IMG/VR virus record: IMGVR_UViG_3300020220_000067
Span: 1-55,342 of that record
Strand: one strand, 5' to 3'
DNA: 55,342 bases
From: a virus
Taxonomy: Duplodnaviria; Caudoviricetes
In this document: positions 1 through 55,342 of the stretch, one piece after another
Layout of the letters: each line of letters opens with the position of its first letter
How positions within the stretch are numbered: position 1 is the first letter of the stretch
Translations under genes and position numbers: made by a program
Notes under the pieces: generated by a model
Database searches by the model: none
The model's input: only the letters and a program-made list of their open reading frames with translations
Told to the model about the DNA's origin: nothing

Positions 1-219
1 AACGCAAAAGACCCTGAAACAAAACAAAGGTTAAAAAGAGCGTATGATTATATTGAATCGGTGAAAGAAAAGTCAAAAGAGAAAACCATTAGGTTACAGA
101 AACAAGAACATAATGAAGTGGAACTAACAGAAAAGTGTTGGCCAGGTTATACTCAAAAAGGAATGAAAACAATGTTCGGAAAGAGATACCCTAATTGTGT
201 AAAGAAGACAAAGAAATGA
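1..219 (+). CDS. Partial hypothetical protein ending in a small basic Cys module (LTE-KCWPGYTQKGMKTMFGKRYPNCVKK)
   Basis: Frame 1 is open from the window start to TGA at 217-219; translated by hand. Confidence 0.7.
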   Translation, partial: NAKDPETKQRLKRAYDYIESVKEKSKEKTIRLQKQEHNEVELTEKCWPGYTQKGMKTMFGKRYPNCVKKTKK

Positions 220-590
220 ACCTACAAGAAAACATACAGAGAATTAGAGAAATGATGGGAATAGACGAAACTATGACTGATTATCGTTTAGGTGAAATAC
301 CTTACGATGAAGAATCATTTTTTGTAACTCCAGATTATAAAACTTGGATTAAATTCTACCCTGATGAATAAATTTATAAAATTACTACAAATAAATTATA
401 CTTACCATTACGTGGTAAATCATTTTCATCTTGGGATGAACTTAGAAGTAAATACAATTTAGGTGAATTTACAGATGATGATGTATCTTATATTAATCCA
501 GAAGAAAGTGGAATTCAAGGATTTGAACAATACGAAATAAAACCTGATGATATAATTAATTTGGAACAATTAAACATTTATATGAAATAA
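216..590 (+). pseudogene. Leader-bearing hypothetical protein (MNLQENIQRIREMM) interrupted by an in-frame TAA
   Basis: ATG 216 overlaps the upstream stop; TAA at 369-371; the same frame continues for 72 codons to TAA 588-590, abutting the next ATG at 592. Confidence 0.6.
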
Positions 591-591
591 G

Positions 592-897
592 ATGAACATA
601 CAAGAATCCATAAGAAGAGGATCATATGAAAATATACCACCTCAAGTTAAAAGGAGATTACCAGAATTTGATGAAACTTTTATTCATTATAGAAATTTCT
701 TTAAAAATTACTTTTATAGACAATTCGACCATTTTTGGGATTCATTAATGGAAAGGGTATTAGAATCATTATATCATGAATGGTTTGTTAATTCAGTATC
801 TGAGGACAAATGGGACGATTCAGAACAATTCATACAAGATTATTTAACAGAGAAGTATTACGAAGATACCAAAAAATGGTGGGAAAAAAATAAATAA
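592..897 (+). CDS. Hypothetical acidic/aromatic protein with MNIQESIRR leader
   Basis: ORF track; leader resembles that of ORF 216. Confidence 0.75.
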   Translation: MNIQESIRRGSYENIPPQVKRRLPEFDETFIHYRNFFKNYFYRQFDHFWDSLMERVLESLYHEWFVNSVSEDKWDDSEQFIQDYLTEKYYEDTKKWWEKNK

Positions 898-975
898 TAC
901 ACTTACAGAGTGCCATAATTTTATCTTTTTGAAATATATTTTTTTACTTAAGTTTTTTGTAGTATTTATTTGAAT

Positions 976-1551
976 ATGAAAAGTATTATTAGAAAAATTC
1001 TTATAGAGGGCTCAAAATTAAATATATTAAAAAAATACTTAATAAAAACTTGGAATGATCAAGTTAAATCAGGTAAAATTCCAATGTTGAATATTATAGA
1101 TTTACATAGAAAAAATTTATCCAATCATATTGACGAAATAATTAAATGTTATTTTGAATTTGTTGGTGGTGAAGAAGAAGCATTTAAATTATTTAAGAAA
1201 TATATTGATGGTAAAATTATAACTGATGTAGATATAAGAAATATGGGCCTTAAGGTTTTACCTGAAGACCAATATAAAATTAAAATAACAAGAATTTACA
1301 ATTTAGATTACAGGGGTAACAGAATATTAGGAAGTAATGAAGAATTAGAATTTGGTTTTGAATTACTTAGTGGACAATTTTTAACAAGTGAAGGTATATT
1401 GACTTTGGAAGAATTATATGATGAAAAATATGAACATTTATGGTTTGACGTTAGAGATTATTTAAGAACTGAACTAGAAGATTATGTTTGGAGTGTTTCT
1501 AAAAATTTTGGTCTTGAGTTTGATGCTTATACATCTTATTCGAGAGATTAA
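976..1551 (+). CDS. Hypothetical protein (MKSIIRKILIE leader)
   Basis: ORF track; ATG 976 follows TATTTAT at 963-969. Confidence 0.8.
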   Translation: MKSIIRKILIEGSKLNILKKYLIKTWNDQVKSGKIPMLNIIDLHRKNLSNHIDEIIKCYFEFVGGEEEAFKLFKKYIDGKIITDVDIRNMGLKVLPEDQYKIKITRIYNLDYRGNRILGSNEELEFGFELLSGQFLTSEGILTLEELYDEKYEHLWFDVRDYLRTELEDYVWSVSKNFGLEFDAYTSYSRD

Positions 1552-1557
1552 AAAATT

Positions 1558-1584
1558 AAAAAGTTGGATTTCTCCGACTTTTTT
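1558..1584 (+). terminator. Rho-independent terminator
   Basis: AAGTTGGA-TTTC-TCCGACTT stem followed by a T-run. Confidence 0.65.
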
Positions 1585-1694
1585 ATTGTGAATAGTTTAC
1601 TCGTTTATCCCTCAGGAGTTTAATTACGTTTTAAACCGCTACCTGATTTAACAGAATATACGATCAAATCAATTTTTTTTATATATTTATTATT

Positions 1695-2243
1695 ATGAAC
1701 AAATACAGATTTTATACTTTATTAGAATCCAAATTGGGTAATTCAAAACCCTTGATATTCGAAAATAAATTAAAAGATGAAAGGTATCTGAATAAAAAAC
1801 AACAACTATTGGATTATCTTTATACCATTGGTTTAGAATCAGACAAAGATACAAAGGAAGTTGATATCAACAAAGATGGTAAGATAGACACAGAGTTATT
1901 TACATTCAACAAAGGAAACGTTGTGATGTATTTGGGTATATGTAATTTCTCAAACGGGGATATACAATATCTTTGTCTGATCAAAACAAAACCAGATTAT
2001 TATATTGTATTAAAACCAACCTTTGTAGAGACATTAGAAGAAGTACAATCAAACATAGAGCCATATATAAAACAATCCTACGAAGATACAAAACTTGATT
2101 TTCTTGGTGTAGAAAATCAAACGGAATATATTCCAACTAAAGATGAATTAAATGATTTAATAAATCAGGCTTTAGACGATGAGAATTTCGAAGAAGCAAC
2201 AAGGCTTCAAAACAAGTACGGAAATTTATATAAGAGTATATGA
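1695..2243 (+). CDS. Hypothetical protein with LLES..GN.KPLI.E leader and C-terminal UVR-like motif
   Basis: MNKYRFYTLLESKLGNSKPLIFE; C-terminal LNDLINQALDDENFEEATRLQ resembles the UvrB/UvrC motif. Confidence 0.75.
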   Translation: MNKYRFYTLLESKLGNSKPLIFENKLKDERYLNKKQQLLDYLYTIGLESDKDTKEVDINKDGKIDTELFTFNKGNVVMYLGICNFSNGDIQYLCLIKTKPDYYIVLKPTFVETLEEVQSNIEPYIKQSYEDTKLDFLGVENQTEYIPTKDELNDLINQALDDENFEEATRLQNKYGNLYKSI

Positions 2244-2272
2244 TTAAATCATTCGGTTCATAGTCCTACACT

Positions 2273-2719
2273 CGTTTCACTTCGTTCGGAATTCACCTCA
2301 TAATTTTATCCTATACTCTTAACGAGAGTAAGAATTACCGTTATATATTAAACAAGAGTAATTTTTACCGTCATAATCAGACCATACGGTAAATAAGATA
2401 TATTCTACCGTTTACATATCTATTCACGGTAAGTGGTATATTTTACCACATATACTTTATAGAAATGTAAATTACTGTAACGTGTATTACAAAAAGGAAT
2501 ATGTATAAAAAACATAATACTTTATACATGATGAGGTTCTCATGTATAGATTGTATACATAACTTACCATTTAGTAAGTTCCCCCCATTTCATAAACAAG
2601 ACCCCCATTATTAAGTAGACAAATATGTAGACGATTAGTGATCAGAAGAGTATTGGTGGTTTAGAGATGGGGATCACAGATCTTCCACTTTTTACCACTC
2701 CGTTTCACTTCGTTCGGAA
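2273..2719 (+). repeat. 19-bp perfect direct repeat CGTTTCACTTCGTTCGGAA (2273-2291 and 2701-2719)
   Basis: Read directly from the sequence. Confidence 0.9.
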
Positions 2720-3083
2720 CTGTCGTTACCACCAAGTTAGAGTTGATCATTTAGTTATGTGATGAGGTTTCATATAGAGATAATACCTTCGGTAAATGTG
2801 TGAGATGAAGAAATAATACATATGTTTAGATGTCTATATAGTTGTCTTATATCAAGGGGTCAATTGTTAAAGGGGACACTAAAGTGTTAGTTGAAGTGTT
2901 ATTAAATGAGACATAATGTCCTATTCTAACGTCCTAAAGGACTGTACCCGCTATATGTACTATAACTATACTAAATTAGCTGGATTTTATTAGTAGTTAA
3001 AAAAGTGGTTCTGTAGGGGTCAACATAGGGGATTTTTTTACTCTCACTATAGCAACAGGACCAAATGTGGTGGTAAAAAGTGG
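2685..3083. repeat. 14-bp perfect inverted repeat CCACTTTTTACCAC (2685-2698) / GTGGTAAAAAGTGG (3070-3083)
   Basis: Read directly from the sequence. Confidence 0.85.
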
Positions 3084-3298
3084 GGAGAATACTATGGGGA
3101 AAAAGTGGGAATATGTGGTGAAGGGACTGTGTCGTGTGTAACGCAAACATGACATTTTGACAAAATCAAGAAAATTAACAATTATTTATTAACAAAATTC
3201 CCCCCTGTCATAGTGTCAGGTACAATAAGAGTTAAACAGTATACTATATTTTATATGTACTATTTATAAATTAAATTAGAATTAGTAAAATTTAAACC

Positions 3299-3715
3299 AT
3301 GAGAGAGATCATAGAAAGTTTCCACACAGATGTGGAGTACACCAACGAGACATATATTGTTAGATACAGTAACAACAAATACTTTGGGGACATAAGTTAT
3401 AAACCCATGTCAACAACAGGAATAAGAAAACCAATCAAACAAAAGTTCTATATACTTGTAGAAGCAAACATGAATGAAGTGGTTGAGTATATTAATACAC
3501 AAACAGAACTGAGTGGGGAAAGATTACAAGAGGTTAATAAGTTGATTCGTGATCACTCCCTTGAGATTCTAAATCAACATCTGTTATTACATGGTGGCGA
3601 AGAAACCGTGACAGACGTGAAGTGGACAAGTACTTTAGACATAGAACACTTAGATATAGAAGAGATAACAAGACCCCTTCAATTAGAATCAAATAAAGAA
3701 GAACCGAAATCATAG
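3299..3715 (+). CDS. Hypothetical protein
   Basis: 138-aa ORF; TATTTAT at 3261-3267. Confidence 0.65.
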   Translation: MREIIESFHTDVEYTNETYIVRYSNNKYFGDISYKPMSTTGIRKPIKQKFYILVEANMNEVVEYINTQTELSGERLQEVNKLIRDHSLEILNQHLLLHGGEETVTDVKWTSTLDIEHLDIEEITRPLQLESNKEEPKS

Positions 3716-3856
3716 TTCAATATAATTGTTTAACCAGGAAGATACCCTATGGTTGTTAGAAAAGAACAGTCGAACAAAGTAGTAGATCCAATACACAATG
3801 AAAGGAAAGGATAAACAAATGAGGGGAATAAAATAAATGGATAGGTCTTTAATCAT
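3710..3856 (-). CDS. Small membrane protein (48 aa)
   Basis: MIKDLSIYFIPLICLSFPFIVYWIYYF is hydrophobic; TACCTTTG host-type promoter at 3864-3871 (-). Confidence 0.5.
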   Translation of the reverse strand: MIKDLSIYFIPLICLSFPFIVYWIYYFVRLFFSNNHRVSSWLNNYIEL

Positions 3857-3924
3857 AATAGAACAAAGGTATATATAATAATTAACATTACCAAATTTTT
3901 TTTCATACATTGGGGACAGATCCT

Positions 3925-4007
3925 TTATAAAAAAATATAAAGCAGGTTGGAGTATACACTCCAAAGGGTGTTTCTCCCCCAGCCCGACTAAATGATCCCT
4001 TACTGTC
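3925..4007 (-). ncRNA. Candidate small structured RNA
   Basis: TATCTTTG promoter at 4012-4019 (-); no ATG downstream; TTGGAGT-GTAT-ACTCCAA hairpin then a T-rich tail. Confidence 0.3.
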
Positions 4008-4314
4008 AATACAAAGATACAAATTATATTTGAGACCATCGAAGAATAGGGTTAATTTCTTTTTGATCATTATAGGAAGTTATCAACATGACAAAATGAC
4101 CCCCTCACTACTATGGTACACCCCCCTACTAGGGGTATATTGGTTTTCTACCCCCTCCCCCCTCCGTATCCCCCCCATATATGACAGATTGACAGGGTCA
4201 AAAGGGGGGTCAATCCCTTATGTAACATATTCGTAAAAAATTTCTGGAAAAATTTTTCTAAAAAAATTGGATCCTATCTTCATTCGTATTATAGGGTGAA
4301 TTATATTTATCAAT

Positions 4315-4611
4315 ATGGAGAAAGGTTTGAGATGGTTTGCAAGGAGAGTAAGAGATTTAGAACTAATGGATCATCTTACAGAAATTGTAGATGAAGGTTT
4401 TGACTATGAGGACCCCTGTGATTACGTTGGGATGAAAGATCAATATATTGATGAAATAGCTCATGGGTCAACTATTACTTTCATAAATTCTTATAATGAG
4501 TTAGGTAATTTGAGTGACTCAGGTGTGTTTGCAATTTACAAATTTATTAGGTCAGAATTTCTTAACTCCATTTCAGAACATTATGATATGCATGTTGAGG
4601 ACTGTGATTAA
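4315..4611 (+). CDS. Acidic hypothetical protein (RR...DPC.Y...C family)
   Basis: ORF track; TATTTAT at 4304-4310. Confidence 0.75.
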   Translation: MEKGLRWFARRVRDLELMDHLTEIVDEGFDYEDPCDYVGMKDQYIDEIAHGSTITFINSYNELGNLSDSGVFAIYKFIRSEFLNSISEHYDMHVEDCD

Positions 4612-4668
4612 TCCTTCAATAAAGAAATTTTTTTATTTACAGTATATTTATTACTAAAGAATACTATT

Positions 4669-4944
4669 ATGAAAAGAATTATAAGATTAACCGAATCGAA
4701 CCTTATTAGTATTGTAAGAAAAGTTATTAATGAAACTAATAGAATTGATGAAACATCACTTATTAATAGACTTCAATATCGTAAAGAAATAAAACAAGCA
4801 AACGAGTTAGGTGGATGTTCTTGTGTTGTTAAAACAATTGTGAGTGGAATTGTTGTAAAACCATGTTCAGAACTTACACGAACTGAAGAAGATAATATTA
4901 TCTATTACACAAAAGATTGCGATACATGGGATGGAATGTATTAG
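4669..4944 (+). CDS. Leader-tagged hypothetical protein (class A leader)
   Basis: MKRIIRLTESNLISIVRKVINE; TATTTAT at 4645-4651. Confidence 0.8.
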   Translation: MKRIIRLTESNLISIVRKVINETNRIDETSLINRLQYRKEIKQANELGGCSCVVKTIVSGIVVKPCSELTRTEEDNIIYYTKDCDTWDGMY

Positions 4945-4971
4945 ATAAGATATTTATAATAAAAAAATATT

Positions 4972-5409
4972 ATGGACAAATATAGATTTAAACAATTACT
5001 GTAATCAACAATGGGAAATGTTAAACCGTTGATTATGGAAAACCCTACTGGTAGTACTCAAACAATCAGTAAGATGTTACAAGGAAAAAAATTTCGTGGT
5101 TTAACCAAAAGTGTAACAGGATTTGGTGATGTTTATTACGAACTTTGGGGACAGTCTAAAGGAAGATTATTTTATGTTAAATTTATTTTACTCCCCGATG
5201 GATTGGTTGAGACAACAGTTGGATCAGAGGACCCGACGTACTTTGACATGGTTGAGGCCGTGTATAATTCTTTAGACGGTTTTGAGAAAATTGGGTTTGA
5301 TAAAAGTGACACCGAAGCGGTAAAAGGTAAAATAAAGACAAAGTTTGACAAAGAACAGGTTGCTCAACTATTTCACGCATTGGAGAAATCATATAATAAA
5401 GTGTCCTAA
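4972..5409 (+). pseudogene. Class C leader protein with TAA at the conserved leader Glu (ORF resumes at ATG 5011)
   Basis: MDKYRFKQLL*STMGNVKPLIME versus MDKKRFNQLLESKVGNVKPLISE at 8697; TAA at 5002-5004. Confidence 0.7.
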
Positions 5410-5431
5410 CAACAATTCAAATAAAATAATT

Positions 5432-5506
5432 ATGAAAAAATATCTTTGTTTATTTGTAAAGAAGATTACATTCGGTAAGATTTGTCTCGGATGGTGTAAT
5501 CTTTAA
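5432..5506 (+). CDS. 24-aa cationic Cys-containing peptide MKKYLCLFVKKITFGKICLGWCNL
   Basis: A-rich leader before ATG; followed immediately by a terminator. Confidence 0.45.
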   Translation: MKKYLCLFVKKITFGKICLGWCNL

Positions 5507-5512
5507 TATACT

Positions 5513-5541
5513 AACCCCTTTTTCAACGGAAGGGGTTTTTT
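5513..5541 (+). terminator. Rho-independent terminator
   Basis: AACCCCTT...AAGGGGTT followed by a T-run. Confidence 0.8.
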
Positions 5542-5641
5542 ATTTCTATAAAACACGACCCCCATTTTAAATAAAACCCAAATACTCAAAAAAAAATTTT
5601 TGGAAAAATTTTCCATATTATAGATTAGTATATTTATTAAT

Positions 5642-6031
5642 ATGAAAAGAACAATAGAACTTACAGAATCTCAATTAACCAAGTTGATTCAAAACATTAT
5701 TAAAGAAAATTTATACGATAATGATTTATACTCACAGATCATGAGTACTCTAAGTAACTCGACATCTTCCAACGAAGAGAAAATTGATATGCTTAGAATT
5801 ATCATAGATGAAATGGAATCAGCAAATCAAATAAGACAAAATATGAGATCACGTTCTAGACGTAGAATGGATGAGACAAAAGATAATAACAAAGAATCCG
5901 ATCTTATTCAAATTTATAATTTATACAAGGAGGGAAAAATCAGTAAAAAACATTTCTACGACTTTTTAGAAATTACTGATAGAAAAGAACAAGATGAATT
6001 AAGGCGGTACATTGAAAATAAAAAGAACTAA
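5642..6031 (+). CDS. Leader-tagged hypothetical protein (class A)
   Basis: MKRTIELTESQLTKLIQNIIKE; TATTTAT at 5631-5637. Confidence 0.8.
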   Translation: MKRTIELTESQLTKLIQNIIKENLYDNDLYSQIMSTLSNSTSSNEEKIDMLRIIIDEMESANQIRQNMRSRSRRRMDETKDNNKESDLIQIYNLYKEGKISKKHFYDFLEITDRKEQDELRRYIENKKN

Positions 6032-6042
6032 TATAACCTGAC

Positions 6043-6070
6043 AACTCCTCCAACTAAAGAGGGGTTTTTT
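6043..6070 (+). terminator. Rho-independent terminator
   Basis: AACTCCTC...GAGGGGTT followed by a T-run. Confidence 0.75.
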
Positions 6071-6100
6071 ATTTAGAATGATTTTTTTTATTTTTCAATA

Positions 6101-6107
6101 TATTTAT
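6101..6107 (+). promoter_or_regulatory. TATTTAT motif (representative of more than 30 copies; putative phage late promoter)
   Basis: Sense-strand motif about 4-30 nt before ATG, e.g. 963, 1684, 4645, 4951, 5631, 7351, 8180, 8677, 9493, 10124, 12684, 14604, 15478, 17455, 22474, 24709, 28631, 38353; orientation follows minus-strand genes too. Confidence 0.75.
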
Positions 6108-6127
6108 TTAAAAAATAAAAAAAAATT

Positions 6128-6532
6128 ATGAAAAAAATTATAAGATTAACAGAAAACGATTTGGCTCGTATTGTTAGACGAGTTTTATCAGAAGCAGTTT
6201 CAGGATCTGGAACTTATGAAGACCCTTATTTGATGAAAGTTTTTCAATCAGAAATAGACAAAGAAGATAACACAAGAAGTCATAATATTAATGTTTATGA
6301 TCTCAGTGTAAAGGACGAAGACGTAGAATTCTTTTATTTTTTTGCAGGTAAAAACAAACTTGAAAGTGGATCGTTTCACTGTGACAGAAATTATGTCACG
6401 TTATTTAGTCAACAATATTTCTTGACTGATGAAGCGTCAGCTATATTTCAGAAAAAATGTGATGCTTACGCATCTACTGGATCTAAACAATCAAACATGA
6501 CCGAATCAAGAAGATACAAAAGAAGATTTTAA
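6128..6532 (+). CDS. Leader-tagged hypothetical protein (class A) with TE-SRRYKRRF tail
   Basis: MKKIIRLTENDLARIVRRVLSE. Confidence 0.85.
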   Translation: MKKIIRLTENDLARIVRRVLSEAVSGSGTYEDPYLMKVFQSEIDKEDNTRSHNINVYDLSVKDEDVEFFYFFAGKNKLESGSFHCDRNYVTLFSQQYFLTDEASAIFQKKCDAYASTGSKQSNMTESRRYKRRF

Positions 6533-6555
6533 AAAAAACTGAAGTATAATTAATG

Positions 6556-6582
6556 ACCCCATCTTTTAAGGTGGGGTTTTTT
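6556..6582 (+). terminator. Rho-independent terminator, identical to the one at 9457
   Basis: ACCCCATCTTTTAAGGTGGGGTTTTT. Confidence 0.85.
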
Positions 6583-6633
6583 ATTTGACAATTAGTTTTA
6601 TTGTTTTTAAATTTCTAAGAACAAAATATATTC

Positions 6634-7197
6634 ATGAAATACACTCTTAATGTTTATGGTTGGGAAGCCGAGTTTGTTTGTAAATCACTAACTCATGAGC
6701 AAACAAAAATCATCGATGATTTGAAACAAAAAGATGACTCAGATTACTCGCAAATCAGGTGGGATATTGATACCCACATTGAGGACTTTGATATGTATGA
6801 CGGGGATCTTTTACATATGAGCAAACCCTTAAATAACGGTACCGTTCATTTTGAGTTGTATAACGAAAATAATGAAATGGTTTTGGAATTTACAATTGAT
6901 GATATTTTATATCCCTCTGATGACAAGGAGTACTTAATTGAAACCTCATCTAAACATAATGTTTATTTCTCTGTTGATGAATCAAAAGGGGGCATTCATT
7001 CTTATGAGATTGATAGCGATTCTAAAATCTATCCTTTTGATTTTACTTGGTCTGAGGGATTAATTCTTCTTCCCTCAGGTGAGTTTTGGTCTTTTATTGA
7101 TACCTTTTATTTCAGAGGGGATGAAATGGAAGTATATGATCATTTGGATAACTACGGCAAGAGTTCTTCTTTGAGTATTTTTAAACATTCTATATAG
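6634..7197 (+). CDS. Acidic hypothetical protein
   Basis: 187-aa ORF. Confidence 0.75.
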   Translation: MKYTLNVYGWEAEFVCKSLTHEQTKIIDDLKQKDDSDYSQIRWDIDTHIEDFDMYDGDLLHMSKPLNNGTVHFELYNENNEMVLEFTIDDILYPSDDKEYLIETSSKHNVYFSVDESKGGIHSYEIDSDSKIYPFDFTWSEGLILLPSGEFWSFIDTFYFRGDEMEVYDHLDNYGKSSSLSIFKHSI

Positions 7198-7215
7198 TTT
7201 TCTTACTTTTGTTCT

Positions 7216-7282
7216 GGGGGCATAAACCGTTTGACCGACTTCGTCGGAATTTTCGACCGACCGAACCCTTCGGGTTTTTTTT
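7216..7282 (+). ncRNA. Candidate small RNA ending in a terminator hairpin
   Basis: TACTTTTG at 7204-7211; CCGAC-TTC-GTCGG and AACCC-TTC-GGGTT hairpins followed by a T-run. Confidence 0.3.
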
Positions 7283-7374
7283 GTTTTATTTAATATCTTA
7301 CTTAAGTTGTCATCTCAGATAAACGGGTCCACCTTTTTTTGTTTTTTTTATATTTATTTAAAAAATAATTTATT

Positions 7375-7707
7375 GTGAAAATTATTATTTCTGAAAATCA
7401 AAAATATGTTATTAGACGCATACAACAATTTATAGAAATTGTTGAAGATCAGATTGAAGGGTATGAACTAAACACAGACGATCCTTGGTGGTGTAGATCT
7501 TATGATCCAGATACTTTTTTGGAAAATGTCAGAGGTAGATCAATTGAAATATTTGTTGATAAAAATTGGGATTTTTTTAATGATAACACAACTAATGGAG
7601 GATCCAAAATAGATCTATCTCTTTTATATCAAATTTTTCACTCAGAATATGGAAATGAAATCAGAAATCTTTTTGTCCGTAAATGTAATCATCAACGTTA
7701 TTGGTAA
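7375..7707 (+). CDS. Leader-tagged hypothetical protein (class B)
   Basis: GTG start, MKIIISENQ...IRR; TATTTAT at 7351. Confidence 0.8.
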   Translation: MKIIISENQKYVIRRIQQFIEIVEDQIEGYELNTDDPWWCRSYDPDTFLENVRGRSIEIFVDKNWDFFNDNTTNGGSKIDLSLLYQIFHSEYGNEIRNLFVRKCNHQRYW

Positions 7708-7767
7708 AATTGATTTTCTTATTTAAACTAAATTGATTTGTTTTTTTATTTTTCTTATCATTATGAT

Positions 7768-7986
7768 ATGGAAAATGAAATAGAAGATTTGAAACATCGT
7801 ATCAGAATGATTGAGGATGACTTAAAAGTTATACAAGATTTTATTGAATCAAATAATTTAAAAAACTTTTTTTTAAAACCATCAAGTACTTCTGATACCT
7901 GTATCACTAATTTTAGTAACATTGAAATTGCTTGTGATCTAACGTCTGATGAATCACTATCTTGGAAACCATTCAATTTAAAATAA
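7768..7986 (+). CDS. Small hypothetical protein with N-terminal coiled coil
   Basis: Likely start ATG 7768 (MENEIEDLKHRI). Confidence 0.55.
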   Translation: MENEIEDLKHRIRMIEDDLKVIQDFIESNNLKNFFLKPSSTSDTCITNFSNIEIACDLTSDESLSWKPFNLK

Positions 7987-8144
7987 CTTTGAGAACACTC
8001 TCTATATATCTCTCTTTTTTTGTAACGATACTTCTTGTTATCTTATACGTTCCTCCATTTGTTTTGTATCTTTTAGGCTGTTTTCAACTTGGTTCTTGGA
8101 TCGTAGGTTATTTTTTTGATAAACTACACGAAGATGATGAATAA
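7962..8144 (+). CDS. Small membrane protein (start uncertain)
   Basis: Two hydrophobic stretches. Confidence 0.5.
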   Translation: METIQFKITLRTLSIYLSFFVTILLVILYVPPFVLYLLGCFQLGSWIVGYFFDKLHEDDE

Positions 8145-8207
8145 GTTTTTCTAAGTACGATTTTTTTTATTTTACAATATATTTATTAAAAAAAAATAAA
8201 AAAAATT

Positions 8208-8615
8208 ATGAAAAAAATTATAAGATTAACCGAAAACGATTTGGCTCGTATCGTTAGACGAGTTATAAGAGAAAATGAAGAAAATAAATTTATTGGTGAA
8301 ACAATAAATCTTTACAGAAACAAAAAAGAAATGCAAACAGATTTTGCATATAAAGTAAAAATTGCAAGTGTCAACGTTAATGGAAATGATATTACAGTAG
8401 ATTTAGAGGGTGGCAGTAAATTAACTTTGAAATGTACAGATTCGACAGGAGCACTTTCGTTCGGTTCTCAAATGATGTATAATCAAGATTTGTACAGAGA
8501 TCTTAAAGAAACCTATTGTATGCGAAAAAGAGAGAGAGATCGCAAAAAAGAGTTTAAAACTGTACCTAAAGCAACTTATGCCTATACTGGAGGTCAAATG
8601 GGTAATATGGGTTAA
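8208..8615 (+). CDS. Leader-tagged hypothetical protein (class A)
   Basis: MKKIIRLTENDLARIVRRVIRE; promoter and leader DNA nearly identical to 6080-6184. Confidence 0.85.
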   Translation: MKKIIRLTENDLARIVRRVIRENEENKFIGETINLYRNKKEMQTDFAYKVKIASVNVNGNDITVDLEGGSKLTLKCTDSTGALSFGSQMMYNQDLYRDLKETYCMRKRERDRKKEFKTVPKATYAYTGGQMGNMG

Positions 8616-8634
8616 TTTTTTGTACATAAAATGT

Positions 8635-8663
8635 AAAACCTTACCCTAATTGGTGGGGTTTTT
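8635..8663 (+). terminator. Rho-independent terminator
   Basis: AAAACCTTACC...GGTGGGGTTTT. Confidence 0.7.
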
Positions 8664-8696
8664 TGTTTTACCAAAGTATTTATTAATAAATTAATT

Positions 8697-9437
8697 ATGG
8701 ATAAAAAAAGATTTAATCAATTACTTGAATCTAAAGTTGGAAATGTCAAACCACTTATTAGTGAATCTTTACCCCCACTAAGTAATTTTCCTATTCAAGG
8801 AGGAAGATACAATATTGGTTATGATGATGATTGGGATAATTTTAGTAATCCCATGGGAACTGCAAATAGCGACTTCTCAACTAAACCAACTTATGCTGGT
8901 TCAGGAGGTCATTTAAAGGGACATATTGGAATTGATATTTTTGGACAAAGGGGTACACCAATACTAGCCCCTGTTAATGGAAGAGTAAAATATGCTGGTA
9001 ATGGACTAACGGTAATAATAGAGGATCCTGAAACAGGTTATTCTCATTGGTTAGGGCACTTAGATTCAAGAACTGTAGACGAAGGTGTCTTTGTTTTTGC
9101 AGGACAACAAGTAGGAACCTTGGGTGATTCTGGAAACGCTAAAGGTACTGCACCTCATTTACATTATAATATATACAAAACTAATCAAGGTTTTTATTCA
9201 GGAGAAGATCCTTTGGATATCCTTAAATCTGCAATAAACAAAACTGCAAAAAAACCAGAGGAGGTCGAATATAAAGATCTTGGTCCAAATTTTAAAAAAT
9301 CATTTTTGAAATTGTTTGACGATGAAGAAAAAACGGAAGAAGGAAATGTGAAAGCTGATGATGAAGTAGACCTATGGGACAAGATGAAAACCGCAGGAAA
9401 AGTATTTTTTAACAAACTCAAAGATATATTTGATTAA
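8697..9437 (+). CDS. M23 family metallopeptidase (murein hydrolase) with class C leader
   Basis: HxGxD (HIGID), GHL, GQQVGTLGDSGNA and PHLHY motifs. Confidence 0.9.
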   Translation: MDKKRFNQLLESKVGNVKPLISESLPPLSNFPIQGGRYNIGYDDDWDNFSNPMGTANSDFSTKPTYAGSGGHLKGHIGIDIFGQRGTPILAPVNGRVKYAGNGLTVIIEDPETGYSHWLGHLDSRTVDEGVFVFAGQQVGTLGDSGNAKGTAPHLHYNIYKTNQGFYSGEDPLDILKSAINKTAKKPEEVEYKDLGPNFKKSFLKLFDDEEKTEEGNVKADDEVDLWDKMKTAGKVFFNKLKDIFD

Positions 9438-9453
9438 AAAAAAACTAAATTTT

Positions 9454-9483
9454 AAAACCCCATCTTTTAAGGTGGGGTTTTTT
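9454..9483 (+). terminator. Rho-independent terminator
   Basis: Same sequence as 6556-6582. Confidence 0.85.
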
Positions 9484-9503
9484 GTTTTAAAGTATTTATT
9501 AAT

Positions 9504-9830
9504 ATGAAAATTATTGTTTCTGAAAGACAATATAACCATGCTTTCTTAAGAAGAAGATTTTACGAAATATTGAATGAAGCGTTACTCATGATTGCAGATG
9601 ACGGTGCTTTTTATGGTGACATTGACTTTTGTTGGGAATATCCCACGTTTTATAGTTTTATGGAAGATATGGTTGCTGAAATAACGCGTCATTATGACTT
9701 TAATTATGGACACGACATAGCTGAATTTATCTATGGTGATATTGGAGTTAAAAACTTTATTAAACTGTTACTTGATGAACACGGTAATGAAATTAAGGAA
9801 TTCTATGATCTAAAAACAAAAGATTGTTAA
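9504..9830 (+). CDS. Leader-tagged acidic protein (class B)
   Basis: MKIIVSERQ...LRRR. Confidence 0.8.
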   Translation: MKIIVSERQYNHAFLRRRFYEILNEALLMIADDGAFYGDIDFCWEYPTFYSFMEDMVAEITRHYDFNYGHDIAEFIYGDIGVKNFIKLLLDEHGNEIKEFYDLKTKDC

Positions 9831-9831
9831 C

Positions 9832-10107
9832 ATGAAAATTATTATTTCTGAAAGTCAATTTGATAATGTTTTGAAAAAATACGAAAGAGTTTTAAATAAT
9901 TTAAAATTTTATGGTGTTAAGAAAATAACATTGGACTATAGAGATCCAGAAGCTATTGAGGTGAATATTTTTTATGATATAAAATTAGCAATAGAACTCG
10001 GACAAGATTTCAATACAGTTCAGTGGAAAACGAATAGAAACATTTTCAATGTTGTAGAAAAAATAAATTTAGGACCAAAGTATTTGTACTATCTACACTA
10101 TGAGTAA
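9832..10107 (+). CDS. Leader-tagged hypothetical protein (class B)
   Basis: MKIIISESQF. Confidence 0.8.
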   Translation: MKIIISESQFDNVLKKYERVLNNLKFYGVKKITLDYRDPEAIEVNIFYDIKLAIELGQDFNTVQWKTNRNIFNVVEKINLGPKYLYYLHYE

Positions 10108-10136
10108 TCATTTCTTTTTTTAAGTATTTATATAGT

Positions 10137-11345
10137 ATGAGCCAAGGATTTATAAAAAATAATATAGTTCGAAGAGTTATTGATCAAATAACATCAAATA
10201 GAATATTATTTGAAGACAAACTTTCTGATTTACAAAAACAATATGATGACGATTACTTCGATACGATAGATTACATTTATAACCAAGACCCATCAAAATC
10301 AAAAAAATATTTCAAATGGATTTTCGAAACTTGGTTGAAAAATTTGGGAAAAATTGATTACGAAGATTTAATTACTATGGTGTCATATTTTGATAAAAAT
10401 CCTCATAAGTTTGAAAAAAAAGATCTATATCAATATGATTATGATGAGTTTTTAAAAAAGTATAATGAAGCTATTTTGAAATTATCAAAAAGAGAAATAG
10501 TTTCTTCTGGTGTTGAAAAATTATATGAAGATGATAGGTATGTCTTAGTTAGACCAAAAACAAGTGAGGCGTCTTGTAAATACGGTGCAAATACGAAATG
10601 GTGTATTTCATCAAGAACAAATAATTATTTTAACAATTATAGTTCTGAAAACTTGTTTTTTTTTATAATTGATAAAATACAAGAGCCAATTCCAAATAAA
10701 AAAAAATCGCCTAATTATTTCAAAGTTGTTATTCAATACCATCCTGATCAACCGTTTTTTAATGTAAATGATATTTCACCTGAGTATAAAAATTATTATC
10801 TCTCAAAAGCATTAACAGGTAAATTCACTTCTTGGAACGCTATTGACAATGAAATTGAATTGAAAACTGTCAAAAAATATATCCCACAAGATTTGTTAAA
10901 AAAATTTTTAGAATTAATTAAAAATTATACCTACAATTTATACACAAATTATTACGAAAAACAACTTTCTTATTTTCAGTCATTTAATTTTGAAGAATAT
11001 CAAAACCTTAAATCGGAAGTAAACCTACTATATGGTACAGTAAGACGTAAAACTCGAAAATACTCTCAAGACAAACATGTTAAATTTGTTAATGATGTTC
11101 AAGACGCTTATGATACCTTTGTTATTATTTTAAATCGGTGGAATCTTCCTACCAGAAGTTTAGAAGAATTTTTGGAATTTAAAGGGATTAAAGAAAAATT
11201 TATGGAAGATCTTAAAATAGAAAAAAAACTAAAAAATGATTTGAATCATTCTCAACAATTATTTGAAACCAAAGATAAACAATTAGAAGATATGGAAACT
11301 AAATTAGAATTTATAAAAAAAGAAATTAATTTTAAAAATATTTAA
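10137..11345 (+). CDS. Hypothetical protein with PcfJ-like motif and C-terminal coiled coil
   Basis: VLVRPKTSEASCKYGANTKWCIS; N-terminal ILFE site. Confidence 0.65.
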   Translation: MSQGFIKNNIVRRVIDQITSNRILFEDKLSDLQKQYDDDYFDTIDYIYNQDPSKSKKYFKWIFETWLKNLGKIDYEDLITMVSYFDKNPHKFEKKDLYQYDYDEFLKKYNEAILKLSKREIVSSGVEKLYEDDRYVLVRPKTSEASCKYGANTKWCISSRTNNYFNNYSSENLFFFIIDKIQEPIPNKKKSPNYFKVVIQYHPDQPFFNVNDISPEYKNYYLSKALTGKFTSWNAIDNEIELKTVKKYIPQDLLKKFLELIKNYTYNLYTNYYEKQLSYFQSFNFEEYQNLKSEVNLLYGTVRRKTRKYSQDKHVKFVNDVQDAYDTFVIILNRWNLPTRSLEEFLEFKGIKEKFMEDLKIEKKLKNDLNHSQQLFETKDKQLEDMETKLEFIKKEINFKNI

Positions 11346-11474
11346 AAATAATGAAACAATACTTACTTTTGACTGAATCCCATTCAAATCAAATAAAAAT
11401 TTTGACATGAAATTTTACACAAAGGATAAAATTTGATGTTTTTTACAATTAACTTATATTTATAATAAAAAAAA

Positions 11475-12101
11475 ATGAAAAAAATAGTGAGATTAACTGA
11501 ATCAGATTTAACTAACTTAGTTAGAAGAATTATTTCAGAAAAAAAAGGTAAAAAATCCAAAGAAAATGATGAAGATGACGTTATGTCTATTTTAGATCAA
11601 TGTATAGAAGATATAGATAAGGAAGATTTTGATGACGCTGAAGAGTGGGTTGAAGAAGTTTTTAGTGTTTGTATGGATGAAATGGGTGAAGACATGTCTG
11701 AAGAAGAATTAGAAGAGTTTAAAGATGAATATTACGATTATGTAATGGGTTGTTGGGATGATTATTCTGACGACGATGATTATTCTGACGATGACGACGA
11801 TGATTATTCTGACGATGATGATGATTATTCTGACGATGATGATGATTATTCTGACGATGATGATGATTATTCTGACGATGATGATGATTATTCTGACGAT
11901 GATGATGATTATTCTGACGATGACGACGATGATGAAGATTTTTCTGATGACGAAGATGATGAAGATTTTTCTGATGACGAAGATGATGAAGATTTTTCTG
12001 ATGACGACGATGATGAAGATTTTTCTGATGACGACGATGATGAAGATTTTGGAACTATGAGAGGTCGTTTTTTTGATAAAGACGACGACGACGAATTTTA
12101 A
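11475..12101 (+). CDS. Leader-tagged, extremely acidic poly-Asp repeat protein
   Basis: MKKIVRLTESDLTNLVRRIISE followed by (YSDDDDD)n and (FSDD(E/D)DDED)n. Confidence 0.85.
   Translation: MKKIVRLTESDLTNLVRRIISEKKGKKSKENDEDDVMSILDQCIEDIDKEDFDDAEEWVEEVFSVCMDEMGEDMSEEELEEFKDEYYDYVMGCWDDYSDDDDYSDDDDDDYSDDDDDYSDDDDDYSDDDDDYSDDDDDYSDDDDDYSDDDDDDEDFSDDEDDEDFSDDEDDEDFSDDDDDEDFSDDDDDEDFGTMRGRFFDKDDDDEF
11758..12050 (+). repeat. Coding tandem repeats: about 21-bp units (TATTCTGACGATGATGATGAT) then 27-bp units (TTTTCTGATGACGAAGATGATGAAGAT)
   Basis: Read directly from the sequence. Confidence 0.95.
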
Positions 12102-12106
12102 TTAAA

Positions 12107-12286
12107 ATGACAAACGAACAAAAAGCGCAGAAATACAATCAATTGATGTATGAATTTACAAAAATTGAAAATAAAATTTCTCAAATTAAAGGGGAGTCAA
12201 TAAATTTAAACGATCGCCAATTAGAGGAAATTAAAAAACTACAAAATCAATTAAGATTTTTAACAGAACAATCTTATAGATTATAA
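12107..12286 (+). CDS. 59-aa coiled-coil protein
   Basis: MTNEQKAQKYNQLMYEFTKIENKISQIK..., translated by hand. Confidence 0.65.
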   Translation: MTNEQKAQKYNQLMYEFTKIENKISQIKGESINLNDRQLEEIKKLQNQLRFLTEQSYRL

Positions 12287-12304
12287 TGTTTGTCAAATTT
12301 TATT

Positions 12305-12331
12305 AGCCCACCTGAAAACGGTGGGTTTTTT
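12305..12331 (+). terminator. Rho-independent terminator
   Basis: AGCCCACC...GGTGGGTT followed by a T-run. Confidence 0.8.
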
Positions 12332-12450
12332 ATTTGAATCAATTTGATATAAAAATATTTTTAAAAAAATGTAAAAGACCTTGATTAATGTATTTATATT
12401 TGTTAACTTTTCTTAACAAACATAAACTATTAAAATCTAATAAGAAAAAA

Positions 12451-12618
12451 ATGAAAAATTTATTTTTTGTTGGTCTTTTTACACTTTTGATTACGTCTTG
12501 TGGTGGAGAACAAAAAAGCGAAACCTCTAATTCAGCAACTAACAATGTTGAAGTTCAGGACTCTACTCCAAATTCTAGCGAAACTGTGAAACCTGACACA
12601 ACTGTCGCTGTTAACTAA
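12451..12618 (+). CDS. Small lipoprotein
   Basis: MKNLFFVGLFTLLITS-C lipobox; low-complexity S/T/E tail. Confidence 0.7.
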   Translation: MKNLFFVGLFTLLITSCGGEQKSETSNSATNNVEVQDSTPNSSETVKPDTTVAVN

Positions 12619-12648
12619 AATGATTTATATTTTGTGAAAATTATTTAT

Positions 12649-12672
12649 ACCCCTCACCTTGAGGGGTTTTTT
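12649..12672 (+). terminator. Rho-independent terminator
   Basis: ACCCCTCA-CCT-TGAGGGGT followed by a T-run. Confidence 0.85.
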
Positions 12673-12695
12673 ATTTTTATTGGTATTTATAAAAT

Positions 12696-13391
12696 ATGAA
12701 AAAACTAATTATAACTATTATTACTATGACCATGTTAGTTGGTTGTAATACAGAAACCAAAAAAGAAAAAATTGAAGGTATTGAGTCAAATAAAATTGTT
12801 AAGATACATAGTGGATCTTTTGCATTTTGTGGTGCATCAGGTGCAGTACCTACAGGTCGTAAAATTATAGTACAAGGAAAGGAGTATGATGAAGGTTGTG
12901 CAATTTGTCCTGTATTACATGGACCATCAATTTCCAATTTAGTAATGGAAGGGTTGAGCCAAAGTTTTGGTAAATTTAATGTTAATCAAAATTTCGAAAC
13001 ACCTGATGGTACTAGTCAGACCGTATGGTCTTTGTTTTGGTATTACGATTCAACAACTACAATACCACAGTTTAACCCATCAACTAAACAATGGGAACTT
13101 ATGAAACCCATCAACAGATCATTTATAATAAACACAGATGACCCAAATACAAGTGAAAGTAATATGTTTGCAATGCCGGGTATTATATTTGACACAACAT
13201 CAAATGGAATTGTTCTTGCAAAAGTTTACGGCCCACTAAATGAGGCTGCAGTACCTTTACGAAAATCAATACCTGTTAAAAATGGAATGACCTCTGTTAC
13301 TGCCGCTAAGTTAGGTTTTCCTTATCCTGTTGGAACGCCAATTCCAATTATTAACTTAAGTAAAAAACTTCAAAAAAAGACAAATAATTAA
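12696..13391 (+). CDS. Lipoprotein of unknown function
   Basis: MKKLIITIITMTMLVG-C lipobox. Confidence 0.75.
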   Translation: MKKLIITIITMTMLVGCNTETKKEKIEGIESNKIVKIHSGSFAFCGASGAVPTGRKIIVQGKEYDEGCAICPVLHGPSISNLVMEGLSQSFGKFNVNQNFETPDGTSQTVWSLFWYYDSTTTIPQFNPSTKQWELMKPINRSFIINTDDPNTSESNMFAMPGIIFDTTSNGIVLAKVYGPLNEAAVPLRKSIPVKNGMTSVTAAKLGFPYPVGTPIPIINLSKKLQKKTNN

Positions 13392-13395
13392 ATAC

Positions 13396-13728
13396 ATGAA
13401 AATTATTATTAATGAGTCACAATTCCATTTGATCAGAAGGGTTAATATGATAGAAGACCTTTTTAAAAAATATGTTGACGACGATGAATTTATTTATAGA
13501 GTTTTGGATACTGGACCTGGAGCTTTTGGTACCAATAAAGTACATTTGGATGAGTTTATACCAACAATATCATATACAATTGCACAATTGATCGCAAAAA
13601 ATGACATGGAGCCAAGGGATGATGAAGACAACGATAACTTTGTAACATTTAGGAATCAGTTACAAAGGTTTATTCAGACAAATTATTATGATTATTTGAA
13701 AAAAAGATACAAGGAAACTTTAAATTGA
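13396..13728 (+). CDS. Leader-tagged hypothetical protein (class B)
   Basis: MKIIINESQFHLIRR. Confidence 0.8.
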   Translation: MKIIINESQFHLIRRVNMIEDLFKKYVDDDEFIYRVLDTGPGAFGTNKVHLDEFIPTISYTIAQLIAKNDMEPRDDEDNDNFVTFRNQLQRFIQTNYYDYLKKRYKETLN

Positions 13729-13729
13729 T

Positions 13730-14128
13730 ATGAATTATTTAATAACAGAATCTCAATTTAGTCAAACAATAATTAAATTTTGTGAAATGTCATTTCGCGA
13801 AATTCAAGAATCTTGTGACGAACCTTTAGAGGATATACCAAGTTACTTAAATTTAGAATCTTGTTTTGTTTGCGGATTAGTAGAAAAATTGGAATTTTCG
13901 AATGTATTGAAAACTGACTCGACATCATTTCGATCATATCCACCAAAAAAAAGTAGTTTGTTTTTAATTGATTGTAAAATATATTATTGGTCTTTGAATT
14001 ATCATGGTGAAGAATTTTTTGAAAGTATGATCTACGACATTCGACAAAGTATCAAAAGAAGATTCAGATTAGATGTCTCAATAAACGTAATTGATACAGT
14101 TAATAAGAACTCAGACCCTCAGTGGTAA
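13730..14128 (+). CDS. Leader-tagged hypothetical protein (class B)
   Basis: MNYLITESQF. Confidence 0.8.
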   Translation: MNYLITESQFSQTIIKFCEMSFREIQESCDEPLEDIPSYLNLESCFVCGLVEKLEFSNVLKTDSTSFRSYPPKKSSLFLIDCKIYYWSLNYHGEEFFESMIYDIRQSIKRRFRLDVSINVIDTVNKNSDPQW

Positions 14129-14179
14129 TTTTTGTACTTTATTTTTTATAAAAAAAAACATATATTTTTATTAAAAAAT

Positions 14180-14563
14180 ATGAATTCACAATCTTTAGTT
14201 TTTGGTATACTTATTACCTTTGGAATTGTTTTAACCACTTTCATTATTTTTTGTTCATTTGAAATTCAAAAGTTAAGTAAAAAATTAATTAACTTTGAAA
14301 AAGATCTTGAGCTAAAACAAAAACAAACTCGAAGAATTTTAGAAGAAATATCTAAAGACATAACCATGGTTGAAAGGACTATAATGCAAAGAATTGACAA
14401 GACCAATAAACACATTGATGAAGAAGTACATCAGATTCATTTACACGAAAATGAATTACAAAAAGAAATAGAACAGGTAAAATCATACACCGAGAAAAAA
14501 TTGGATAAGATTGTGATCACGGGAACTTTTCCGACCTCAAAACCTAAAAATAAAAAAATGTAA
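14180..14563 (+). CDS. Membrane-anchored coiled-coil protein
   Basis: N-terminal TM segment (LVFGILITFGIVLTTFIIF) then a heptad-rich region; likely start ATG 14180. Confidence 0.7.
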   Translation: MNSQSLVFGILITFGIVLTTFIIFCSFEIQKLSKKLINFEKDLELKQKQTRRILEEISKDITMVERTIMQRIDKTNKHIDEEVHQIHLHENELQKEIEQVKSYTEKKLDKIVITGTFPTSKPKNKKM

Positions 14564-14569
14564 TTTGAG

Positions 14570-14593
14570 ACCCACAACAAGTGGGTTTTTTTT
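14570..14593 (+). terminator. Rho-independent terminator
   Basis: ACCCAC-AACAA-GTGGGT followed by a T-run. Confidence 0.75.
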
Positions 14594-14623
14594 ATTTAGA
14601 ATATATTTATATAAAAAAAAATT

Positions 14624-15271
14624 ATGACAAAAATTATAAGATTAACAGAATCAGACCTTTACAGAATTGTCAAAAAAACTATCATGGAGGTTAAAGAGAA
14701 AGAAAAAGAAAAAGAAAAGACACAAAAAGAAGAACCAAAAAAATCTGGACCAAAAAACATTATAATTGGAGATTCTCAATGTGCTTGGATTGCTAAAAAA
14801 AGTTCTAAATTCAACCTCATGTCTGAAAAGGGTAGTATGGGATCGTTATGGTCGCCAGGAAAAGGTTTGTCTTGGTTAAAAAATGCGGTTGAATCTCATA
14901 GAGGATCTTCTGTGATAAAAAATATTGCAATCTCAATTGGTACCAATGGAGGATTTAACAAAAATGATGATGTCAAAGGTTTAGTTTCATTATTGAGAGA
15001 AAAATTTCCAAATGCAAAATTGTTTGTTGTTCAAGGCTCATGGGGATGGGGATCTAATAAAAATATTACAGAGAAAGAAGTTGAAAATTACTACTCAATG
15101 TTTTCCTCACAACGTGTGAAAGTAATCAATCCTCCAATAGGTAAAAATGAACCTCATCAAAATTTACCTAGTTATTCATCAATTGGAAAAAATTTAGATA
15201 ATCAACCATTAAACGAAAATTACAGGTCAATATATGAATCTAATTTCATTTCTAAAAAAAAAGCGAAATAA
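14624..15271 (+). CDS. SGNH/GDSL-like hydrolase with class A leader (possible frameshift extension to 15453)
   Basis: IIIGDSQ block I, ISIGTNG block III, late His (EPH). Confidence 0.65.
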   Translation: MTKIIRLTESDLYRIVKKTIMEVKEKEKEKEKTQKEEPKKSGPKNIIIGDSQCAWIAKKSSKFNLMSEKGSMGSLWSPGKGLSWLKNAVESHRGSSVIKNIAISIGTNGGFNKNDDVKGLVSLLREKFPNAKLFVVQGSWGWGSNKNITEKEVENYYSMFSSQRVKVINPPIGKNEPHQNLPSYSSIGKNLDNQPLNENYRSIYESNFISKKKAK

Positions 15272-15495
15272 TATCGGTTTTCAGAGAGATAAAAGATCTT
15301 CTAACTGATTATGGTTATACGGACGAGGACTTAAAAGGATTAACCAATGACGAAATTTTGGAAATACTTGAGGAGGTAATGTATGAAGTTAAAAATTTGA
15401 AACAAAAGAAATATATGAACTTTCTTCACAACCAAGCTTTGGAATTGATTTAAGTTCAAAAAATAAAATTATTCAGATATTTATAATATAAAATT

Positions 15496-16110
15496 ATGAA
15501 AAGAATCATAAGATTAACAGAATCTGATTTAACTCGTCTTGTAAGACGGATTGTAAAAGAAAATGAAGAAAATTGGATTAGTCAATCGGAAGATTTAGGA
15601 TCAGAATCCGATTTTACGTCTATGAACCTCAAACAAGACAAAAGATTTAGAAGATTAGTGTCTTTTTTCAAGAATCATCCTGAAATTGCAATGGATATTA
15701 AAAAATCTTTAGAAAGAAGTGTAAACGAAAATTACAAATACTACGATTATAGTGGAGCTCCAAAAAAAGAAATAACAAAAAAACACTTTTTAAAAAGAAA
15801 ACTTGCAACATATGGACTTGCAACAATTGTAAGTGCTATAGTTGGATCCACAATAGGTGTCATGGCTGGCGAAGAAGTACTTGAAGCGGCACTTGTTGCT
15901 GCTGGTATGGGAGGTCCATTATTTGGGGCTTTATCATCTGAAGTAGGTAGAGAAAAAGTGACAGATGAACCCCCTGTAGACAATGATGAAACTGAAGATA
16001 TAGAAGAACCACTGAGTGAACGATGGTCACAAAAATACAAAAAATCAATTGATTGTAATAATCCAAAAGGTTTCTCCCAAAGAGCTCATTGTCAAGGAAG
16101 AAAAAAATAA
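15496..16110 (+). CDS. Class A leader protein with a hydrophobic hairpin and a C-terminal basic Cys module
   Basis: MKRIIRLTESDLTRLVRRIVKE; LSE-RWSQKYKKSIDCNNPKGFSQRAHCQGRKK. Confidence 0.85.
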   Translation: MKRIIRLTESDLTRLVRRIVKENEENWISQSEDLGSESDFTSMNLKQDKRFRRLVSFFKNHPEIAMDIKKSLERSVNENYKYYDYSGAPKKEITKKHFLKRKLATYGLATIVSAIVGSTIGVMAGEEVLEAALVAAGMGGPLFGALSSEVGREKVTDEPPVDNDETEDIEEPLSERWSQKYKKSIDCNNPKGFSQRAHCQGRKK

Positions 16111-16135
16111 AATTATCATTTTTAGATCAAATATA

Positions 16136-16161
16136 AACCCCTTTTACAAGAGGGGTTTTTT
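16136..16161 (+). terminator. Rho-independent terminator
   Basis: AAACCCCTTTT...AGAGGGGTTT. Confidence 0.75.
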
Positions 16162-16194
16162 ATTATATTAATTCTTTATATTTATAATATAGAA

Positions 16195-17436
16195 ATGGAC
16201 TTGATACAAAATTATATTTTTTACTATTTGAAATATGCTAAAATAACAGAATTACTTATTATACGTAATTATAGTGGTAGCGGGTTGTACTATAGTAGTA
16301 GAGAGGAAAAGAGAAGAGAAGCAGAAGACACTTATATTAGATATCGTGATTCCGAAGGTAATCAACATGGATCTTGGGGGGGCGACCCTAGAATTTCGTC
16401 CGCCCTTGTCAAACAAATTGATAAATTAATTGAGAATTATTTTGATGAAATTTACTATACCGTAGACACTGATTTAGACGAATATTGGGAGTTAAGAGTT
16501 GACATATCGGTTCCATTAAAAACAATAACATTTGGTGCGTCTCATAAAGTTGTAAAAGAAAACAAAGAAGTAAAATCAGAAGAAAATATATTTAATTTAA
16601 ATTCAGATCTAAGAAAGAATATTCATGGATTACAAAATTATTATGGAGGTAAATACAAATTGTCATTTGACGGCAGGTGGGACGAAACAGATATCGAATT
16701 TGAAGACGATTATAGATCATATCGATTAAAAGAACCATACCTTACTTATGCTTATGAAGTTGTTGATTCAACTATGGATTTTTTTGTTGAGACTTATTGG
16801 AATGAATCACAGGGTGCTTATGGAGAAATTATTGTTTGGGGTGACGACATGTATTTAAGTTACATAACAAGAGAAGAAGATTGGGAAGATACTGGATATC
16901 AAAAAGTTTTAAATTTTAATTCAGAATCAAACTCAATAAATGAAAATGATCAAGAAAAATACAAATCAACATATGAATTATCAGAAGAGCAAGAAGTAGT
17001 AATCGATAAATTAAAAAAATTGGTCAAAAGAAAATACCCTTTTGTTTTAGATTTTTACTTAACAGATTTGACCAAATATTTTGGCAAAGATACTTTAAAT
17101 ACAGTTGTTGTTGTAGATTTAGAAAAGGTAAAAGAATACTTCAACACGGATTTTCATGAGACATACTACAATTATCCTTACTTATTTGATTCATTACACA
17201 ATAAAGATTTAATGATGTTTTTATTTACACCTTTCAATTTTGACGATCAAAAAAAATTAGTCGATTTCAACGAACAATTTGAATTTTATTTCAACAAATT
17301 AATTTTAAATTTACCAGAAAGATTAAGAATTCCAAATATCAGAATATCTTCATTTATTTACAAATTCGACTCTTCAAAATATTATGATGAAAGGGAATGG
17401 TTTTTTAAAAATCATGGATTTTACCCCACCAAATAA
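16195..17436 (+). CDS. Two-module hypothetical protein
   Basis: 413 aa; internal linker containing SINE and ELSE sites. Confidence 0.75.
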   Translation: MDLIQNYIFYYLKYAKITELLIIRNYSGSGLYYSSREEKRREAEDTYIRYRDSEGNQHGSWGGDPRISSALVKQIDKLIENYFDEIYYTVDTDLDEYWELRVDISVPLKTITFGASHKVVKENKEVKSEENIFNLNSDLRKNIHGLQNYYGGKYKLSFDGRWDETDIEFEDDYRSYRLKEPYLTYAYEVVDSTMDFFVETYWNESQGAYGEIIVWGDDMYLSYITREEDWEDTGYQKVLNFNSESNSINENDQEKYKSTYELSEEQEVVIDKLKKLVKRKYPFVLDFYLTDLTKYFGKDTLNTVVVVDLEKVKEYFNTDFHETYYNYPYLFDSLHNKDLMMFLFTPFNFDDQKKLVDFNEQFEFYFNKLILNLPERLRIPNIRISSFIYKFDSSKYYDEREWFFKNHGFYPTK

Positions 17437-17481
17437 TTTTTTGAAAGTTTCAAATATTTATAAAAAAAATAAAATAAAAAA

Positions 17482-18099
17482 ATGAGTAAATTTTTAATTA
17501 GTGAATCAGAAAAATCAAGAATATTGAACATGCATAAAAATGCCACTAAACGTCAATATTTGTCCGAACAAAGCTGGAAGTGGAAACAAGGTGATCCTAC
17601 TCCTGAAAAATTAGACCCAAATACAATCAACACAACTGTAACTTTAGAATATACTGCGTTAACCACACCGGTAAAAGAGAATGACAAAACATTTAATTTT
17701 GATGGATCGAAATTAAATGTAGATATAAAAGGAATTCCTAATTTATCCGCAGGAACTTTTGTTTATGAGTTTACACTAGCGGGTAGAGGGATGAAACAAT
17801 TTGGTCCGATTACAAACGCTACTGTTAATGGTGATGTATTGTCATTCAGTATTCCTCTTAAGAGAGGAGATCTTTCTTTGGATTACATAAATAACGAGCT
17901 TATTTTAGATTCTAAAAATAAAAGGCAAGTTAATTATGTTTTATCAGTAGGCGTACTCCCAAGCTACTACGATACAAAACAACTTAGACAGACAAGTGGT
18001 ATGGCTAATGTAGTCGCAAATCAAGTACAAGGATCAAACCCAACACCACAAGTCGCTCAACAACCTCAAAGTGTAGCAACCCCAACAACAAAATCTTAA
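17482..18099 (+). CDS. Leader-tagged hypothetical protein (class D)
   Basis: MSKFLISESEKSRILNMH...YLSEQ. Confidence 0.8.
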   Translation: MSKFLISESEKSRILNMHKNATKRQYLSEQSWKWKQGDPTPEKLDPNTINTTVTLEYTALTTPVKENDKTFNFDGSKLNVDIKGIPNLSAGTFVYEFTLAGRGMKQFGPITNATVNGDVLSFSIPLKRGDLSLDYINNELILDSKNKRQVNYVLSVGVLPSYYDTKQLRQTSGMANVVANQVQGSNPTPQVAQQPQSVATPTTKS

Positions 18100-18122
18100 T
18101 TAAGATAATCATATTTATAAAG

Positions 18123-18156
18123 AATCCTCAATATCTAATATTGAGGATTTTTTTTT
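18123..18156 (+). terminator. Rho-independent terminator
   Basis: AATCCTCAATA-TCTAA-TATTGAGGATT followed by a T-run. Confidence 0.8.
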
Positions 18157-18188
18157 ACATCTTATATATTTATTAAATAAAGTAATTT

Positions 18189-19748
18189 ATGCGAAATTTT
18201 TTGTTAGAAACTGAATTAAAAAAAATGAAAATGCTTATGGGTTACGACCCACAAGAAACCCTCACAGAAAATGAAATTCCATCATTAGATAAAGTTGGAA
18301 ATACCTGGACGGGTACGTTGGATATGACTAACGCATCGGCATTTGGGAAATTTAAAAATGAAGGATCTTTTTCCGAGGCAGGAAAAATAGTTTATATCGA
18401 AGCGGCATCTTCAGCCATTGGTTACGAGGGTATCACAGTTTCGACACCAAAACAAGAAAATTCAAATAAAGAAGATACGGAAACTAAAGTGCCGGTATCA
18501 ATTGATATTGATGTAGATGCGACTGAACCTTTTGAGTTCGATTCACTTAATTTAGTTTCTGGTGGAACTGAAGCAATTACAAAGTTTGCAAATGAAATTT
18601 TAACAGGAGTTGAGGAAGATTATGGACCTGATGTTAAAGAAAAATATTATACTTGGTTAAAATCAAAACCGATTACAATTAGGGCGTATTCCTCAATTGA
18701 CGCATCTTCTAATTTTCCTGACGGTGGTACAGTTGCTGAGTGTGCTCAATATGGGACAGGAAAAGGACCAAGAAAAACTTATAATAAATGTTTATCACAA
18801 AAAAGAGCCGAAGTTATTGTTTCTGAACTAAAAAAGAAAGGTGGTATACTTGCAGAGTTAACCTATGATCCTGTTGGTATGGGCGAAACAAACAAATTTA
18901 GTAAAATTGTTTGGGCCGATGGGAATAAAACTTTCGGACCAAAACCTAGTAAAAGCGAAGATCAAAAAAATCCTAACGGAACTGATAAAACACAACCTGA
19001 CAGAAGATTTGAAATAATTGTACCTACTTTTACATTGTCTGACCCTCAACCAAATCCCGACGACGATAAATCAAACAACTCCAATATTAGTTCTGTAGGA
19101 AAAAGACCTATGTGTTACAAATGGGCGGTAGTTTTAGGTATTGCCACCGAAGAAAATATTGCATATGGAAAAGAAAAAGAAGGACGAAACGGAATGTTGG
19201 TAGATGATAGAAATCAACCAATAATGGTAAATTTAAAAACTCAAGCCCCTCAATCATTAATGAGCCAAAAAGGAATTTGTTGGGATTCTGAAGTTATGGG
19301 TTGTGACAGTCAAAAAGGAAATTTTATTTGGTGTAAAAATCAATGGCCTTTAGTTTGGGACCTTAGTAGTGACTTAGGAATAACTGGCGATTACAAAATT
19401 CCTTGTAGAAAAGAAGCGGGAGGGGCAAGAATGTTTTTTGATGGTAAAGTTTTAGAAGATAAACTAGGTGAAGATTATCCAAAATATTTTTACTTTGATA
19501 CAGACGACAAAAATCCCGAGGTTACAATATCAACTTCAGGTATAGAATTGAACTTTGAAAAACAAAATATATATTTTGGTCCATGGATTACACCTCAAAA
19601 AAATTTAGATCAAACAAATTCTGTATTTAAAATAACCCCTTATAAATTTAAAGTTTCAAATGTTGGTACTGGAGGCGAAAACAACGATATTCAAATAGTT
19701 GGATTGAGTAAAATTTCATTTTCACTAAGTAAAAACCCAAATCTATAA
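18189..19748 (+). CDS. Protein with OmpA-C-like peptidoglycan-binding domain and class E leader
   Basis: FEFDS, ITIRAYSS, YNKCLSQKRAEVI, GMGET and DRRFEI motifs. Confidence 0.65.
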   Translation: MRNFLLETELKKMKMLMGYDPQETLTENEIPSLDKVGNTWTGTLDMTNASAFGKFKNEGSFSEAGKIVYIEAASSAIGYEGITVSTPKQENSNKEDTETKVPVSIDIDVDATEPFEFDSLNLVSGGTEAITKFANEILTGVEEDYGPDVKEKYYTWLKSKPITIRAYSSIDASSNFPDGGTVAECAQYGTGKGPRKTYNKCLSQKRAEVIVSELKKKGGILAELTYDPVGMGETNKFSKIVWADGNKTFGPKPSKSEDQKNPNGTDKTQPDRRFEIIVPTFTLSDPQPNPDDDKSNNSNISSVGKRPMCYKWAVVLGIATEENIAYGKEKEGRNGMLVDDRNQPIMVNLKTQAPQSLMSQKGICWDSEVMGCDSQKGNFIWCKNQWPLVWDLSSDLGITGDYKIPCRKEAGGARMFFDGKVLEDKLGEDYPKYFYFDTDDKNPEVTISTSGIELNFEKQNIYFGPWITPQKNLDQTNSVFKITPYKFKVSNVGTGGENNDIQIVGLSKISFSLSKNPNL

Positions 19749-19766
19749 AAAAAATTAAAATTTTTT

Positions 19767-19797
19767 TTTGTAACGTTTGAAAAAAAAAGTATATTTG
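19767..19797 (+). promoter_or_regulatory. Bacteroidota housekeeping-sigma promoter (TTTG-N19-TATATTTG)
   Basis: Matches the -33/-7 consensus; ATG is 4 nt downstream. Confidence 0.75.
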
Positions 19798-19801
19798 TAG
19801 T

Positions 19802-20425
19802 ATGAAAACTTTGATACTTACAATTCTTTTACCTTTTACTTTTTTATCTCAAGTAATCGATTATAATAATTTTGACTCTAAACGGGCTGAAGTTGTTTTA
19901 TTTGAAACTTTACAACATTTTAGAGATACTATACAATACACTGGTGGTGGAAAACTTCAAAAAGAATGTTATTCCGGTGTTAAAGATTATAAAACATCTA
20001 TGAAATGGGTATGGTCTGATGATGTTTACAAACTTTTTAGTAAACCAAATTGTGAAAAAATTGTCAAAGAAAATCGTTTATATCACAACGACGTTAAAGA
20101 TTTTTTCAAAAGTGAAAAGTGTCAACAATTATTCATTCCAATAGTTTGGAAAAACTATAAAGGCAATTATCCATTTACCCCCCACGTTGCTTATTCTGAA
20201 AATGGAGTAATGAGTACTGTTGAATATAAAACGTATCAAGAAATGGCCAACGATATGATCAAAATTTGGGAAAGCTCAATTATGCATAAAGGAACTCAAA
20301 GACGGTTTTTTTCCGACGAAATTGTTAAGTTGTTTGGTAAAGATTTATATACACAAGTCGCTTGTTGTGTTAGATATTCAAACGGATCTTTTTGGGCTTT
20401 TGTAAATATTGTATACGCCACTTAA
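19802..20425 (+). CDS. Secreted CAP/SCP-like domain protein
   Basis: Signal peptide; SEN...YQEMA...WESSIMH motif; paralog of 53524. Confidence 0.6.
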   Translation: MKTLILTILLPFTFLSQVIDYNNFDSKRAEVVLFETLQHFRDTIQYTGGGKLQKECYSGVKDYKTSMKWVWSDDVYKLFSKPNCEKIVKENRLYHNDVKDFFKSEKCQQLFIPIVWKNYKGNYPFTPHVAYSENGVMSTVEYKTYQEMANDMIKIWESSIMHKGTQRRFFSDEIVKLFGKDLYTQVACCVRYSNGSFWAFVNIVYAT

Positions 20426-20463
20426 TTTTATTGATTATATTGATATTTATAAATAAAAAACTT

Positions 20464-20814
20464 ATGAATACAAGAAGTCAATCAAAAATAAGACAAACTC
20501 AACAATTAAATTTGTTGTCAGAACAAAGATATTTTGCAAATAAATCTCTTGTTAAAGAAGATGTCTCAAGATGTTTCAAAGATACAGGAATTGATTTAGA
20601 AAAATGTCCATCATGTAAAGCGTCCCCTGTACCTGGTCAAACTCCTGATTTAGCGAAATGTATGCAAGAATTAAAAAATCAACAAATTGACACAACTAAA
20701 GTTACTTCTATTGTGGCTTGTATAACAAAAGAATTAGGTATCGGTATGGATAATATACAATTACCAAACATAAATATTGGAACATTTCCTGGAATTGCAG
20801 GAGGTAACTTTTAA
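20464..20814 (+). CDS. Cys-containing hypothetical protein with leader
   Basis: Likely start ATG 20464 after TATTTAT; LSEQ and LVKE sites. Confidence 0.7.
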   Translation: MNTRSQSKIRQTQQLNLLSEQRYFANKSLVKEDVSRCFKDTGIDLEKCPSCKASPVPGQTPDLAKCMQELKNQQIDTTKVTSIVACITKELGIGMDNIQLPNINIGTFPGIAGGNF

Positions 20815-20833
20815 AGTTCGAACTAATATTTAA

Positions 20834-20863
20834 AAACCCTTGAAGATAATTTCAAGGGTTTTT
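20834..20863 (+). terminator. Rho-independent terminator
   Basis: AAACCCTTGAA...TTCAAGGGTTT. Confidence 0.8.
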
Positions 20864-20885
20864 CTTTGCCATTATATTTATTATT

Positions 20886-21611
20886 ATGAAACTCAAATTA
20901 ACTAAGGATCAATACAATAATTTGTTTGAACAAAATACATCTTTAGACATACCTATTGTTGGAAAATTAGATGTTTCTAAAATTCCTTTGGTCGGAGATA
21001 TGATAGCGCCAAAGGAGTTTAAAAAAAAGTTTAAAAAAATATCTCAAAATACTATTTTAGAAGAAAGGTATCAATTAAAAATTTATAGAAGAGAAGAAAA
21101 TAACACTTACCCTAAGGAAATATGTGTGGTATTCAATGGATTTTTGAACGTTGGGGTCGACTACTCAACATTACCTTCAGGATTATTAGATCTAAGAACA
21201 GTTGTAATTTCTGAATATAATAATAAATTCGAGGACGTAAAATCACAATTAGAATTATTAACAAAAGATAAGACCTCTACTTTATACAATCAAAAAATTA
21301 AAATTACTTCTATTATTGGATTTTCTTTGGGTGGGAGAATACCGACCAAATATATAAATCGAGGATATTTTATAGGTTTGATTGATCCTTACTTAGATAA
21401 AGAATCATTAGGTAGATCTTTGGTGAATGATTTATCAAATGTTAGAATGATTTATGGAAATGATCTTTTTTGGAATTCATTGGCTCAATCACACGTTTAT
21501 GACAATATTAAAAAATTGGCAAGAAAAATGGAAGATAAAGCAAAGTTTGTTAATAAATTTCACACCGAAATTCCAAAAATATTTTTCGAAAAATACTACA
21601 AATTAATGTAA
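20886..21611 (+). CDS. Putative alpha/beta hydrolase with class B-like leader
   Basis: IIGFSLGG (GxSxG), LIDP, late His; MKLKLTKDQYNNLFEQ. Confidence 0.55.
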   Translation: MKLKLTKDQYNNLFEQNTSLDIPIVGKLDVSKIPLVGDMIAPKEFKKKFKKISQNTILEERYQLKIYRREENNTYPKEICVVFNGFLNVGVDYSTLPSGLLDLRTVVISEYNNKFEDVKSQLELLTKDKTSTLYNQKIKITSIIGFSLGGRIPTKYINRGYFIGLIDPYLDKESLGRSLVNDLSNVRMIYGNDLFWNSLAQSHVYDNIKKLARKMEDKAKFVNKFHTEIPKIFFEKYYKLM

Positions 21612-21621
21612 TTTTAATATA

Positions 21622-22041
21622 ATGAAACTCCCAAAAAAATTTGTTAATCATTTACTGTCACTGTATCAAGATATGGGTTATGACCAAGGATCTGCAAAAG
21701 AAGAACTCAAGAGTTTAGTTGACTTAATGAATTCCTTTCCTAAAGAAATACTATTATATCGTATCATACATTTAGAAAATAAAAAAATTTTAGACACAAA
21801 AAAATTGGGAAGTCATTACTCTTATGATAAAGAGAATTTATTAAATTCTCATTACGGTAGATCTAGTGTTTCTTTTTTAAATCAGGACGGTCAAACAGTT
21901 TTAGTTACCGTAAAGGTTGATAAAAAACAAATAGATTTAGTTGAGACATTATCAAATAACATACTTTATCCACACGAGATGGAAATTACTCTGAAAGATT
22001 ATGGCCATAGAGTTACTATTCTTGACATCGAAAATATTTAA
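21622..22041 (+). CDS. Possible ADP-ribosyltransferase-fold protein
   Basis: LYR ... SHYS ... HEMEI in the order of the R-S-ExE signature. Confidence 0.4.
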   Translation: MKLPKKFVNHLLSLYQDMGYDQGSAKEELKSLVDLMNSFPKEILLYRIIHLENKKILDTKKLGSHYSYDKENLLNSHYGRSSVSFLNQDGQTVLVTVKVDKKQIDLVETLSNNILYPHEMEITLKDYGHRVTILDIENI

Positions 22042-22097
22042 CTTTTTGTAGTAAGCAGATATTTATAAAAATAATAAAAATAAAAAATTCATCAAAA

Positions 22098-22418
22098 ATG
22101 AGCAAATACCTAAAATTAACAGAATCCGAATTAATAAACTTAATTCAAAATATAATTAAAGAAGAGGAAGAAATGACCTCTGATGTTGAACAAATTTTCC
22201 AAGAAAAAGGAGTTACTTTACCAGAAGCTTGTAAAACTAAAGTGGACCAATCTACAGGACAGGAAACTTCTAACTTAAAAGCTTGTTTTGATGAATTTAC
22301 AAAACAAAATGAAAAAATTATGGGGATTGCAACTGCGCTACAATCTATGATGGCAAGTAAAGGAATTCAAACAGAATCAAGACGACGAGTATATAATAGA
22401 AGATATGGAAGATATTGA
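22098..22418 (+). CDS. Class A leader protein with TE-SRRRVYNRRYGRY tail
   Basis: MSKYLKLTESELINLIQNIIKE. Confidence 0.8.
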   Translation: MSKYLKLTESELINLIQNIIKEEEEMTSDVEQIFQEKGVTLPEACKTKVDQSTGQETSNLKACFDEFTKQNEKIMGIATALQSMMASKGIQTESRRRVYNRRYGRY

Positions 22419-22437
22419 TTCTGAACTATTTTATAAA

Positions 22438-22464
22438 TAAAACCCTCATCAGAGGGTTTTTTTG
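22438..22464 (+). terminator. Rho-independent terminator
   Basis: AAAACCCTC-ATCA-GAGGGTTTT. Confidence 0.8.
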
Positions 22465-22484
22465 TTTTTATACTATTTATCAAT

Positions 22485-22856
22485 ATGAAAATAATTATCA
22501 CTGAAAGTCAAAGACACAAGATGTACCAAAGATTACGTAGAATCTCTGAGTTAAAAGAAAGTATTGAGTTTCAAACTGAAGTTCATGATCCATGTAACTT
22601 TGAAGACGGTGAAAATTATGCCGATTTTTGTATTGATGAAGCATTTTGTTTTTTTTATCGAGATCAAAATTGTAATGATGACTATGATGAAGATTATGAT
22701 GAGGATGAAGATGAAGGGGATGAAGTACCAAAAAAATATGATATTTTTGATGATGAAGATTATCCTGAAAGAGAAGAATTATATAATTTATTGTACGAGG
22801 AATATTTTTTCAAAATAAAAGAAATGTGGGAAGAATATTCCATAAATTGTAAATAG
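22485..22856 (+). CDS. Class B leader acidic protein (RR...DPC family)
   Basis: MKIIITESQ...LRR...HDPCNF. Confidence 0.8.
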   Translation: MKIIITESQRHKMYQRLRRISELKESIEFQTEVHDPCNFEDGENYADFCIDEAFCFFYRDQNCNDDYDEDYDEDEDEGDEVPKKYDIFDDEDYPEREELYNLLYEEYFFKIKEMWEEYSINCK

Positions 22857-22865
22857 ATATATATT

Positions 22866-22991
22866 GTGGCCAAGGCAAAAAAAATAGGAAAAAAACCTAA
22901 AAACAAAGTTAATTTGAAAAAAAGGTTAAGAGTAATTAAAAAAAATGAAGACATGATTGAAATGTTGAATCTATCAGATAAAAAAAAATAA
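22866..22991 (+). CDS. 41-aa Lys-rich protein
   Basis: GTG start, MAKAKKIGKKPKNKVNLKKRL..., translated by hand. Confidence 0.5.
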   Translation: MAKAKKIGKKPKNKVNLKKRLRVIKKNEDMIEMLNLSDKKK

Positions 22992-23026
22992 CGGTGTAGT
23001 TATATTTTTTTGGATATTTATTGAAT

Positions 23027-23611
23027 ATGAATTATAATAACTTTAAATTGAATTTAAAAAAAATTTTGGTTAAAAACAACCAAATGGAAATTTTGCAATC
23101 CAAAAATTTAAATTATTCGTTGTATGATGATACAATTTTAAGAATTAAAAATCTTGCGTCAAATCTTGATAGTAACGACATAATCATCAAAGAATATTAT
23201 AGAAGATTGGAAAGGGATTCAAAAAATATGTTGGACGGTCAAGTAAGAATTAATTTTTTAAAAAAAATAAATGAAATGAAAAAGGGATCAATCGATCCTT
23301 CGACAACAACACAGAATTTTATTAAAAAATACAATGACAAAATAAGTGACTTGGCAGAGCAAATAATAATAGAGGACGTAAAAAAAATAATTTTCAAAAA
23401 AGACGAGCTAAGTCAAAAATTATCAAAAAATATAAACAACATAGTTAAAAGGATAGATAACTTTATTATCAAAGAAGAAAATATCCAAAACAAAAAAAAC
23501 GTCGTAAATTTAATTTATAATGTGATAGATAAAAAAATGAAAAAAGTGGTTCCTTATAATAAAATTGACCCAATATCAAATTGGGTAAACAAAAAAATTA
23601 AAAATTTTTGA
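23027..23611 (+). CDS. Hypothetical protein
   Basis: ORF track; TATTTAT upstream. Confidence 0.65.
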   Translation: MNYNNFKLNLKKILVKNNQMEILQSKNLNYSLYDDTILRIKNLASNLDSNDIIIKEYYRRLERDSKNMLDGQVRINFLKKINEMKKGSIDPSTTTQNFIKKYNDKISDLAEQIIIEDVKKIIFKKDELSQKLSKNINNIVKRIDNFIIKEENIQNKKNVVNLIYNVIDKKMKKVVPYNKIDPISNWVNKKIKNF

Positions 23612-23612
23612 A

Positions 23613-24140
23613 ATGGAAAATAAAGAAAAAACAATTATCAAAGAAGAAATTAATTATATAAAATACTTATTCGAGTATCAAAAAGGTAAAGTTGTTTCTG
23701 AACAAATGACACCACCGTCGCCAACACCTCCACCAACAAGTCAAAATCAGGATATGAACGCAAAAAAACCTGAAGGTGTGACTGATGAGAAATCTCCACA
23801 AGAACTTATGAAAGATGCTAGTTATGAAATATGTTCTAAAAATGAAAACCAAGAAAGATGTCGAAGTTGTGGTGAAGTTGCAAAAAATTTAGAACTTGGA
23901 AAGTTAAGAGAAAAAGAAATTGAATCTTGTTTAGAATGTAAGAAAAAAACAGGCACTGATTACTTGAAGTGTGATGAGTTAAAAGGTCAGTTGTTAGCGG
24001 CATCAGGAAAATTAAGTACGGAAAAAAAGGGAGTTGAGACAAAGACATCCGCTTGGGTATTACTAGGATCAACTTTACTAACTTTATTCAAAGATATTAA
24101 ATCAATGTTTACAAACGATTCAAATCAAGGACCAATGTAA
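23613..24140 (+). CDS. Cys-rich hypothetical protein with leader and C-terminal hydrophobic segment
   Basis: IIKEEINYIKYLFEY...VSEQ; two CxxC pairs. Confidence 0.75.
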   Translation: MENKEKTIIKEEINYIKYLFEYQKGKVVSEQMTPPSPTPPPTSQNQDMNAKKPEGVTDEKSPQELMKDASYEICSKNENQERCRSCGEVAKNLELGKLREKEIESCLECKKKTGTDYLKCDELKGQLLAASGKLSTEKKGVETKTSAWVLLGSTLLTLFKDIKSMFTNDSNQGPM

Positions 24141-24141
24141 A

Positions 24142-24348
24142 ATGGTAAAAAAAAACATTAAAGATTTTTTTAAATACTTCATCATAAACATGATGAATAA
24201 ATATGGTTCTTTTATGTGGATTGGTACTCATGTTGGTATGACACAAGTTGATTGGCATTGGGTTTTTGAAATGTTTCTTTGTGTGTTAGTAAATATTTTA
24301 ATGGTTGTTGCAATCTATTTGGAATGGTCAAAAGAACACACCAATTAA
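24142..24348 (+). CDS. Small membrane protein
   Basis: Hydrophobic segments. Confidence 0.55.
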   Translation: MVKKNIKDFFKYFIINMMNKYGSFMWIGTHVGMTQVDWHWVFEMFLCVLVNILMVVAIYLEWSKEHTN

Positions 24349-24620
24349 TTTATATACTCAATTGAAGAAGTAATAATTAAAGGTTTGTCTCTACCGATAA
24401 CCTTCCAACCCAATTTTGTTATTATTTCCAATCCATCAGGAAAAATTTCAGAAGATTTTTCAATATCCGTTACAAAAATTGTAATACAAACTAAATGAGA
24501 TTTTTTACTTCTTATAAAATCTAAACTTTTTACTTTTACGTAACAATTTTCCCCAAAATAAGTTGTCATCGTCAACTTCAAAGATTTGTTTATTATATTT
24601 TCTAAAAGTTTTTTCCTCAT
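24345..24620 (-). CDS. Hypothetical protein
   Basis: 91-aa ORF. Confidence 0.6.
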   Translation of the reverse strand: MRKKLLENIINKSLKLTMTTYFGENCYVKVKSLDFIRSKKSHLVCITIFVTDIEKSSEIFPDGLEIITKLGWKVIGRDKPLIITSSIEYIN

Positions 24621-24729
24621 GAGATAAAAATATCTATTATTTCTTACAAAATAAACCTGACTATGCTAATTTATGTTCTAATCAACACAACCATATGGTT
24701 TATTTTTGGTATTTATTGAAAAATTACTT

Positions 24730-27180
24730 ATGAAACACATTTTATTTCTATTATTACTTCCCTTTTTTGTATTCTCACAAAATTGTCCTTACATTGGACC
24801 TGATTTAACTTTACCTTGTGGAGTAAATCAAACAACATTAACTGCAGATCTTTCACAATGTGGTCCCAATGCCTTACCACAAGGAACTTCTAATTATGGA
24901 GTTACCAACATACCGTATGTTGCTCAAGTGAATAACGGAACGTTGGTTCAGTTGAGTGATGATGTTCAATCAGGAATATTTAATATCGGTTTTACTTTTT
25001 GTTTTTATGGTCAAACATTTACACAATTTAGAATTGGGTCCAATGGTTGGGTTTCATTAGGAGTTGGAGTTCAACCAGCAACATTTACATCAACACCAAT
25101 TCCGAATGCGGGAGCAGGTGTGCCCAAAAATTGTATTATGGGCCCATGGCAAGATTGGAATCCTGGTATCGGGGGTCAAGTAAGGTACCAAGTACAAGGA
25201 GTTGCACCATGTCGTAAATTAGTTGTTAGTTGGATTGGAGTTCCAATGTATTCTTGTACTAATTTACAAGGAACTTTTCATATTATTCTATACGAATCTA
25301 CCAACGTAATAGAAAATCACATCGCAAATAAACCAAATTGTCCACAATGGGCAGGAGGAACGGCAGTTCAAGGAATTCACAATCTTTTAGGAAATATTGC
25401 GGTGCCAGTTCTTGGTAGAAATTCAACTCAATGGACTACAGTCAACAATGCTTACCGATGGACCCCAAGTGGAGGACCAATTCAACCAACTTGGACTTGG
25501 TATCAAATTGGGAATCCAAATCCAATAGGAACAGGATTAAGTATTACGGTTACACCACCTATTGGAGGAGCTTATTATACCTGTCAACCTGTTTATCCTT
25601 CATGTAATGCTGGGTGGTCTTCTTGTAATTTAGGTGCGGGTCAAGGTCCTGATACTATTTTAGTCACACCAACTCCCAATTTACCTCCCCCAACAATTAC
25701 GCCAACTGATCCTTTATGTAATAATGGTTGTGACGGAACTATTGTTGTTACCCCTATTGGTGGATTGGCTCCATATGTTATCAATTGGACTAATGGATCA
25801 AACACTCTAACACTAAATAACTTGTGTGCAGGAACATATAACTTTTCTCTAACAGACGCTAATGGTTGTGTTTATAATGGAACGTCAACTTTATTAAACC
25901 CACCACCTCTACAATTACCAACAGTAACCCCAACAGACCCAACTTGTTTTGGTTATTGCGACGGATCAGCGATTGTAAATCCTGTTGATGGGCTTGCCCC
26001 ATACACTTACCTTTGGAATAATGGTCAAACAACTCAAACGGCAACCAATTTATGTTCAGGAAACTATTCTGTTACCGTTACAGACGCAAATAACTGTCCC
26101 GCAACTCAAACAACAACGTTAGTTGATCCTTTACTTGTATCAATTAACCCAATTACAGGATCTGATACCGTTTGTTTTAACTCTACGGGTAATTCATACA
26201 ACCTCTCAAGTGTTTTTCCTAACCTTGAGTACGTTTGGACTAATACAATGGGAAATATCTCGTCAGGACAAGGAACGAATCAAATAAACTTGGATGTAAT
26301 TGGTGTAAATGGGGGTTTTTATACTAATACTTTATCTGTTATTGGTGTAAATCAACTTGGTTGTCAATCATCACCACAAACTTTCTCTATAGTTGTATTA
26401 AATATCCTTCCTGTTATTATTCAAGTGGGTCCCTTTTGTGAATACGACAATTGTATTAACTTGATTGCAACCCCACCTAATGGAATTTTTAATGGATTTA
26501 ATGTAATTGGTAATCAATATTGTCCAAATAATGGATTTTTTGGTCTCGATGAGGTTACATACACCTATACACAATCAGGATGTATGTTTGATACGTCAAT
26601 ATTTGTACAAACTTACTCAAGACCATCAATAATTCCCGTTACAAACGGTATTGTTGGTGAAAATACAGAGTATCACCAAATATGTGAGGGAGATACCGTA
26701 CAAGATGCGTTCAGTTTGAACTCTCCGAGTGGTGGATTTAACGAATGGTATGTATTTGGTGACACAACACAGACACAAAATCTATTAATCACATGGAATA
26801 TGGATGGAATTTACACATTTCAGGGTGTTAGATGGGACAATGGTTGTGTTTCTAACCCCCAAACGTTCACTGTAACGTTGGAATTGTGTCCAAATGACAT
26901 ATTTTACATACCGAACGCCTTTACACCTGATGGAGACGAGAAAAACAATGTATTTAAACCCATAATTACCTCAGGAGTAGACATTTTTAACTATTCTTTC
27001 GTCATTTTTAATCGTTGGGGACAAATTATATGGGAATCATTCAACACTAATGTAGGTTGGGACGGTACATATAACAATATTATGTGTCAAGACGGTGTTT
27101 ATACGTGGAAAATGAGGTATAAAAATCCTAAAAACGATGAAATTCGTGAATTTTATGGAAATTTTACATTAATTAGATAA
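24730..27180 (+). CDS. Secreted SprB-repeat adhesin-like protein with T9SS type-B (gliding-motility-associated) C-terminal domain
   Basis: Signal peptide MKHILFLLLLPFFVFSQ; repeats TDPxC...DG...GxAPY...W; C-terminal IPNAFTPDGD...IFNRWG...WDG...DGVY. Confidence 0.9.
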   Translation: MKHILFLLLLPFFVFSQNCPYIGPDLTLPCGVNQTTLTADLSQCGPNALPQGTSNYGVTNIPYVAQVNNGTLVQLSDDVQSGIFNIGFTFCFYGQTFTQFRIGSNGWVSLGVGVQPATFTSTPIPNAGAGVPKNCIMGPWQDWNPGIGGQVRYQVQGVAPCRKLVVSWIGVPMYSCTNLQGTFHIILYESTNVIENHIANKPNCPQWAGGTAVQGIHNLLGNIAVPVLGRNSTQWTTVNNAYRWTPSGGPIQPTWTWYQIGNPNPIGTGLSITVTPPIGGAYYTCQPVYPSCNAGWSSCNLGAGQGPDTILVTPTPNLPPPTITPTDPLCNNGCDGTIVVTPIGGLAPYVINWTNGSNTLTLNNLCAGTYNFSLTDANGCVYNGTSTLLNPPPLQLPTVTPTDPTCFGYCDGSAIVNPVDGLAPYTYLWNNGQTTQTATNLCSGNYSVTVTDANNCPATQTTTLVDPLLVSINPITGSDTVCFNSTGNSYNLSSVFPNLEYVWTNTMGNISSGQGTNQINLDVIGVNGGFYTNTLSVIGVNQLGCQSSPQTFSIVVLNILPVIIQVGPFCEYDNCINLIATPPNGIFNGFNVIGNQYCPNNGFFGLDEVTYTYTQSGCMFDTSIFVQTYSRPSIIPVTNGIVGENTEYHQICEGDTVQDAFSLNSPSGGFNEWYVFGDTTQTQNLLITWNMDGIYTFQGVRWDNGCVSNPQTFTVTLELCPNDIFYIPNAFTPDGDEKNNVFKPIITSGVDIFNYSFVIFNRWGQIIWESFNTNVGWDGTYNNIMCQDGVYTWKMRYKNPKNDEIREFYGNFTLIR

Positions 27181-27193
27181 AAAAAAGAAAAAA

Positions 27194-27424
27194 ATGGTGT
27201 TTTTAGCAATAAGTTTGATGTTTTTTGGGTTTGTTTTGTTGTTTATGACAATAATGTTTATAATTTGGTGGAAAAAGTACGGTAAAGAACTATTTTTTAC
27301 ACTAAAAAACGGTTTTTTAAACCAAAAAGGAGGAATTTTACCTCAAAACATGCCGAAATACATGGGATTACATCAACAAATCAAGAATTTTTATCAAATT
27401 ATTAATAAAATGAATAGAAAATAA
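27194..27424 (+). CDS. Small membrane protein
   Basis: N-terminal TM segment followed by WWKKYG. Confidence 0.65.
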   Translation: MVFLAISLMFFGFVLLFMTIMFIIWWKKYGKELFFTLKNGFLNQKGGILPQNMPKYMGLHQQIKNFYQIINKMNRK

Positions 27425-27427
27425 ACA

Positions 27428-27455
27428 AAAAAACCCCTGAAATTAGGGGTTTTTT
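27428..27455. terminator. Bidirectional terminator between convergent genes
   Basis: AAAAAACCCCT-GAAATT-AGGGGTTTTTT. Confidence 0.8.
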
Positions 27456-27457
27456 AT

Positions 27458-27634
27458 TCATTTTTTGGGTAATTTTGTCCTTTTTAGTTTGGATGTAAGA
27501 TATTCTTTTTTCCATCTCATCTCAGTTTCAGTTGGATAAACCCTACTTTTTTTAAAATCATACTTGTAAATAATAGTACAATCCTCAAATTCTCTAATAA
27601 TTTCTTTTTTTGTTTCGGTGGAATCTTTGTTCAT
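27458..27634 (-). CDS. 58-aa hypothetical protein with host-type promoter
   Basis: MNKDSTETKKEIIREFEDC...; TATATTTG at 27639-27646 (-), 4 nt before ATG. Confidence 0.6.
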   Translation of the reverse strand: MNKDSTETKKEIIREFEDCTIIYKYDFKKSRVYPTETEMRWKKEYLTSKLKRTKLPKK

Positions 27635-27655
27635 TCTACAAATATAACAAATAAA

Positions 27656-27910
27656 TTAGACATTTTCAATTTTATCGTCCTCTTTAAAAAAATTTGTTAA
27701 AAATTTTCCGACAACACCAAGTGAAATTGATGTAACAATCATAATTTTTATTTCAATCGGGGTAAAAATGTCTTTTAGGTTGTCAAATTGCCACAAACCC
27801 CCTATTGCTAACACAGAAGCAACGGCTAACAAAGAATCGCCCCATTTTCTCCATTTTTTTGGAGTTGGTTTCCAATATTTGTGCATCATACCATTTATCT
27901 TCTTTTTCAT
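27656..27910 (-). CDS. Two-TM membrane protein (holin-like topology)
   Basis: Likely start MKKKINGM; basic PTPKKWRK segment then two hydrophobic helices. Confidence 0.5.
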   Translation of the reverse strand: MKKKINGMMHKYWKPTPKKWRKWGDSLLAVASVLAIGGLWQFDNLKDIFTPIEIKIMIVTSISLGVVGKFLTNFFKEDDKIENV

Positions 27911-27911
27911 T

Positions 27912-28040
27912 TTATCTACCTTGTCCTTTATATTTTTTTGGTCTTTCTTCTTTAGGACCATATTTCTTTTTTAACTTACCTACAGTTTTTTTTCCGAAAT
28001 TAATTTTAGATGGAGAACCTGAACTTACCTTTTTACTCAT
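27912..28040 (-). CDS. 42-aa basic protein ending KKYKGQGR
   Basis: Translated by hand; fits between neighbouring genes with 1-8 nt gaps. Confidence 0.65.
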   Translation of the reverse strand: MSKKVSSGSPSKINFGKKTVGKLKKKYGPKEERPKKYKGQGR

Positions 28041-28048
28041 TTTGTAAA

Positions 28049-28588
28049 TTATTTACCTTTTATAATGTTGACACATTGTTTTAGATATTCTTTAGCTCTT
28101 GGTGATGGTGTATATTCATCATCTTTTGTTTGTAAATCTAATATTTTTTGAATGTCTTTAACTAAATCGTTTCCATGTTCATTTTCTTTATATAATTCAA
28201 TAATTTTGTCCATGGCTCCATGACATTGACCTGTAGTTTCGTCGTAATAATTTTTATTTCTAAATTTATTCAAATGATGCATCATATCGTAGGATAAATG
28301 AGATCCACCGTCTTTAATATCTTTCAGTAATCTTATGTTATTCAAAGCCCCCAAAGTGTCGACTAGATGTCCAACCCCAGTGTTTCTTTTTGAAATTCCT
28401 GGTGAATATCTTTGAAAATCGTCAGGGTTTCCTGTTATCTCCTCAAGTGAAATAACATTTTCAGGTACGCACCTATGAACTTTCTTTTTGACTTCCTTTT
28501 CTCTTGGTGTATTCACATTGTCGTTTTCATTGATTGCCATTTTAATCAAAGAAATGAGTTCATTTTCATTTAATCTAATTCGTTTCAT
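28049..28588 (-). CDS. Leader-tagged hypothetical protein (class A)
   Basis: MKRIRLNENELISLIKMAINE; TATTTAT upstream on the minus strand. Confidence 0.8.
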   Translation of the reverse strand: MKRIRLNENELISLIKMAINENDNVNTPREKEVKKKVHRCVPENVISLEEITGNPDDFQRYSPGISKRNTGVGHLVDTLGALNNIRLLKDIKDGGSHLSYDMMHHLNKFRNKNYYDETTGQCHGAMDKIIELYKENEHGNDLVKDIQKILDLQTKDDEYTPSPRAKEYLKQCVNIIKGK

Positions 28589-28654
28589 AAAAAAATATAT
28601 TAATAAATATTATTGTTTATACTTGTTGAATATTTATACTAATAAATATATAAA

Positions 28655-29269
28655 ATGATGGAAATATTAAAAAAAGTCATACGAGAGAGTTTAGAAAAAG
28701 AATATTATTCAATGAAACTAATAAAAGAATGTGAAATATCTGAAAATTTGAAGTTTCATTTGGAAGAAAAAATACCATTAAGTGAGAATATTTTTAGAGT
28801 TTACTCAGAGTCATACTTTGATTTGATCAATGAAGTGAGACACTTACATAGAAGAGGTTTGATTGAGTTAAATGAAGATGACCTATGGTTTATAAAATCT
28901 GACTTAGGTAAAAAAATTGTTTTGGAAAATGGTGAAATAATTTATTTAGACGCACCATATGAAATCGAGGAAACAATAAATGAGGCAAAACACAGAGGTA
29001 AAAATGTTAAACTAAATAGTCCTTTTAGAACACCAGGTGGACCTAAGAAATTTGCCGTTTATGTAAAGTCACCGGGAGGAAATATTAAGAAAGTTACTTT
29101 TGGGGACCCGAACTTAAAAATTAAAAATGCTAACAAAGCAAGGGCCAAATCTTTTAGAGCCAGACACAATTGCGATCAGAAAAAAGATAGAACAACTGCG
29201 GGATATTGGTCATGTAACGTATCGAGATATAGAAAAAAATTAGGACTTAAATCATCAAGAAGTTGGTAA
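28655..29269 (+). CDS. Two-module protein: acidic N-terminal part plus basic C-terminal module
   Basis: INE-AKHRGKNVKLN...KVTFGD...SFRARHNC...YWSC. Confidence 0.85.
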   Translation: MMEILKKVIRESLEKEYYSMKLIKECEISENLKFHLEEKIPLSENIFRVYSESYFDLINEVRHLHRRGLIELNEDDLWFIKSDLGKKIVLENGEIIYLDAPYEIEETINEAKHRGKNVKLNSPFRTPGGPKKFAVYVKSPGGNIKKVTFGDPNLKIKNANKARAKSFRARHNCDQKKDRTTAGYWSCNVSRYRKKLGLKSSRSW

Positions 29270-30744
29270 ATAAAAATTACATAATACAAAAAAAACTACG
29301 TGAACTGATTAATGAAGCAGACATTGAACCTTCTGATGTTGCAATAAATAATATTTGTAATTCAAAAAAGTTTTGTGATTCTCAGGGGCCAATAACTTTT
29401 GGTCAGTTAAGAGAATTAGTTGAAACAGGGAGAGTAAAAAGAATAGGTGTTCACATGGCCGAAGGTGGGTACAAAGGTTTCCTTAGATTATTACCTTGGT
29501 TCATACCTCAACTTGCAATTGCTGGATTTGGAGCAACTTGGATTAGGGTTGCAAACAAACTTTTTAGACCAACCTTAGAGGAAACCTCAAATTATAAAAC
29601 TTGGTGGGGAAAAACTATAATGAAAGTTTTTGATTTAGTTGAAGGTGAATTAAATACTGAAGATCCTTTATCTAAAATATTTTTTGTTTCTGATGGTCTT
29701 ATGACTATGTTAAACGAAAAATATAAAATAAAATTTGCAAACTATATTGCGAACTTAGCGTCAGACCAACCCGATGACAAAATAGTTCCAGAATTATTTG
29801 TTGAAAATGAACTCAGAAATTGGTTAAATAAAAAGTTTATGTTGAATCCACCCCTTCCCCCAAAATACACAAATTTTAAAAATAATGAAGATCTCCCATT
29901 TGAAGAAATTAATAAGGGGGATATAAAAAAAAGAATTTTTTCTGAAAATTTGGATACTGATGAACTTAAATGGCATTTCGATCAAAACGATAGAGATGTT
30001 TATATAGTAGAATCAGATGGATGGAGATTACAAATGGACGATGAATTACCTAGAACATTAAAAAAAGGTGACAAAGTTTTTATTCCCAAAGGAAAATATC
30101 ACAGAGTTTTGAAAGGTTCAGGAAACTTAGTTGTGGAAATCAAAGAATATCTAACTGAAAAGAGAAGTGGTTACAGAAACTATATTAGAGAAATTGTTAG
30201 TGACATAATAATAATTTTTAAACAAATTGAAGAAGGAACTTTTGTTTTGCCTGAAGATCTTCATAAGGATAAATTATATTATGAGTTTCCAAAACTAAAA
30301 GACAATATACAGGTGGAATTATCGATTTCTGAAAATACAAATGTAAATAAATTTTATGTAGATGCTAGTTACTACCATACAGAAGGGGTAATAACTGTAG
30401 AAATAGATTACAACCCTAATAACAAAAGATCAATGATGTACGAGTTGGTTGGTGAATTAAATGAAATTATTGCACATGAATTAAGGCATGTTGAACAAAA
30501 ATCTAAAGGTAGTTTTAAATTTTCGTCAGTAGATGATTTTGAGGAAGTTGTTGATCCATTTGAGTACTATACTCAACCAAAAGAGTTAGATGCACAATTA
30601 AAAGGATTTAAAAGATTATCGTTTATGACAAAAAAACCTTTAACATACGTGGTTAAAAATTGGTTTGACACTCATAAAGAAATACATGGTTTAGACGAAG
30701 ACGAGGCAAAAAAAGTAATAGATAAAATTCTTAATTACAGATAA
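29263..30744 (+). CDS. Multi-module protein: unknown domain, cupin-like domain and HExxH module
   Basis: WH.D...FIPKGKYHRV cupin-like; IAHELRH...YY..PKELDA zincin-like; LINE and YLTE junctions. Confidence 0.7.
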   Translation: MVNKNYIIQKKLRELINEADIEPSDVAINNICNSKKFCDSQGPITFGQLRELVETGRVKRIGVHMAEGGYKGFLRLLPWFIPQLAIAGFGATWIRVANKLFRPTLEETSNYKTWWGKTIMKVFDLVEGELNTEDPLSKIFFVSDGLMTMLNEKYKIKFANYIANLASDQPDDKIVPELFVENELRNWLNKKFMLNPPLPPKYTNFKNNEDLPFEEINKGDIKKRIFSENLDTDELKWHFDQNDRDVYIVESDGWRLQMDDELPRTLKKGDKVFIPKGKYHRVLKGSGNLVVEIKEYLTEKRSGYRNYIREIVSDIIIIFKQIEEGTFVLPEDLHKDKLYYEFPKLKDNIQVELSISENTNVNKFYVDASYYHTEGVITVEIDYNPNNKRSMMYELVGELNEIIAHELRHVEQKSKGSFKFSSVDDFEEVVDPFEYYTQPKELDAQLKGFKRLSFMTKKPLTYVVKNWFDTHKEIHGLDEDEAKKVIDKILNYR

Positions 30745-30745
30745 A

Positions 30746-31366
30746 TTAAGATTTGAATTTTTTTATTATTTTTTTAATTAAATCATGAATAATTTTTGAA
30801 GATAAAGTACTTCCAAAATAAGAAACAACACCTTTTGTAATTTCTGAAATATCTTCAGAGTTTAATTCATGTGTTGAGAACTCTAATAACTTGGGTAATA
30901 AAGGAATCAAAAAGGTATATCCTATCATCATAGAAATGTTATACATAGATAAATTCAAACCTTCTACGAAGTTCAAAAAGGTTGATTTTAATTTTTCAGA
31001 TTGTCTTAACATAGAATTGAATTCAGAAACTAAATTTCTTTCTTTAATTTTTTTTAGAATATCAGATAACATTTTTTTATTATCCGTAAAATAAGTTAGA
31101 ACACAACCTACAGTAATTAAAGTAAGGTCTTGATTAGTAATATCAATTTCATTTGTCTTAATAAAATGTGTAATTGGCATCATAAAACCACCAATTGTTG
31201 CGCCCCATGTTAAAAGGTAACTTAAATCAACACTTAACTGATTTTTAGCCGAAATCACTAAATCTTTGAAGAAGGACTTTGATTTATCTAATTCTTTTTC
31301 TATTGAGGAATTTTTACTCTCAACTATAATATTTCTGTATTGGGATTCTGTTATTGTGATTCTCAT
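30746..31366 (-). CDS. Class B leader protein with hydrophobic helices
   Basis: MRITITESQYRNIIVE. Confidence 0.8.
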   Translation of the reverse strand: MRITITESQYRNIIVESKNSSIEKELDKSKSFFKDLVISAKNQLSVDLSYLLTWGATIGGFMMPITHFIKTNEIDITNQDLTLITVGCVLTYFTDNKKMLSDILKKIKERNLVSEFNSMLRQSEKLKSTFLNFVEGLNLSMYNISMMIGYTFLIPLLPKLLEFSTHELNSEDISEITKGVVSYFGSTLSSKIIHDLIKKIIKKFKS

Positions 31367-31400
31367 ATCAAATAATAAATATATTCGAATATTTATTTAT

Positions 31401-32165
31401 ATGTCAAGACAAAAATTAGAACTTAATGGACCTTTTTTTAAAGAAGATATAGAAAAAGGCATCAACAACAAAATCGTTTGTAAAAAAATGAATGACCCAT
31501 TTCCCCTCAGAACGGGAACACCTGGTGTTGTGACAAAAGTAAGTACGGTTATGGGTGAAAAACATTACCAAGTCACTTGGAAAACGGGAAGACAATTGTC
31601 TGTAATAGACGCTTTTGAAACTGTTGAAAAAAAAGATCCTATTACAGGTGAGGTGAAAAAAATAACTCAAAGGGTTGATGAATGGTGGAAAGTAATAGAA
31701 ACTGAACCAAATAACGATTTAGTTCCTGAACGTTTTATTGTAACAAAAAAATCTTTATTAGAAAGTGAAAAAATTTGGCCCAAAGAATTTATTAAATTAA
31801 GTAGATTATACGATTTAACTTTGATTCATGAATTCTTAGAAAATCTAAGAGAATCAGGATTAATAAATATGGTAGGTTGTTCTCCTTATCTATACATGGG
31901 TAAAAATCGAATTCAAGATTTACATAGATACGAATTGAATCACACCGAGATGAATGATGAAAGAAGGGACTCTTTTGAGAAGGTTTTAGAATTGGCAGAA
32001 AAAGTTAGAAATAATTTAATTTTGGGTGCGTCCAATCAAATTAAAGATCAAGATTCGGATAACTATTTGAGTAATGTGTCTAAAAAAGTTCAGAGGGATG
32101 CTTCTAATATAGCTCAATTATGGTTTAAATTTTACGGTAAAGAACGATTTAAGAAAAAAAAATAA
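31401..32165 (+). CDS. Two-module protein (SH3-like/DUF4314-like N-terminal part; LRESG..NM C-terminal part)
   Basis: ATG 31401 after TATTTAT; GT.GVV..V...VTW..G; SLLE junction. Confidence 0.6.
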   Translation: MSRQKLELNGPFFKEDIEKGINNKIVCKKMNDPFPLRTGTPGVVTKVSTVMGEKHYQVTWKTGRQLSVIDAFETVEKKDPITGEVKKITQRVDEWWKVIETEPNNDLVPERFIVTKKSLLESEKIWPKEFIKLSRLYDLTLIHEFLENLRESGLINMVGCSPYLYMGKNRIQDLHRYELNHTEMNDERRDSFEKVLELAEKVRNNLILGASNQIKDQDSDNYLSNVSKKVQRDASNIAQLWFKFYGKERFKKKK

Positions 32166-32187
32166 ATACTTATAAAAAAACAAAAAA

Positions 32188-32799
32188 ATGAATCAGTACT
32201 TTTTTAAAATGAAAAAAGAAGAAAAAGAAAATATTCTTGATCAACATAAATCAATATATGATGGATACGTTACCAAGTATGGACAACAAATAAATAATCA
32301 ACCTTTATATATTCAAGATTTAGCAAACGATAAAAATGGAATTACGGTTTCTAACAAAGGAAATGTATCTACTTATAAAAATGTTGGTATTAATGAAAAT
32401 GTTTTAGACACAATTGGAGACGGAGAAAACGATTTAAAAAATGGAACGGTGGATTTAGATTCTGAAATGAGTTTCCAAATGGACGATGCAAATTTTTTAC
32501 ACGATATCCTTCCATCACCAAATGATGATGAACACGAAATTATAATTTCTTTGGGTGACCTTGGTAATGAAAATACCAAATTTGACATAATTGATACTCA
32601 AGACGACTACACCGATGAGTCAGAAAATAGTTTTAATATACAATCAATTGATGATCTTGAGGATGAAGAGTACACAACATTTGACGATCTACCATATAAT
32701 GAATTTTTTAATTCTGAGGACATAGAAGACGTGGAATCTTTGGAAAATTCAATAAATGAGTCCTTAGACATGTTTAAAAGATTTAAAAAATACAATTAA
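32188..32799 (+). CDS. Acidic hypothetical protein with class D-like leader
   Basis: FFKMKKEEKENILDQH; INE sites. Confidence 0.8.
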   Translation: MNQYFFKMKKEEKENILDQHKSIYDGYVTKYGQQINNQPLYIQDLANDKNGITVSNKGNVSTYKNVGINENVLDTIGDGENDLKNGTVDLDSEMSFQMDDANFLHDILPSPNDDEHEIIISLGDLGNENTKFDIIDTQDDYTDESENSFNIQSIDDLEDEEYTTFDDLPYNEFFNSEDIEDVESLENSINESLDMFKRFKKYN

Positions 32800-32800
32800 A

Positions 32801-33100
32801 ATGGAAGTAGTAGAAATAGTTTCATATTACTACCATGAAGATAGAAAACTATTAGAAGTTTCGTTTAGATCTAGTATTGATAGTGATGATGAAATAAGAA
32901 ATGATATGTTAAATTTGGACGATGCTAAAAAAATAGGTTTCGAATTGATAAAAGAAGAGATTGACATCTTCGAAGATGAAGAAGATTTTTTCGAAGATTT
33001 CGATGATTTTGTTTTAATTGATGAGGATTTACTTTTATCTTATTTGAATGAATATTATATAGTTAATCCTAATAAAATTCCTAAAGCCGAGTTTTTTTAA
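32801..33100 (+). CDS. Acidic hypothetical protein
   Basis: 99-aa ORF, translationally coupled. Confidence 0.75.
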   Translation: MEVVEIVSYYYHEDRKLLEVSFRSSIDSDDEIRNDMLNLDDAKKIGFELIKEEIDIFEDEEDFFEDFDDFVLIDEDLLLSYLNEYYIVNPNKIPKAEFF

Positions 33101-33104
33101 AAAG

Positions 33105-33344
33105 ATGGAATTGAATGATTTAATTTTTTTAATGAAAAAATTTACGACTTCAGAATATTCTGAGTTGGGTGAAGAAGATGCTGCGGCCGCTCCATCATCA
33201 GGAGGTGCTGCTGGTGGGGGGTACCCAACTGTAACTAAATGGGAGAGTGGACTTGCTCGTAGTGTTGCCAATACTTTAGACGCTAAAGTAAAATGGAATA
33301 CTTTGTATAAATTAACTCGAGGAAAAGCAAATACATTATTATGA
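33105..33344 (+). CDS. Small hypothetical protein (LGE site, then KWESG..R..AN module)
   Basis: 79-aa ORF. Confidence 0.7.
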   Translation: MELNDLIFLMKKFTTSEYSELGEEDAAAAPSSGGAAGGGYPTVTKWESGLARSVANTLDAKVKWNTLYKLTRGKANTLL

Positions 33345-35731
33345 AAAACATTGATGAAATTATTGTTGAGTCGTTAAAATTGATCAACTATAATAGGAAT
33401 GAAACTTTAGATGAACAGGTTCCCTCATATTTAGCACAAACATCACAAGCACCTTTACTGCCAAAGGTTAAACTAAAAAATCTTGAGTACCCAAAAAAAA
33501 CCCCAAATAGTGCTTTAGATTATTTGTACGCAAGCCCTAGTGATGGTACCGTTGGTATTGCTTCAGGTCAATTAAGTCAAAGTCGTTATCCAAAGTCAAT
33601 TCCTAATGACGCTTTCTATATTGATGAAACAACATACAAACTTTGGATTTCTATGGATCCGTATAGTAGGTACACGGCGATAAAATTAATGGCCGCATCA
33701 AAAGATTTAGAAGCAAAGCAGGCCGCGGCAAGAACAAAAATTACAACTTCTTTTGATGTGAAAGAAGAAAATCCTTCCGACTATTTGTTAACATATCCCT
33801 CTTTACAAACGAATAATAGTGTATTCATTTATCCTGTAGAAAACGCGAGAAAAAACGAATACAGTTATGGTATGTACAAATACGTTATTTCTAACATAAA
33901 AAAATTGAGTTCTTTTGACAAACCAATGGCCGAAAAATTTTTTGGTAGACAATGTAAAAAATTATCAGGAACTCACCCAAACTATAATGTTGGGTATGAG
34001 GCAAAATTTGATTGGTATATAAATAAAAATACCGCATCAAAATGTTATCCTATTGTTATAACCCAAAAAGAAGTTGAGGTTGAGGAAACAAAGGGTGACA
34101 AAACATATTCTAAACAATATACAGAAAGATATTTCAATGTCCCAACCACAACGGTAACTAAATTAAAAAATGGTAATGAGATCAAAATTACTAAGACAAA
34201 ATACGATAAGGAATGTATTCCAATTGGATATGATAGTTGTTTGAAATTATCTTGGGAAATGATGTCATTATATAATAATACCCAAGGCATTTTTGAATTT
34301 ACCTTAGATCGATATGAAAATTCAAAACCATTGAGAACGCAAACTGATAACCCTTTTGAAAAAGACCCAGGATGGCCAAGGACTTATATGGCAACCATGA
34401 CAGAAGAATGGTTTCCTTGGACAAATACATTTAAAGGATACTTGGAGATTACTGAAGATTCAAAAAATAAATTTGGGTCTTGGGTCATACAGAGAGCTGA
34501 AACCAGCTCCAACAAAACAGGAGTTCGAATTGTTGAAGATTATTTGAAAACAAAAAATTTATCTAGTGGTGATTATAATTGTAACGGACCTTATACATTA
34601 AACGATAAGTTTGGACTACAACAATGGTCTTATCAAAACTATTTAGAAAAATCTAAGGCAAAGAATGTTTCTACCCAAAATTTAAATTATAGTACAGAAT
34701 CAAATAAATGGATGGTAAGAAATATTTTCACATATTGGAATGAGGAGAATTATTATAATTCTACAGGAACCCTTGGGACAACTCCATTAATGTCAAATGA
34801 AAATGTTTTGGATCCCTACCTTAATGATTTATACGGGATAAACGATAAAAAATTAGGGTCAGATGCTGAATACGATCAATTTTACTCTTTGAAAGATGTC
34901 GAAGCTTTAGAAAAAAAATATGAGGATATTTTAAATCAAAAAGGAAATAACCTAAAAAGTTTTTTAGCGGTTTTATCAAAAGATTATAACTCTGAAAAAA
35001 ACTCAAAAAATAAAGTGAATACCTCATCATTTTTAGAACTTTATTTAAAATATAAATGGGATAATATTTTACAATCCTATTTGTTTCAAAAAGTAACAAG
35101 CGTGGAAGAGGATGTTTGTGTTATGCCACCTGAAACTTCAACCACTAAAGTTTGGAGGATGATGATTTTTTTAATGACAGAAGGTTTGAAGTTATCTCCG
35201 CCAACTTTTACAACACCAAAATCAAAAGGAGTACCTTACAAAACGCCAGAACTCACTTGGTTGAATGCTGGTACCACATCTAAAGATTTAAGAATTTCTA
35301 ATATAGAATCATGCGCAAAAAAAACTATGTCATTTACACCTGGAATTAGTTTTTTTGGTACCATACCACTTCCAAAAGAAATTAATGACTCTCAACTATC
35401 TGAGTTAAAAATTGATAAAAATAGAATTTGTACGATAGACGACGGGGAATCAAAAATTTTAAACGGTAATACAATTTTTTTTAAATTGAACGATGTGTCT
35501 CTTGAAGAATTAGGGGTTAGTTCACCTGTTGATTTTAACATGTTTGGTGGATCTGTTGATGCAAATGAATTAATAAACGCATTTAGTAACAAACCTACTG
35601 ATGATAATATTGACACAAATAGTGAGGCGTTCATGAAACAACAATTGGCCGTTTATAATAAAATGAATGAAGAAATTGATAAATTTATAAACACTCATTT
35701 AGTTGTTCCGTCAAAATTAATTAAAATTTAA
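33341..35731 (+). CDS. Large hypothetical protein, possibly virion-associated
   Basis: 796 aa; leader IIVESLKLINY..ETLDEQ. Confidence 0.8.
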   Translation: MKNIDEIIVESLKLINYNRNETLDEQVPSYLAQTSQAPLLPKVKLKNLEYPKKTPNSALDYLYASPSDGTVGIASGQLSQSRYPKSIPNDAFYIDETTYKLWISMDPYSRYTAIKLMAASKDLEAKQAAARTKITTSFDVKEENPSDYLLTYPSLQTNNSVFIYPVENARKNEYSYGMYKYVISNIKKLSSFDKPMAEKFFGRQCKKLSGTHPNYNVGYEAKFDWYINKNTASKCYPIVITQKEVEVEETKGDKTYSKQYTERYFNVPTTTVTKLKNGNEIKITKTKYDKECIPIGYDSCLKLSWEMMSLYNNTQGIFEFTLDRYENSKPLRTQTDNPFEKDPGWPRTYMATMTEEWFPWTNTFKGYLEITEDSKNKFGSWVIQRAETSSNKTGVRIVEDYLKTKNLSSGDYNCNGPYTLNDKFGLQQWSYQNYLEKSKAKNVSTQNLNYSTESNKWMVRNIFTYWNEENYYNSTGTLGTTPLMSNENVLDPYLNDLYGINDKKLGSDAEYDQFYSLKDVEALEKKYEDILNQKGNNLKSFLAVLSKDYNSEKNSKNKVNTSSFLELYLKYKWDNILQSYLFQKVTSVEEDVCVMPPETSTTKVWRMMIFLMTEGLKLSPPTFTTPKSKGVPYKTPELTWLNAGTTSKDLRISNIESCAKKTMSFTPGISFFGTIPLPKEINDSQLSELKIDKNRICTIDDGESKILNGNTIFFKLNDVSLEELGVSSPVDFNMFGGSVDANELINAFSNKPTDDNIDTNSEAFMKQQLAVYNKMNEEIDKFINTHLVVPSKLIKI

Positions 35732-35742
35732 ATGTATAAAGT

Positions 35743-38316
35743 ATGATAACTGCAATAGCAATAATAACTTTAGTAGTTGGGGGTGGTGTTTTTTTATACA
35801 AACAACAAACTTTAAGTCATTATGATCAAGAAATGCAACAATATGATGGGTTTTTTACCGATTTAGTTCTTGGGGAATTTTTTGAAATAGATTTTTTTAG
35901 TGGATCAGAAAATGCCGCAACAGCGATGGATTTAACCTATCTCAAAAACAAAAACAGCGGTTTAGAAATCTTTAAAGACCAAAATGGATATTACTTAAGA
36001 TTTCAAACAAGTGATACCGCTACAGAATATGTTAGATTGTACTTACCAAAGGATGAGTGGTTCAAACAATTTAATGGGGTTGTAAAATCGTTTAAAGATA
36101 GAGAATCTGAAGGTAGTGAACTACAAAATAAATTCTCATTGTTGTTTTATTTGAAATACCCAAGCAGTTCAATAAGAACTAAACAAGTTGACGAAAATGG
36201 AAAAGAATTTTATGGTCCTTTAGGTGGTAATGTTGATGCCAGTAGGGGTTGGGATGTTTATAACAAATATAAAGTTTCAGGTTATTTTTCACTCGAGGGT
36301 AATAAAATACGAAAAAAAGTGGAGGTTACAGAATCTTTTTTACCGCAAAACAATACTAAATTTATTGGCGAAGAAATAATAACTCAATATCAATTGGATG
36401 CTCAAAGAAGAGAAATAGAATATCAATCACAACAAAGAGAAAAACAAAACTTATTATCAAAAGTTAATGAAGCACAAATACAAACACCTGGCGGTTTAGC
36501 CGAATATACATATCAATCAGATGAATACGGAAAAAGCGATTTTGATGTTTGGTATGACAGCTCTCAGGGAACCCTTATCATTATTGGGGTTCAAATTGCT
36601 GTAGGTATTTTGACATCTGGTGTAGGTAATGAAATTATGTTAGGTTGTGAAACTTATGCTTGGGGTACAGCGGTAAAGGCCGGTATTGTAATTGGGGGAG
36701 AACTTGTTGTAGGATTGCCAGAAGCTCTATATCTTTACAATAGAGGATACACATCAATTGCCGGTTTAGTTACGTTATGTTGTTTTATACCACTAATAAC
36801 AGAATTCAAATTGGGAAGAATGATTTTGAATTTACAACCCGGTAACACCGAAATTTTATTCAGGTTGGTAAAAGAAAGTAAAACTTGGAGAACCCCAAGA
36901 GAATTTTTAACTTTTATGAAAGGTTTATCAGAAATCGAACAAAAATTTATTGCAGAACATTTATCGGCACTTGCAGTATATTATTCTAAAAATGGAACTA
37001 AACAAATTGTTGAAGAGGCTTCAAAAAAATTAGTACAAGAGTTTGAAAGTTTGGCAAAAAAAACTTCAAAAGTATCTGCTATTAAAACAGAAAAAGAATT
37101 AATTCAAAGATTACAAAATACTTTTCGTAAAGTTTCTAAATTACAAAAAGGAGGAAGATTTGCGGCCTTAGAAACTTATAAATTCAATCAATATCCTATA
37201 TTAAGTAGTTTAGGATTTACAACAGGTACAATTTTAGTAATGATGTTAGGTTGTGTTGTTTTTATTGAAAACGACGATAATCTCTTGAGAGATCCGAATG
37301 GTCTAATTGGTAAGTTGGAAAAAGGGGTACAATATTTTGCAAAAGAAGTTCCTAAAGCAAAAGAACTTTTACAACAAATGGCTAATCTTTGTACATCGTC
37401 ATTTAACACCGCAATGACAAATCCAACAGAAGAAAACTTGAAAAAAGCAGTAGAAGTTAATAAAAGTTTTTACATAGTGTTAAACAACTTATCTATTTTT
37501 TATAATTCAGGCCAATTGAATGGTTGGGCTAATGCGGACTTTACTAACGAAAAAAGAAACGATACAAATAGACAGGCATATTCATTACTTTTAAAACTAC
37601 AATGTTTACTTGTAAACAATATTATTCAAAAAAATGAAGACGAGAAAAGACAGGGTTTAAAAGAACAAACTGAGGATGATTTTGATGATTTGACAGTTGT
37701 TGTTGCAGACAAAGAATTAAGTGAGTTGGAAAAAAAACAACTCGAGGGGTACAAAGTAAATATAGGAGGAACATTATATCCCAAAAAAGGAATATATTAT
37801 ACGATTGATGCAGAACAAGTGAATTTTGAAAAAAGTGATTTTGATCAATTTTTATTTTGGTTAATTGGTGTGAAAGATTGTTCAGTAGTAAACACAACAC
37901 CTTGGTTTAGTAATCAAAAAGACGGATTTTCTTGGAGTTATTATTTGTATAAAAGTAAAGATGAAAATGGAGAAATGGTTTTTTACCCAAAAACTCTCAC
38001 TTTCCAATATGGGCCAACTCAGTTAAAATATGTTATTGGTGATTACCAAAATATGTGTAAAAAATTTGATAGAAGTACTTTAGATAGTGATTTTTATAAT
38101 TGTTGTTTTATTAGAGCTCTTTATACAAATTATTTTGACAATTGGATCTTAAGTGATGACTATAAACAATGGCAATCAAAAAAATCAACAAGTCAAAATG
38201 ACGAAATACCCAAAGAAAAAACGTTAGCGAACAATGATTTAACAAATCAAACTGATGTCAACACAACCAAACCAATAGAAGATAAAAATACGACAGTTAT
38301 AAAAGATAAAACATGA
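35743..38316 (+). CDS. Large protein with several hydrophobic helices
   Basis: 857 aa; N-terminal TM and central Gly-rich hydrophobic hairpins. Confidence 0.8.
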   Translation: MITAIAIITLVVGGGVFLYKQQTLSHYDQEMQQYDGFFTDLVLGEFFEIDFFSGSENAATAMDLTYLKNKNSGLEIFKDQNGYYLRFQTSDTATEYVRLYLPKDEWFKQFNGVVKSFKDRESEGSELQNKFSLLFYLKYPSSSIRTKQVDENGKEFYGPLGGNVDASRGWDVYNKYKVSGYFSLEGNKIRKKVEVTESFLPQNNTKFIGEEIITQYQLDAQRREIEYQSQQREKQNLLSKVNEAQIQTPGGLAEYTYQSDEYGKSDFDVWYDSSQGTLIIIGVQIAVGILTSGVGNEIMLGCETYAWGTAVKAGIVIGGELVVGLPEALYLYNRGYTSIAGLVTLCCFIPLITEFKLGRMILNLQPGNTEILFRLVKESKTWRTPREFLTFMKGLSEIEQKFIAEHLSALAVYYSKNGTKQIVEEASKKLVQEFESLAKKTSKVSAIKTEKELIQRLQNTFRKVSKLQKGGRFAALETYKFNQYPILSSLGFTTGTILVMMLGCVVFIENDDNLLRDPNGLIGKLEKGVQYFAKEVPKAKELLQQMANLCTSSFNTAMTNPTEENLKKAVEVNKSFYIVLNNLSIFYNSGQLNGWANADFTNEKRNDTNRQAYSLLLKLQCLLVNNIIQKNEDEKRQGLKEQTEDDFDDLTVVVADKELSELEKKQLEGYKVNIGGTLYPKKGIYYTIDAEQVNFEKSDFDQFLFWLIGVKDCSVVNTTPWFSNQKDGFSWSYYLYKSKDENGEMVFYPKTLTFQYGPTQLKYVIGDYQNMCKKFDRSTLDSDFYNCCFIRALYTNYFDNWILSDDYKQWQSKKSTSQNDEIPKEKTLANNDLTNQTDVNTTKPIEDKNTTVIKDKT

Positions 38317-38371
38317 CATATCAATTATTGGGAAATTACTAATGATTGATATATTTATTAATAAAGTTTAT

Positions 38372-40468
38372 ATGAAATATTTTTTAAATGAAGAAATAAA
38401 AAGAAGTTTGGTTCTTATGGGTTTACCTGAAAGAATTTCACATAGATTATCTGAAGCCATTTCTGCTGCAGCCTCAACCAATCCAATCTTGGAATTTATG
38501 GCGATTTTGAAAACGGCAATGAAAAAAGGGGACGTAGAAGTTTTAACTGCGGAAGAGAGAAGGGCAATCGCGGCATTTGCTGATGAACTACAGGGTCAAA
38601 AAGTCATAGATGATTTTGGTGATGTGGGAGAAAGATTGACAAAAGATCAGTTGACAATACTTAAAAATTATTTTAGTGGGACAAGTATTGGTAAAGGTGT
38701 GGACATTGCTTATGCTTCTATGATATACCATAATACAAGTGCATCTATAAGATACTTAGAGGTTGAAGAAGAAATATTCGAATCATTAGAAAGACAATTA
38801 GCAGAAGTAAGTGATAACTCTACTGAAGAATTAAAAACAGTAAGAGATTTATTTGATGCCGCAAAAGACAATGAACTTAGTCCTGCGGTAAGGGCGGAAC
38901 TTGCAGAAAAAGCTAAAGTAGTTGCTGCTAAATTGGAAGAAGACAATATCTACAAAAAATTGATACTTGACACTGCAGATAATGAGGCGGCAAAGGCCGA
39001 ACGACAAGCCAAAAATGGTAATGTGTACTTGGTCACTGATGATGAGATTGCAAAAGTCACTGACGAAGGAATACAACAATTAAAAGATGCTGCTGATACA
39101 GGCCTTTCTAAAATGGAAGACGAGTTTGGGGACATTGTTTTTAGAGGAACCGAAGATTTAGAAGAAGAAATTGGTGAAGAAGAAGCTGTTAGTTTAGAGG
39201 AGGCGGCACAAAAAGCATTCATGGAAAGAATGAATCAAACTTGTAAGTCAAAATTTTGCGGAACTATGTATGCTTACTGGAAAGGGAAGTCGCCAAAATT
39301 TGACTCGATGTGGGACATCATGGTTAAAGAACTAGAAAAAATGATGAGAACCTCAACAGGGCAAAGTTTGAGTAGAATACCAAAAGAAACTGAAGATACA
39401 TATAATATTATATTAAAAAAATTCAAAGAAGGTAATACACCTTTAACATTGGATCAGTACATGACTTTAGGTCAAAAAGTTTATGATAAATGGTCCAAAG
39501 GTGGTATTTGGGAAAGATTTAGTTTGTCAGGTTTATTTGGTACAGGAAGACAAAGTATGGTCACTTTGGGAAGATTTAGTTTGGGTTCGGATTTGTATAC
39601 AGGTAAATGGACATTAAAAAGCTCCATCAAAAGATGGGCACCTTTCAACGCTTTATGGTTGTTATGGTCAATTGGGGTTGGTGTTTATGAATTGAAAGTT
39701 GGAAGTGACGACCCAAATAAAACGACTGAAGATATTTTAAGAGAAGCGGTTGTAGATTGGGTAAAAAATTCCGTTGCAACGGGTTTTGGTTTAGCTTTTG
39801 CACCAAGATTAGCAATGGAGGGTTTAATAGAGGGATTCCAATTTCTTTTACCTCCAAGTACATACGTAAATAAAGAAGATTTGATTGAGTATCTAAAAAA
39901 GAACTCATTATCTTCCCAAGGAACCGCTTGGACAATTTTAGAGATAAATGATAATATTTTTAATAAGAAAGGTGTTAAAGTTTATTTTGGGCCAGATGAC
40001 GAACCACCAATAACGCAAATCACTGGAATTAAAGACCCGGCATATTCTATGGCAAATGGTAGATATTATTTTGAAAAAACGGGAGATTTTTCTTATAAAT
40101 TAGTTTTTATACCTGAAGGTCAGAAAAAACCAAAAGTAGAGGAGGAAAAAACAGATGAGTTGGATAAAAAATCGATTGAAACTATTGAGAATCAAATTGC
40201 AACAAATTCGGTTTTATCTCAATTTATAAAAGACCGTTTGACAGGTATAATTAAAAGTCATAAAAAACATATTGATTTCAAATCACAGAAAAAAATGTCA
40301 CAAGATGACGGTAGTCAAATCATTGCACTAATTTTTGAATGGAAAGACAAGGACACTGATCAAAGTTATAAATTCGCCTTTAATTACACAAAATTTAAAT
40401 CAATGAATAATCCCGATTTGAAAAACCAAGAAAATTGGGCTCAACTAGTAAGAGAATATAAAGAATAA
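38372..40468 (+). CDS. Large helical protein with leader and TM segments
   Basis: Likely ATG 38372 after TATTTAT; MKYFLNEEIKRSLVLMG...LSE. Confidence 0.8.
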   Translation: MKYFLNEEIKRSLVLMGLPERISHRLSEAISAAASTNPILEFMAILKTAMKKGDVEVLTAEERRAIAAFADELQGQKVIDDFGDVGERLTKDQLTILKNYFSGTSIGKGVDIAYASMIYHNTSASIRYLEVEEEIFESLERQLAEVSDNSTEELKTVRDLFDAAKDNELSPAVRAELAEKAKVVAAKLEEDNIYKKLILDTADNEAAKAERQAKNGNVYLVTDDEIAKVTDEGIQQLKDAADTGLSKMEDEFGDIVFRGTEDLEEEIGEEEAVSLEEAAQKAFMERMNQTCKSKFCGTMYAYWKGKSPKFDSMWDIMVKELEKMMRTSTGQSLSRIPKETEDTYNIILKKFKEGNTPLTLDQYMTLGQKVYDKWSKGGIWERFSLSGLFGTGRQSMVTLGRFSLGSDLYTGKWTLKSSIKRWAPFNALWLLWSIGVGVYELKVGSDDPNKTTEDILREAVVDWVKNSVATGFGLAFAPRLAMEGLIEGFQFLLPPSTYVNKEDLIEYLKKNSLSSQGTAWTILEINDNIFNKKGVKVYFGPDDEPPITQITGIKDPAYSMANGRYYFEKTGDFSYKLVFIPEGQKKPKVEEEKTDELDKKSIETIENQIATNSVLSQFIKDRLTGIIKSHKKHIDFKSQKKMSQDDGSQIIALIFEWKDKDTDQSYKFAFNYTKFKSMNNPDLKNQENWAQLVREYKE

Positions 40469-41913
40469 TGAAATTTAAAAATATTTTAATTTTAGAAGAT
40501 CTAGGTTGCGACGATTCAAAATGTGATGGTGGATTCACAACTTGTGCGGGACAAACAAGTAAATGTGAAAAATTAAAAAACGATCCAGATTTTATTGTTT
40601 GTGTCAATCGAGGAACACAAGTTGCTGAAAAATTTTGTAAAAAAAAGGTTAATGTTATAACTCCACCAACACCGAGTCCTGGTAAAAAATGTTCACAACC
40701 AGAAGATTGTCCTGCTGATGTAGTAAATTTTTTAACTTGGTATTGGAAAGATAAAAAATGGGTAGACGCAAGTGGAAATCCTGACTCATTAAAACATCCA
40801 GACCAGATTAACGGGGTCAATCTCAAAGCTGATGGGTGTGTATCATCTACATTTTCAAGAAATTTTGAGGATGCCAAAAAAAGGTACACTACAACACATA
40901 AATGTGTTGCAGGACCAACAAAAACTGAAGGACTGAAAAGAGCATATTCTGAAAATAAGGAAAAATATCTCAAAACAGTAAGTCCTACAATTATTGATGA
41001 TCCCGATGCTTCGGCAAAAGAAGAATGTACGAAAAAAGGAGGTACTTTTGATCCTAAAACAAAAGAATGTAAAATGCCAATAAATCCTGGTGTGCAAAAT
41101 TTTAGGATCGAGTTTGACACTAAATTTGGAGGTTTAGTTGACAAATTCAAACTAGATCCTGAACAATGGGATCGGATGTATGACACAATGCCAGAAACAT
41201 ATCCACCAACAAGTTTTTCAGTTTTGAGTGCGATAACCAAAAACATAGTTTCTTATATTGAAGATTTTTATGCGTCATCAGAATTTGGAATTTTCAAACA
41301 AGTTTTAGACACTTTTGTCGAATTATATAGTAATAAGGTAGATGAAAAAGGAACAGTGACCGACGATAAAAGTAAAATCTTGGACCCATCTTTTTTCAAA
41401 AGATTCGGAGGTACTGTAGATGAGGTTAAACAGTTATCAACTAGTATAGAAACTGTAAATAATGTAAAAATTACAAAATTAAACTACAATTCTTTGATGG
41501 ATCCTGAAGCATCATACCAAAACATGTTTTCACAAAAAATTGTGACTGTGTTAGCATCTCCTGAAAGCTACTTCACTAAACCATTAAAAATGTATGCGTG
41601 GAAAAAAAACAGTTTTGGGGCTCTTCCGAAAATTGACCTTACTCCAATCGATAATGTTTTGAAAAGTGAAATAACCGAAAAAAATTGTGAAACACTTTTG
41701 GACACATTTGGGTATTATAAATCAAATCCACTAATACCTCGACAAAAAATTGAGGAAATGGTTACTATGGGTCAAACGTGTCTATGTAAAAATAAATTTA
41801 TGGAGATAGGAAAACTAACGGGTAAAGATAAATTTAGTAGAGAAAAAAAAGAATTGGCAAAAAAAAGATTAGGGATTTTAAATAACATGGGGGTTTCTAA
41901 ACTGAATTGTTAA
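40468..41913 (+). CDS. Cys-rich hypothetical protein
   Basis: 481 aa; MKFKNILILE-D. Confidence 0.8.
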   Translation: MKFKNILILEDLGCDDSKCDGGFTTCAGQTSKCEKLKNDPDFIVCVNRGTQVAEKFCKKKVNVITPPTPSPGKKCSQPEDCPADVVNFLTWYWKDKKWVDASGNPDSLKHPDQINGVNLKADGCVSSTFSRNFEDAKKRYTTTHKCVAGPTKTEGLKRAYSENKEKYLKTVSPTIIDDPDASAKEECTKKGGTFDPKTKECKMPINPGVQNFRIEFDTKFGGLVDKFKLDPEQWDRMYDTMPETYPPTSFSVLSAITKNIVSYIEDFYASSEFGIFKQVLDTFVELYSNKVDEKGTVTDDKSKILDPSFFKRFGGTVDEVKQLSTSIETVNNVKITKLNYNSLMDPEASYQNMFSQKIVTVLASPESYFTKPLKMYAWKKNSFGALPKIDLTPIDNVLKSEITEKNCETLLDTFGYYKSNPLIPRQKIEEMVTMGQTCLCKNKFMEIGKLTGKDKFSREKKELAKKRLGILNNMGVSKLNC

Positions 41914-41934
41914 CCAAATTAATTTATTATTTTT

Positions 41935-41969
41935 AAAAAAGGGTTATTTATTATAATAACCCTTTTTTT
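41935..41969. terminator. Terminator-like hairpin
   Basis: AAAAAAGGGTTATT-N6-AATAACCCTTTTTT. Confidence 0.7.
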
Positions 41970-43028
41970 ATGGTTTCAATAATTATAACCGCTTTTAACA
42001 ATCCCAACTATATTCATGAGTGTTTAGATTCAGTCATTAGATCCTGTAAAGATATCGAGTATGAAATACTCTTAGGAATTGATTCATGTGAGACAACATT
42101 GAAGTCGGTTATGGAAAGATATACCACATACCCAAATTTAAAAATATTCTTTTTTGAACAGAGGAATGGGACTTATATTACAAAAAATTCTTTAGTGGAA
42201 GAAACAAAATTTGAAAACATAATTTTTTTCGACTCTGATGATATAATGACAAATAATATGGTCAGTGATGTTCTTCATTTTTTAGATAAAGAAATTGATT
42301 CAGTTAAACCAATGTCCTTTATATTTAAAAACCAAGCAGAGTTAGAAAGTTTGGATATGTCAAAAAAAAGAAACACTTATGGTGAAGGTGTTTTTGCAAT
42401 CAAAAAAGAAGTTTTCAAAAAATTAAACGGATTTGAACCTTGGGTTTGTGCCGCAGATTCTGAGTTTCAATGGAGATTAAACAAAAATGGATATAAAATA
42501 CAATACTCGCCAAGAATTTGTTTTTTATATAGAGTTCATGGTGAAAATTTGACAGCAACAAAAGAAACTGGAATGAAATCTAGTTTAAGACAGAGATATT
42601 CACATATTATTAGACAAAAGCTCAAAACAAACAATTTTGAACCTTTAGAAAATATGGTAGTTGCAAATAAAATAGAAGTTAATGAGACAAACTACAATAA
42701 TTTTAGAATTTATAAAGTTACTGATGTTGAGTTTTATAACAAAATCAACGAACAAGAAGAAAATAGATTACAGGTAATTCAAAATATATTCGGAAAAGAA
42801 CCAAGAAAAATTGTAGAAAAGACACAACCAAAAAATGGACCTAAAATAGTCGATATATTTAAATTCAAACCAAATAGAAATATCAAAAGAGAAGAAGAAA
42901 GAAATAATCTAAGAAATGAAATTATTGAGACAAAAAATAATCAATCAAGACAAATTTTAGTGTCAAATATTCAAGACAAACCAAACAGAAGAGTAAATCT
43001 TCCAAACATAAACTTAAGAACTCCTTAA
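41970..43028 (+). CDS. Glycosyltransferase family 2 with basic C-terminal tail
   Basis: VSIIITAFN, FFDSDD, GFE...ADSEF motifs. Confidence 0.85.
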   Translation: MVSIIITAFNNPNYIHECLDSVIRSCKDIEYEILLGIDSCETTLKSVMERYTTYPNLKIFFFEQRNGTYITKNSLVEETKFENIIFFDSDDIMTNNMVSDVLHFLDKEIDSVKPMSFIFKNQAELESLDMSKKRNTYGEGVFAIKKEVFKKLNGFEPWVCAADSEFQWRLNKNGYKIQYSPRICFLYRVHGENLTATKETGMKSSLRQRYSHIIRQKLKTNNFEPLENMVVANKIEVNETNYNNFRIYKVTDVEFYNKINEQEENRLQVIQNIFGKEPRKIVEKTQPKNGPKIVDIFKFKPNRNIKREEERNNLRNEIIETKNNQSRQILVSNIQDKPNRRVNLPNINLRTP

Positions 43029-43071
43029 TTTAATATTTATTTATATAGGTGTTTTATTTAAATTTTTTAAT

Positions 43072-43716
43072 ATGGCAAACGGAGTATATAAAATGACTGA
43101 GGATTTTGAAAAGGCTTTAAGTGACTACACTAAAGCTCCTTACGTTGTAACTTTAGATAATCAGAGTAATGGACTTTTTTTATCTTTATATTATGAAAAA
43201 AATATAACCAAAAAAATTGAATCTAAAAAAATAGGAATTCCATGTAGAACCTACCCATCCGTACCGTGTGAAATTATACATGCAGGATTAAAAGTTGACT
43301 TCAAACCGGTGAAAGGTAAAACTATTAAAGGGGCGTATAATTTAGAAGGAAGTAAGGTTTGGGATTCTGCTTTAAGTTTCACTTACAATATGTATAAACC
43401 AAACACACATATGTGTATATCTTTTACAGGACCTTACAAACATTTCAAACTTTCCAAAGGTGGGGCTATTTTAACAGATGACTACGATGCGTATCTTTGG
43501 TTCAAAAGAGCTAGATATAGTGGTAGACGAGAGTGTTCTTATCATGATGATCATTTTGACACGTTGGGTTGGAACTTTTATATGATGCCTGAATTAGCCA
43601 CAAGGGGTTTATTACTTATGAACCAATTTTATAATACAGACGGAACACCTAAACATAATGAGGATTTAGAATTACCTTATCCTGATTTATCTAAATTTGA
43701 AATATATAAAAAATGA
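43072..43716 (+). CDS. DegT/DnrJ/EryC1-like sugar aminotransferase (short form)
   Basis: FEKALSDY, TYPSV, DSA, SF...KH...GGAIL and GWNFYM motifs. Confidence 0.75.
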   Translation: MANGVYKMTEDFEKALSDYTKAPYVVTLDNQSNGLFLSLYYEKNITKKIESKKIGIPCRTYPSVPCEIIHAGLKVDFKPVKGKTIKGAYNLEGSKVWDSALSFTYNMYKPNTHMCISFTGPYKHFKLSKGGAILTDDYDAYLWFKRARYSGRRECSYHDDHFDTLGWNFYMMPELATRGLLLMNQFYNTDGTPKHNEDLELPYPDLSKFEIYKK

Positions 43717-44333
43717 GAATGTTACACGAATTAATTATTAAAGATCACTATGATATTGGGGGTCTATGTACAGAATCAAAAGGAAACGTTATAAAAACTT
43801 TAGTGGAAAAAACAAATGCAAAATTCTGTGTTGAAATAGGAGTTTATAAAGGTTCTTCGTTATTATATTTTGCAGAAGCTTTACAAAAAACAAATGGTAA
43901 AATCATAGGAATTGATCCGTATAAATTGGATTCCTTAAGAAACGAAATCCCAAATAAACAAGTGAATGAGTATTTCTATGACGTTTTGTTTAAAGAACAA
44001 AAAACTCTTGATAACATTTACTCAAACTTGAGTAAGATTTTAGAAGATAATAATTTAGGAGAATTAATTACTTTAGTCAGGGAAAAGTCAGAAAATTATT
44101 ATCAAAACATAGAAAAAGAATCAATAGATGTACTGCATATTGATGGTAACCATGACGAAGAATATGTTACCAAGGATATTATAAATTATTTACCTTTAGT
44201 AAAAAAAGGTGGGTACATAATTATGGATGATACTTCTTGGGTGGGCGTTATAAACTCAATCCAAAATCATTTGATTGATAAATGTAAATTAATAAGTGAA
44301 CATTCTGAATTTGCAATTTATATAAAAGAATGA
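43713..44333 (+). CDS. Class I SAM-dependent methyltransferase (Methyltransf_24-like)
   Basis: VEIGVYKG, IDPY, LHIDGNH and GGYIIMDD motifs. Confidence 0.85.
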   Translation: MRMLHELIIKDHYDIGGLCTESKGNVIKTLVEKTNAKFCVEIGVYKGSSLLYFAEALQKTNGKIIGIDPYKLDSLRNEIPNKQVNEYFYDVLFKEQKTLDNIYSNLSKILEDNNLGELITLVREKSENYYQNIEKESIDVLHIDGNHDEEYVTKDIINYLPLVKKGGYIIMDDTSWVGVINSIQNHLIDKCKLISEHSEFAIYIKE

Positions 44334-44334
44334 A

Positions 44335-45096
44335 GTGATGACAAGAGTCAAACAGGCGTTAGTTGCCCCATCTATAAAGTTTTTTAAGGAACGATTTTTA
44401 AAAAAATATGATTTAGTTGAATATCATGACCCAAATGAACCTGCAATTTTTTATGGGGCTTCGGAATCTAGTAATTTTATAAACGGTCATAATAGTTATA
44501 AAATTATCTTACCTTCTACACCAAACGATATACCAAAATTGAATAACTACAATAATACATTTTTAATATGCTCTGATAATTTCCAACTACCAAAAAATGT
44601 AATAAGAAAAAGTATTACTCCAAGATTGAAAAACTATGATGTGTTTAAACCAAATAAACTCGGGGATAAAATTTATTTTTATAGCGGATTCAAAGATGGT
44701 TGGAATTTGAAGAACGGTATGATAAATGAAATACAAAAAAGAATTAATTATGAAATAATTACAACCAACCATTCAAAAATAAATGATTATTACGACATCG
44801 AGTATCTCAAATCAAATTATTACGATAAGTGTTTTTTAAATATAAACTTGACTAATGGTCACGGAATGTCCACAGTAATTGAGCTCGGATTAATGGGGAG
44901 AAAAACGATATTCAGAAACCCAAATAAAAACAATTTTCAAAGAATAGAATTTGAAAGTTTAATATCTTATGAAACTTTGGATGATATAGTGAATATTATT
45001 AATGACGAAAGTAAAAAAATTAATACCATACAAGAATCAATTGATGTTCACAATGTTGATGATGAGTGGTTGTATATAGATTATTGGATAAAATAA
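44335..45096 (+). CDS. Hypothetical protein, possibly glycosyltransferase-related
   Basis: Cluster context; HGMSTVIELGLMG resembles a GT-B C-terminal motif. Confidence 0.45.
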   Translation: MMTRVKQALVAPSIKFFKERFLKKYDLVEYHDPNEPAIFYGASESSNFINGHNSYKIILPSTPNDIPKLNNYNNTFLICSDNFQLPKNVIRKSITPRLKNYDVFKPNKLGDKIYFYSGFKDGWNLKNGMINEIQKRINYEIITTNHSKINDYYDIEYLKSNYYDKCFLNINLTNGHGMSTVIELGLMGRKTIFRNPNKNNFQRIEFESLISYETLDDIVNIINDESKKINTIQESIDVHNVDDEWLYIDYWIK

Positions 45097-45127
45097 ATTT
45101 TAAGTTAATTTAAAAAAATAATAAAGT

Positions 45128-45967
45128 ATGAAGTTAAAATATATTATAGATGAGGAAACATTTGATATAGAAGTCCCTGATGATCAAGATTTTATTTCTG
45201 GCGACAATGAAATTTTATCAAGTTATGAAACAGATATGACTCACAAATTAGATTGGTATGAAAATGGTTTTACAATTGAGAAATTTGTTTCAAAAGACGA
45301 ATTTGCAAAAATCAAAAAAGGGATAGAGGAATCAATCAAAAAGATTGTTGTGTCAACAATTGGTAGTAATGTTGAAGAATTTTCATTGGAAAATTACCAT
45401 AAGTTTGTCACCAACGATACTGATCATTTTAAAATAGTTTCCCAAACCAGAGATCTTTTTAGTAAAGATTTTATGTTTGACATTGATTATTTAATTCCAA
45501 AGTTAGAAAAGATTTTAAATATTGAACTAACTAATTACGATAATACAAATGACTACAAATCTCATATAATAGTAAGAATAAATAGACCCGAATCATCTGA
45601 TTTTAACCCACCACACAAAGACATGTATGAACACTATGATGGAGAGGGATATATACCAAAGTTTGTAAATTTTTGGATTCCTATTTGTGGTGTAAATGAA
45701 ACTTCGGTTTTACCAATATGCCCAAAATCCCATTTAATTCCTGAAAATAAAATTTTGAGAACTAACAATGGATCGACCGTAAACAATAATAAATACAGAG
45801 TTAGGTTGATAAAAAGTTGGGAGGAATCTAACAAGTTAATTAGACCGAAAGTGACTGATAGTCAAGTTTTAATTTTTTCTTCACATTTGATTCATGGGTT
45901 AGCAATTAATAATCAGAAAGACATTACACGAGTTGCTTTGGAATTCAGATTGTATGGAAAAAATTAA
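45128..45967 (+). CDS. PhyH-like Fe(II)/2OG dioxygenase
   Basis: HKD...NFWIPI...PKSH...LIHG...TRVALEFR. Confidence 0.8.
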   Translation: MKLKYIIDEETFDIEVPDDQDFISGDNEILSSYETDMTHKLDWYENGFTIEKFVSKDEFAKIKKGIEESIKKIVVSTIGSNVEEFSLENYHKFVTNDTDHFKIVSQTRDLFSKDFMFDIDYLIPKLEKILNIELTNYDNTNDYKSHIIVRINRPESSDFNPPHKDMYEHYDGEGYIPKFVNFWIPICGVNETSVLPICPKSHLIPENKILRTNNGSTVNNNKYRVRLIKSWEESNKLIRPKVTDSQVLIFSSHLIHGLAINNQKDITRVALEFRLYGKN

Positions 45968-45979
45968 AATCAAAGAAAA

Positions 45980-46558
45980 ATGAAAAAGGCGTTGATTGGT
46001 TACGGAGGACATGCTCGTGAAGTGATGGCCCAAATGGGTAGAAAATTACCATGTTTTGTTGACGATGAGTTTGTGGATGAATATACATTACCATTATCAA
46101 CTTTTGATCCTAAAAAATACAAAGTGATGGTGGCGATAGGGGACTCCAAAATTAGATATGACATGGTTCAAAAATTACCAAAAACAACAAAATATTTTTC
46201 TTGGGTCCACCCAACCGCTCTGATAATGAACAAAGTTAAACTGGGTATTGGAAGTTTTGTCGGGGCGTATTCTATTTTGACTTCAAACATAAAAATAGGT
46301 GATCACGCATTACTTAACAGAGGAAATCAAATCGGACATGATTGTGAAATAGGAAGTTTTTTTTCGGCAATGCCAGGTGCAATAGTATCAGGTAATGTCA
46401 AAATTTACGACTGTGTTTATATGGGTTGTAATTCCTCAATAAAAGAAAAAGTATCAATTCACTCCATGTCAACTATAGGTATGGGGGCTGTTGTAATAAA
46501 TAACATTGAAGATAATGGAACTTATGTTGGGGTTCCTGCAAAAAAATTAAAAACATAA
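45980..46558 (+). CDS. NeuD/PglD-like sugar acetyltransferase (hexapeptide repeat)
   Basis: IGYGGHARE, VAIGD...R, HP.A, IGHD and VGVPAK motifs. Confidence 0.9.
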   Translation: MKKALIGYGGHAREVMAQMGRKLPCFVDDEFVDEYTLPLSTFDPKKYKVMVAIGDSKIRYDMVQKLPKTTKYFSWVHPTALIMNKVKLGIGSFVGAYSILTSNIKIGDHALLNRGNQIGHDCEIGSFFSAMPGAIVSGNVKIYDCVYMGCNSSIKEKVSIHSMSTIGMGAVVINNIEDNGTYVGVPAKKLKT

Positions 46559-46576
46559 ATTGACTAATTTTAAAAT

Positions 46577-47290
46577 ATGAAAGACACAAGTATTGGAATA
46601 ATTATGACAACATATCAAAGGGAAGATGGTAAATCCCCCAATTATTTAAAAGTTTCTTTAGACAGTATTTTTTCACAAACATATAAAAATTTCAAGTTGT
46701 TTTTAATTGGTGACAAATATGAAAATGAATCCGAATTAAAATCAATTTTGAAAAATTATGATGGTTCTAAAATATACTTTGAGAATTTACCTTACGCTAA
46801 AGAAAGAGATAAATATTCAGGAGAAACCTTATGGTTTAGTGGGGGAATCAACGCTATGAACCATGGTATAGACGTTGCTTTATCTCAAAATTTTGAATAC
46901 CTTTGCCATTTAGATCACGATGATTTTTGGCACGACAATCATTTAGAAGTATTAAATAAATGTATACATGAAACCAAATCAGATTGGATCTGTACAAAAT
47001 CTTCGTACAAAGTAAACAGAATACTACCTAAAACAGATGACAAAACACATTATGTTAATTTTTTACCACAAAAGTTTAAAATCATACATTCATCAACTTG
47101 TATTAATTTTAAAAAAATACCTCTTAGATATGTAAATTTATTTGAGGAAAAAAATGAATTGGCGTCATCAGATGCAGATTTATGGGAAAGATGTAGAGAT
47201 TACATTGAAAAATACAAATTAAAGAGTACCTTAGTTAATGTTTTAACTTGTAGACACGATGAAGAGGGTTACGAAAGATTTAAAAATTAA
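46577..47290 (+). CDS. Glycosyltransferase family 2
   Basis: IIMTTYQR, SQTY, HLDHDD and DADLW motifs. Confidence 0.85.
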   Translation: MKDTSIGIIMTTYQREDGKSPNYLKVSLDSIFSQTYKNFKLFLIGDKYENESELKSILKNYDGSKIYFENLPYAKERDKYSGETLWFSGGINAMNHGIDVALSQNFEYLCHLDHDDFWHDNHLEVLNKCIHETKSDWICTKSSYKVNRILPKTDDKTHYVNFLPQKFKIIHSSTCINFKKIPLRYVNLFEEKNELASSDADLWERCRDYIEKYKLKSTLVNVLTCRHDEEGYERFKN

Positions 47291-47871
47291 TTGTGTACAA
47301 ACAATATTTTGTTAATTTTGTAAGAAGTTATTCCTAAATCTAAAATTGATTTAAAATATTTCCAATCAGCGGCAAAATCTTTGTTTTTAAATCCTACCTT
47401 TTTGGCTATTTTAGTTCTTACAACGGCACCTCCCATATCAATTCTACTACTTTGTAACTTGGTATCCATAAATCCATAATCGGATGAATTATGATTGATT
47501 GGTGTTTTATGTGAATGAACACAATCAAAATAGATTAAATCTTCGGACCTTTTTAAAACTTCACTAACCATGTTAGGTGTGTAGTAATTATCACCATTAG
47601 TTAAAATTACATATTCAGAAGTTGCTAAATTTTCTAAACCCCAATCCCTTAGTACATGACCATAATGTTCAGTTCTCAATGGATGTTCTATGAAAATTAT
47701 TTTATCTTTTTGAAGATACCCATTATCGATCAAATCTTTTTTTAGGTTTTCATTAGGACCATCATGAATTATAAACAACTTCCAAGAATCATTATATTGA
47801 GCCTTGATAGAATTTATGAAACATTTAAGTTGATAATTTTGACCATAAGTAACTGCAATTATATCTATCAT
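47287..47871 (-). CDS. Glycosyltransferase family 2-like
   Basis: IIHDG, TNGDNYY and ADW motifs. Confidence 0.75.
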   Translation of the reverse strand: MIDIIAVTYGQNYQLKCFINSIKAQYNDSWKLFIIHDGPNENLKKDLIDNGYLQKDKIIFIEHPLRTEHYGHVLRDWGLENLATSEYVILTNGDNYYTPNMVSEVLKRSEDLIYFDCVHSHKTPINHNSSDYGFMDTKLQSSRIDMGGAVVRTKIAKKVGFKNKDFAADWKYFKSILDLGITSYKINKILFVHN

Positions 47872-47877
47872 TTTCTT

Positions 47878-48558
47878 TTAATTTACTGTCCACCTTTTAG
47901 GGTGTTTTATTTTTGGGTTTAAAAATTTATTATCGTAGATTGATCTACCAATTTTTATTTGATCTATTTTAGTATCAGTCGCCCAAGATGAAAATACTTG
48001 AGAAAGTTGGTCTCTTCCACTATGATTTTTAACTTCCTCCCACCATTTTTCATTGAACGCTTTAACTTGGATTGAATTTTTTCTAATTGTAAATCCGCTG
48101 TCAAATAAACCATAATTTGAGGGAAACCCAATATTTTTATATTTTATCATTTGCTGATCAACTATAGATTTGTGATCCAATTTGTCCTTTATTATTACTT
48201 TTGCCTCTTCATAGATGCAATTTCTAACATCATGTTTATAACACATTATGGAATTGTTAAATGATATTTCATTTATAACATTGTTGGCATTATTGAATCT
48301 TGTTCGATAACAATTATCAACCCAAATGCTTATATCATGTTCAGGAAGAACTAAGTGAGGATTTATTTTGATAAATCTTGCAATTTTTCGATTGTCCAAA
48401 TCTTTTTCTACAAAATCAACATGATTAACCTCCCAAACATCAGACCTAAAATATTTGTTATCAGTAAATAAAATGTAACGAATGTTTGGGTCAACTGCAG
48501 TTGGTGAGTTCAGATTATCATATCCGCCGGTATTAACACTATAGACAACAATTTTCAT
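47878..48558 (-). CDS. DUF616 (TOD1/MUCI70) glycosyltransferase-like protein
   Basis: VYS..GGYD, FTD, K..PH, SIWVD, H..RNCIYEEA and RDQLS motifs. Confidence 0.8.
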   Translation of the reverse strand: MKIVVYSVNTGGYDNLNSPTAVDPNIRYILFTDNKYFRSDVWEVNHVDFVEKDLDNRKIARFIKINPHLVLPEHDISIWVDNCYRTRFNNANNVINEISFNNSIMCYKHDVRNCIYEEAKVIIKDKLDHKSIVDQQMIKYKNIGFPSNYGLFDSGFTIRKNSIQVKAFNEKWWEEVKNHSGRDQLSQVFSSWATDTKIDQIKIGRSIYDNKFLNPKIKHPKRWTVN

Positions 48559-49313
48559 TTATAATAATTGTCAATAATGTTTATTTTAGTTTTGATCATG
48601 TCAGTAAAGTGTTGCTCAATAATTTTAAAATTATTTGTGGTTCTAAATTCTTGCCATTGTGATTTCCAATTTTTCATACCCCAATTAAGTTTTCCTTCTG
48701 GTTCACGGTTCAAGGAAACGTGAATACCATGTACTGGCCTGAAAGTTTCCTCAAAATTAAAATTTGGAAATCTTTTTTTAACTAATTCATATAAAAAAAC
48801 TTCATCGTGCATTAAAAACCCATTTTGACATAAATCTAAATATTTTGGAACGGGGTAGTAATTCTCGTAAGGGGTAAAATGAAGTCCCGATAAACGATTG
48901 GATTTTGGTCTTACAATATTCGAGTATGGTAATTTAGTTTTAACCATATTTTGAATGTGTATTTCATGTAAATTTTTTTGTAACGTAATTATGTCTACAT
49001 CAGAAATATAGACATATTTTGTTTTCATTACTGGGGTATTGAAAAATCTTATCGTGTTTGATAGACAATTAAAATTTTGATTTGACACTTTTTGATTACC
49101 AAATTTGACATTATAAATCAGAAATTTATTAGGATACATTTCTTTCAATAATGACAAAGATTTTTTTGTTTTCTTATAATTTTTGTCATCGACACCGATT
49201 TCTACAAAACATGAGTCGTTATAGTGTATATTGGATAAAATAAATAATGGTGTGAAATCTTTATAGATACCATCGCAACAAGTATATATATTTAAAATAT
49301 TTTCCATAGTCAA
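48555..49313 (-). CDS. Putative GT-A glycosyltransferase-like protein
   Basis: YVYISDVD (DxD), DE..L; cluster context. Confidence 0.5.
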   Translation of the reverse strand: MTMENILNIYTCCDGIYKDFTPLFILSNIHYNDSCFVEIGVDDKNYKKTKKSLSLLKEMYPNKFLIYNVKFGNQKVSNQNFNCLSNTIRFFNTPVMKTKYVYISDVDIITLQKNLHEIHIQNMVKTKLPYSNIVRPKSNRLSGLHFTPYENYYPVPKYLDLCQNGFLMHDEVFLYELVKKRFPNFNFEETFRPVHGIHVSLNREPEGKLNWGMKNWKSQWQEFRTTNNFKIIEQHFTDMIKTKINIIDNYYK

Positions 49314-50041
49314 TCAATTATACTTGTTTTATTTGTTCTTATAAAGTCAAAACCTTTATCAGCCCATTTGATTCTATTAATTGGACTCTTCAAAAAATGA
49401 GTTACTAATGTAGGGATATAATCATATTCACAAATAGGTATATGATCTTCTAAAGAATTAAATTTTTGGTCCCCGACTTTTTCAGTTATAACAAATGACT
49501 TATTAGATAATAGAGGCGATAACCTAATCCAATCTGGCTCAAATCTATTATCATAACAAGAAATGTTCAAAATTATTTTACTGTTGTTAATATGTTTCCA
49601 CAAATCAGGCCCTACAACAGGTGGTGACGTGTGTAAAATTAATTTATTACAATTTATTTTATCTAATATTTTTTTTCTCCTATCACTCAAAACACCATAA
49701 AAAAAAACATCAATTTCTTTTGACTCTTCACTTTGTAATCTATAAACGTCGCTGTAACCAAAATTTAAGTTCTTGGAAAAATCATAAATTTTGCTCGCAT
49801 TGTCTAAAAAGTTTTTGTACTCAGGATATCTTGAAATGGTTTTGTCCATAAGTTCAGTTTGTATTACAATGTAAGGTTGTGAAATACTTTTATAGAAACC
49901 AGATAAAAAAGACGTAAAAAATAAAACCCAAGTTCCTTTGTCAGATGGAATACTTGACTCAATCGATGGTTGATTTAATGCTTCTTTAACCACTTGTGAA
50001 ATTGTATTGAAGTACCCTCCTTGTCTGTGAAAAATTAACAT
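49310..50041 (-). CDS. Glycosyltransferase-like protein (CgeB/GT-B type)
   Basis: IDVFFYG...RR, SKIILNI and R...LL...FVITE motifs. Confidence 0.65.
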   Translation of the reverse strand: MLIFHRQGGYFNTISQVVKEALNQPSIESSIPSDKGTWVLFFTSFLSGFYKSISQPYIVIQTELMDKTISRYPEYKNFLDNASKIYDFSKNLNFGYSDVYRLQSEESKEIDVFFYGVLSDRRKKILDKINCNKLILHTSPPVVGPDLWKHINNSKIILNISCYDNRFEPDWIRLSPLLSNKSFVITEKVGDQKFNSLEDHIPICEYDYIPTLVTHFLKSPINRIKWADKGFDFIRTNKTSIID

Positions 50042-50601
50042 TACTTTAAATGATTTATATTTCTAATATTTCCTCCTCTATACCAATGTTGTACATAGAT
50101 TCCCTTCATTAAACCGACTTTCAGTCCTGAATTTTTAAATTTTGTGTGAATGTCGTTATCAACCCCTAACATTCCTGATTCTTTAAAACCACCAACTTTT
50201 TGCCACGCTTTTTTATTAATCAAAATTAAAACTCCACTAAGTAACTGAAGATTTGTAATATCTATTACTGATGTTTTATGGGTATTCCAAATATTTTCAC
50301 CAAATTCTCTATGATATTTATGATCATCAGAAGTTTGATTAACCCCTTGGGCAATTTGATATGGACATCCTATTCTATTTGTCACACAAGTGAACATAGA
50401 AAAATTATAATTATTAACAATAACTTCCTCTAACCGTTTTCCAAAAAAAGAACTTGTGTGAACTGCATCGCCATCTAAAAAACAAACCCAATCATCGTCA
50501 TCAACTAAGTTTAAAATTTTGTTATATGAAACTCCTATATTTTTGTTAGAGTCCCATGGAATGTAATGGTGAACAGAAAATTTTGGGATTGTAAAATTCA
50601 T
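50041..50601 (-). CDS. Glycosyltransferase family 2-like
   Basis: CFLDGD, VGGF and VDND motifs. Confidence 0.7.
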   Translation of the reverse strand: MNFTIPKFSVHHYIPWDSNKNIGVSYNKILNLVDDDDWVCFLDGDAVHTSSFFGKRLEEVIVNNYNFSMFTCVTNRIGCPYQIAQGVNQTSDDHKYHREFGENIWNTHKTSVIDITNLQLLSGVLILINKKAWQKVGGFKESGMLGVDNDIHTKFKNSGLKVGLMKGIYVQHWYRGGNIRNINHLK

Positions 50602-50681
50602 TACTATAAATACAAATTTAAAAAAAATTTATTAAAAAAAGTTTTGTTATTATTTATAGTTATAATTATAATTAAACTGAG

Positions 50682-51977
50682 ATGAAACTAAATGTTGTTT
50701 GTATTTTTGAAAACTCTGAAAGTACTATAAAAGAGTGTGTCGCTTCTATCAAAAATCAATATTTTAGTGACTATAAGGTAACATTAATTGATAATAATTC
50801 CTCTGATTTAAGTTATGATATTGTTCATAATTTAATAAAAGATGATAAGAGATTTAAACTTATAAAAAATAATGTTAAAAAATTTTATGCATCTAATATT
50901 ATTGAGAATTTTTCTAAATCAAAAAAATTAAATTGGTCAGACGTTATATTGGAAATAAATCCTGACGAAAAACTTGTAGATAATAATGTTTTTGGTCTAA
51001 TTACAAAAATATTCAACAACGAAAACAATTGGATTTTAATAGATTCTAAAAACAAAAATAACTTGACAGAGTTGCGATCATCTATTGATAATAACATAGA
51101 TAATATTCAAAAATTGAAAATTTTCAAATCATTTTTACTTTGGTCGGTACAAGTTAATCAAAATTCAATTTTAAAATCCGAAAAAATAAATAATCAAAAT
51201 TTGAGTTACGCATTACCTATTTTGGAAATGTCAGACAACAGTCATATTGTTTCTTATCTTGACCTATTTGTGAAAGTTGGAGAACCAAAAATTAAAACTA
51301 CAAGTTATAATTTGGATGAAATAAAAAATATTGTCAAAGAAATACCTCAACACAATAAGATAAATCTCATACAAAATACAATTTTTAGAAGTAGTTCATT
51401 ATCGTCTTACCACGACCCTTTTATCAACTTAGACATTAAAAAAAAGTCCATACTTCCCAATATCCAAGACCAAAAAATAAATTTATCTCAAGAAAAGTCG
51501 AAAGACCCCCAAATTATTGAAGAAAAAATAGATTTAAAAAAAATTATTGTACCAACAAATTTGAATCATCTTTTGGATAATAAAATTGTAAAACCAAGAA
51601 CTGAGGACGCAGTAGAACCTACCAAAAACATAATCAACACAACACCAACAAAAGTAATTAAACCAACTTTAAAAAATGATAATTCAATTGTCCAAAAAAT
51701 AATAAACAAAAAAATTATTCAAGAAAAAAAGCCCCAACCAAAGATTGAACAAAATCAACCGACAAAAAAAATAAATCAAATTGATTACAACAATATAAAT
51801 TTATTATTTCAAAAGTCGCATCCACAAAAATCAGAAAAATTTCCAATCATAAAAAAAGAAACAAACAAAAGGAATGAAGTTTTTGAAATTAAACAAAGAC
51901 AAGTTCATCGAGAGATCAAATTACCAAAACCAAATTTATCTGAAACAAAACCTAAAGCCAATATCAAGATTCATTGA
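50682..51977 (+). CDS. Degenerate GT2-like N-terminal domain with long K/I/N/P-rich tail
   Basis: N...TIKEC..SI..Q, IDNNSSD; DxD motif lost. Confidence 0.6.
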   Translation: MKLNVVCIFENSESTIKECVASIKNQYFSDYKVTLIDNNSSDLSYDIVHNLIKDDKRFKLIKNNVKKFYASNIIENFSKSKKLNWSDVILEINPDEKLVDNNVFGLITKIFNNENNWILIDSKNKNNLTELRSSIDNNIDNIQKLKIFKSFLLWSVQVNQNSILKSEKINNQNLSYALPILEMSDNSHIVSYLDLFVKVGEPKIKTTSYNLDEIKNIVKEIPQHNKINLIQNTIFRSSSLSSYHDPFINLDIKKKSILPNIQDQKINLSQEKSKDPQIIEEKIDLKKIIVPTNLNHLLDNKIVKPRTEDAVEPTKNIINTTPTKVIKPTLKNDNSIVQKIINKKIIQEKKPQPKIEQNQPTKKINQIDYNNINLLFQKSHPQKSEKFPIIKKETNKRNEVFEIKQRQVHREIKLPKPNLSETKPKANIKIH

Positions 51978-52008
51978 TTATTATAAATATAATTTTTATA
52001 TTTGTAAT

Positions 52009-52185
52009 ATGTATGTGATAATCAAACACGTAAAGACAAAAGATAATAGAATTTTTCCTGTAATTATGTTGGATTCACATGGTGAGGTTTTAGAATTCGA
52101 GAAAAAAGAAGATGCTGATGAATTATCAAAAATTTTAAACGTGAATACAGATTCAGGTCATAGATACGAAGTAAAAAAGGTTTAA
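52009..52185 (+). CDS. 58-aa hypothetical protein with host-type promoter
   Basis: TATATTTG at 51997-52004, 4 nt before ATG 52009. Confidence 0.65.
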   Translation: MYVIIKHVKTKDNRIFPVIMLDSHGEVLEFEKKEDADELSKILNVNTDSGHRYEVKKV

Positions 52186-52192
52186 ATAATAT

Positions 52193-52264
52193 GGTTCCGT
52201 GGTGAAAGGGATATCACAGTAGATTTCTAATCTTCTATTCCTGGTTCGAATCCAGGCGGGACTA
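52193..52264 (+). tRNA. trnR-TCT: tRNA-Arg (anticodon TCT)
   Basis: Acceptor GGTTCCG/CGGGACT; anticodon loop TTTCTAA; T-arm CCTGG-TTCGAAT-CCAGG; no encoded CCA. Confidence 0.9.
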
Positions 52265-52781
52265 CTACCTTTCCATGTATTTCTCTATGACAATTAGAAC
52301 ACACCAAAATACATTTATCTAATTCCAATTTCACTTTATCATCAAAAGTGTATTTTTTCATATGTGCTAAATTAAAGTCCTTTTCTTTAGGGTTTAGGTG
52401 ATGGAATTCTAAAGCTCCCATATATTTTTTATAACCACATATCATACAAGAACCACCTTTATAATCAACCATTTCCCTTTTAAGTTTCTGCATACGACTC
52501 AAAGTTTGTTCTGAAGTACAAATTTTACAATAAGTTGATGAATGTTCAACCCCCCTTCGTTTATAAAATTCCGTAGAAGGTAAAATCTTTTTACATTTAG
52601 GACACGACCTTTCTGAACCAATTTCTTTTTTTTCTAAATACTTAAATTGTAAATGGGAAGATTTAAGTTCATACTTTTTTACCCAATACCTCACAGTAGT
52701 TAAGGATTTACCAGTTTCTTTACTTATTTGATTCAATGACATCCCTTCATTAATCATTTTTTCTATTTCTTCTTTTTTCAT
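52227..52781 (-). CDS. HNH homing endonuclease with N-terminal HTH and zinc ribbon
   Basis: SLNQISKETGKSLTTVRYW HTH; CxxC pairs; LEFHH...CILVCSNCHREIH. Confidence 0.85.
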   Translation of the reverse strand: MKKEEIEKMINEGMSLNQISKETGKSLTTVRYWVKKYELKSSHLQFKYLEKKEIGSERSCPKCKKILPSTEFYKRRGVEHSSTYCKICTSEQTLSRMQKLKREMVDYKGGSCMICGYKKYMGALEFHHLNPKEKDFNLAHMKKYTFDDKVKLELDKCILVCSNCHREIHGKVVVPPGFEPGIED

Positions 52782-52862
52782 AGTATAGTGGATTTATATA
52801 TATAAATATCCAACTAAACTAAAAAAGTTGATTTAAAACTAAAATATATTTATATTAGTATT

Positions 52863-52958
52863 ATGGAAGATATACACCAACAGATCCACGAGGAGTTTAT
52901 TAACTCAGAAGATTATGAAAAATTTTTGTACGAATTAAATCAATATGGCTTGATTTAA
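52863..52958 (+). CDS. 31-aa acidic peptide
   Basis: MEDIHQQIHEEFINSEDYEKFLYEL...; TATTTAT upstream. Confidence 0.45.
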   Translation: MEDIHQQIHEEFINSEDYEKFLYELNQYGLI

Positions 52959-52969
52959 ATTTTTTTTTG

Positions 52970-52977
52970 TATCTTTG
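52970..52977 (+). promoter_or_regulatory. Bacteroidota -7 promoter element TATCTTTG
   Basis: 4 nt before ATG 52982; similar elements at 53487 and 55171. Confidence 0.7.
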
Positions 52978-52981
52978 TAGT

Positions 52982-53479
52982 ATGAAAAACGAATTACCAT
53001 ACGAAAAAACAGGAAACGCGATTAAGGGATATACTGAATCTTCAATTGCCAGAAGTGAAACAAATGATTGTGTTGTTAGGGCTTTCGCATCATCTTTTGA
53101 AGTTTCATACGATTACGCTCACAGGTATGTTGCCGATGAATTTGGAAGAAAACCAAGAAAAGGAACTTATGGGACTATAAAAACTCTTGTTAAGATGTCC
53201 GACAGTTTAATAAAAGTGAATGGTAAGAAAATCTGTCCTCTTGGGGTAAGACACAATGATCATTTATTAAAATCATTAATGTATGATGTTACTGTTAAAG
53301 GTGTAACTAAAAAAAGAAACATGACCGTAGGTACTTTTGTTAAACAAAACCCAAAGGGAACTTTCTTTGTACTTGTTAGACAACATGCCTTTACAATCAA
53401 AGATGGTGTTGTTATTGGGAATCCTGAAGACGCAACAAAAACAAAACGACCTATGAGATGTGCCTTTGAAATCAAATAA
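52982..53479 (+). CDS. Hypothetical protein with DCVVRA...H motif (possible Cys-His hydrolase fold)
   Basis: NDCVVRAFA...VRQHAFTIKDG; start ATG 52982. Confidence 0.65.
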   Translation: MKNELPYEKTGNAIKGYTESSIARSETNDCVVRAFASSFEVSYDYAHRYVADEFGRKPRKGTYGTIKTLVKMSDSLIKVNGKKICPLGVRHNDHLLKSLMYDVTVKGVTKKRNMTVGTFVKQNPKGTFFVLVRQHAFTIKDGVVIGNPEDATKTKRPMRCAFEIK

Positions 53480-53523
53480 AAATTTATATATTTGTAATTA
53501 ACATTTAATACGGAATTTACCAA

Positions 53524-54096
53524 ATGAAAACCATATTTCTTTTTTTATACTCATTAATTTTTTTCAGTTGTTTTTCACAAGTAGTGAATTATAATAATTT
53601 TGACTCAAAACTTTTTGATCAATTACTTGTTGACAAAATCAACAATTATCGGGTATCAATAGGTTTGAAATCTTTGTTTGTATCTCAAACATTGAAAAAC
53701 TATACTTCTGAAAAAACCGCAACTCAATGTGCCAAAACTGAATTTGCGAGTCATATTAAATTTAGTAATGTTAATGACAGCGTTAATAAAAAGTTATATG
53801 AAGAACTATACAATTTTACTAATGGATCGTGCGGGGTAAAAACACCATCAAATTTATTTATTAATGAAGGTATTGGTGAAATCATCTCAGTAAAAAAAAT
53901 TAACAATGTAACTTATGAACAATTGGCAACCATTACACTAAAAAGTTGGTTAGATTCTCCAGGACATAAAAAAGTAATTGAATCTCAATTTACAGATATA
54001 AGTTTAAACTTCGGTTTGATAAGTTGTTCCTCAAAGGTCTCAAAAACAAATATTGTATATACAAGTTGTAATTTTGTTGCAATATCAAATTATTAA
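53524..54096 (+). CDS. Secreted CAP/SCP domain protein
   Basis: Signal peptide; INNYR, GEI and WLDSPGHKK motifs. Confidence 0.8.
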   Translation: MKTIFLFLYSLIFFSCFSQVVNYNNFDSKLFDQLLVDKINNYRVSIGLKSLFVSQTLKNYTSEKTATQCAKTEFASHIKFSNVNDSVNKKLYEELYNFTNGSCGVKTPSNLFINEGIGEIISVKKINNVTYEQLATITLKSWLDSPGHKKVIESQFTDISLNFGLISCSSKVSKTNIVYTSCNFVAISNY

Positions 54097-55130
54097 TAAG
54101 GTGCAACGTACTTAGAATATCTTTGGCCACCAGTTACAGTATTTCCTTCAGAAATTCCCATCATGTATTTTAAAACAACATCATCTTTTGAAACATTGGA
54201 TTGAGGAGGAAAATTTTTATCAATAACTTTTGTGTTGTTATATTGTTGTCTTGTGATTTTTGATATTTTTGAACCATCATTAGTCCAATAAAAATTCCAT
54301 CTTGCTAATGGCTCTGTATATGTATTCTTTAAAACATTTGGGTTCCACTTTATTTCAAAAGCCGCTAATTTATTTTTATTATTTCTAGTTGACTGTGGGC
54401 ATTGAACATCATAAAAATCAGGAGTTGCTGGTTTACCCTGTGAATTTGTACCATCACAAAAATATGTTCCAGTTGAAACCATATTTGCGGTTATTTCTGT
54501 AAAATTTTGAACGGAGTTAAGATCGTTTAGTTCGTCTTTTGACTTTAGTGAAATTTGACAATTTATAAACTGACCTGTATTGGGGTATAAAGATGTATCT
54601 CTATCTTTATCATTTTTACCTCCAGTATTTACCACAAATGATTGTGTCATCACTCTAGTTAAATTCGGATCTTTGAAAACTTTAAAAGGTTTTAGTTTTT
54701 CAAAAAGTTTAGTTTCAAAAACTTTTGCTCTATTAAGTGATAAATCCAAGTTTTTCTGATATAAAACTGTTTCGGATGGTGTGACTTTTGTGTATAAATC
54801 ATTTTCCAAATTATATCCTGTCGCTTTACCTCCCCAAGAATTACTGGCTCCTGACCCAACTCTTATAAAAGAACAATAAATACCATTGGCACTTGCTCTT
54901 AATTTTCCAGCTTCTGCATTTGCATCTATTTTAGCAACTAAATTTTTTACATAATCATCAATAAAAGTTGATGGGTCTGTACCTCCAGCAGGATATGTAC
55001 TTGTCGCTCTATAATTAATCGAGAATGATTCAGTAATTATATTCTTATGTTCGAAATTAATATCCAACTCGTTAAGATATAAATTTAAAATACGTTTTTT
55101 TTCTTCTTCGCTGATAATAAATCTTTTCAT
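54093..55130 (-). CDS. Class D leader protein with a divergent OmpA-like segment
   Basis: MKRFIISEEEKKRILNL...LNE...ITE; GAS...NLDLSLNRA. Confidence 0.6.
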   Translation of the reverse strand: MKRFIISEEEKKRILNLYLNELDINFEHKNIITESFSINYRATSTYPAGGTDPSTFIDDYVKNLVAKIDANAEAGKLRASANGIYCSFIRVGSGASNSWGGKATGYNLENDLYTKVTPSETVLYQKNLDLSLNRAKVFETKLFEKLKPFKVFKDPNLTRVMTQSFVVNTGGKNDKDRDTSLYPNTGQFINCQISLKSKDELNDLNSVQNFTEITANMVSTGTYFCDGTNSQGKPATPDFYDVQCPQSTRNNKNKLAAFEIKWNPNVLKNTYTEPLARWNFYWTNDGSKISKITRQQYNNTKVIDKNFPPQSNVSKDDVVLKYMMGISEGNTVTGGQRYSKYVAPY

Positions 55131-55225
55131 AAATTTTTTATATAAATATTTCCCAATAAAAAAAAATTTGTATCTTTGTACAAGAAATTAAAACTTTTTA
55201 GAAAAACGATATAAATATAATAGAA

Positions 55226-55330
55226 ATGAAAAATACACTCAAACATATGGTCAATTGTCTACCGAGCAATCAGTGGTCGTTTAGCTATATTACGCGTAAA
55301 CAGTCGAGGGTATTTTCACTTATGAGTTAA
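55226..55330 (+). CDS. Possible 34-aa peptide
   Basis: MKNTLKHMVNCLPSNQWSF...; TATCTTTG promoter at 55171. Confidence 0.3.
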   Translation: MKNTLKHMVNCLPSNQWSFSYITRKQSRVFSLMS

Positions 55331-55342
55331 AAACGTTTAACT

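Follow-up and report, generated by a model that had tools for sequence, protein, structure and literature searches.

A multi-class set of N-terminal leaders in a hyperplastic stretch of an uncultured T4-like phage: a candidate capsid-targeting system

Leader families of the window

The window, by which we mean the whole stretch of 55,342 nucleotides analysed here, is hyperplastic and built of cassettes. Judged by its gene content, it is a piece of an uncultured phage, T4-like and roughly 290 kb in size: 46 of its 78 ORFs match (tblastn) a 290,887-bp record, G001 (completeness 99%), at 150-224 kb and in the same order. G001 and a further relative, G002, encode the Gp23 capsid protein (E about 1e-64 in both) and Peptidase_S77 (E 1e-23 and 5e-26, respectively), as do four more complete records (295-412 kb) picked up with a DNA pattern for the class A leader. 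The sequence-only reading had thus assigned the genome type rightly, and the gp21-like prohead protease that it proposed to look for is present in the relatives: the T4 gp21-type enzyme (Peptidase_S77) and Gp23 each occur in 6/6 near-complete records (completeness at least 98%) carrying the class A leader. Neither the protease nor the capsid gene lies within the window, because the window is a fragment. The lineage itself is uncultured, its nearest isolates sharing about 43% identity in the capsid protein. The host is probably a member of the Bacteroidota, since a phage gene bears SprB repeats and a CHU_C type IX secretion domain.

About 30 ORFs in five leader classes had been proposed in the window. 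We translated all 29 coordinates, of which 23 proved solid and six loose or broken. In the following, an arrow marks the end of the leader or a predicted cut.

Class A (9/9 verified, each at the first ATG of its own ORF):
4669..4944, + strand: 91 aa, MKRIIRLTESNLISIVRKVINE↓T (translation, class A HMM)
5642..6031, + strand: 129 aa (translation, class A HMM)
6128..6532, + strand: 134 aa (translation, class A HMM)
8208..8615, + strand: 135 aa (translation, class A HMM)
11475..12101, + strand: 208 aa, acidic body (translation, class A HMM)
14624..15271, + strand: 215 aa; class B-like leader in the G001 ortholog
15496..16110, + strand: 204 aa; in G001 and P0085 this body follows a class D leader
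22098..22418, + strand: 106 aa (translation, class A HMM)
28049..28588, - strand: 179 aa, leader one residue shorter, MKRIRLNENELISLIKMAINE↓N

Extra candidates resembling the second half of class A, absent from the sequence-only reading:
976..1551, + strand: MKSIIRKILIE↓G
28655..29269, + strand: MMEILKKVIRE↓S

Class B (7/8 clear):
7375..7707, + strand: 110 aa, GTG start, KIIISE↓NQ
9504..9830, + strand: 108 aa; body with weak similarity to ORF 4315-4611, which has no leader
9832..10107, + strand: 91 aa (translation)
13396..13728, + strand: 110 aa (translation)
13730..14128, + strand: 132 aa, MNYLITE↓SQ (translation)
20886..21611, + strand: loose candidate, 241 aa, MKLKLTKDQ, without Glu at the expected place
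22485..22856, + strand: 123 aa; in G001 the body lies inside a longer protein
30746..31366, - strand: 206 aa, MRITITE↓SQ

Class C (two clear, one broken):
1695..2243, + strand: 182 aa, MNKYRFYTLLESKLGNSKPLIFE↓N
4972..5409, + strand: broken leader, MDKYRFKQLL(stop)S, in which 10 codons are followed by an in-frame TAA (4972-5004); reading resumes at 5011 with MGNVKPLIME↓N (translation)
8697..9437, + strand: 246 aa, leader on a Peptidase_M23 body

Class D (two clear):
17482..18099, + strand: 205 aa, MSKFLISESEKSRILNMHKNATKRQYLSE↓Q
32188..32799, + strand: loose candidate, 203 aa, only EEKxxILxxH in common
54093..55130, - strand: 345 aa, MKRFIISEEEKKRILNLYLNE↓L

Class E (the first three share (I/L)x(R/K)(I/M)(R/K)x(L/M)MG):
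216..371, + strand: 51 aa, ..IQRIREMMGIDE↓T
18189..19748, + strand: 519 aa, ..LKKMKMLMGYDPQE
38372..40468, + strand: 698 aa, ..IKRSLVLMGLPE; ..ILKIKKLMGL in the G001 ortholog
592..897, + strand: loose candidate, 101 aa
23613..24140, + strand: loose candidate, 175 aa
33341..35731, + strand: loose candidate, 796 aa; IVE site not conserved in the G001 ortholog

The leader families exist, sit at the N-terminus and resemble each other far beyond chance. Taking the best ungapped BLOSUM62 score between residues 1-25 of 3,003 ORF pairs as a control, scores of at least 30 were reached by 67/3,003 pairs, compared with 2/2,850 for residues 31-55 and 3/2,145 for residues 56-80, and scores of at least 40 by 40 pairs, compared with none in either internal segment; similarity at the N-terminus is about 20-30 times commoner than internal similarity. 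The proposed HMM scan, run with the nine class A leaders on 1,412 six-frame segments, retrieved exactly those nine (E <= 5.5e-10; next 0.043). Classes A, B and D have one common core, M-(K/R)-x-Phi-Phi-x-(L/I)-(S/T)-E, which had been missed, and 63/64 matches to it in the window, G001 and G002 lie no more than 40 residues from where the ORF begins.

That similarity stops right after the last xxE holds for most class A BLASTP alignments, which finish at residue 22-27; longer ones join 6128/8208 (64 aa), 11475/6128 (51 aa), 4669/8208 (45 aa) and, the longest, 15496/5642 (105 aa at 31%). Alignments stop at residue 24 in class C and 20 in class D, and the pair formed by 9504 and its leaderless relative is the only one, and weak, among class B bodies. 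The Peptidase_M23 body of 8697 is the only one in a leader ORF with a recognisable function or fold family. By itself, the (L/I/V)xE motif is weak evidence, being common by chance: it occurs within the first 30 residues of 27/28 leader ORFs and 23/50 others (26/28 and 10/50 within the first 12), and it is not depleted in the bodies (0.0167 vs 0.0178 per residue).

Leader exchange and the terminal glutamate

Comparison of predicted orthologs showed that the leaders can be swapped as modules, with the junction to the body falling precisely behind the terminal Glu. At 15496, class A ..IVKE↓NEENWI in the window corresponds to class D ..YLKE↓NEDEWI in G001; at 8697, class C ..LISE↓SLPPL corresponds to class D ..GLNE↓SLPEL, with bodies 78% identical. 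The ORF at 14624 has class A here and the class B-like leader in G001, and the body behind MKIIITE↓SQ.. at 22485 follows an internal ..IYE↓SV.. in G001. Among 15 aligned proteins that share one body, 13 carry class A and two class D leaders, with E22-N23-E24 invariant. The leader-end motif also marks other predicted module borders, as seen for a Cys/His basic module that is found too in isolated cyanophages of the family Kyanoviridae and is preceded by [ILVM]-x-E-x-W in 39/45 distinct copies (background 1.9% per position). In the window, such modules are:

136..216, + strand: C-terminal Cys-rich basic module CWPGYTQKGMKTMFGKRYPNCVKK of an ORF cut by the window start, after ELTE↓K
16024-16107, + strand: Cys/His basic module, C-terminal part of the 15496 ORF, after LSE↓R

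The leaders finish in (I/L/V)-x-E, class A for example in VINE, IIKE or VIRE, and this T4-type ending, noted in the sequence-only reading, agrees with LI(N/Y)E↓A, where the capsid protein of these phages is predicted to be cut on maturation. In 7/7 relatives the capsid protein contains (F/H)LI(N/Y)E↓A, 18 residues ahead of VVFPI(V/I)RR, in a stretch aligned with the beginning of mature T4 gp23, where T4 has FLTE↓A. The lineage protease aligns to T4 gp21 (PDB 5jbl, E 1e-13), keeps the motifs ELNHPE and GISSRG in 5/5 relatives, and has ILIE in its N-terminal region, where T4 gp21 has LLIE.

Beyond the window, 7,685 metagenomic protein clusters bear the class A leader, which starts at residue 3 or earlier in 142 of the best 150 profile matches. 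Across 147 N-terminal copies, L7 (147), T8 (145), E9 (147), I/L/V/M20 (146) and E22 (146) are nearly invariant, position 21 is free, and conservation then collapses.

Comparison with known systems

According to three papers (PMC9026906, PMC3012670, PMC5694885), T4 gp21 cleaves after L/I-X-E, and internal proteins carry N-terminal capsid-targeting propeptides of 10-19 residues on diverse mature parts; the T-even internal proteins are described as having only this capsid-targeting sequence (CTS) in common (PMC3012670, PMC9026906). Like the proteins described here, T4 IPI, IPII, IPIII and Alt, which are processed by the prohead protease gp21, bear a short N-terminal leader on otherwise unrelated bodies; the leaders of the internal proteins end in (L/I)-x-E, and T4 likewise combines Peptidase_S77 with a Gp23-type capsid protein whose propeptide ends in the leader motif. 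The leaders in the T4 record, MKTYQEFIAE↓A (IPII, IPIII), MKTFKEFTSTTTPVSTITE↓A (IPI) and ..FLTE↓A (gp23), nevertheless differ from ours, which have no sequence similarity to MKTYQEFIAE beyond the general form. T4 has one leader class, whereas at least four or five distinct ones occur here; leaders here span 7 to about 29 residues (class A 22, class D up to 29) instead of 10-19; and class A offers two possible cut sites and is found within proteins as well.

As predicted from the DNA, 23-31 genes in 55 kb are tagged, compared with a handful in T4. The scale far beyond that of T4 claimed in the sequence-only reading has precedent, since phiKZ-like giant phages already provide large families of head proteins that undergo processing: PMC5694885 and PMC9026906 report 19 such proteins for 201phi2-1, a head paralog family of 20 members for SPN3US, and identical 15-residue N-termini containing the motif in SPN3US gp53/gp54. 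Many head proteins of phiKZ, 201phi2-1 and SPN3US (inner-body/ejection proteins, head paralogs; proteases gp175 and gp245) are cut after Glu, and their propeptides are thought to work like a CTS, as we read the leaders here. Their motif, however, is S/A-x-E, many propeptides exceed 100 residues and the families are true paralogs, whereas the leaders here are short, have I/L/V two residues before Glu, and sit on unrelated bodies in a phage with T4-type head genes.

Short terminal tags, often amphipathic-helical and movable between cargoes, also load diverse cargo into the protein shells of encapsulins and bacterial microcompartments, as the leaders here are read to do. These tags belong to cellular compartments, not virions, and we know of none that is removed by a shell-associated protease.

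A putative capsid-targeting role and its alternatives

We consider it somewhat probable that the leaders form a greatly expanded, multi-class capsid-targeting propeptide system of the T4 style. The T4-like lineage with Peptidase_S77, the matching cut motif and the modular leaders speak for this interpretation, while the internal occurrence of class A speaks against it. A second, internal copy, mostly without the MKKII start, is present in 52 of the best 150 metagenome proteins, and the motif is internal in four loci of the first set (L015, L021, L032, L034); the class A motif is thus not purely an N-terminal signal, and the internal copies fit a reusable helix module as well as a polyprotein cut site. 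Hence the leader might instead be kept in the mature protein as a short strand plus amphipathic-helix adaptor that docks many different proteins on one shared hub other than the prohead core or lets them oligomerise, and the spacing of L12, I15, V16, V19 and I20 (i, i+3, i+4, i+7, i+8) is indeed of the kind typical of a predicted amphipathic helix. We regard such an adaptor as rather unlikely. Orthologous bodies operate with unrelated leader classes (A/D, C/D, A/B), which indicates that the fold of the body does not include the leader; besides the hydrophobic positions, the invariant residues are the terminal Glu and the aliphatic residue two before it, as in the protease motif and the capsid site; and a general docking helix needs no placement at residue 1, yet nearly all of the best profile matches have it.

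The conserved 5' ends could also be mainly cassettes for recombination and regulation, comparable to the PeSL elements of T4-type hyperplastic regions; terminator, promoter and first codons would then be kept alike for their part in gene shuffling and expression, and the peptide would have no targeting role. In the PeSL case (PMC2839356), as here, a variable part of the genome holds orphan ORFs, every one of them with a G/C-stem terminator and a promoter-like element, likewise conserved, at its flanks. Between 4001 and 24000 we counted 32 terminator-like hairpins, compared with 6.1 +/- 2.3 in shuffles, the strong ones directly before leader genes, and ATATTTAT is commoner within 55 nt upstream of leader genes than of others in the window (11/16 vs 9/62), G001 (12/19 vs 50/341) and G002 (9/29 vs 40/324). 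This element, in place of the sigma-70 pair of PeSL, is common to leader genes and head genes; as the DNA polymerase gene also has a copy 66 nt ahead of it, late-gene timing cannot be claimed. Sigma-70-like sites were not enriched (120 vs 113 +/- 10). Unlike in PeSL, however, the conserved unit extends into the first 7-29 codons: DNA identity is highest across the leader codons (0.67), lower over the 66 nt upstream (0.41) and 0.32 in the next 22 codons, while 120/354 (34%) of same-residue codon pairs use different codons, a pattern showing that selection on the leaders acts, as far as codons reveal it, at the protein level. Moreover, internal copies exist far from any promoter, and leaders are exchanged at a fixed residue position rather than along a DNA patch. 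Cassettes thus probably drive the shuffling but leave the peptide unexplained, and we hold this account of the leaders to be improbable. Less probable still is a tag for another phage machine, such as a ClpA/ClpB-type double AAA+ ATPase: tagged proteins would be unfolded, turned over or activated at a set time instead of being loaded into heads. N-terminal tags for Clp-type unfoldases are known, and a gene of G001 that adjoins the head genes (244330-246390, - strand) matches AAA_2 (E 2e-67), AAA_lid_9 and ClpB_D2-small; however, we found no link between this ATPase and the leaders, and the Glu-ended boundary and its match to the capsid site would be left unexplained.

We thus return to capsid targeting, for which we infer docking, cleavage, virion retention and injection of the leader proteins. 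The N-terminal leader, which in class A consists of the brief hydrophobic segment MK(K/R)II(R)L(T)E and, after it, a putative amphipathic helix, would dock the new protein on the core of the assembling prohead. The gp21-type serine protease (Peptidase_S77) would then cut after the Glu of (I/L/V)-x-E, in class A probably at both L-T-E9 and I-x-E22. Having lost its leader, the body would remain in the head together with the DNA, and it may be delivered into the next cell.

Conserved leaders on otherwise unrelated proteins

Translation of the 29 ORF starts named in the sequence-only reading reproduced the short leaders (classes A–E) that it had described, and all-pairs scoring of the window's ORFs confirmed the underlying observation: over residues 1–25, 67 of 3,003 pairs score at least 30 and 40 score at least 40, far above the internal controls (at least 30 in 2 of 2,850 pairs for residues 31–55 and in 3 of 2,145 for residues 56–80; at least 40 in none of either), which rules out a compositional artefact as the source of the likeness. 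When a profile HMM built from the nine class A leaders was searched against the window's six-frame segments (1,412 in all), it returned exactly the nine ORFs listed in that reading (E ≤ 5.5e-10; next best 0.043), and all nine leaders start at the first ATG of their ORF. In all-against-all BLASTP, likeness mostly ends at residue 22–27 in class A (four pairs extend further), at residue 24 in class C and at residue 20 in class D; for most pairs the alignments stop at residue 20–27, so that the mature parts are diverse and have the leader alone in common.

Of the leader ORFs listed in that reading, 23 are solid (A 9, B 7, C 2, D 2, E 3) and six are loose or broken (20886, 32188, 592, 23613, 33341 and 4972). 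Two further candidates lie at 976–1551 and 28655–29269. Classes A, B and D have a common core, M-(K/R)-x-Phi-Phi-x-(L/I)-(S/T)-E (Phi, hydrophobic residue), matches to which fall near the ORF start in 63 of 64 cases, and single linkage at a score of at least 27 places A, B, D and E in one group. Leaders end in I-S/T-E in class B, I-x-E in class C and L-x-E in class D. Since (L/I/V)xE also occurs within the first 30 residues of 23 of the 50 non-leader ORFs, the bare motif is weak, and the weight of the finding lies in the conserved leader families, not in the tripeptide. The broken class C leader at 4972–5409 carries an in-frame TAA at the Glu of the other members (LL-stop-S vs LLES), with a restart six bases on (ATG 5011). 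Pseudogenisation of the leader, a mistake in the sequencing and an emerging leaderless variant would each be conceivable explanations.

A signal peptide or secretion signal was rejected as an explanation, the leaders being charged and ordinary signal peptides sitting on other ORFs of the window. Export signals distinct from the leaders are thus also present in the region, as judged from the following ORFs:

19802–20425 and 53524–54096: paralogous ORFs with signal-peptide-like starts, 25% identity
12388–12618 and 12696–13391: lipoprotein-like ORFs (..LVGCN, ..ITSCGG)

Comparison with G001, a near-complete IMG/VR relative, uncovered leaders of different classes on orthologous bodies (an arrow marks the predicted cut or junction point):

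15496: class A ...RIVKE↓NEENWI; G001 ortholog, class D MKNFIITESEKQRILEMHQSATSRQYLKE↓NEDEWI
8697 (M23 peptidase): class C ...KPLISE↓SLPPLSNFPIQGG; G001 ortholog, class D MKRIIISEEERNHILKSHGLNE↓SLPELDVFPIQGG; body 78% identical
14624: class A; G001 ortholog, class B-like leader
22485: class B MKIIITE↓SQ...; in G001 the same body lies inside a longer protein, behind ...IYE↓SV

In the body alignment of the 15496 family (15 sequences), 13 members carry class A and two class D, with E22, N23 and E24 invariant, and the variable C-terminal add-ons of the same 15 sequences likewise join after (L/I)-S/N-E. By these comparisons, the leaders are exchangeable exactly at the Glu. Moreover, DNA identity is 0.67 in the leader against 0.41 upstream and 0.32 downstream, and 120 of 354 same-residue codon pairs in the leader use different codons; the excess over the flanks together with the synonymous differences shows that selection acts on the leader peptide.

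Phage lineage, head protease and predicted cut site

Two IMG/VR genomes, G001 (290,887 bp) and G002 (291,867 bp), both 99% complete by CheckV, were reached through a search for homologs of ORF 15496. The window (55,342 bp, G+C ~29%) is colinear with 150–224 kb of G001, which 46 of its 78 ORFs match by tblastn, and both relatives encode a Gp23-family (T4-type major) capsid protein (E about 1e-64) and a protease of Peptidase_S77, the family of T4 prohead protease gp21 (E 1e-23 and 5e-26). BLASTP with the proteins of the T4 record gave the gene order of the G001 head block:

252234: terminase
254243: portal
256091 and 257085: two core-position ORFs
257574: protease
258639–260396: scaffold-position ORF (585 aa, acidic)
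260464: capsid protein

The nearest isolated phages reach only about 43% capsid-protein identity. Taken together, synteny with G001, T4-type head genes and this distance to isolates identify the window as part of the genome of a T4-like jumbo phage that is uncultured and only distantly related to isolates. Searches against isolated phages found no match for 33341–40468 (blastn) or for 8208 (tblastn, E ≤ 10), the 796-aa ORF at 33341 gave no relatives in viral_contigs, and ribonucleotide reductase, sought as an early-gene marker, was not found in G001 or G002. Upstream regions are A-rich and devoid of Shine-Dalgarno sequences, a Bacteroidota-like feature, as is the enrichment of G/C-stem hairpins given below. 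Other features of the window and of G001 are the following:

24706–27180: 824 aa, signal-peptide-like start, SprB repeats, PKD-like domain and CHU_C type IX secretion sorting domain; 88% identity to the G001 copy; weak Hoc-like head-decoration match in PHROGs
41970–51977 (both strands): glycan-modification cluster with five family-2 glycosyltransferases, a class I methyltransferase, a PglD-like hexapeptide acetyltransferase and a DegT-like fragment; partly common to G001 at 220 and 275–278 kb
52193–52265: single tRNA-Arg, anticodon TCT
2243–4300: slightly higher G+C; short ORFs 2971–3150 (-) and 4030–4236 (+) look non-coding, yet are still 56–62% identical to G001 by tblastn
G001 244330–246390 (-) (locus L110, 4330–6390): 686-aa ClpA/ClpB-type double AAA+ ATPase (AAA_2, E 2e-67; ClpB_D2-small), separated by a few kb from the head block
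G001 250815–252161 (L110, 10815–12161): 448-aa ORF just upstream of terminase, start MGHKELEKLIRRIVKE↓A

The first is a phage-borne gene for a Bacteroidota surface protein and the best host clue. Rfam returned nothing credible for 2200–4400, and 2243–4300 may be a structured RNA that is conserved, or else an intron-like element surrounding ORF 3299–3715. The ATPase is unusual in a phage and a possible partner of N-terminal tags. The start of the 448-aa ORF resembles the latter half of a class A leader; the protein has no Pfam family.

The gp21-like protease expected under the sequence-only reading is missing from the window, itself a partial genome, but present in all six near-complete leader-bearing relatives. 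A degenerate DNA pattern for the class A start matches at least 117 stretches in IMG/VR, and among ten matched records tested for S77 and Gp23, both occur in all four at 98–100% completeness (295–412 kb) and in one of five small ones (11–28% fragments), while one record at 71% completeness gave no S77 match. The relatives' protease aligns to T4 gp21 (PDB 5jbl, E 1e-13) and keeps ELNHPE and GISSRG in five of five relatives, motifs that we take to hold the catalytic His and Ser; the 5jbl chain has Ala at both key places, presumably because an inactive mutant was crystallised. A complex prediction that paired the G001-type S77 protease (alignment of five rows) with residues 1–40 of class A proteins (nine rows) gave no answer (score 0.00) and counts neither way.

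According to PMC9026906, cleavage by gp21 follows L/I-X-E, Asp at the cleavage position prevents processing in T4, and the internal proteins of T4 carry N-terminal capsid-targeting propeptides of 10–19 residues. In the T4 record, IPII and IPIII begin MKTYQEFIAE↓A, IPI has ...STITE↓A and gp23 ...FLTE↓A. The capsid protein of seven relatives shares a conserved N-terminus, ...(F/H)LI(N/Y)E↓A(T/S/A)..., 18 residues ahead of VVFPI(V/I)RR, a segment that lines up with the start of mature T4 gp23; further conserved sites upstream read I-(K/R)-E, (L/I)-K-E and L-(Y/F)-E. Class A leaders end in VINE, IIKE, VIRE, IISE and similar. Among 147 N-terminal metagenome copies, which are top-scoring matches and owe part of their uniformity to score selection, 146 have I/L/V/M at position 20 and 146 have E at position 22, with position 21 free; conservation then collapses into polar residues, and L7-T8-E9 is as fixed as E22.

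Spread, gene layout and cargo

A class A profile built from the first 30 residues of the nine proteins matched 7,685 cluster representatives at E ≤ 0.001, and 94 at ≤ 1e-10, among 1.84 billion representatives of 50% identity clusters. Of the best 150 of these 7,685 matches, 142 have a copy that begins no later than residue 3, and 52 contain a second, internal copy, often starting (K)LTESDL. A full-text literature search on four of the leader strings found no relevant paper, and a topical search returned only T4, PeSL and SPN3US papers.

In the window, 11 of 16 leader genes and 9 of 62 other genes have the element ATATTTAT no more than 55 nt upstream, and the proportions in G001 and G002 are much the same. 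It precedes gp23, the scaffold-position gene, gp21 and one core-position gene of G001; another copy sits 66 nt ahead of the DNA polymerase gene, and a version that differs by one base precedes a gp41-like gene. Its reading as a late promoter that would prove co-expression with head genes was therefore rejected: it is a promoter-like element of general use in these phages and does not prove late expression. The T4 late-promoter 8-mer TATAAATA precedes none of the 78 window genes. Terminator-like hairpins with G/C stems number 32 in 4001–24000, vs 6.1 ± 2.3 in shuffles. Terminators and promoter-like element together make each leader gene a self-contained cassette, a layout that is probably why cargo and leaders shuffle. 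The PeSL cassettes of T4-type hyperplastic regions (PMC2839356) are much alike: orphan ORFs are flanked by an intergenic promoter that is conserved and by a stem-loop, with conservation confined to non-coding DNA. In the leader genes hairpins and the promoter-like 8-mer are likewise enriched, but conservation is strongest in the coding leader.

As to the cargo, none of the class A, B, D and E proteins matched a family in Pfam or PHROGs, the names of homologs read 'hypothetical protein' only, and the sole database match among leader proteins is Peptidase_M23 in 8697. PHROGs named one of ten motif-bearing G001 genes (a gp13-like adaptor), an ESM Atlas search with 8208 found nothing above chance level, and the predicted structure of the 15496 family (15 rows; mean pLDDT 46, pTM 0.30) is too poor for use. 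Peptidoglycan hydrolase-type activities occur among the ejected internal proteins of other phages, and a virion-carried hydrolase such as the M23 protein would make biological sense.

Small Cys/His basic modules form a further element of the region:

16024–16107: C-terminus of ORF 15496
136–216: in the ORF cut by the window start
module sequences: WSxKYKKSIDCNNPKGFSQxAHCQGRKK; CWxGYxxKGMKxMFGKRYPNC
loci L096 2758–4857 and L097 3007–4836: cyanophage multi-module proteins

Such modules occur on hundreds of viral contigs (at least 600 pattern matches) and in isolated Kyanoviridae cyanophages (S-CAM9, S-SRM01), in 610–700-aa multi-module 'hypothetical' proteins whose only recognised domains are DUF5661 and DUF6321. 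In the loci examined, [ILVM]-x-E-x-W precedes the first module in 39 of 45 distinct copies, vs a background of 1.9% per position. If the head protease trimmed the modules apart, [ILVM]-x-E borders would be expected, and the modules may be protease-released DNA-binding peptides; the border could instead simply belong to the module.

A candidate capsid-targeting system

The best available reading, which we favour by a modest degree, is that the leaders form a T4-style capsid-targeting system, as the sequence-only reading had proposed. Phage type, protease family, the matching predicted cut site of the capsid protein, exchange at the Glu and the N-terminal position all speak for it; packaging, cleavage and injection of the leader proteins we only infer. 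Its main misfit with a simple N-terminal signal is the internal class A copies. These are compatible with polyproteins that carry their own cut sites and also with a helix module that can be reused. The latter would suit a leader that is a stable docking or oligomerisation module, an alternative that we consider unlikely, and the remaining alternatives are less likely still. On the capsid-targeting reading, one may speculate, with considerable doubt, that the classes constitute an address code of a 290–412-kb T4-like phage clade, in which they would dock cargo to different prohead-core partners or set different copy numbers, while internal class A copies and the [ILVM]-x-E borders of the Cys/His modules would mark polyproteins cut by the head protease into several packaged pieces.

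Compared with known systems, the leaders share with the T4 capsid-targeting sequence the short, extreme N-terminal form, the (L/I)-x-E end and diverse mature parts, but have no homology to the T4 leader (MKTYQEFIAE / MKTFKEF..), form alone being common (MK, hydrophobics, aliphatic-x-E); at best they would act in the manner of a capsid-targeting sequence. With so many tagged genes, the system is reminiscent of phiKZ-like phages and their families of head proteins (PMC5694885). The inner-body proteins of those phages, however, have S/A-x-E and a gp175/gp245-type protease, whereas here I/L/V/M stands two before the Glu (146 of 147 copies) and the relatives' protease matches Peptidase_S77 and T4 gp21 directly. 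The loading principle invoked in our reading is that of T4 (PMC3012670, PMC9026906). New here are short leaders of several classes that can replace one another on unrelated bodies, their occurrence in a T4-type lineage and their very wide metagenome spread.

If the leaders are loading tags, a sequence feature picks out the virion-carried, first-acting proteins of uncultured giant phages, which are otherwise invisible without virion proteomics. Virion-delivered proteins include counter-defence factors, as illustrated by T4 IPI* vs GmrSD (PMC3012670). Should the address code hold, thousands of metagenomic clusters (7,685 for class A alone) would amount to a list, labelled in advance, of proteins that virions deliver, and many of these would likely serve counter-defence or takeover. 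If the leaders are loading tags, the T4 loading principle has diversified into interchangeable tag classes used at very large scale, and the leaders would offer new short tags for putting foreign proteins into phage heads. Even with another role, a 22-residue module common to thousands of unrelated phage proteins is an undescribed feature.
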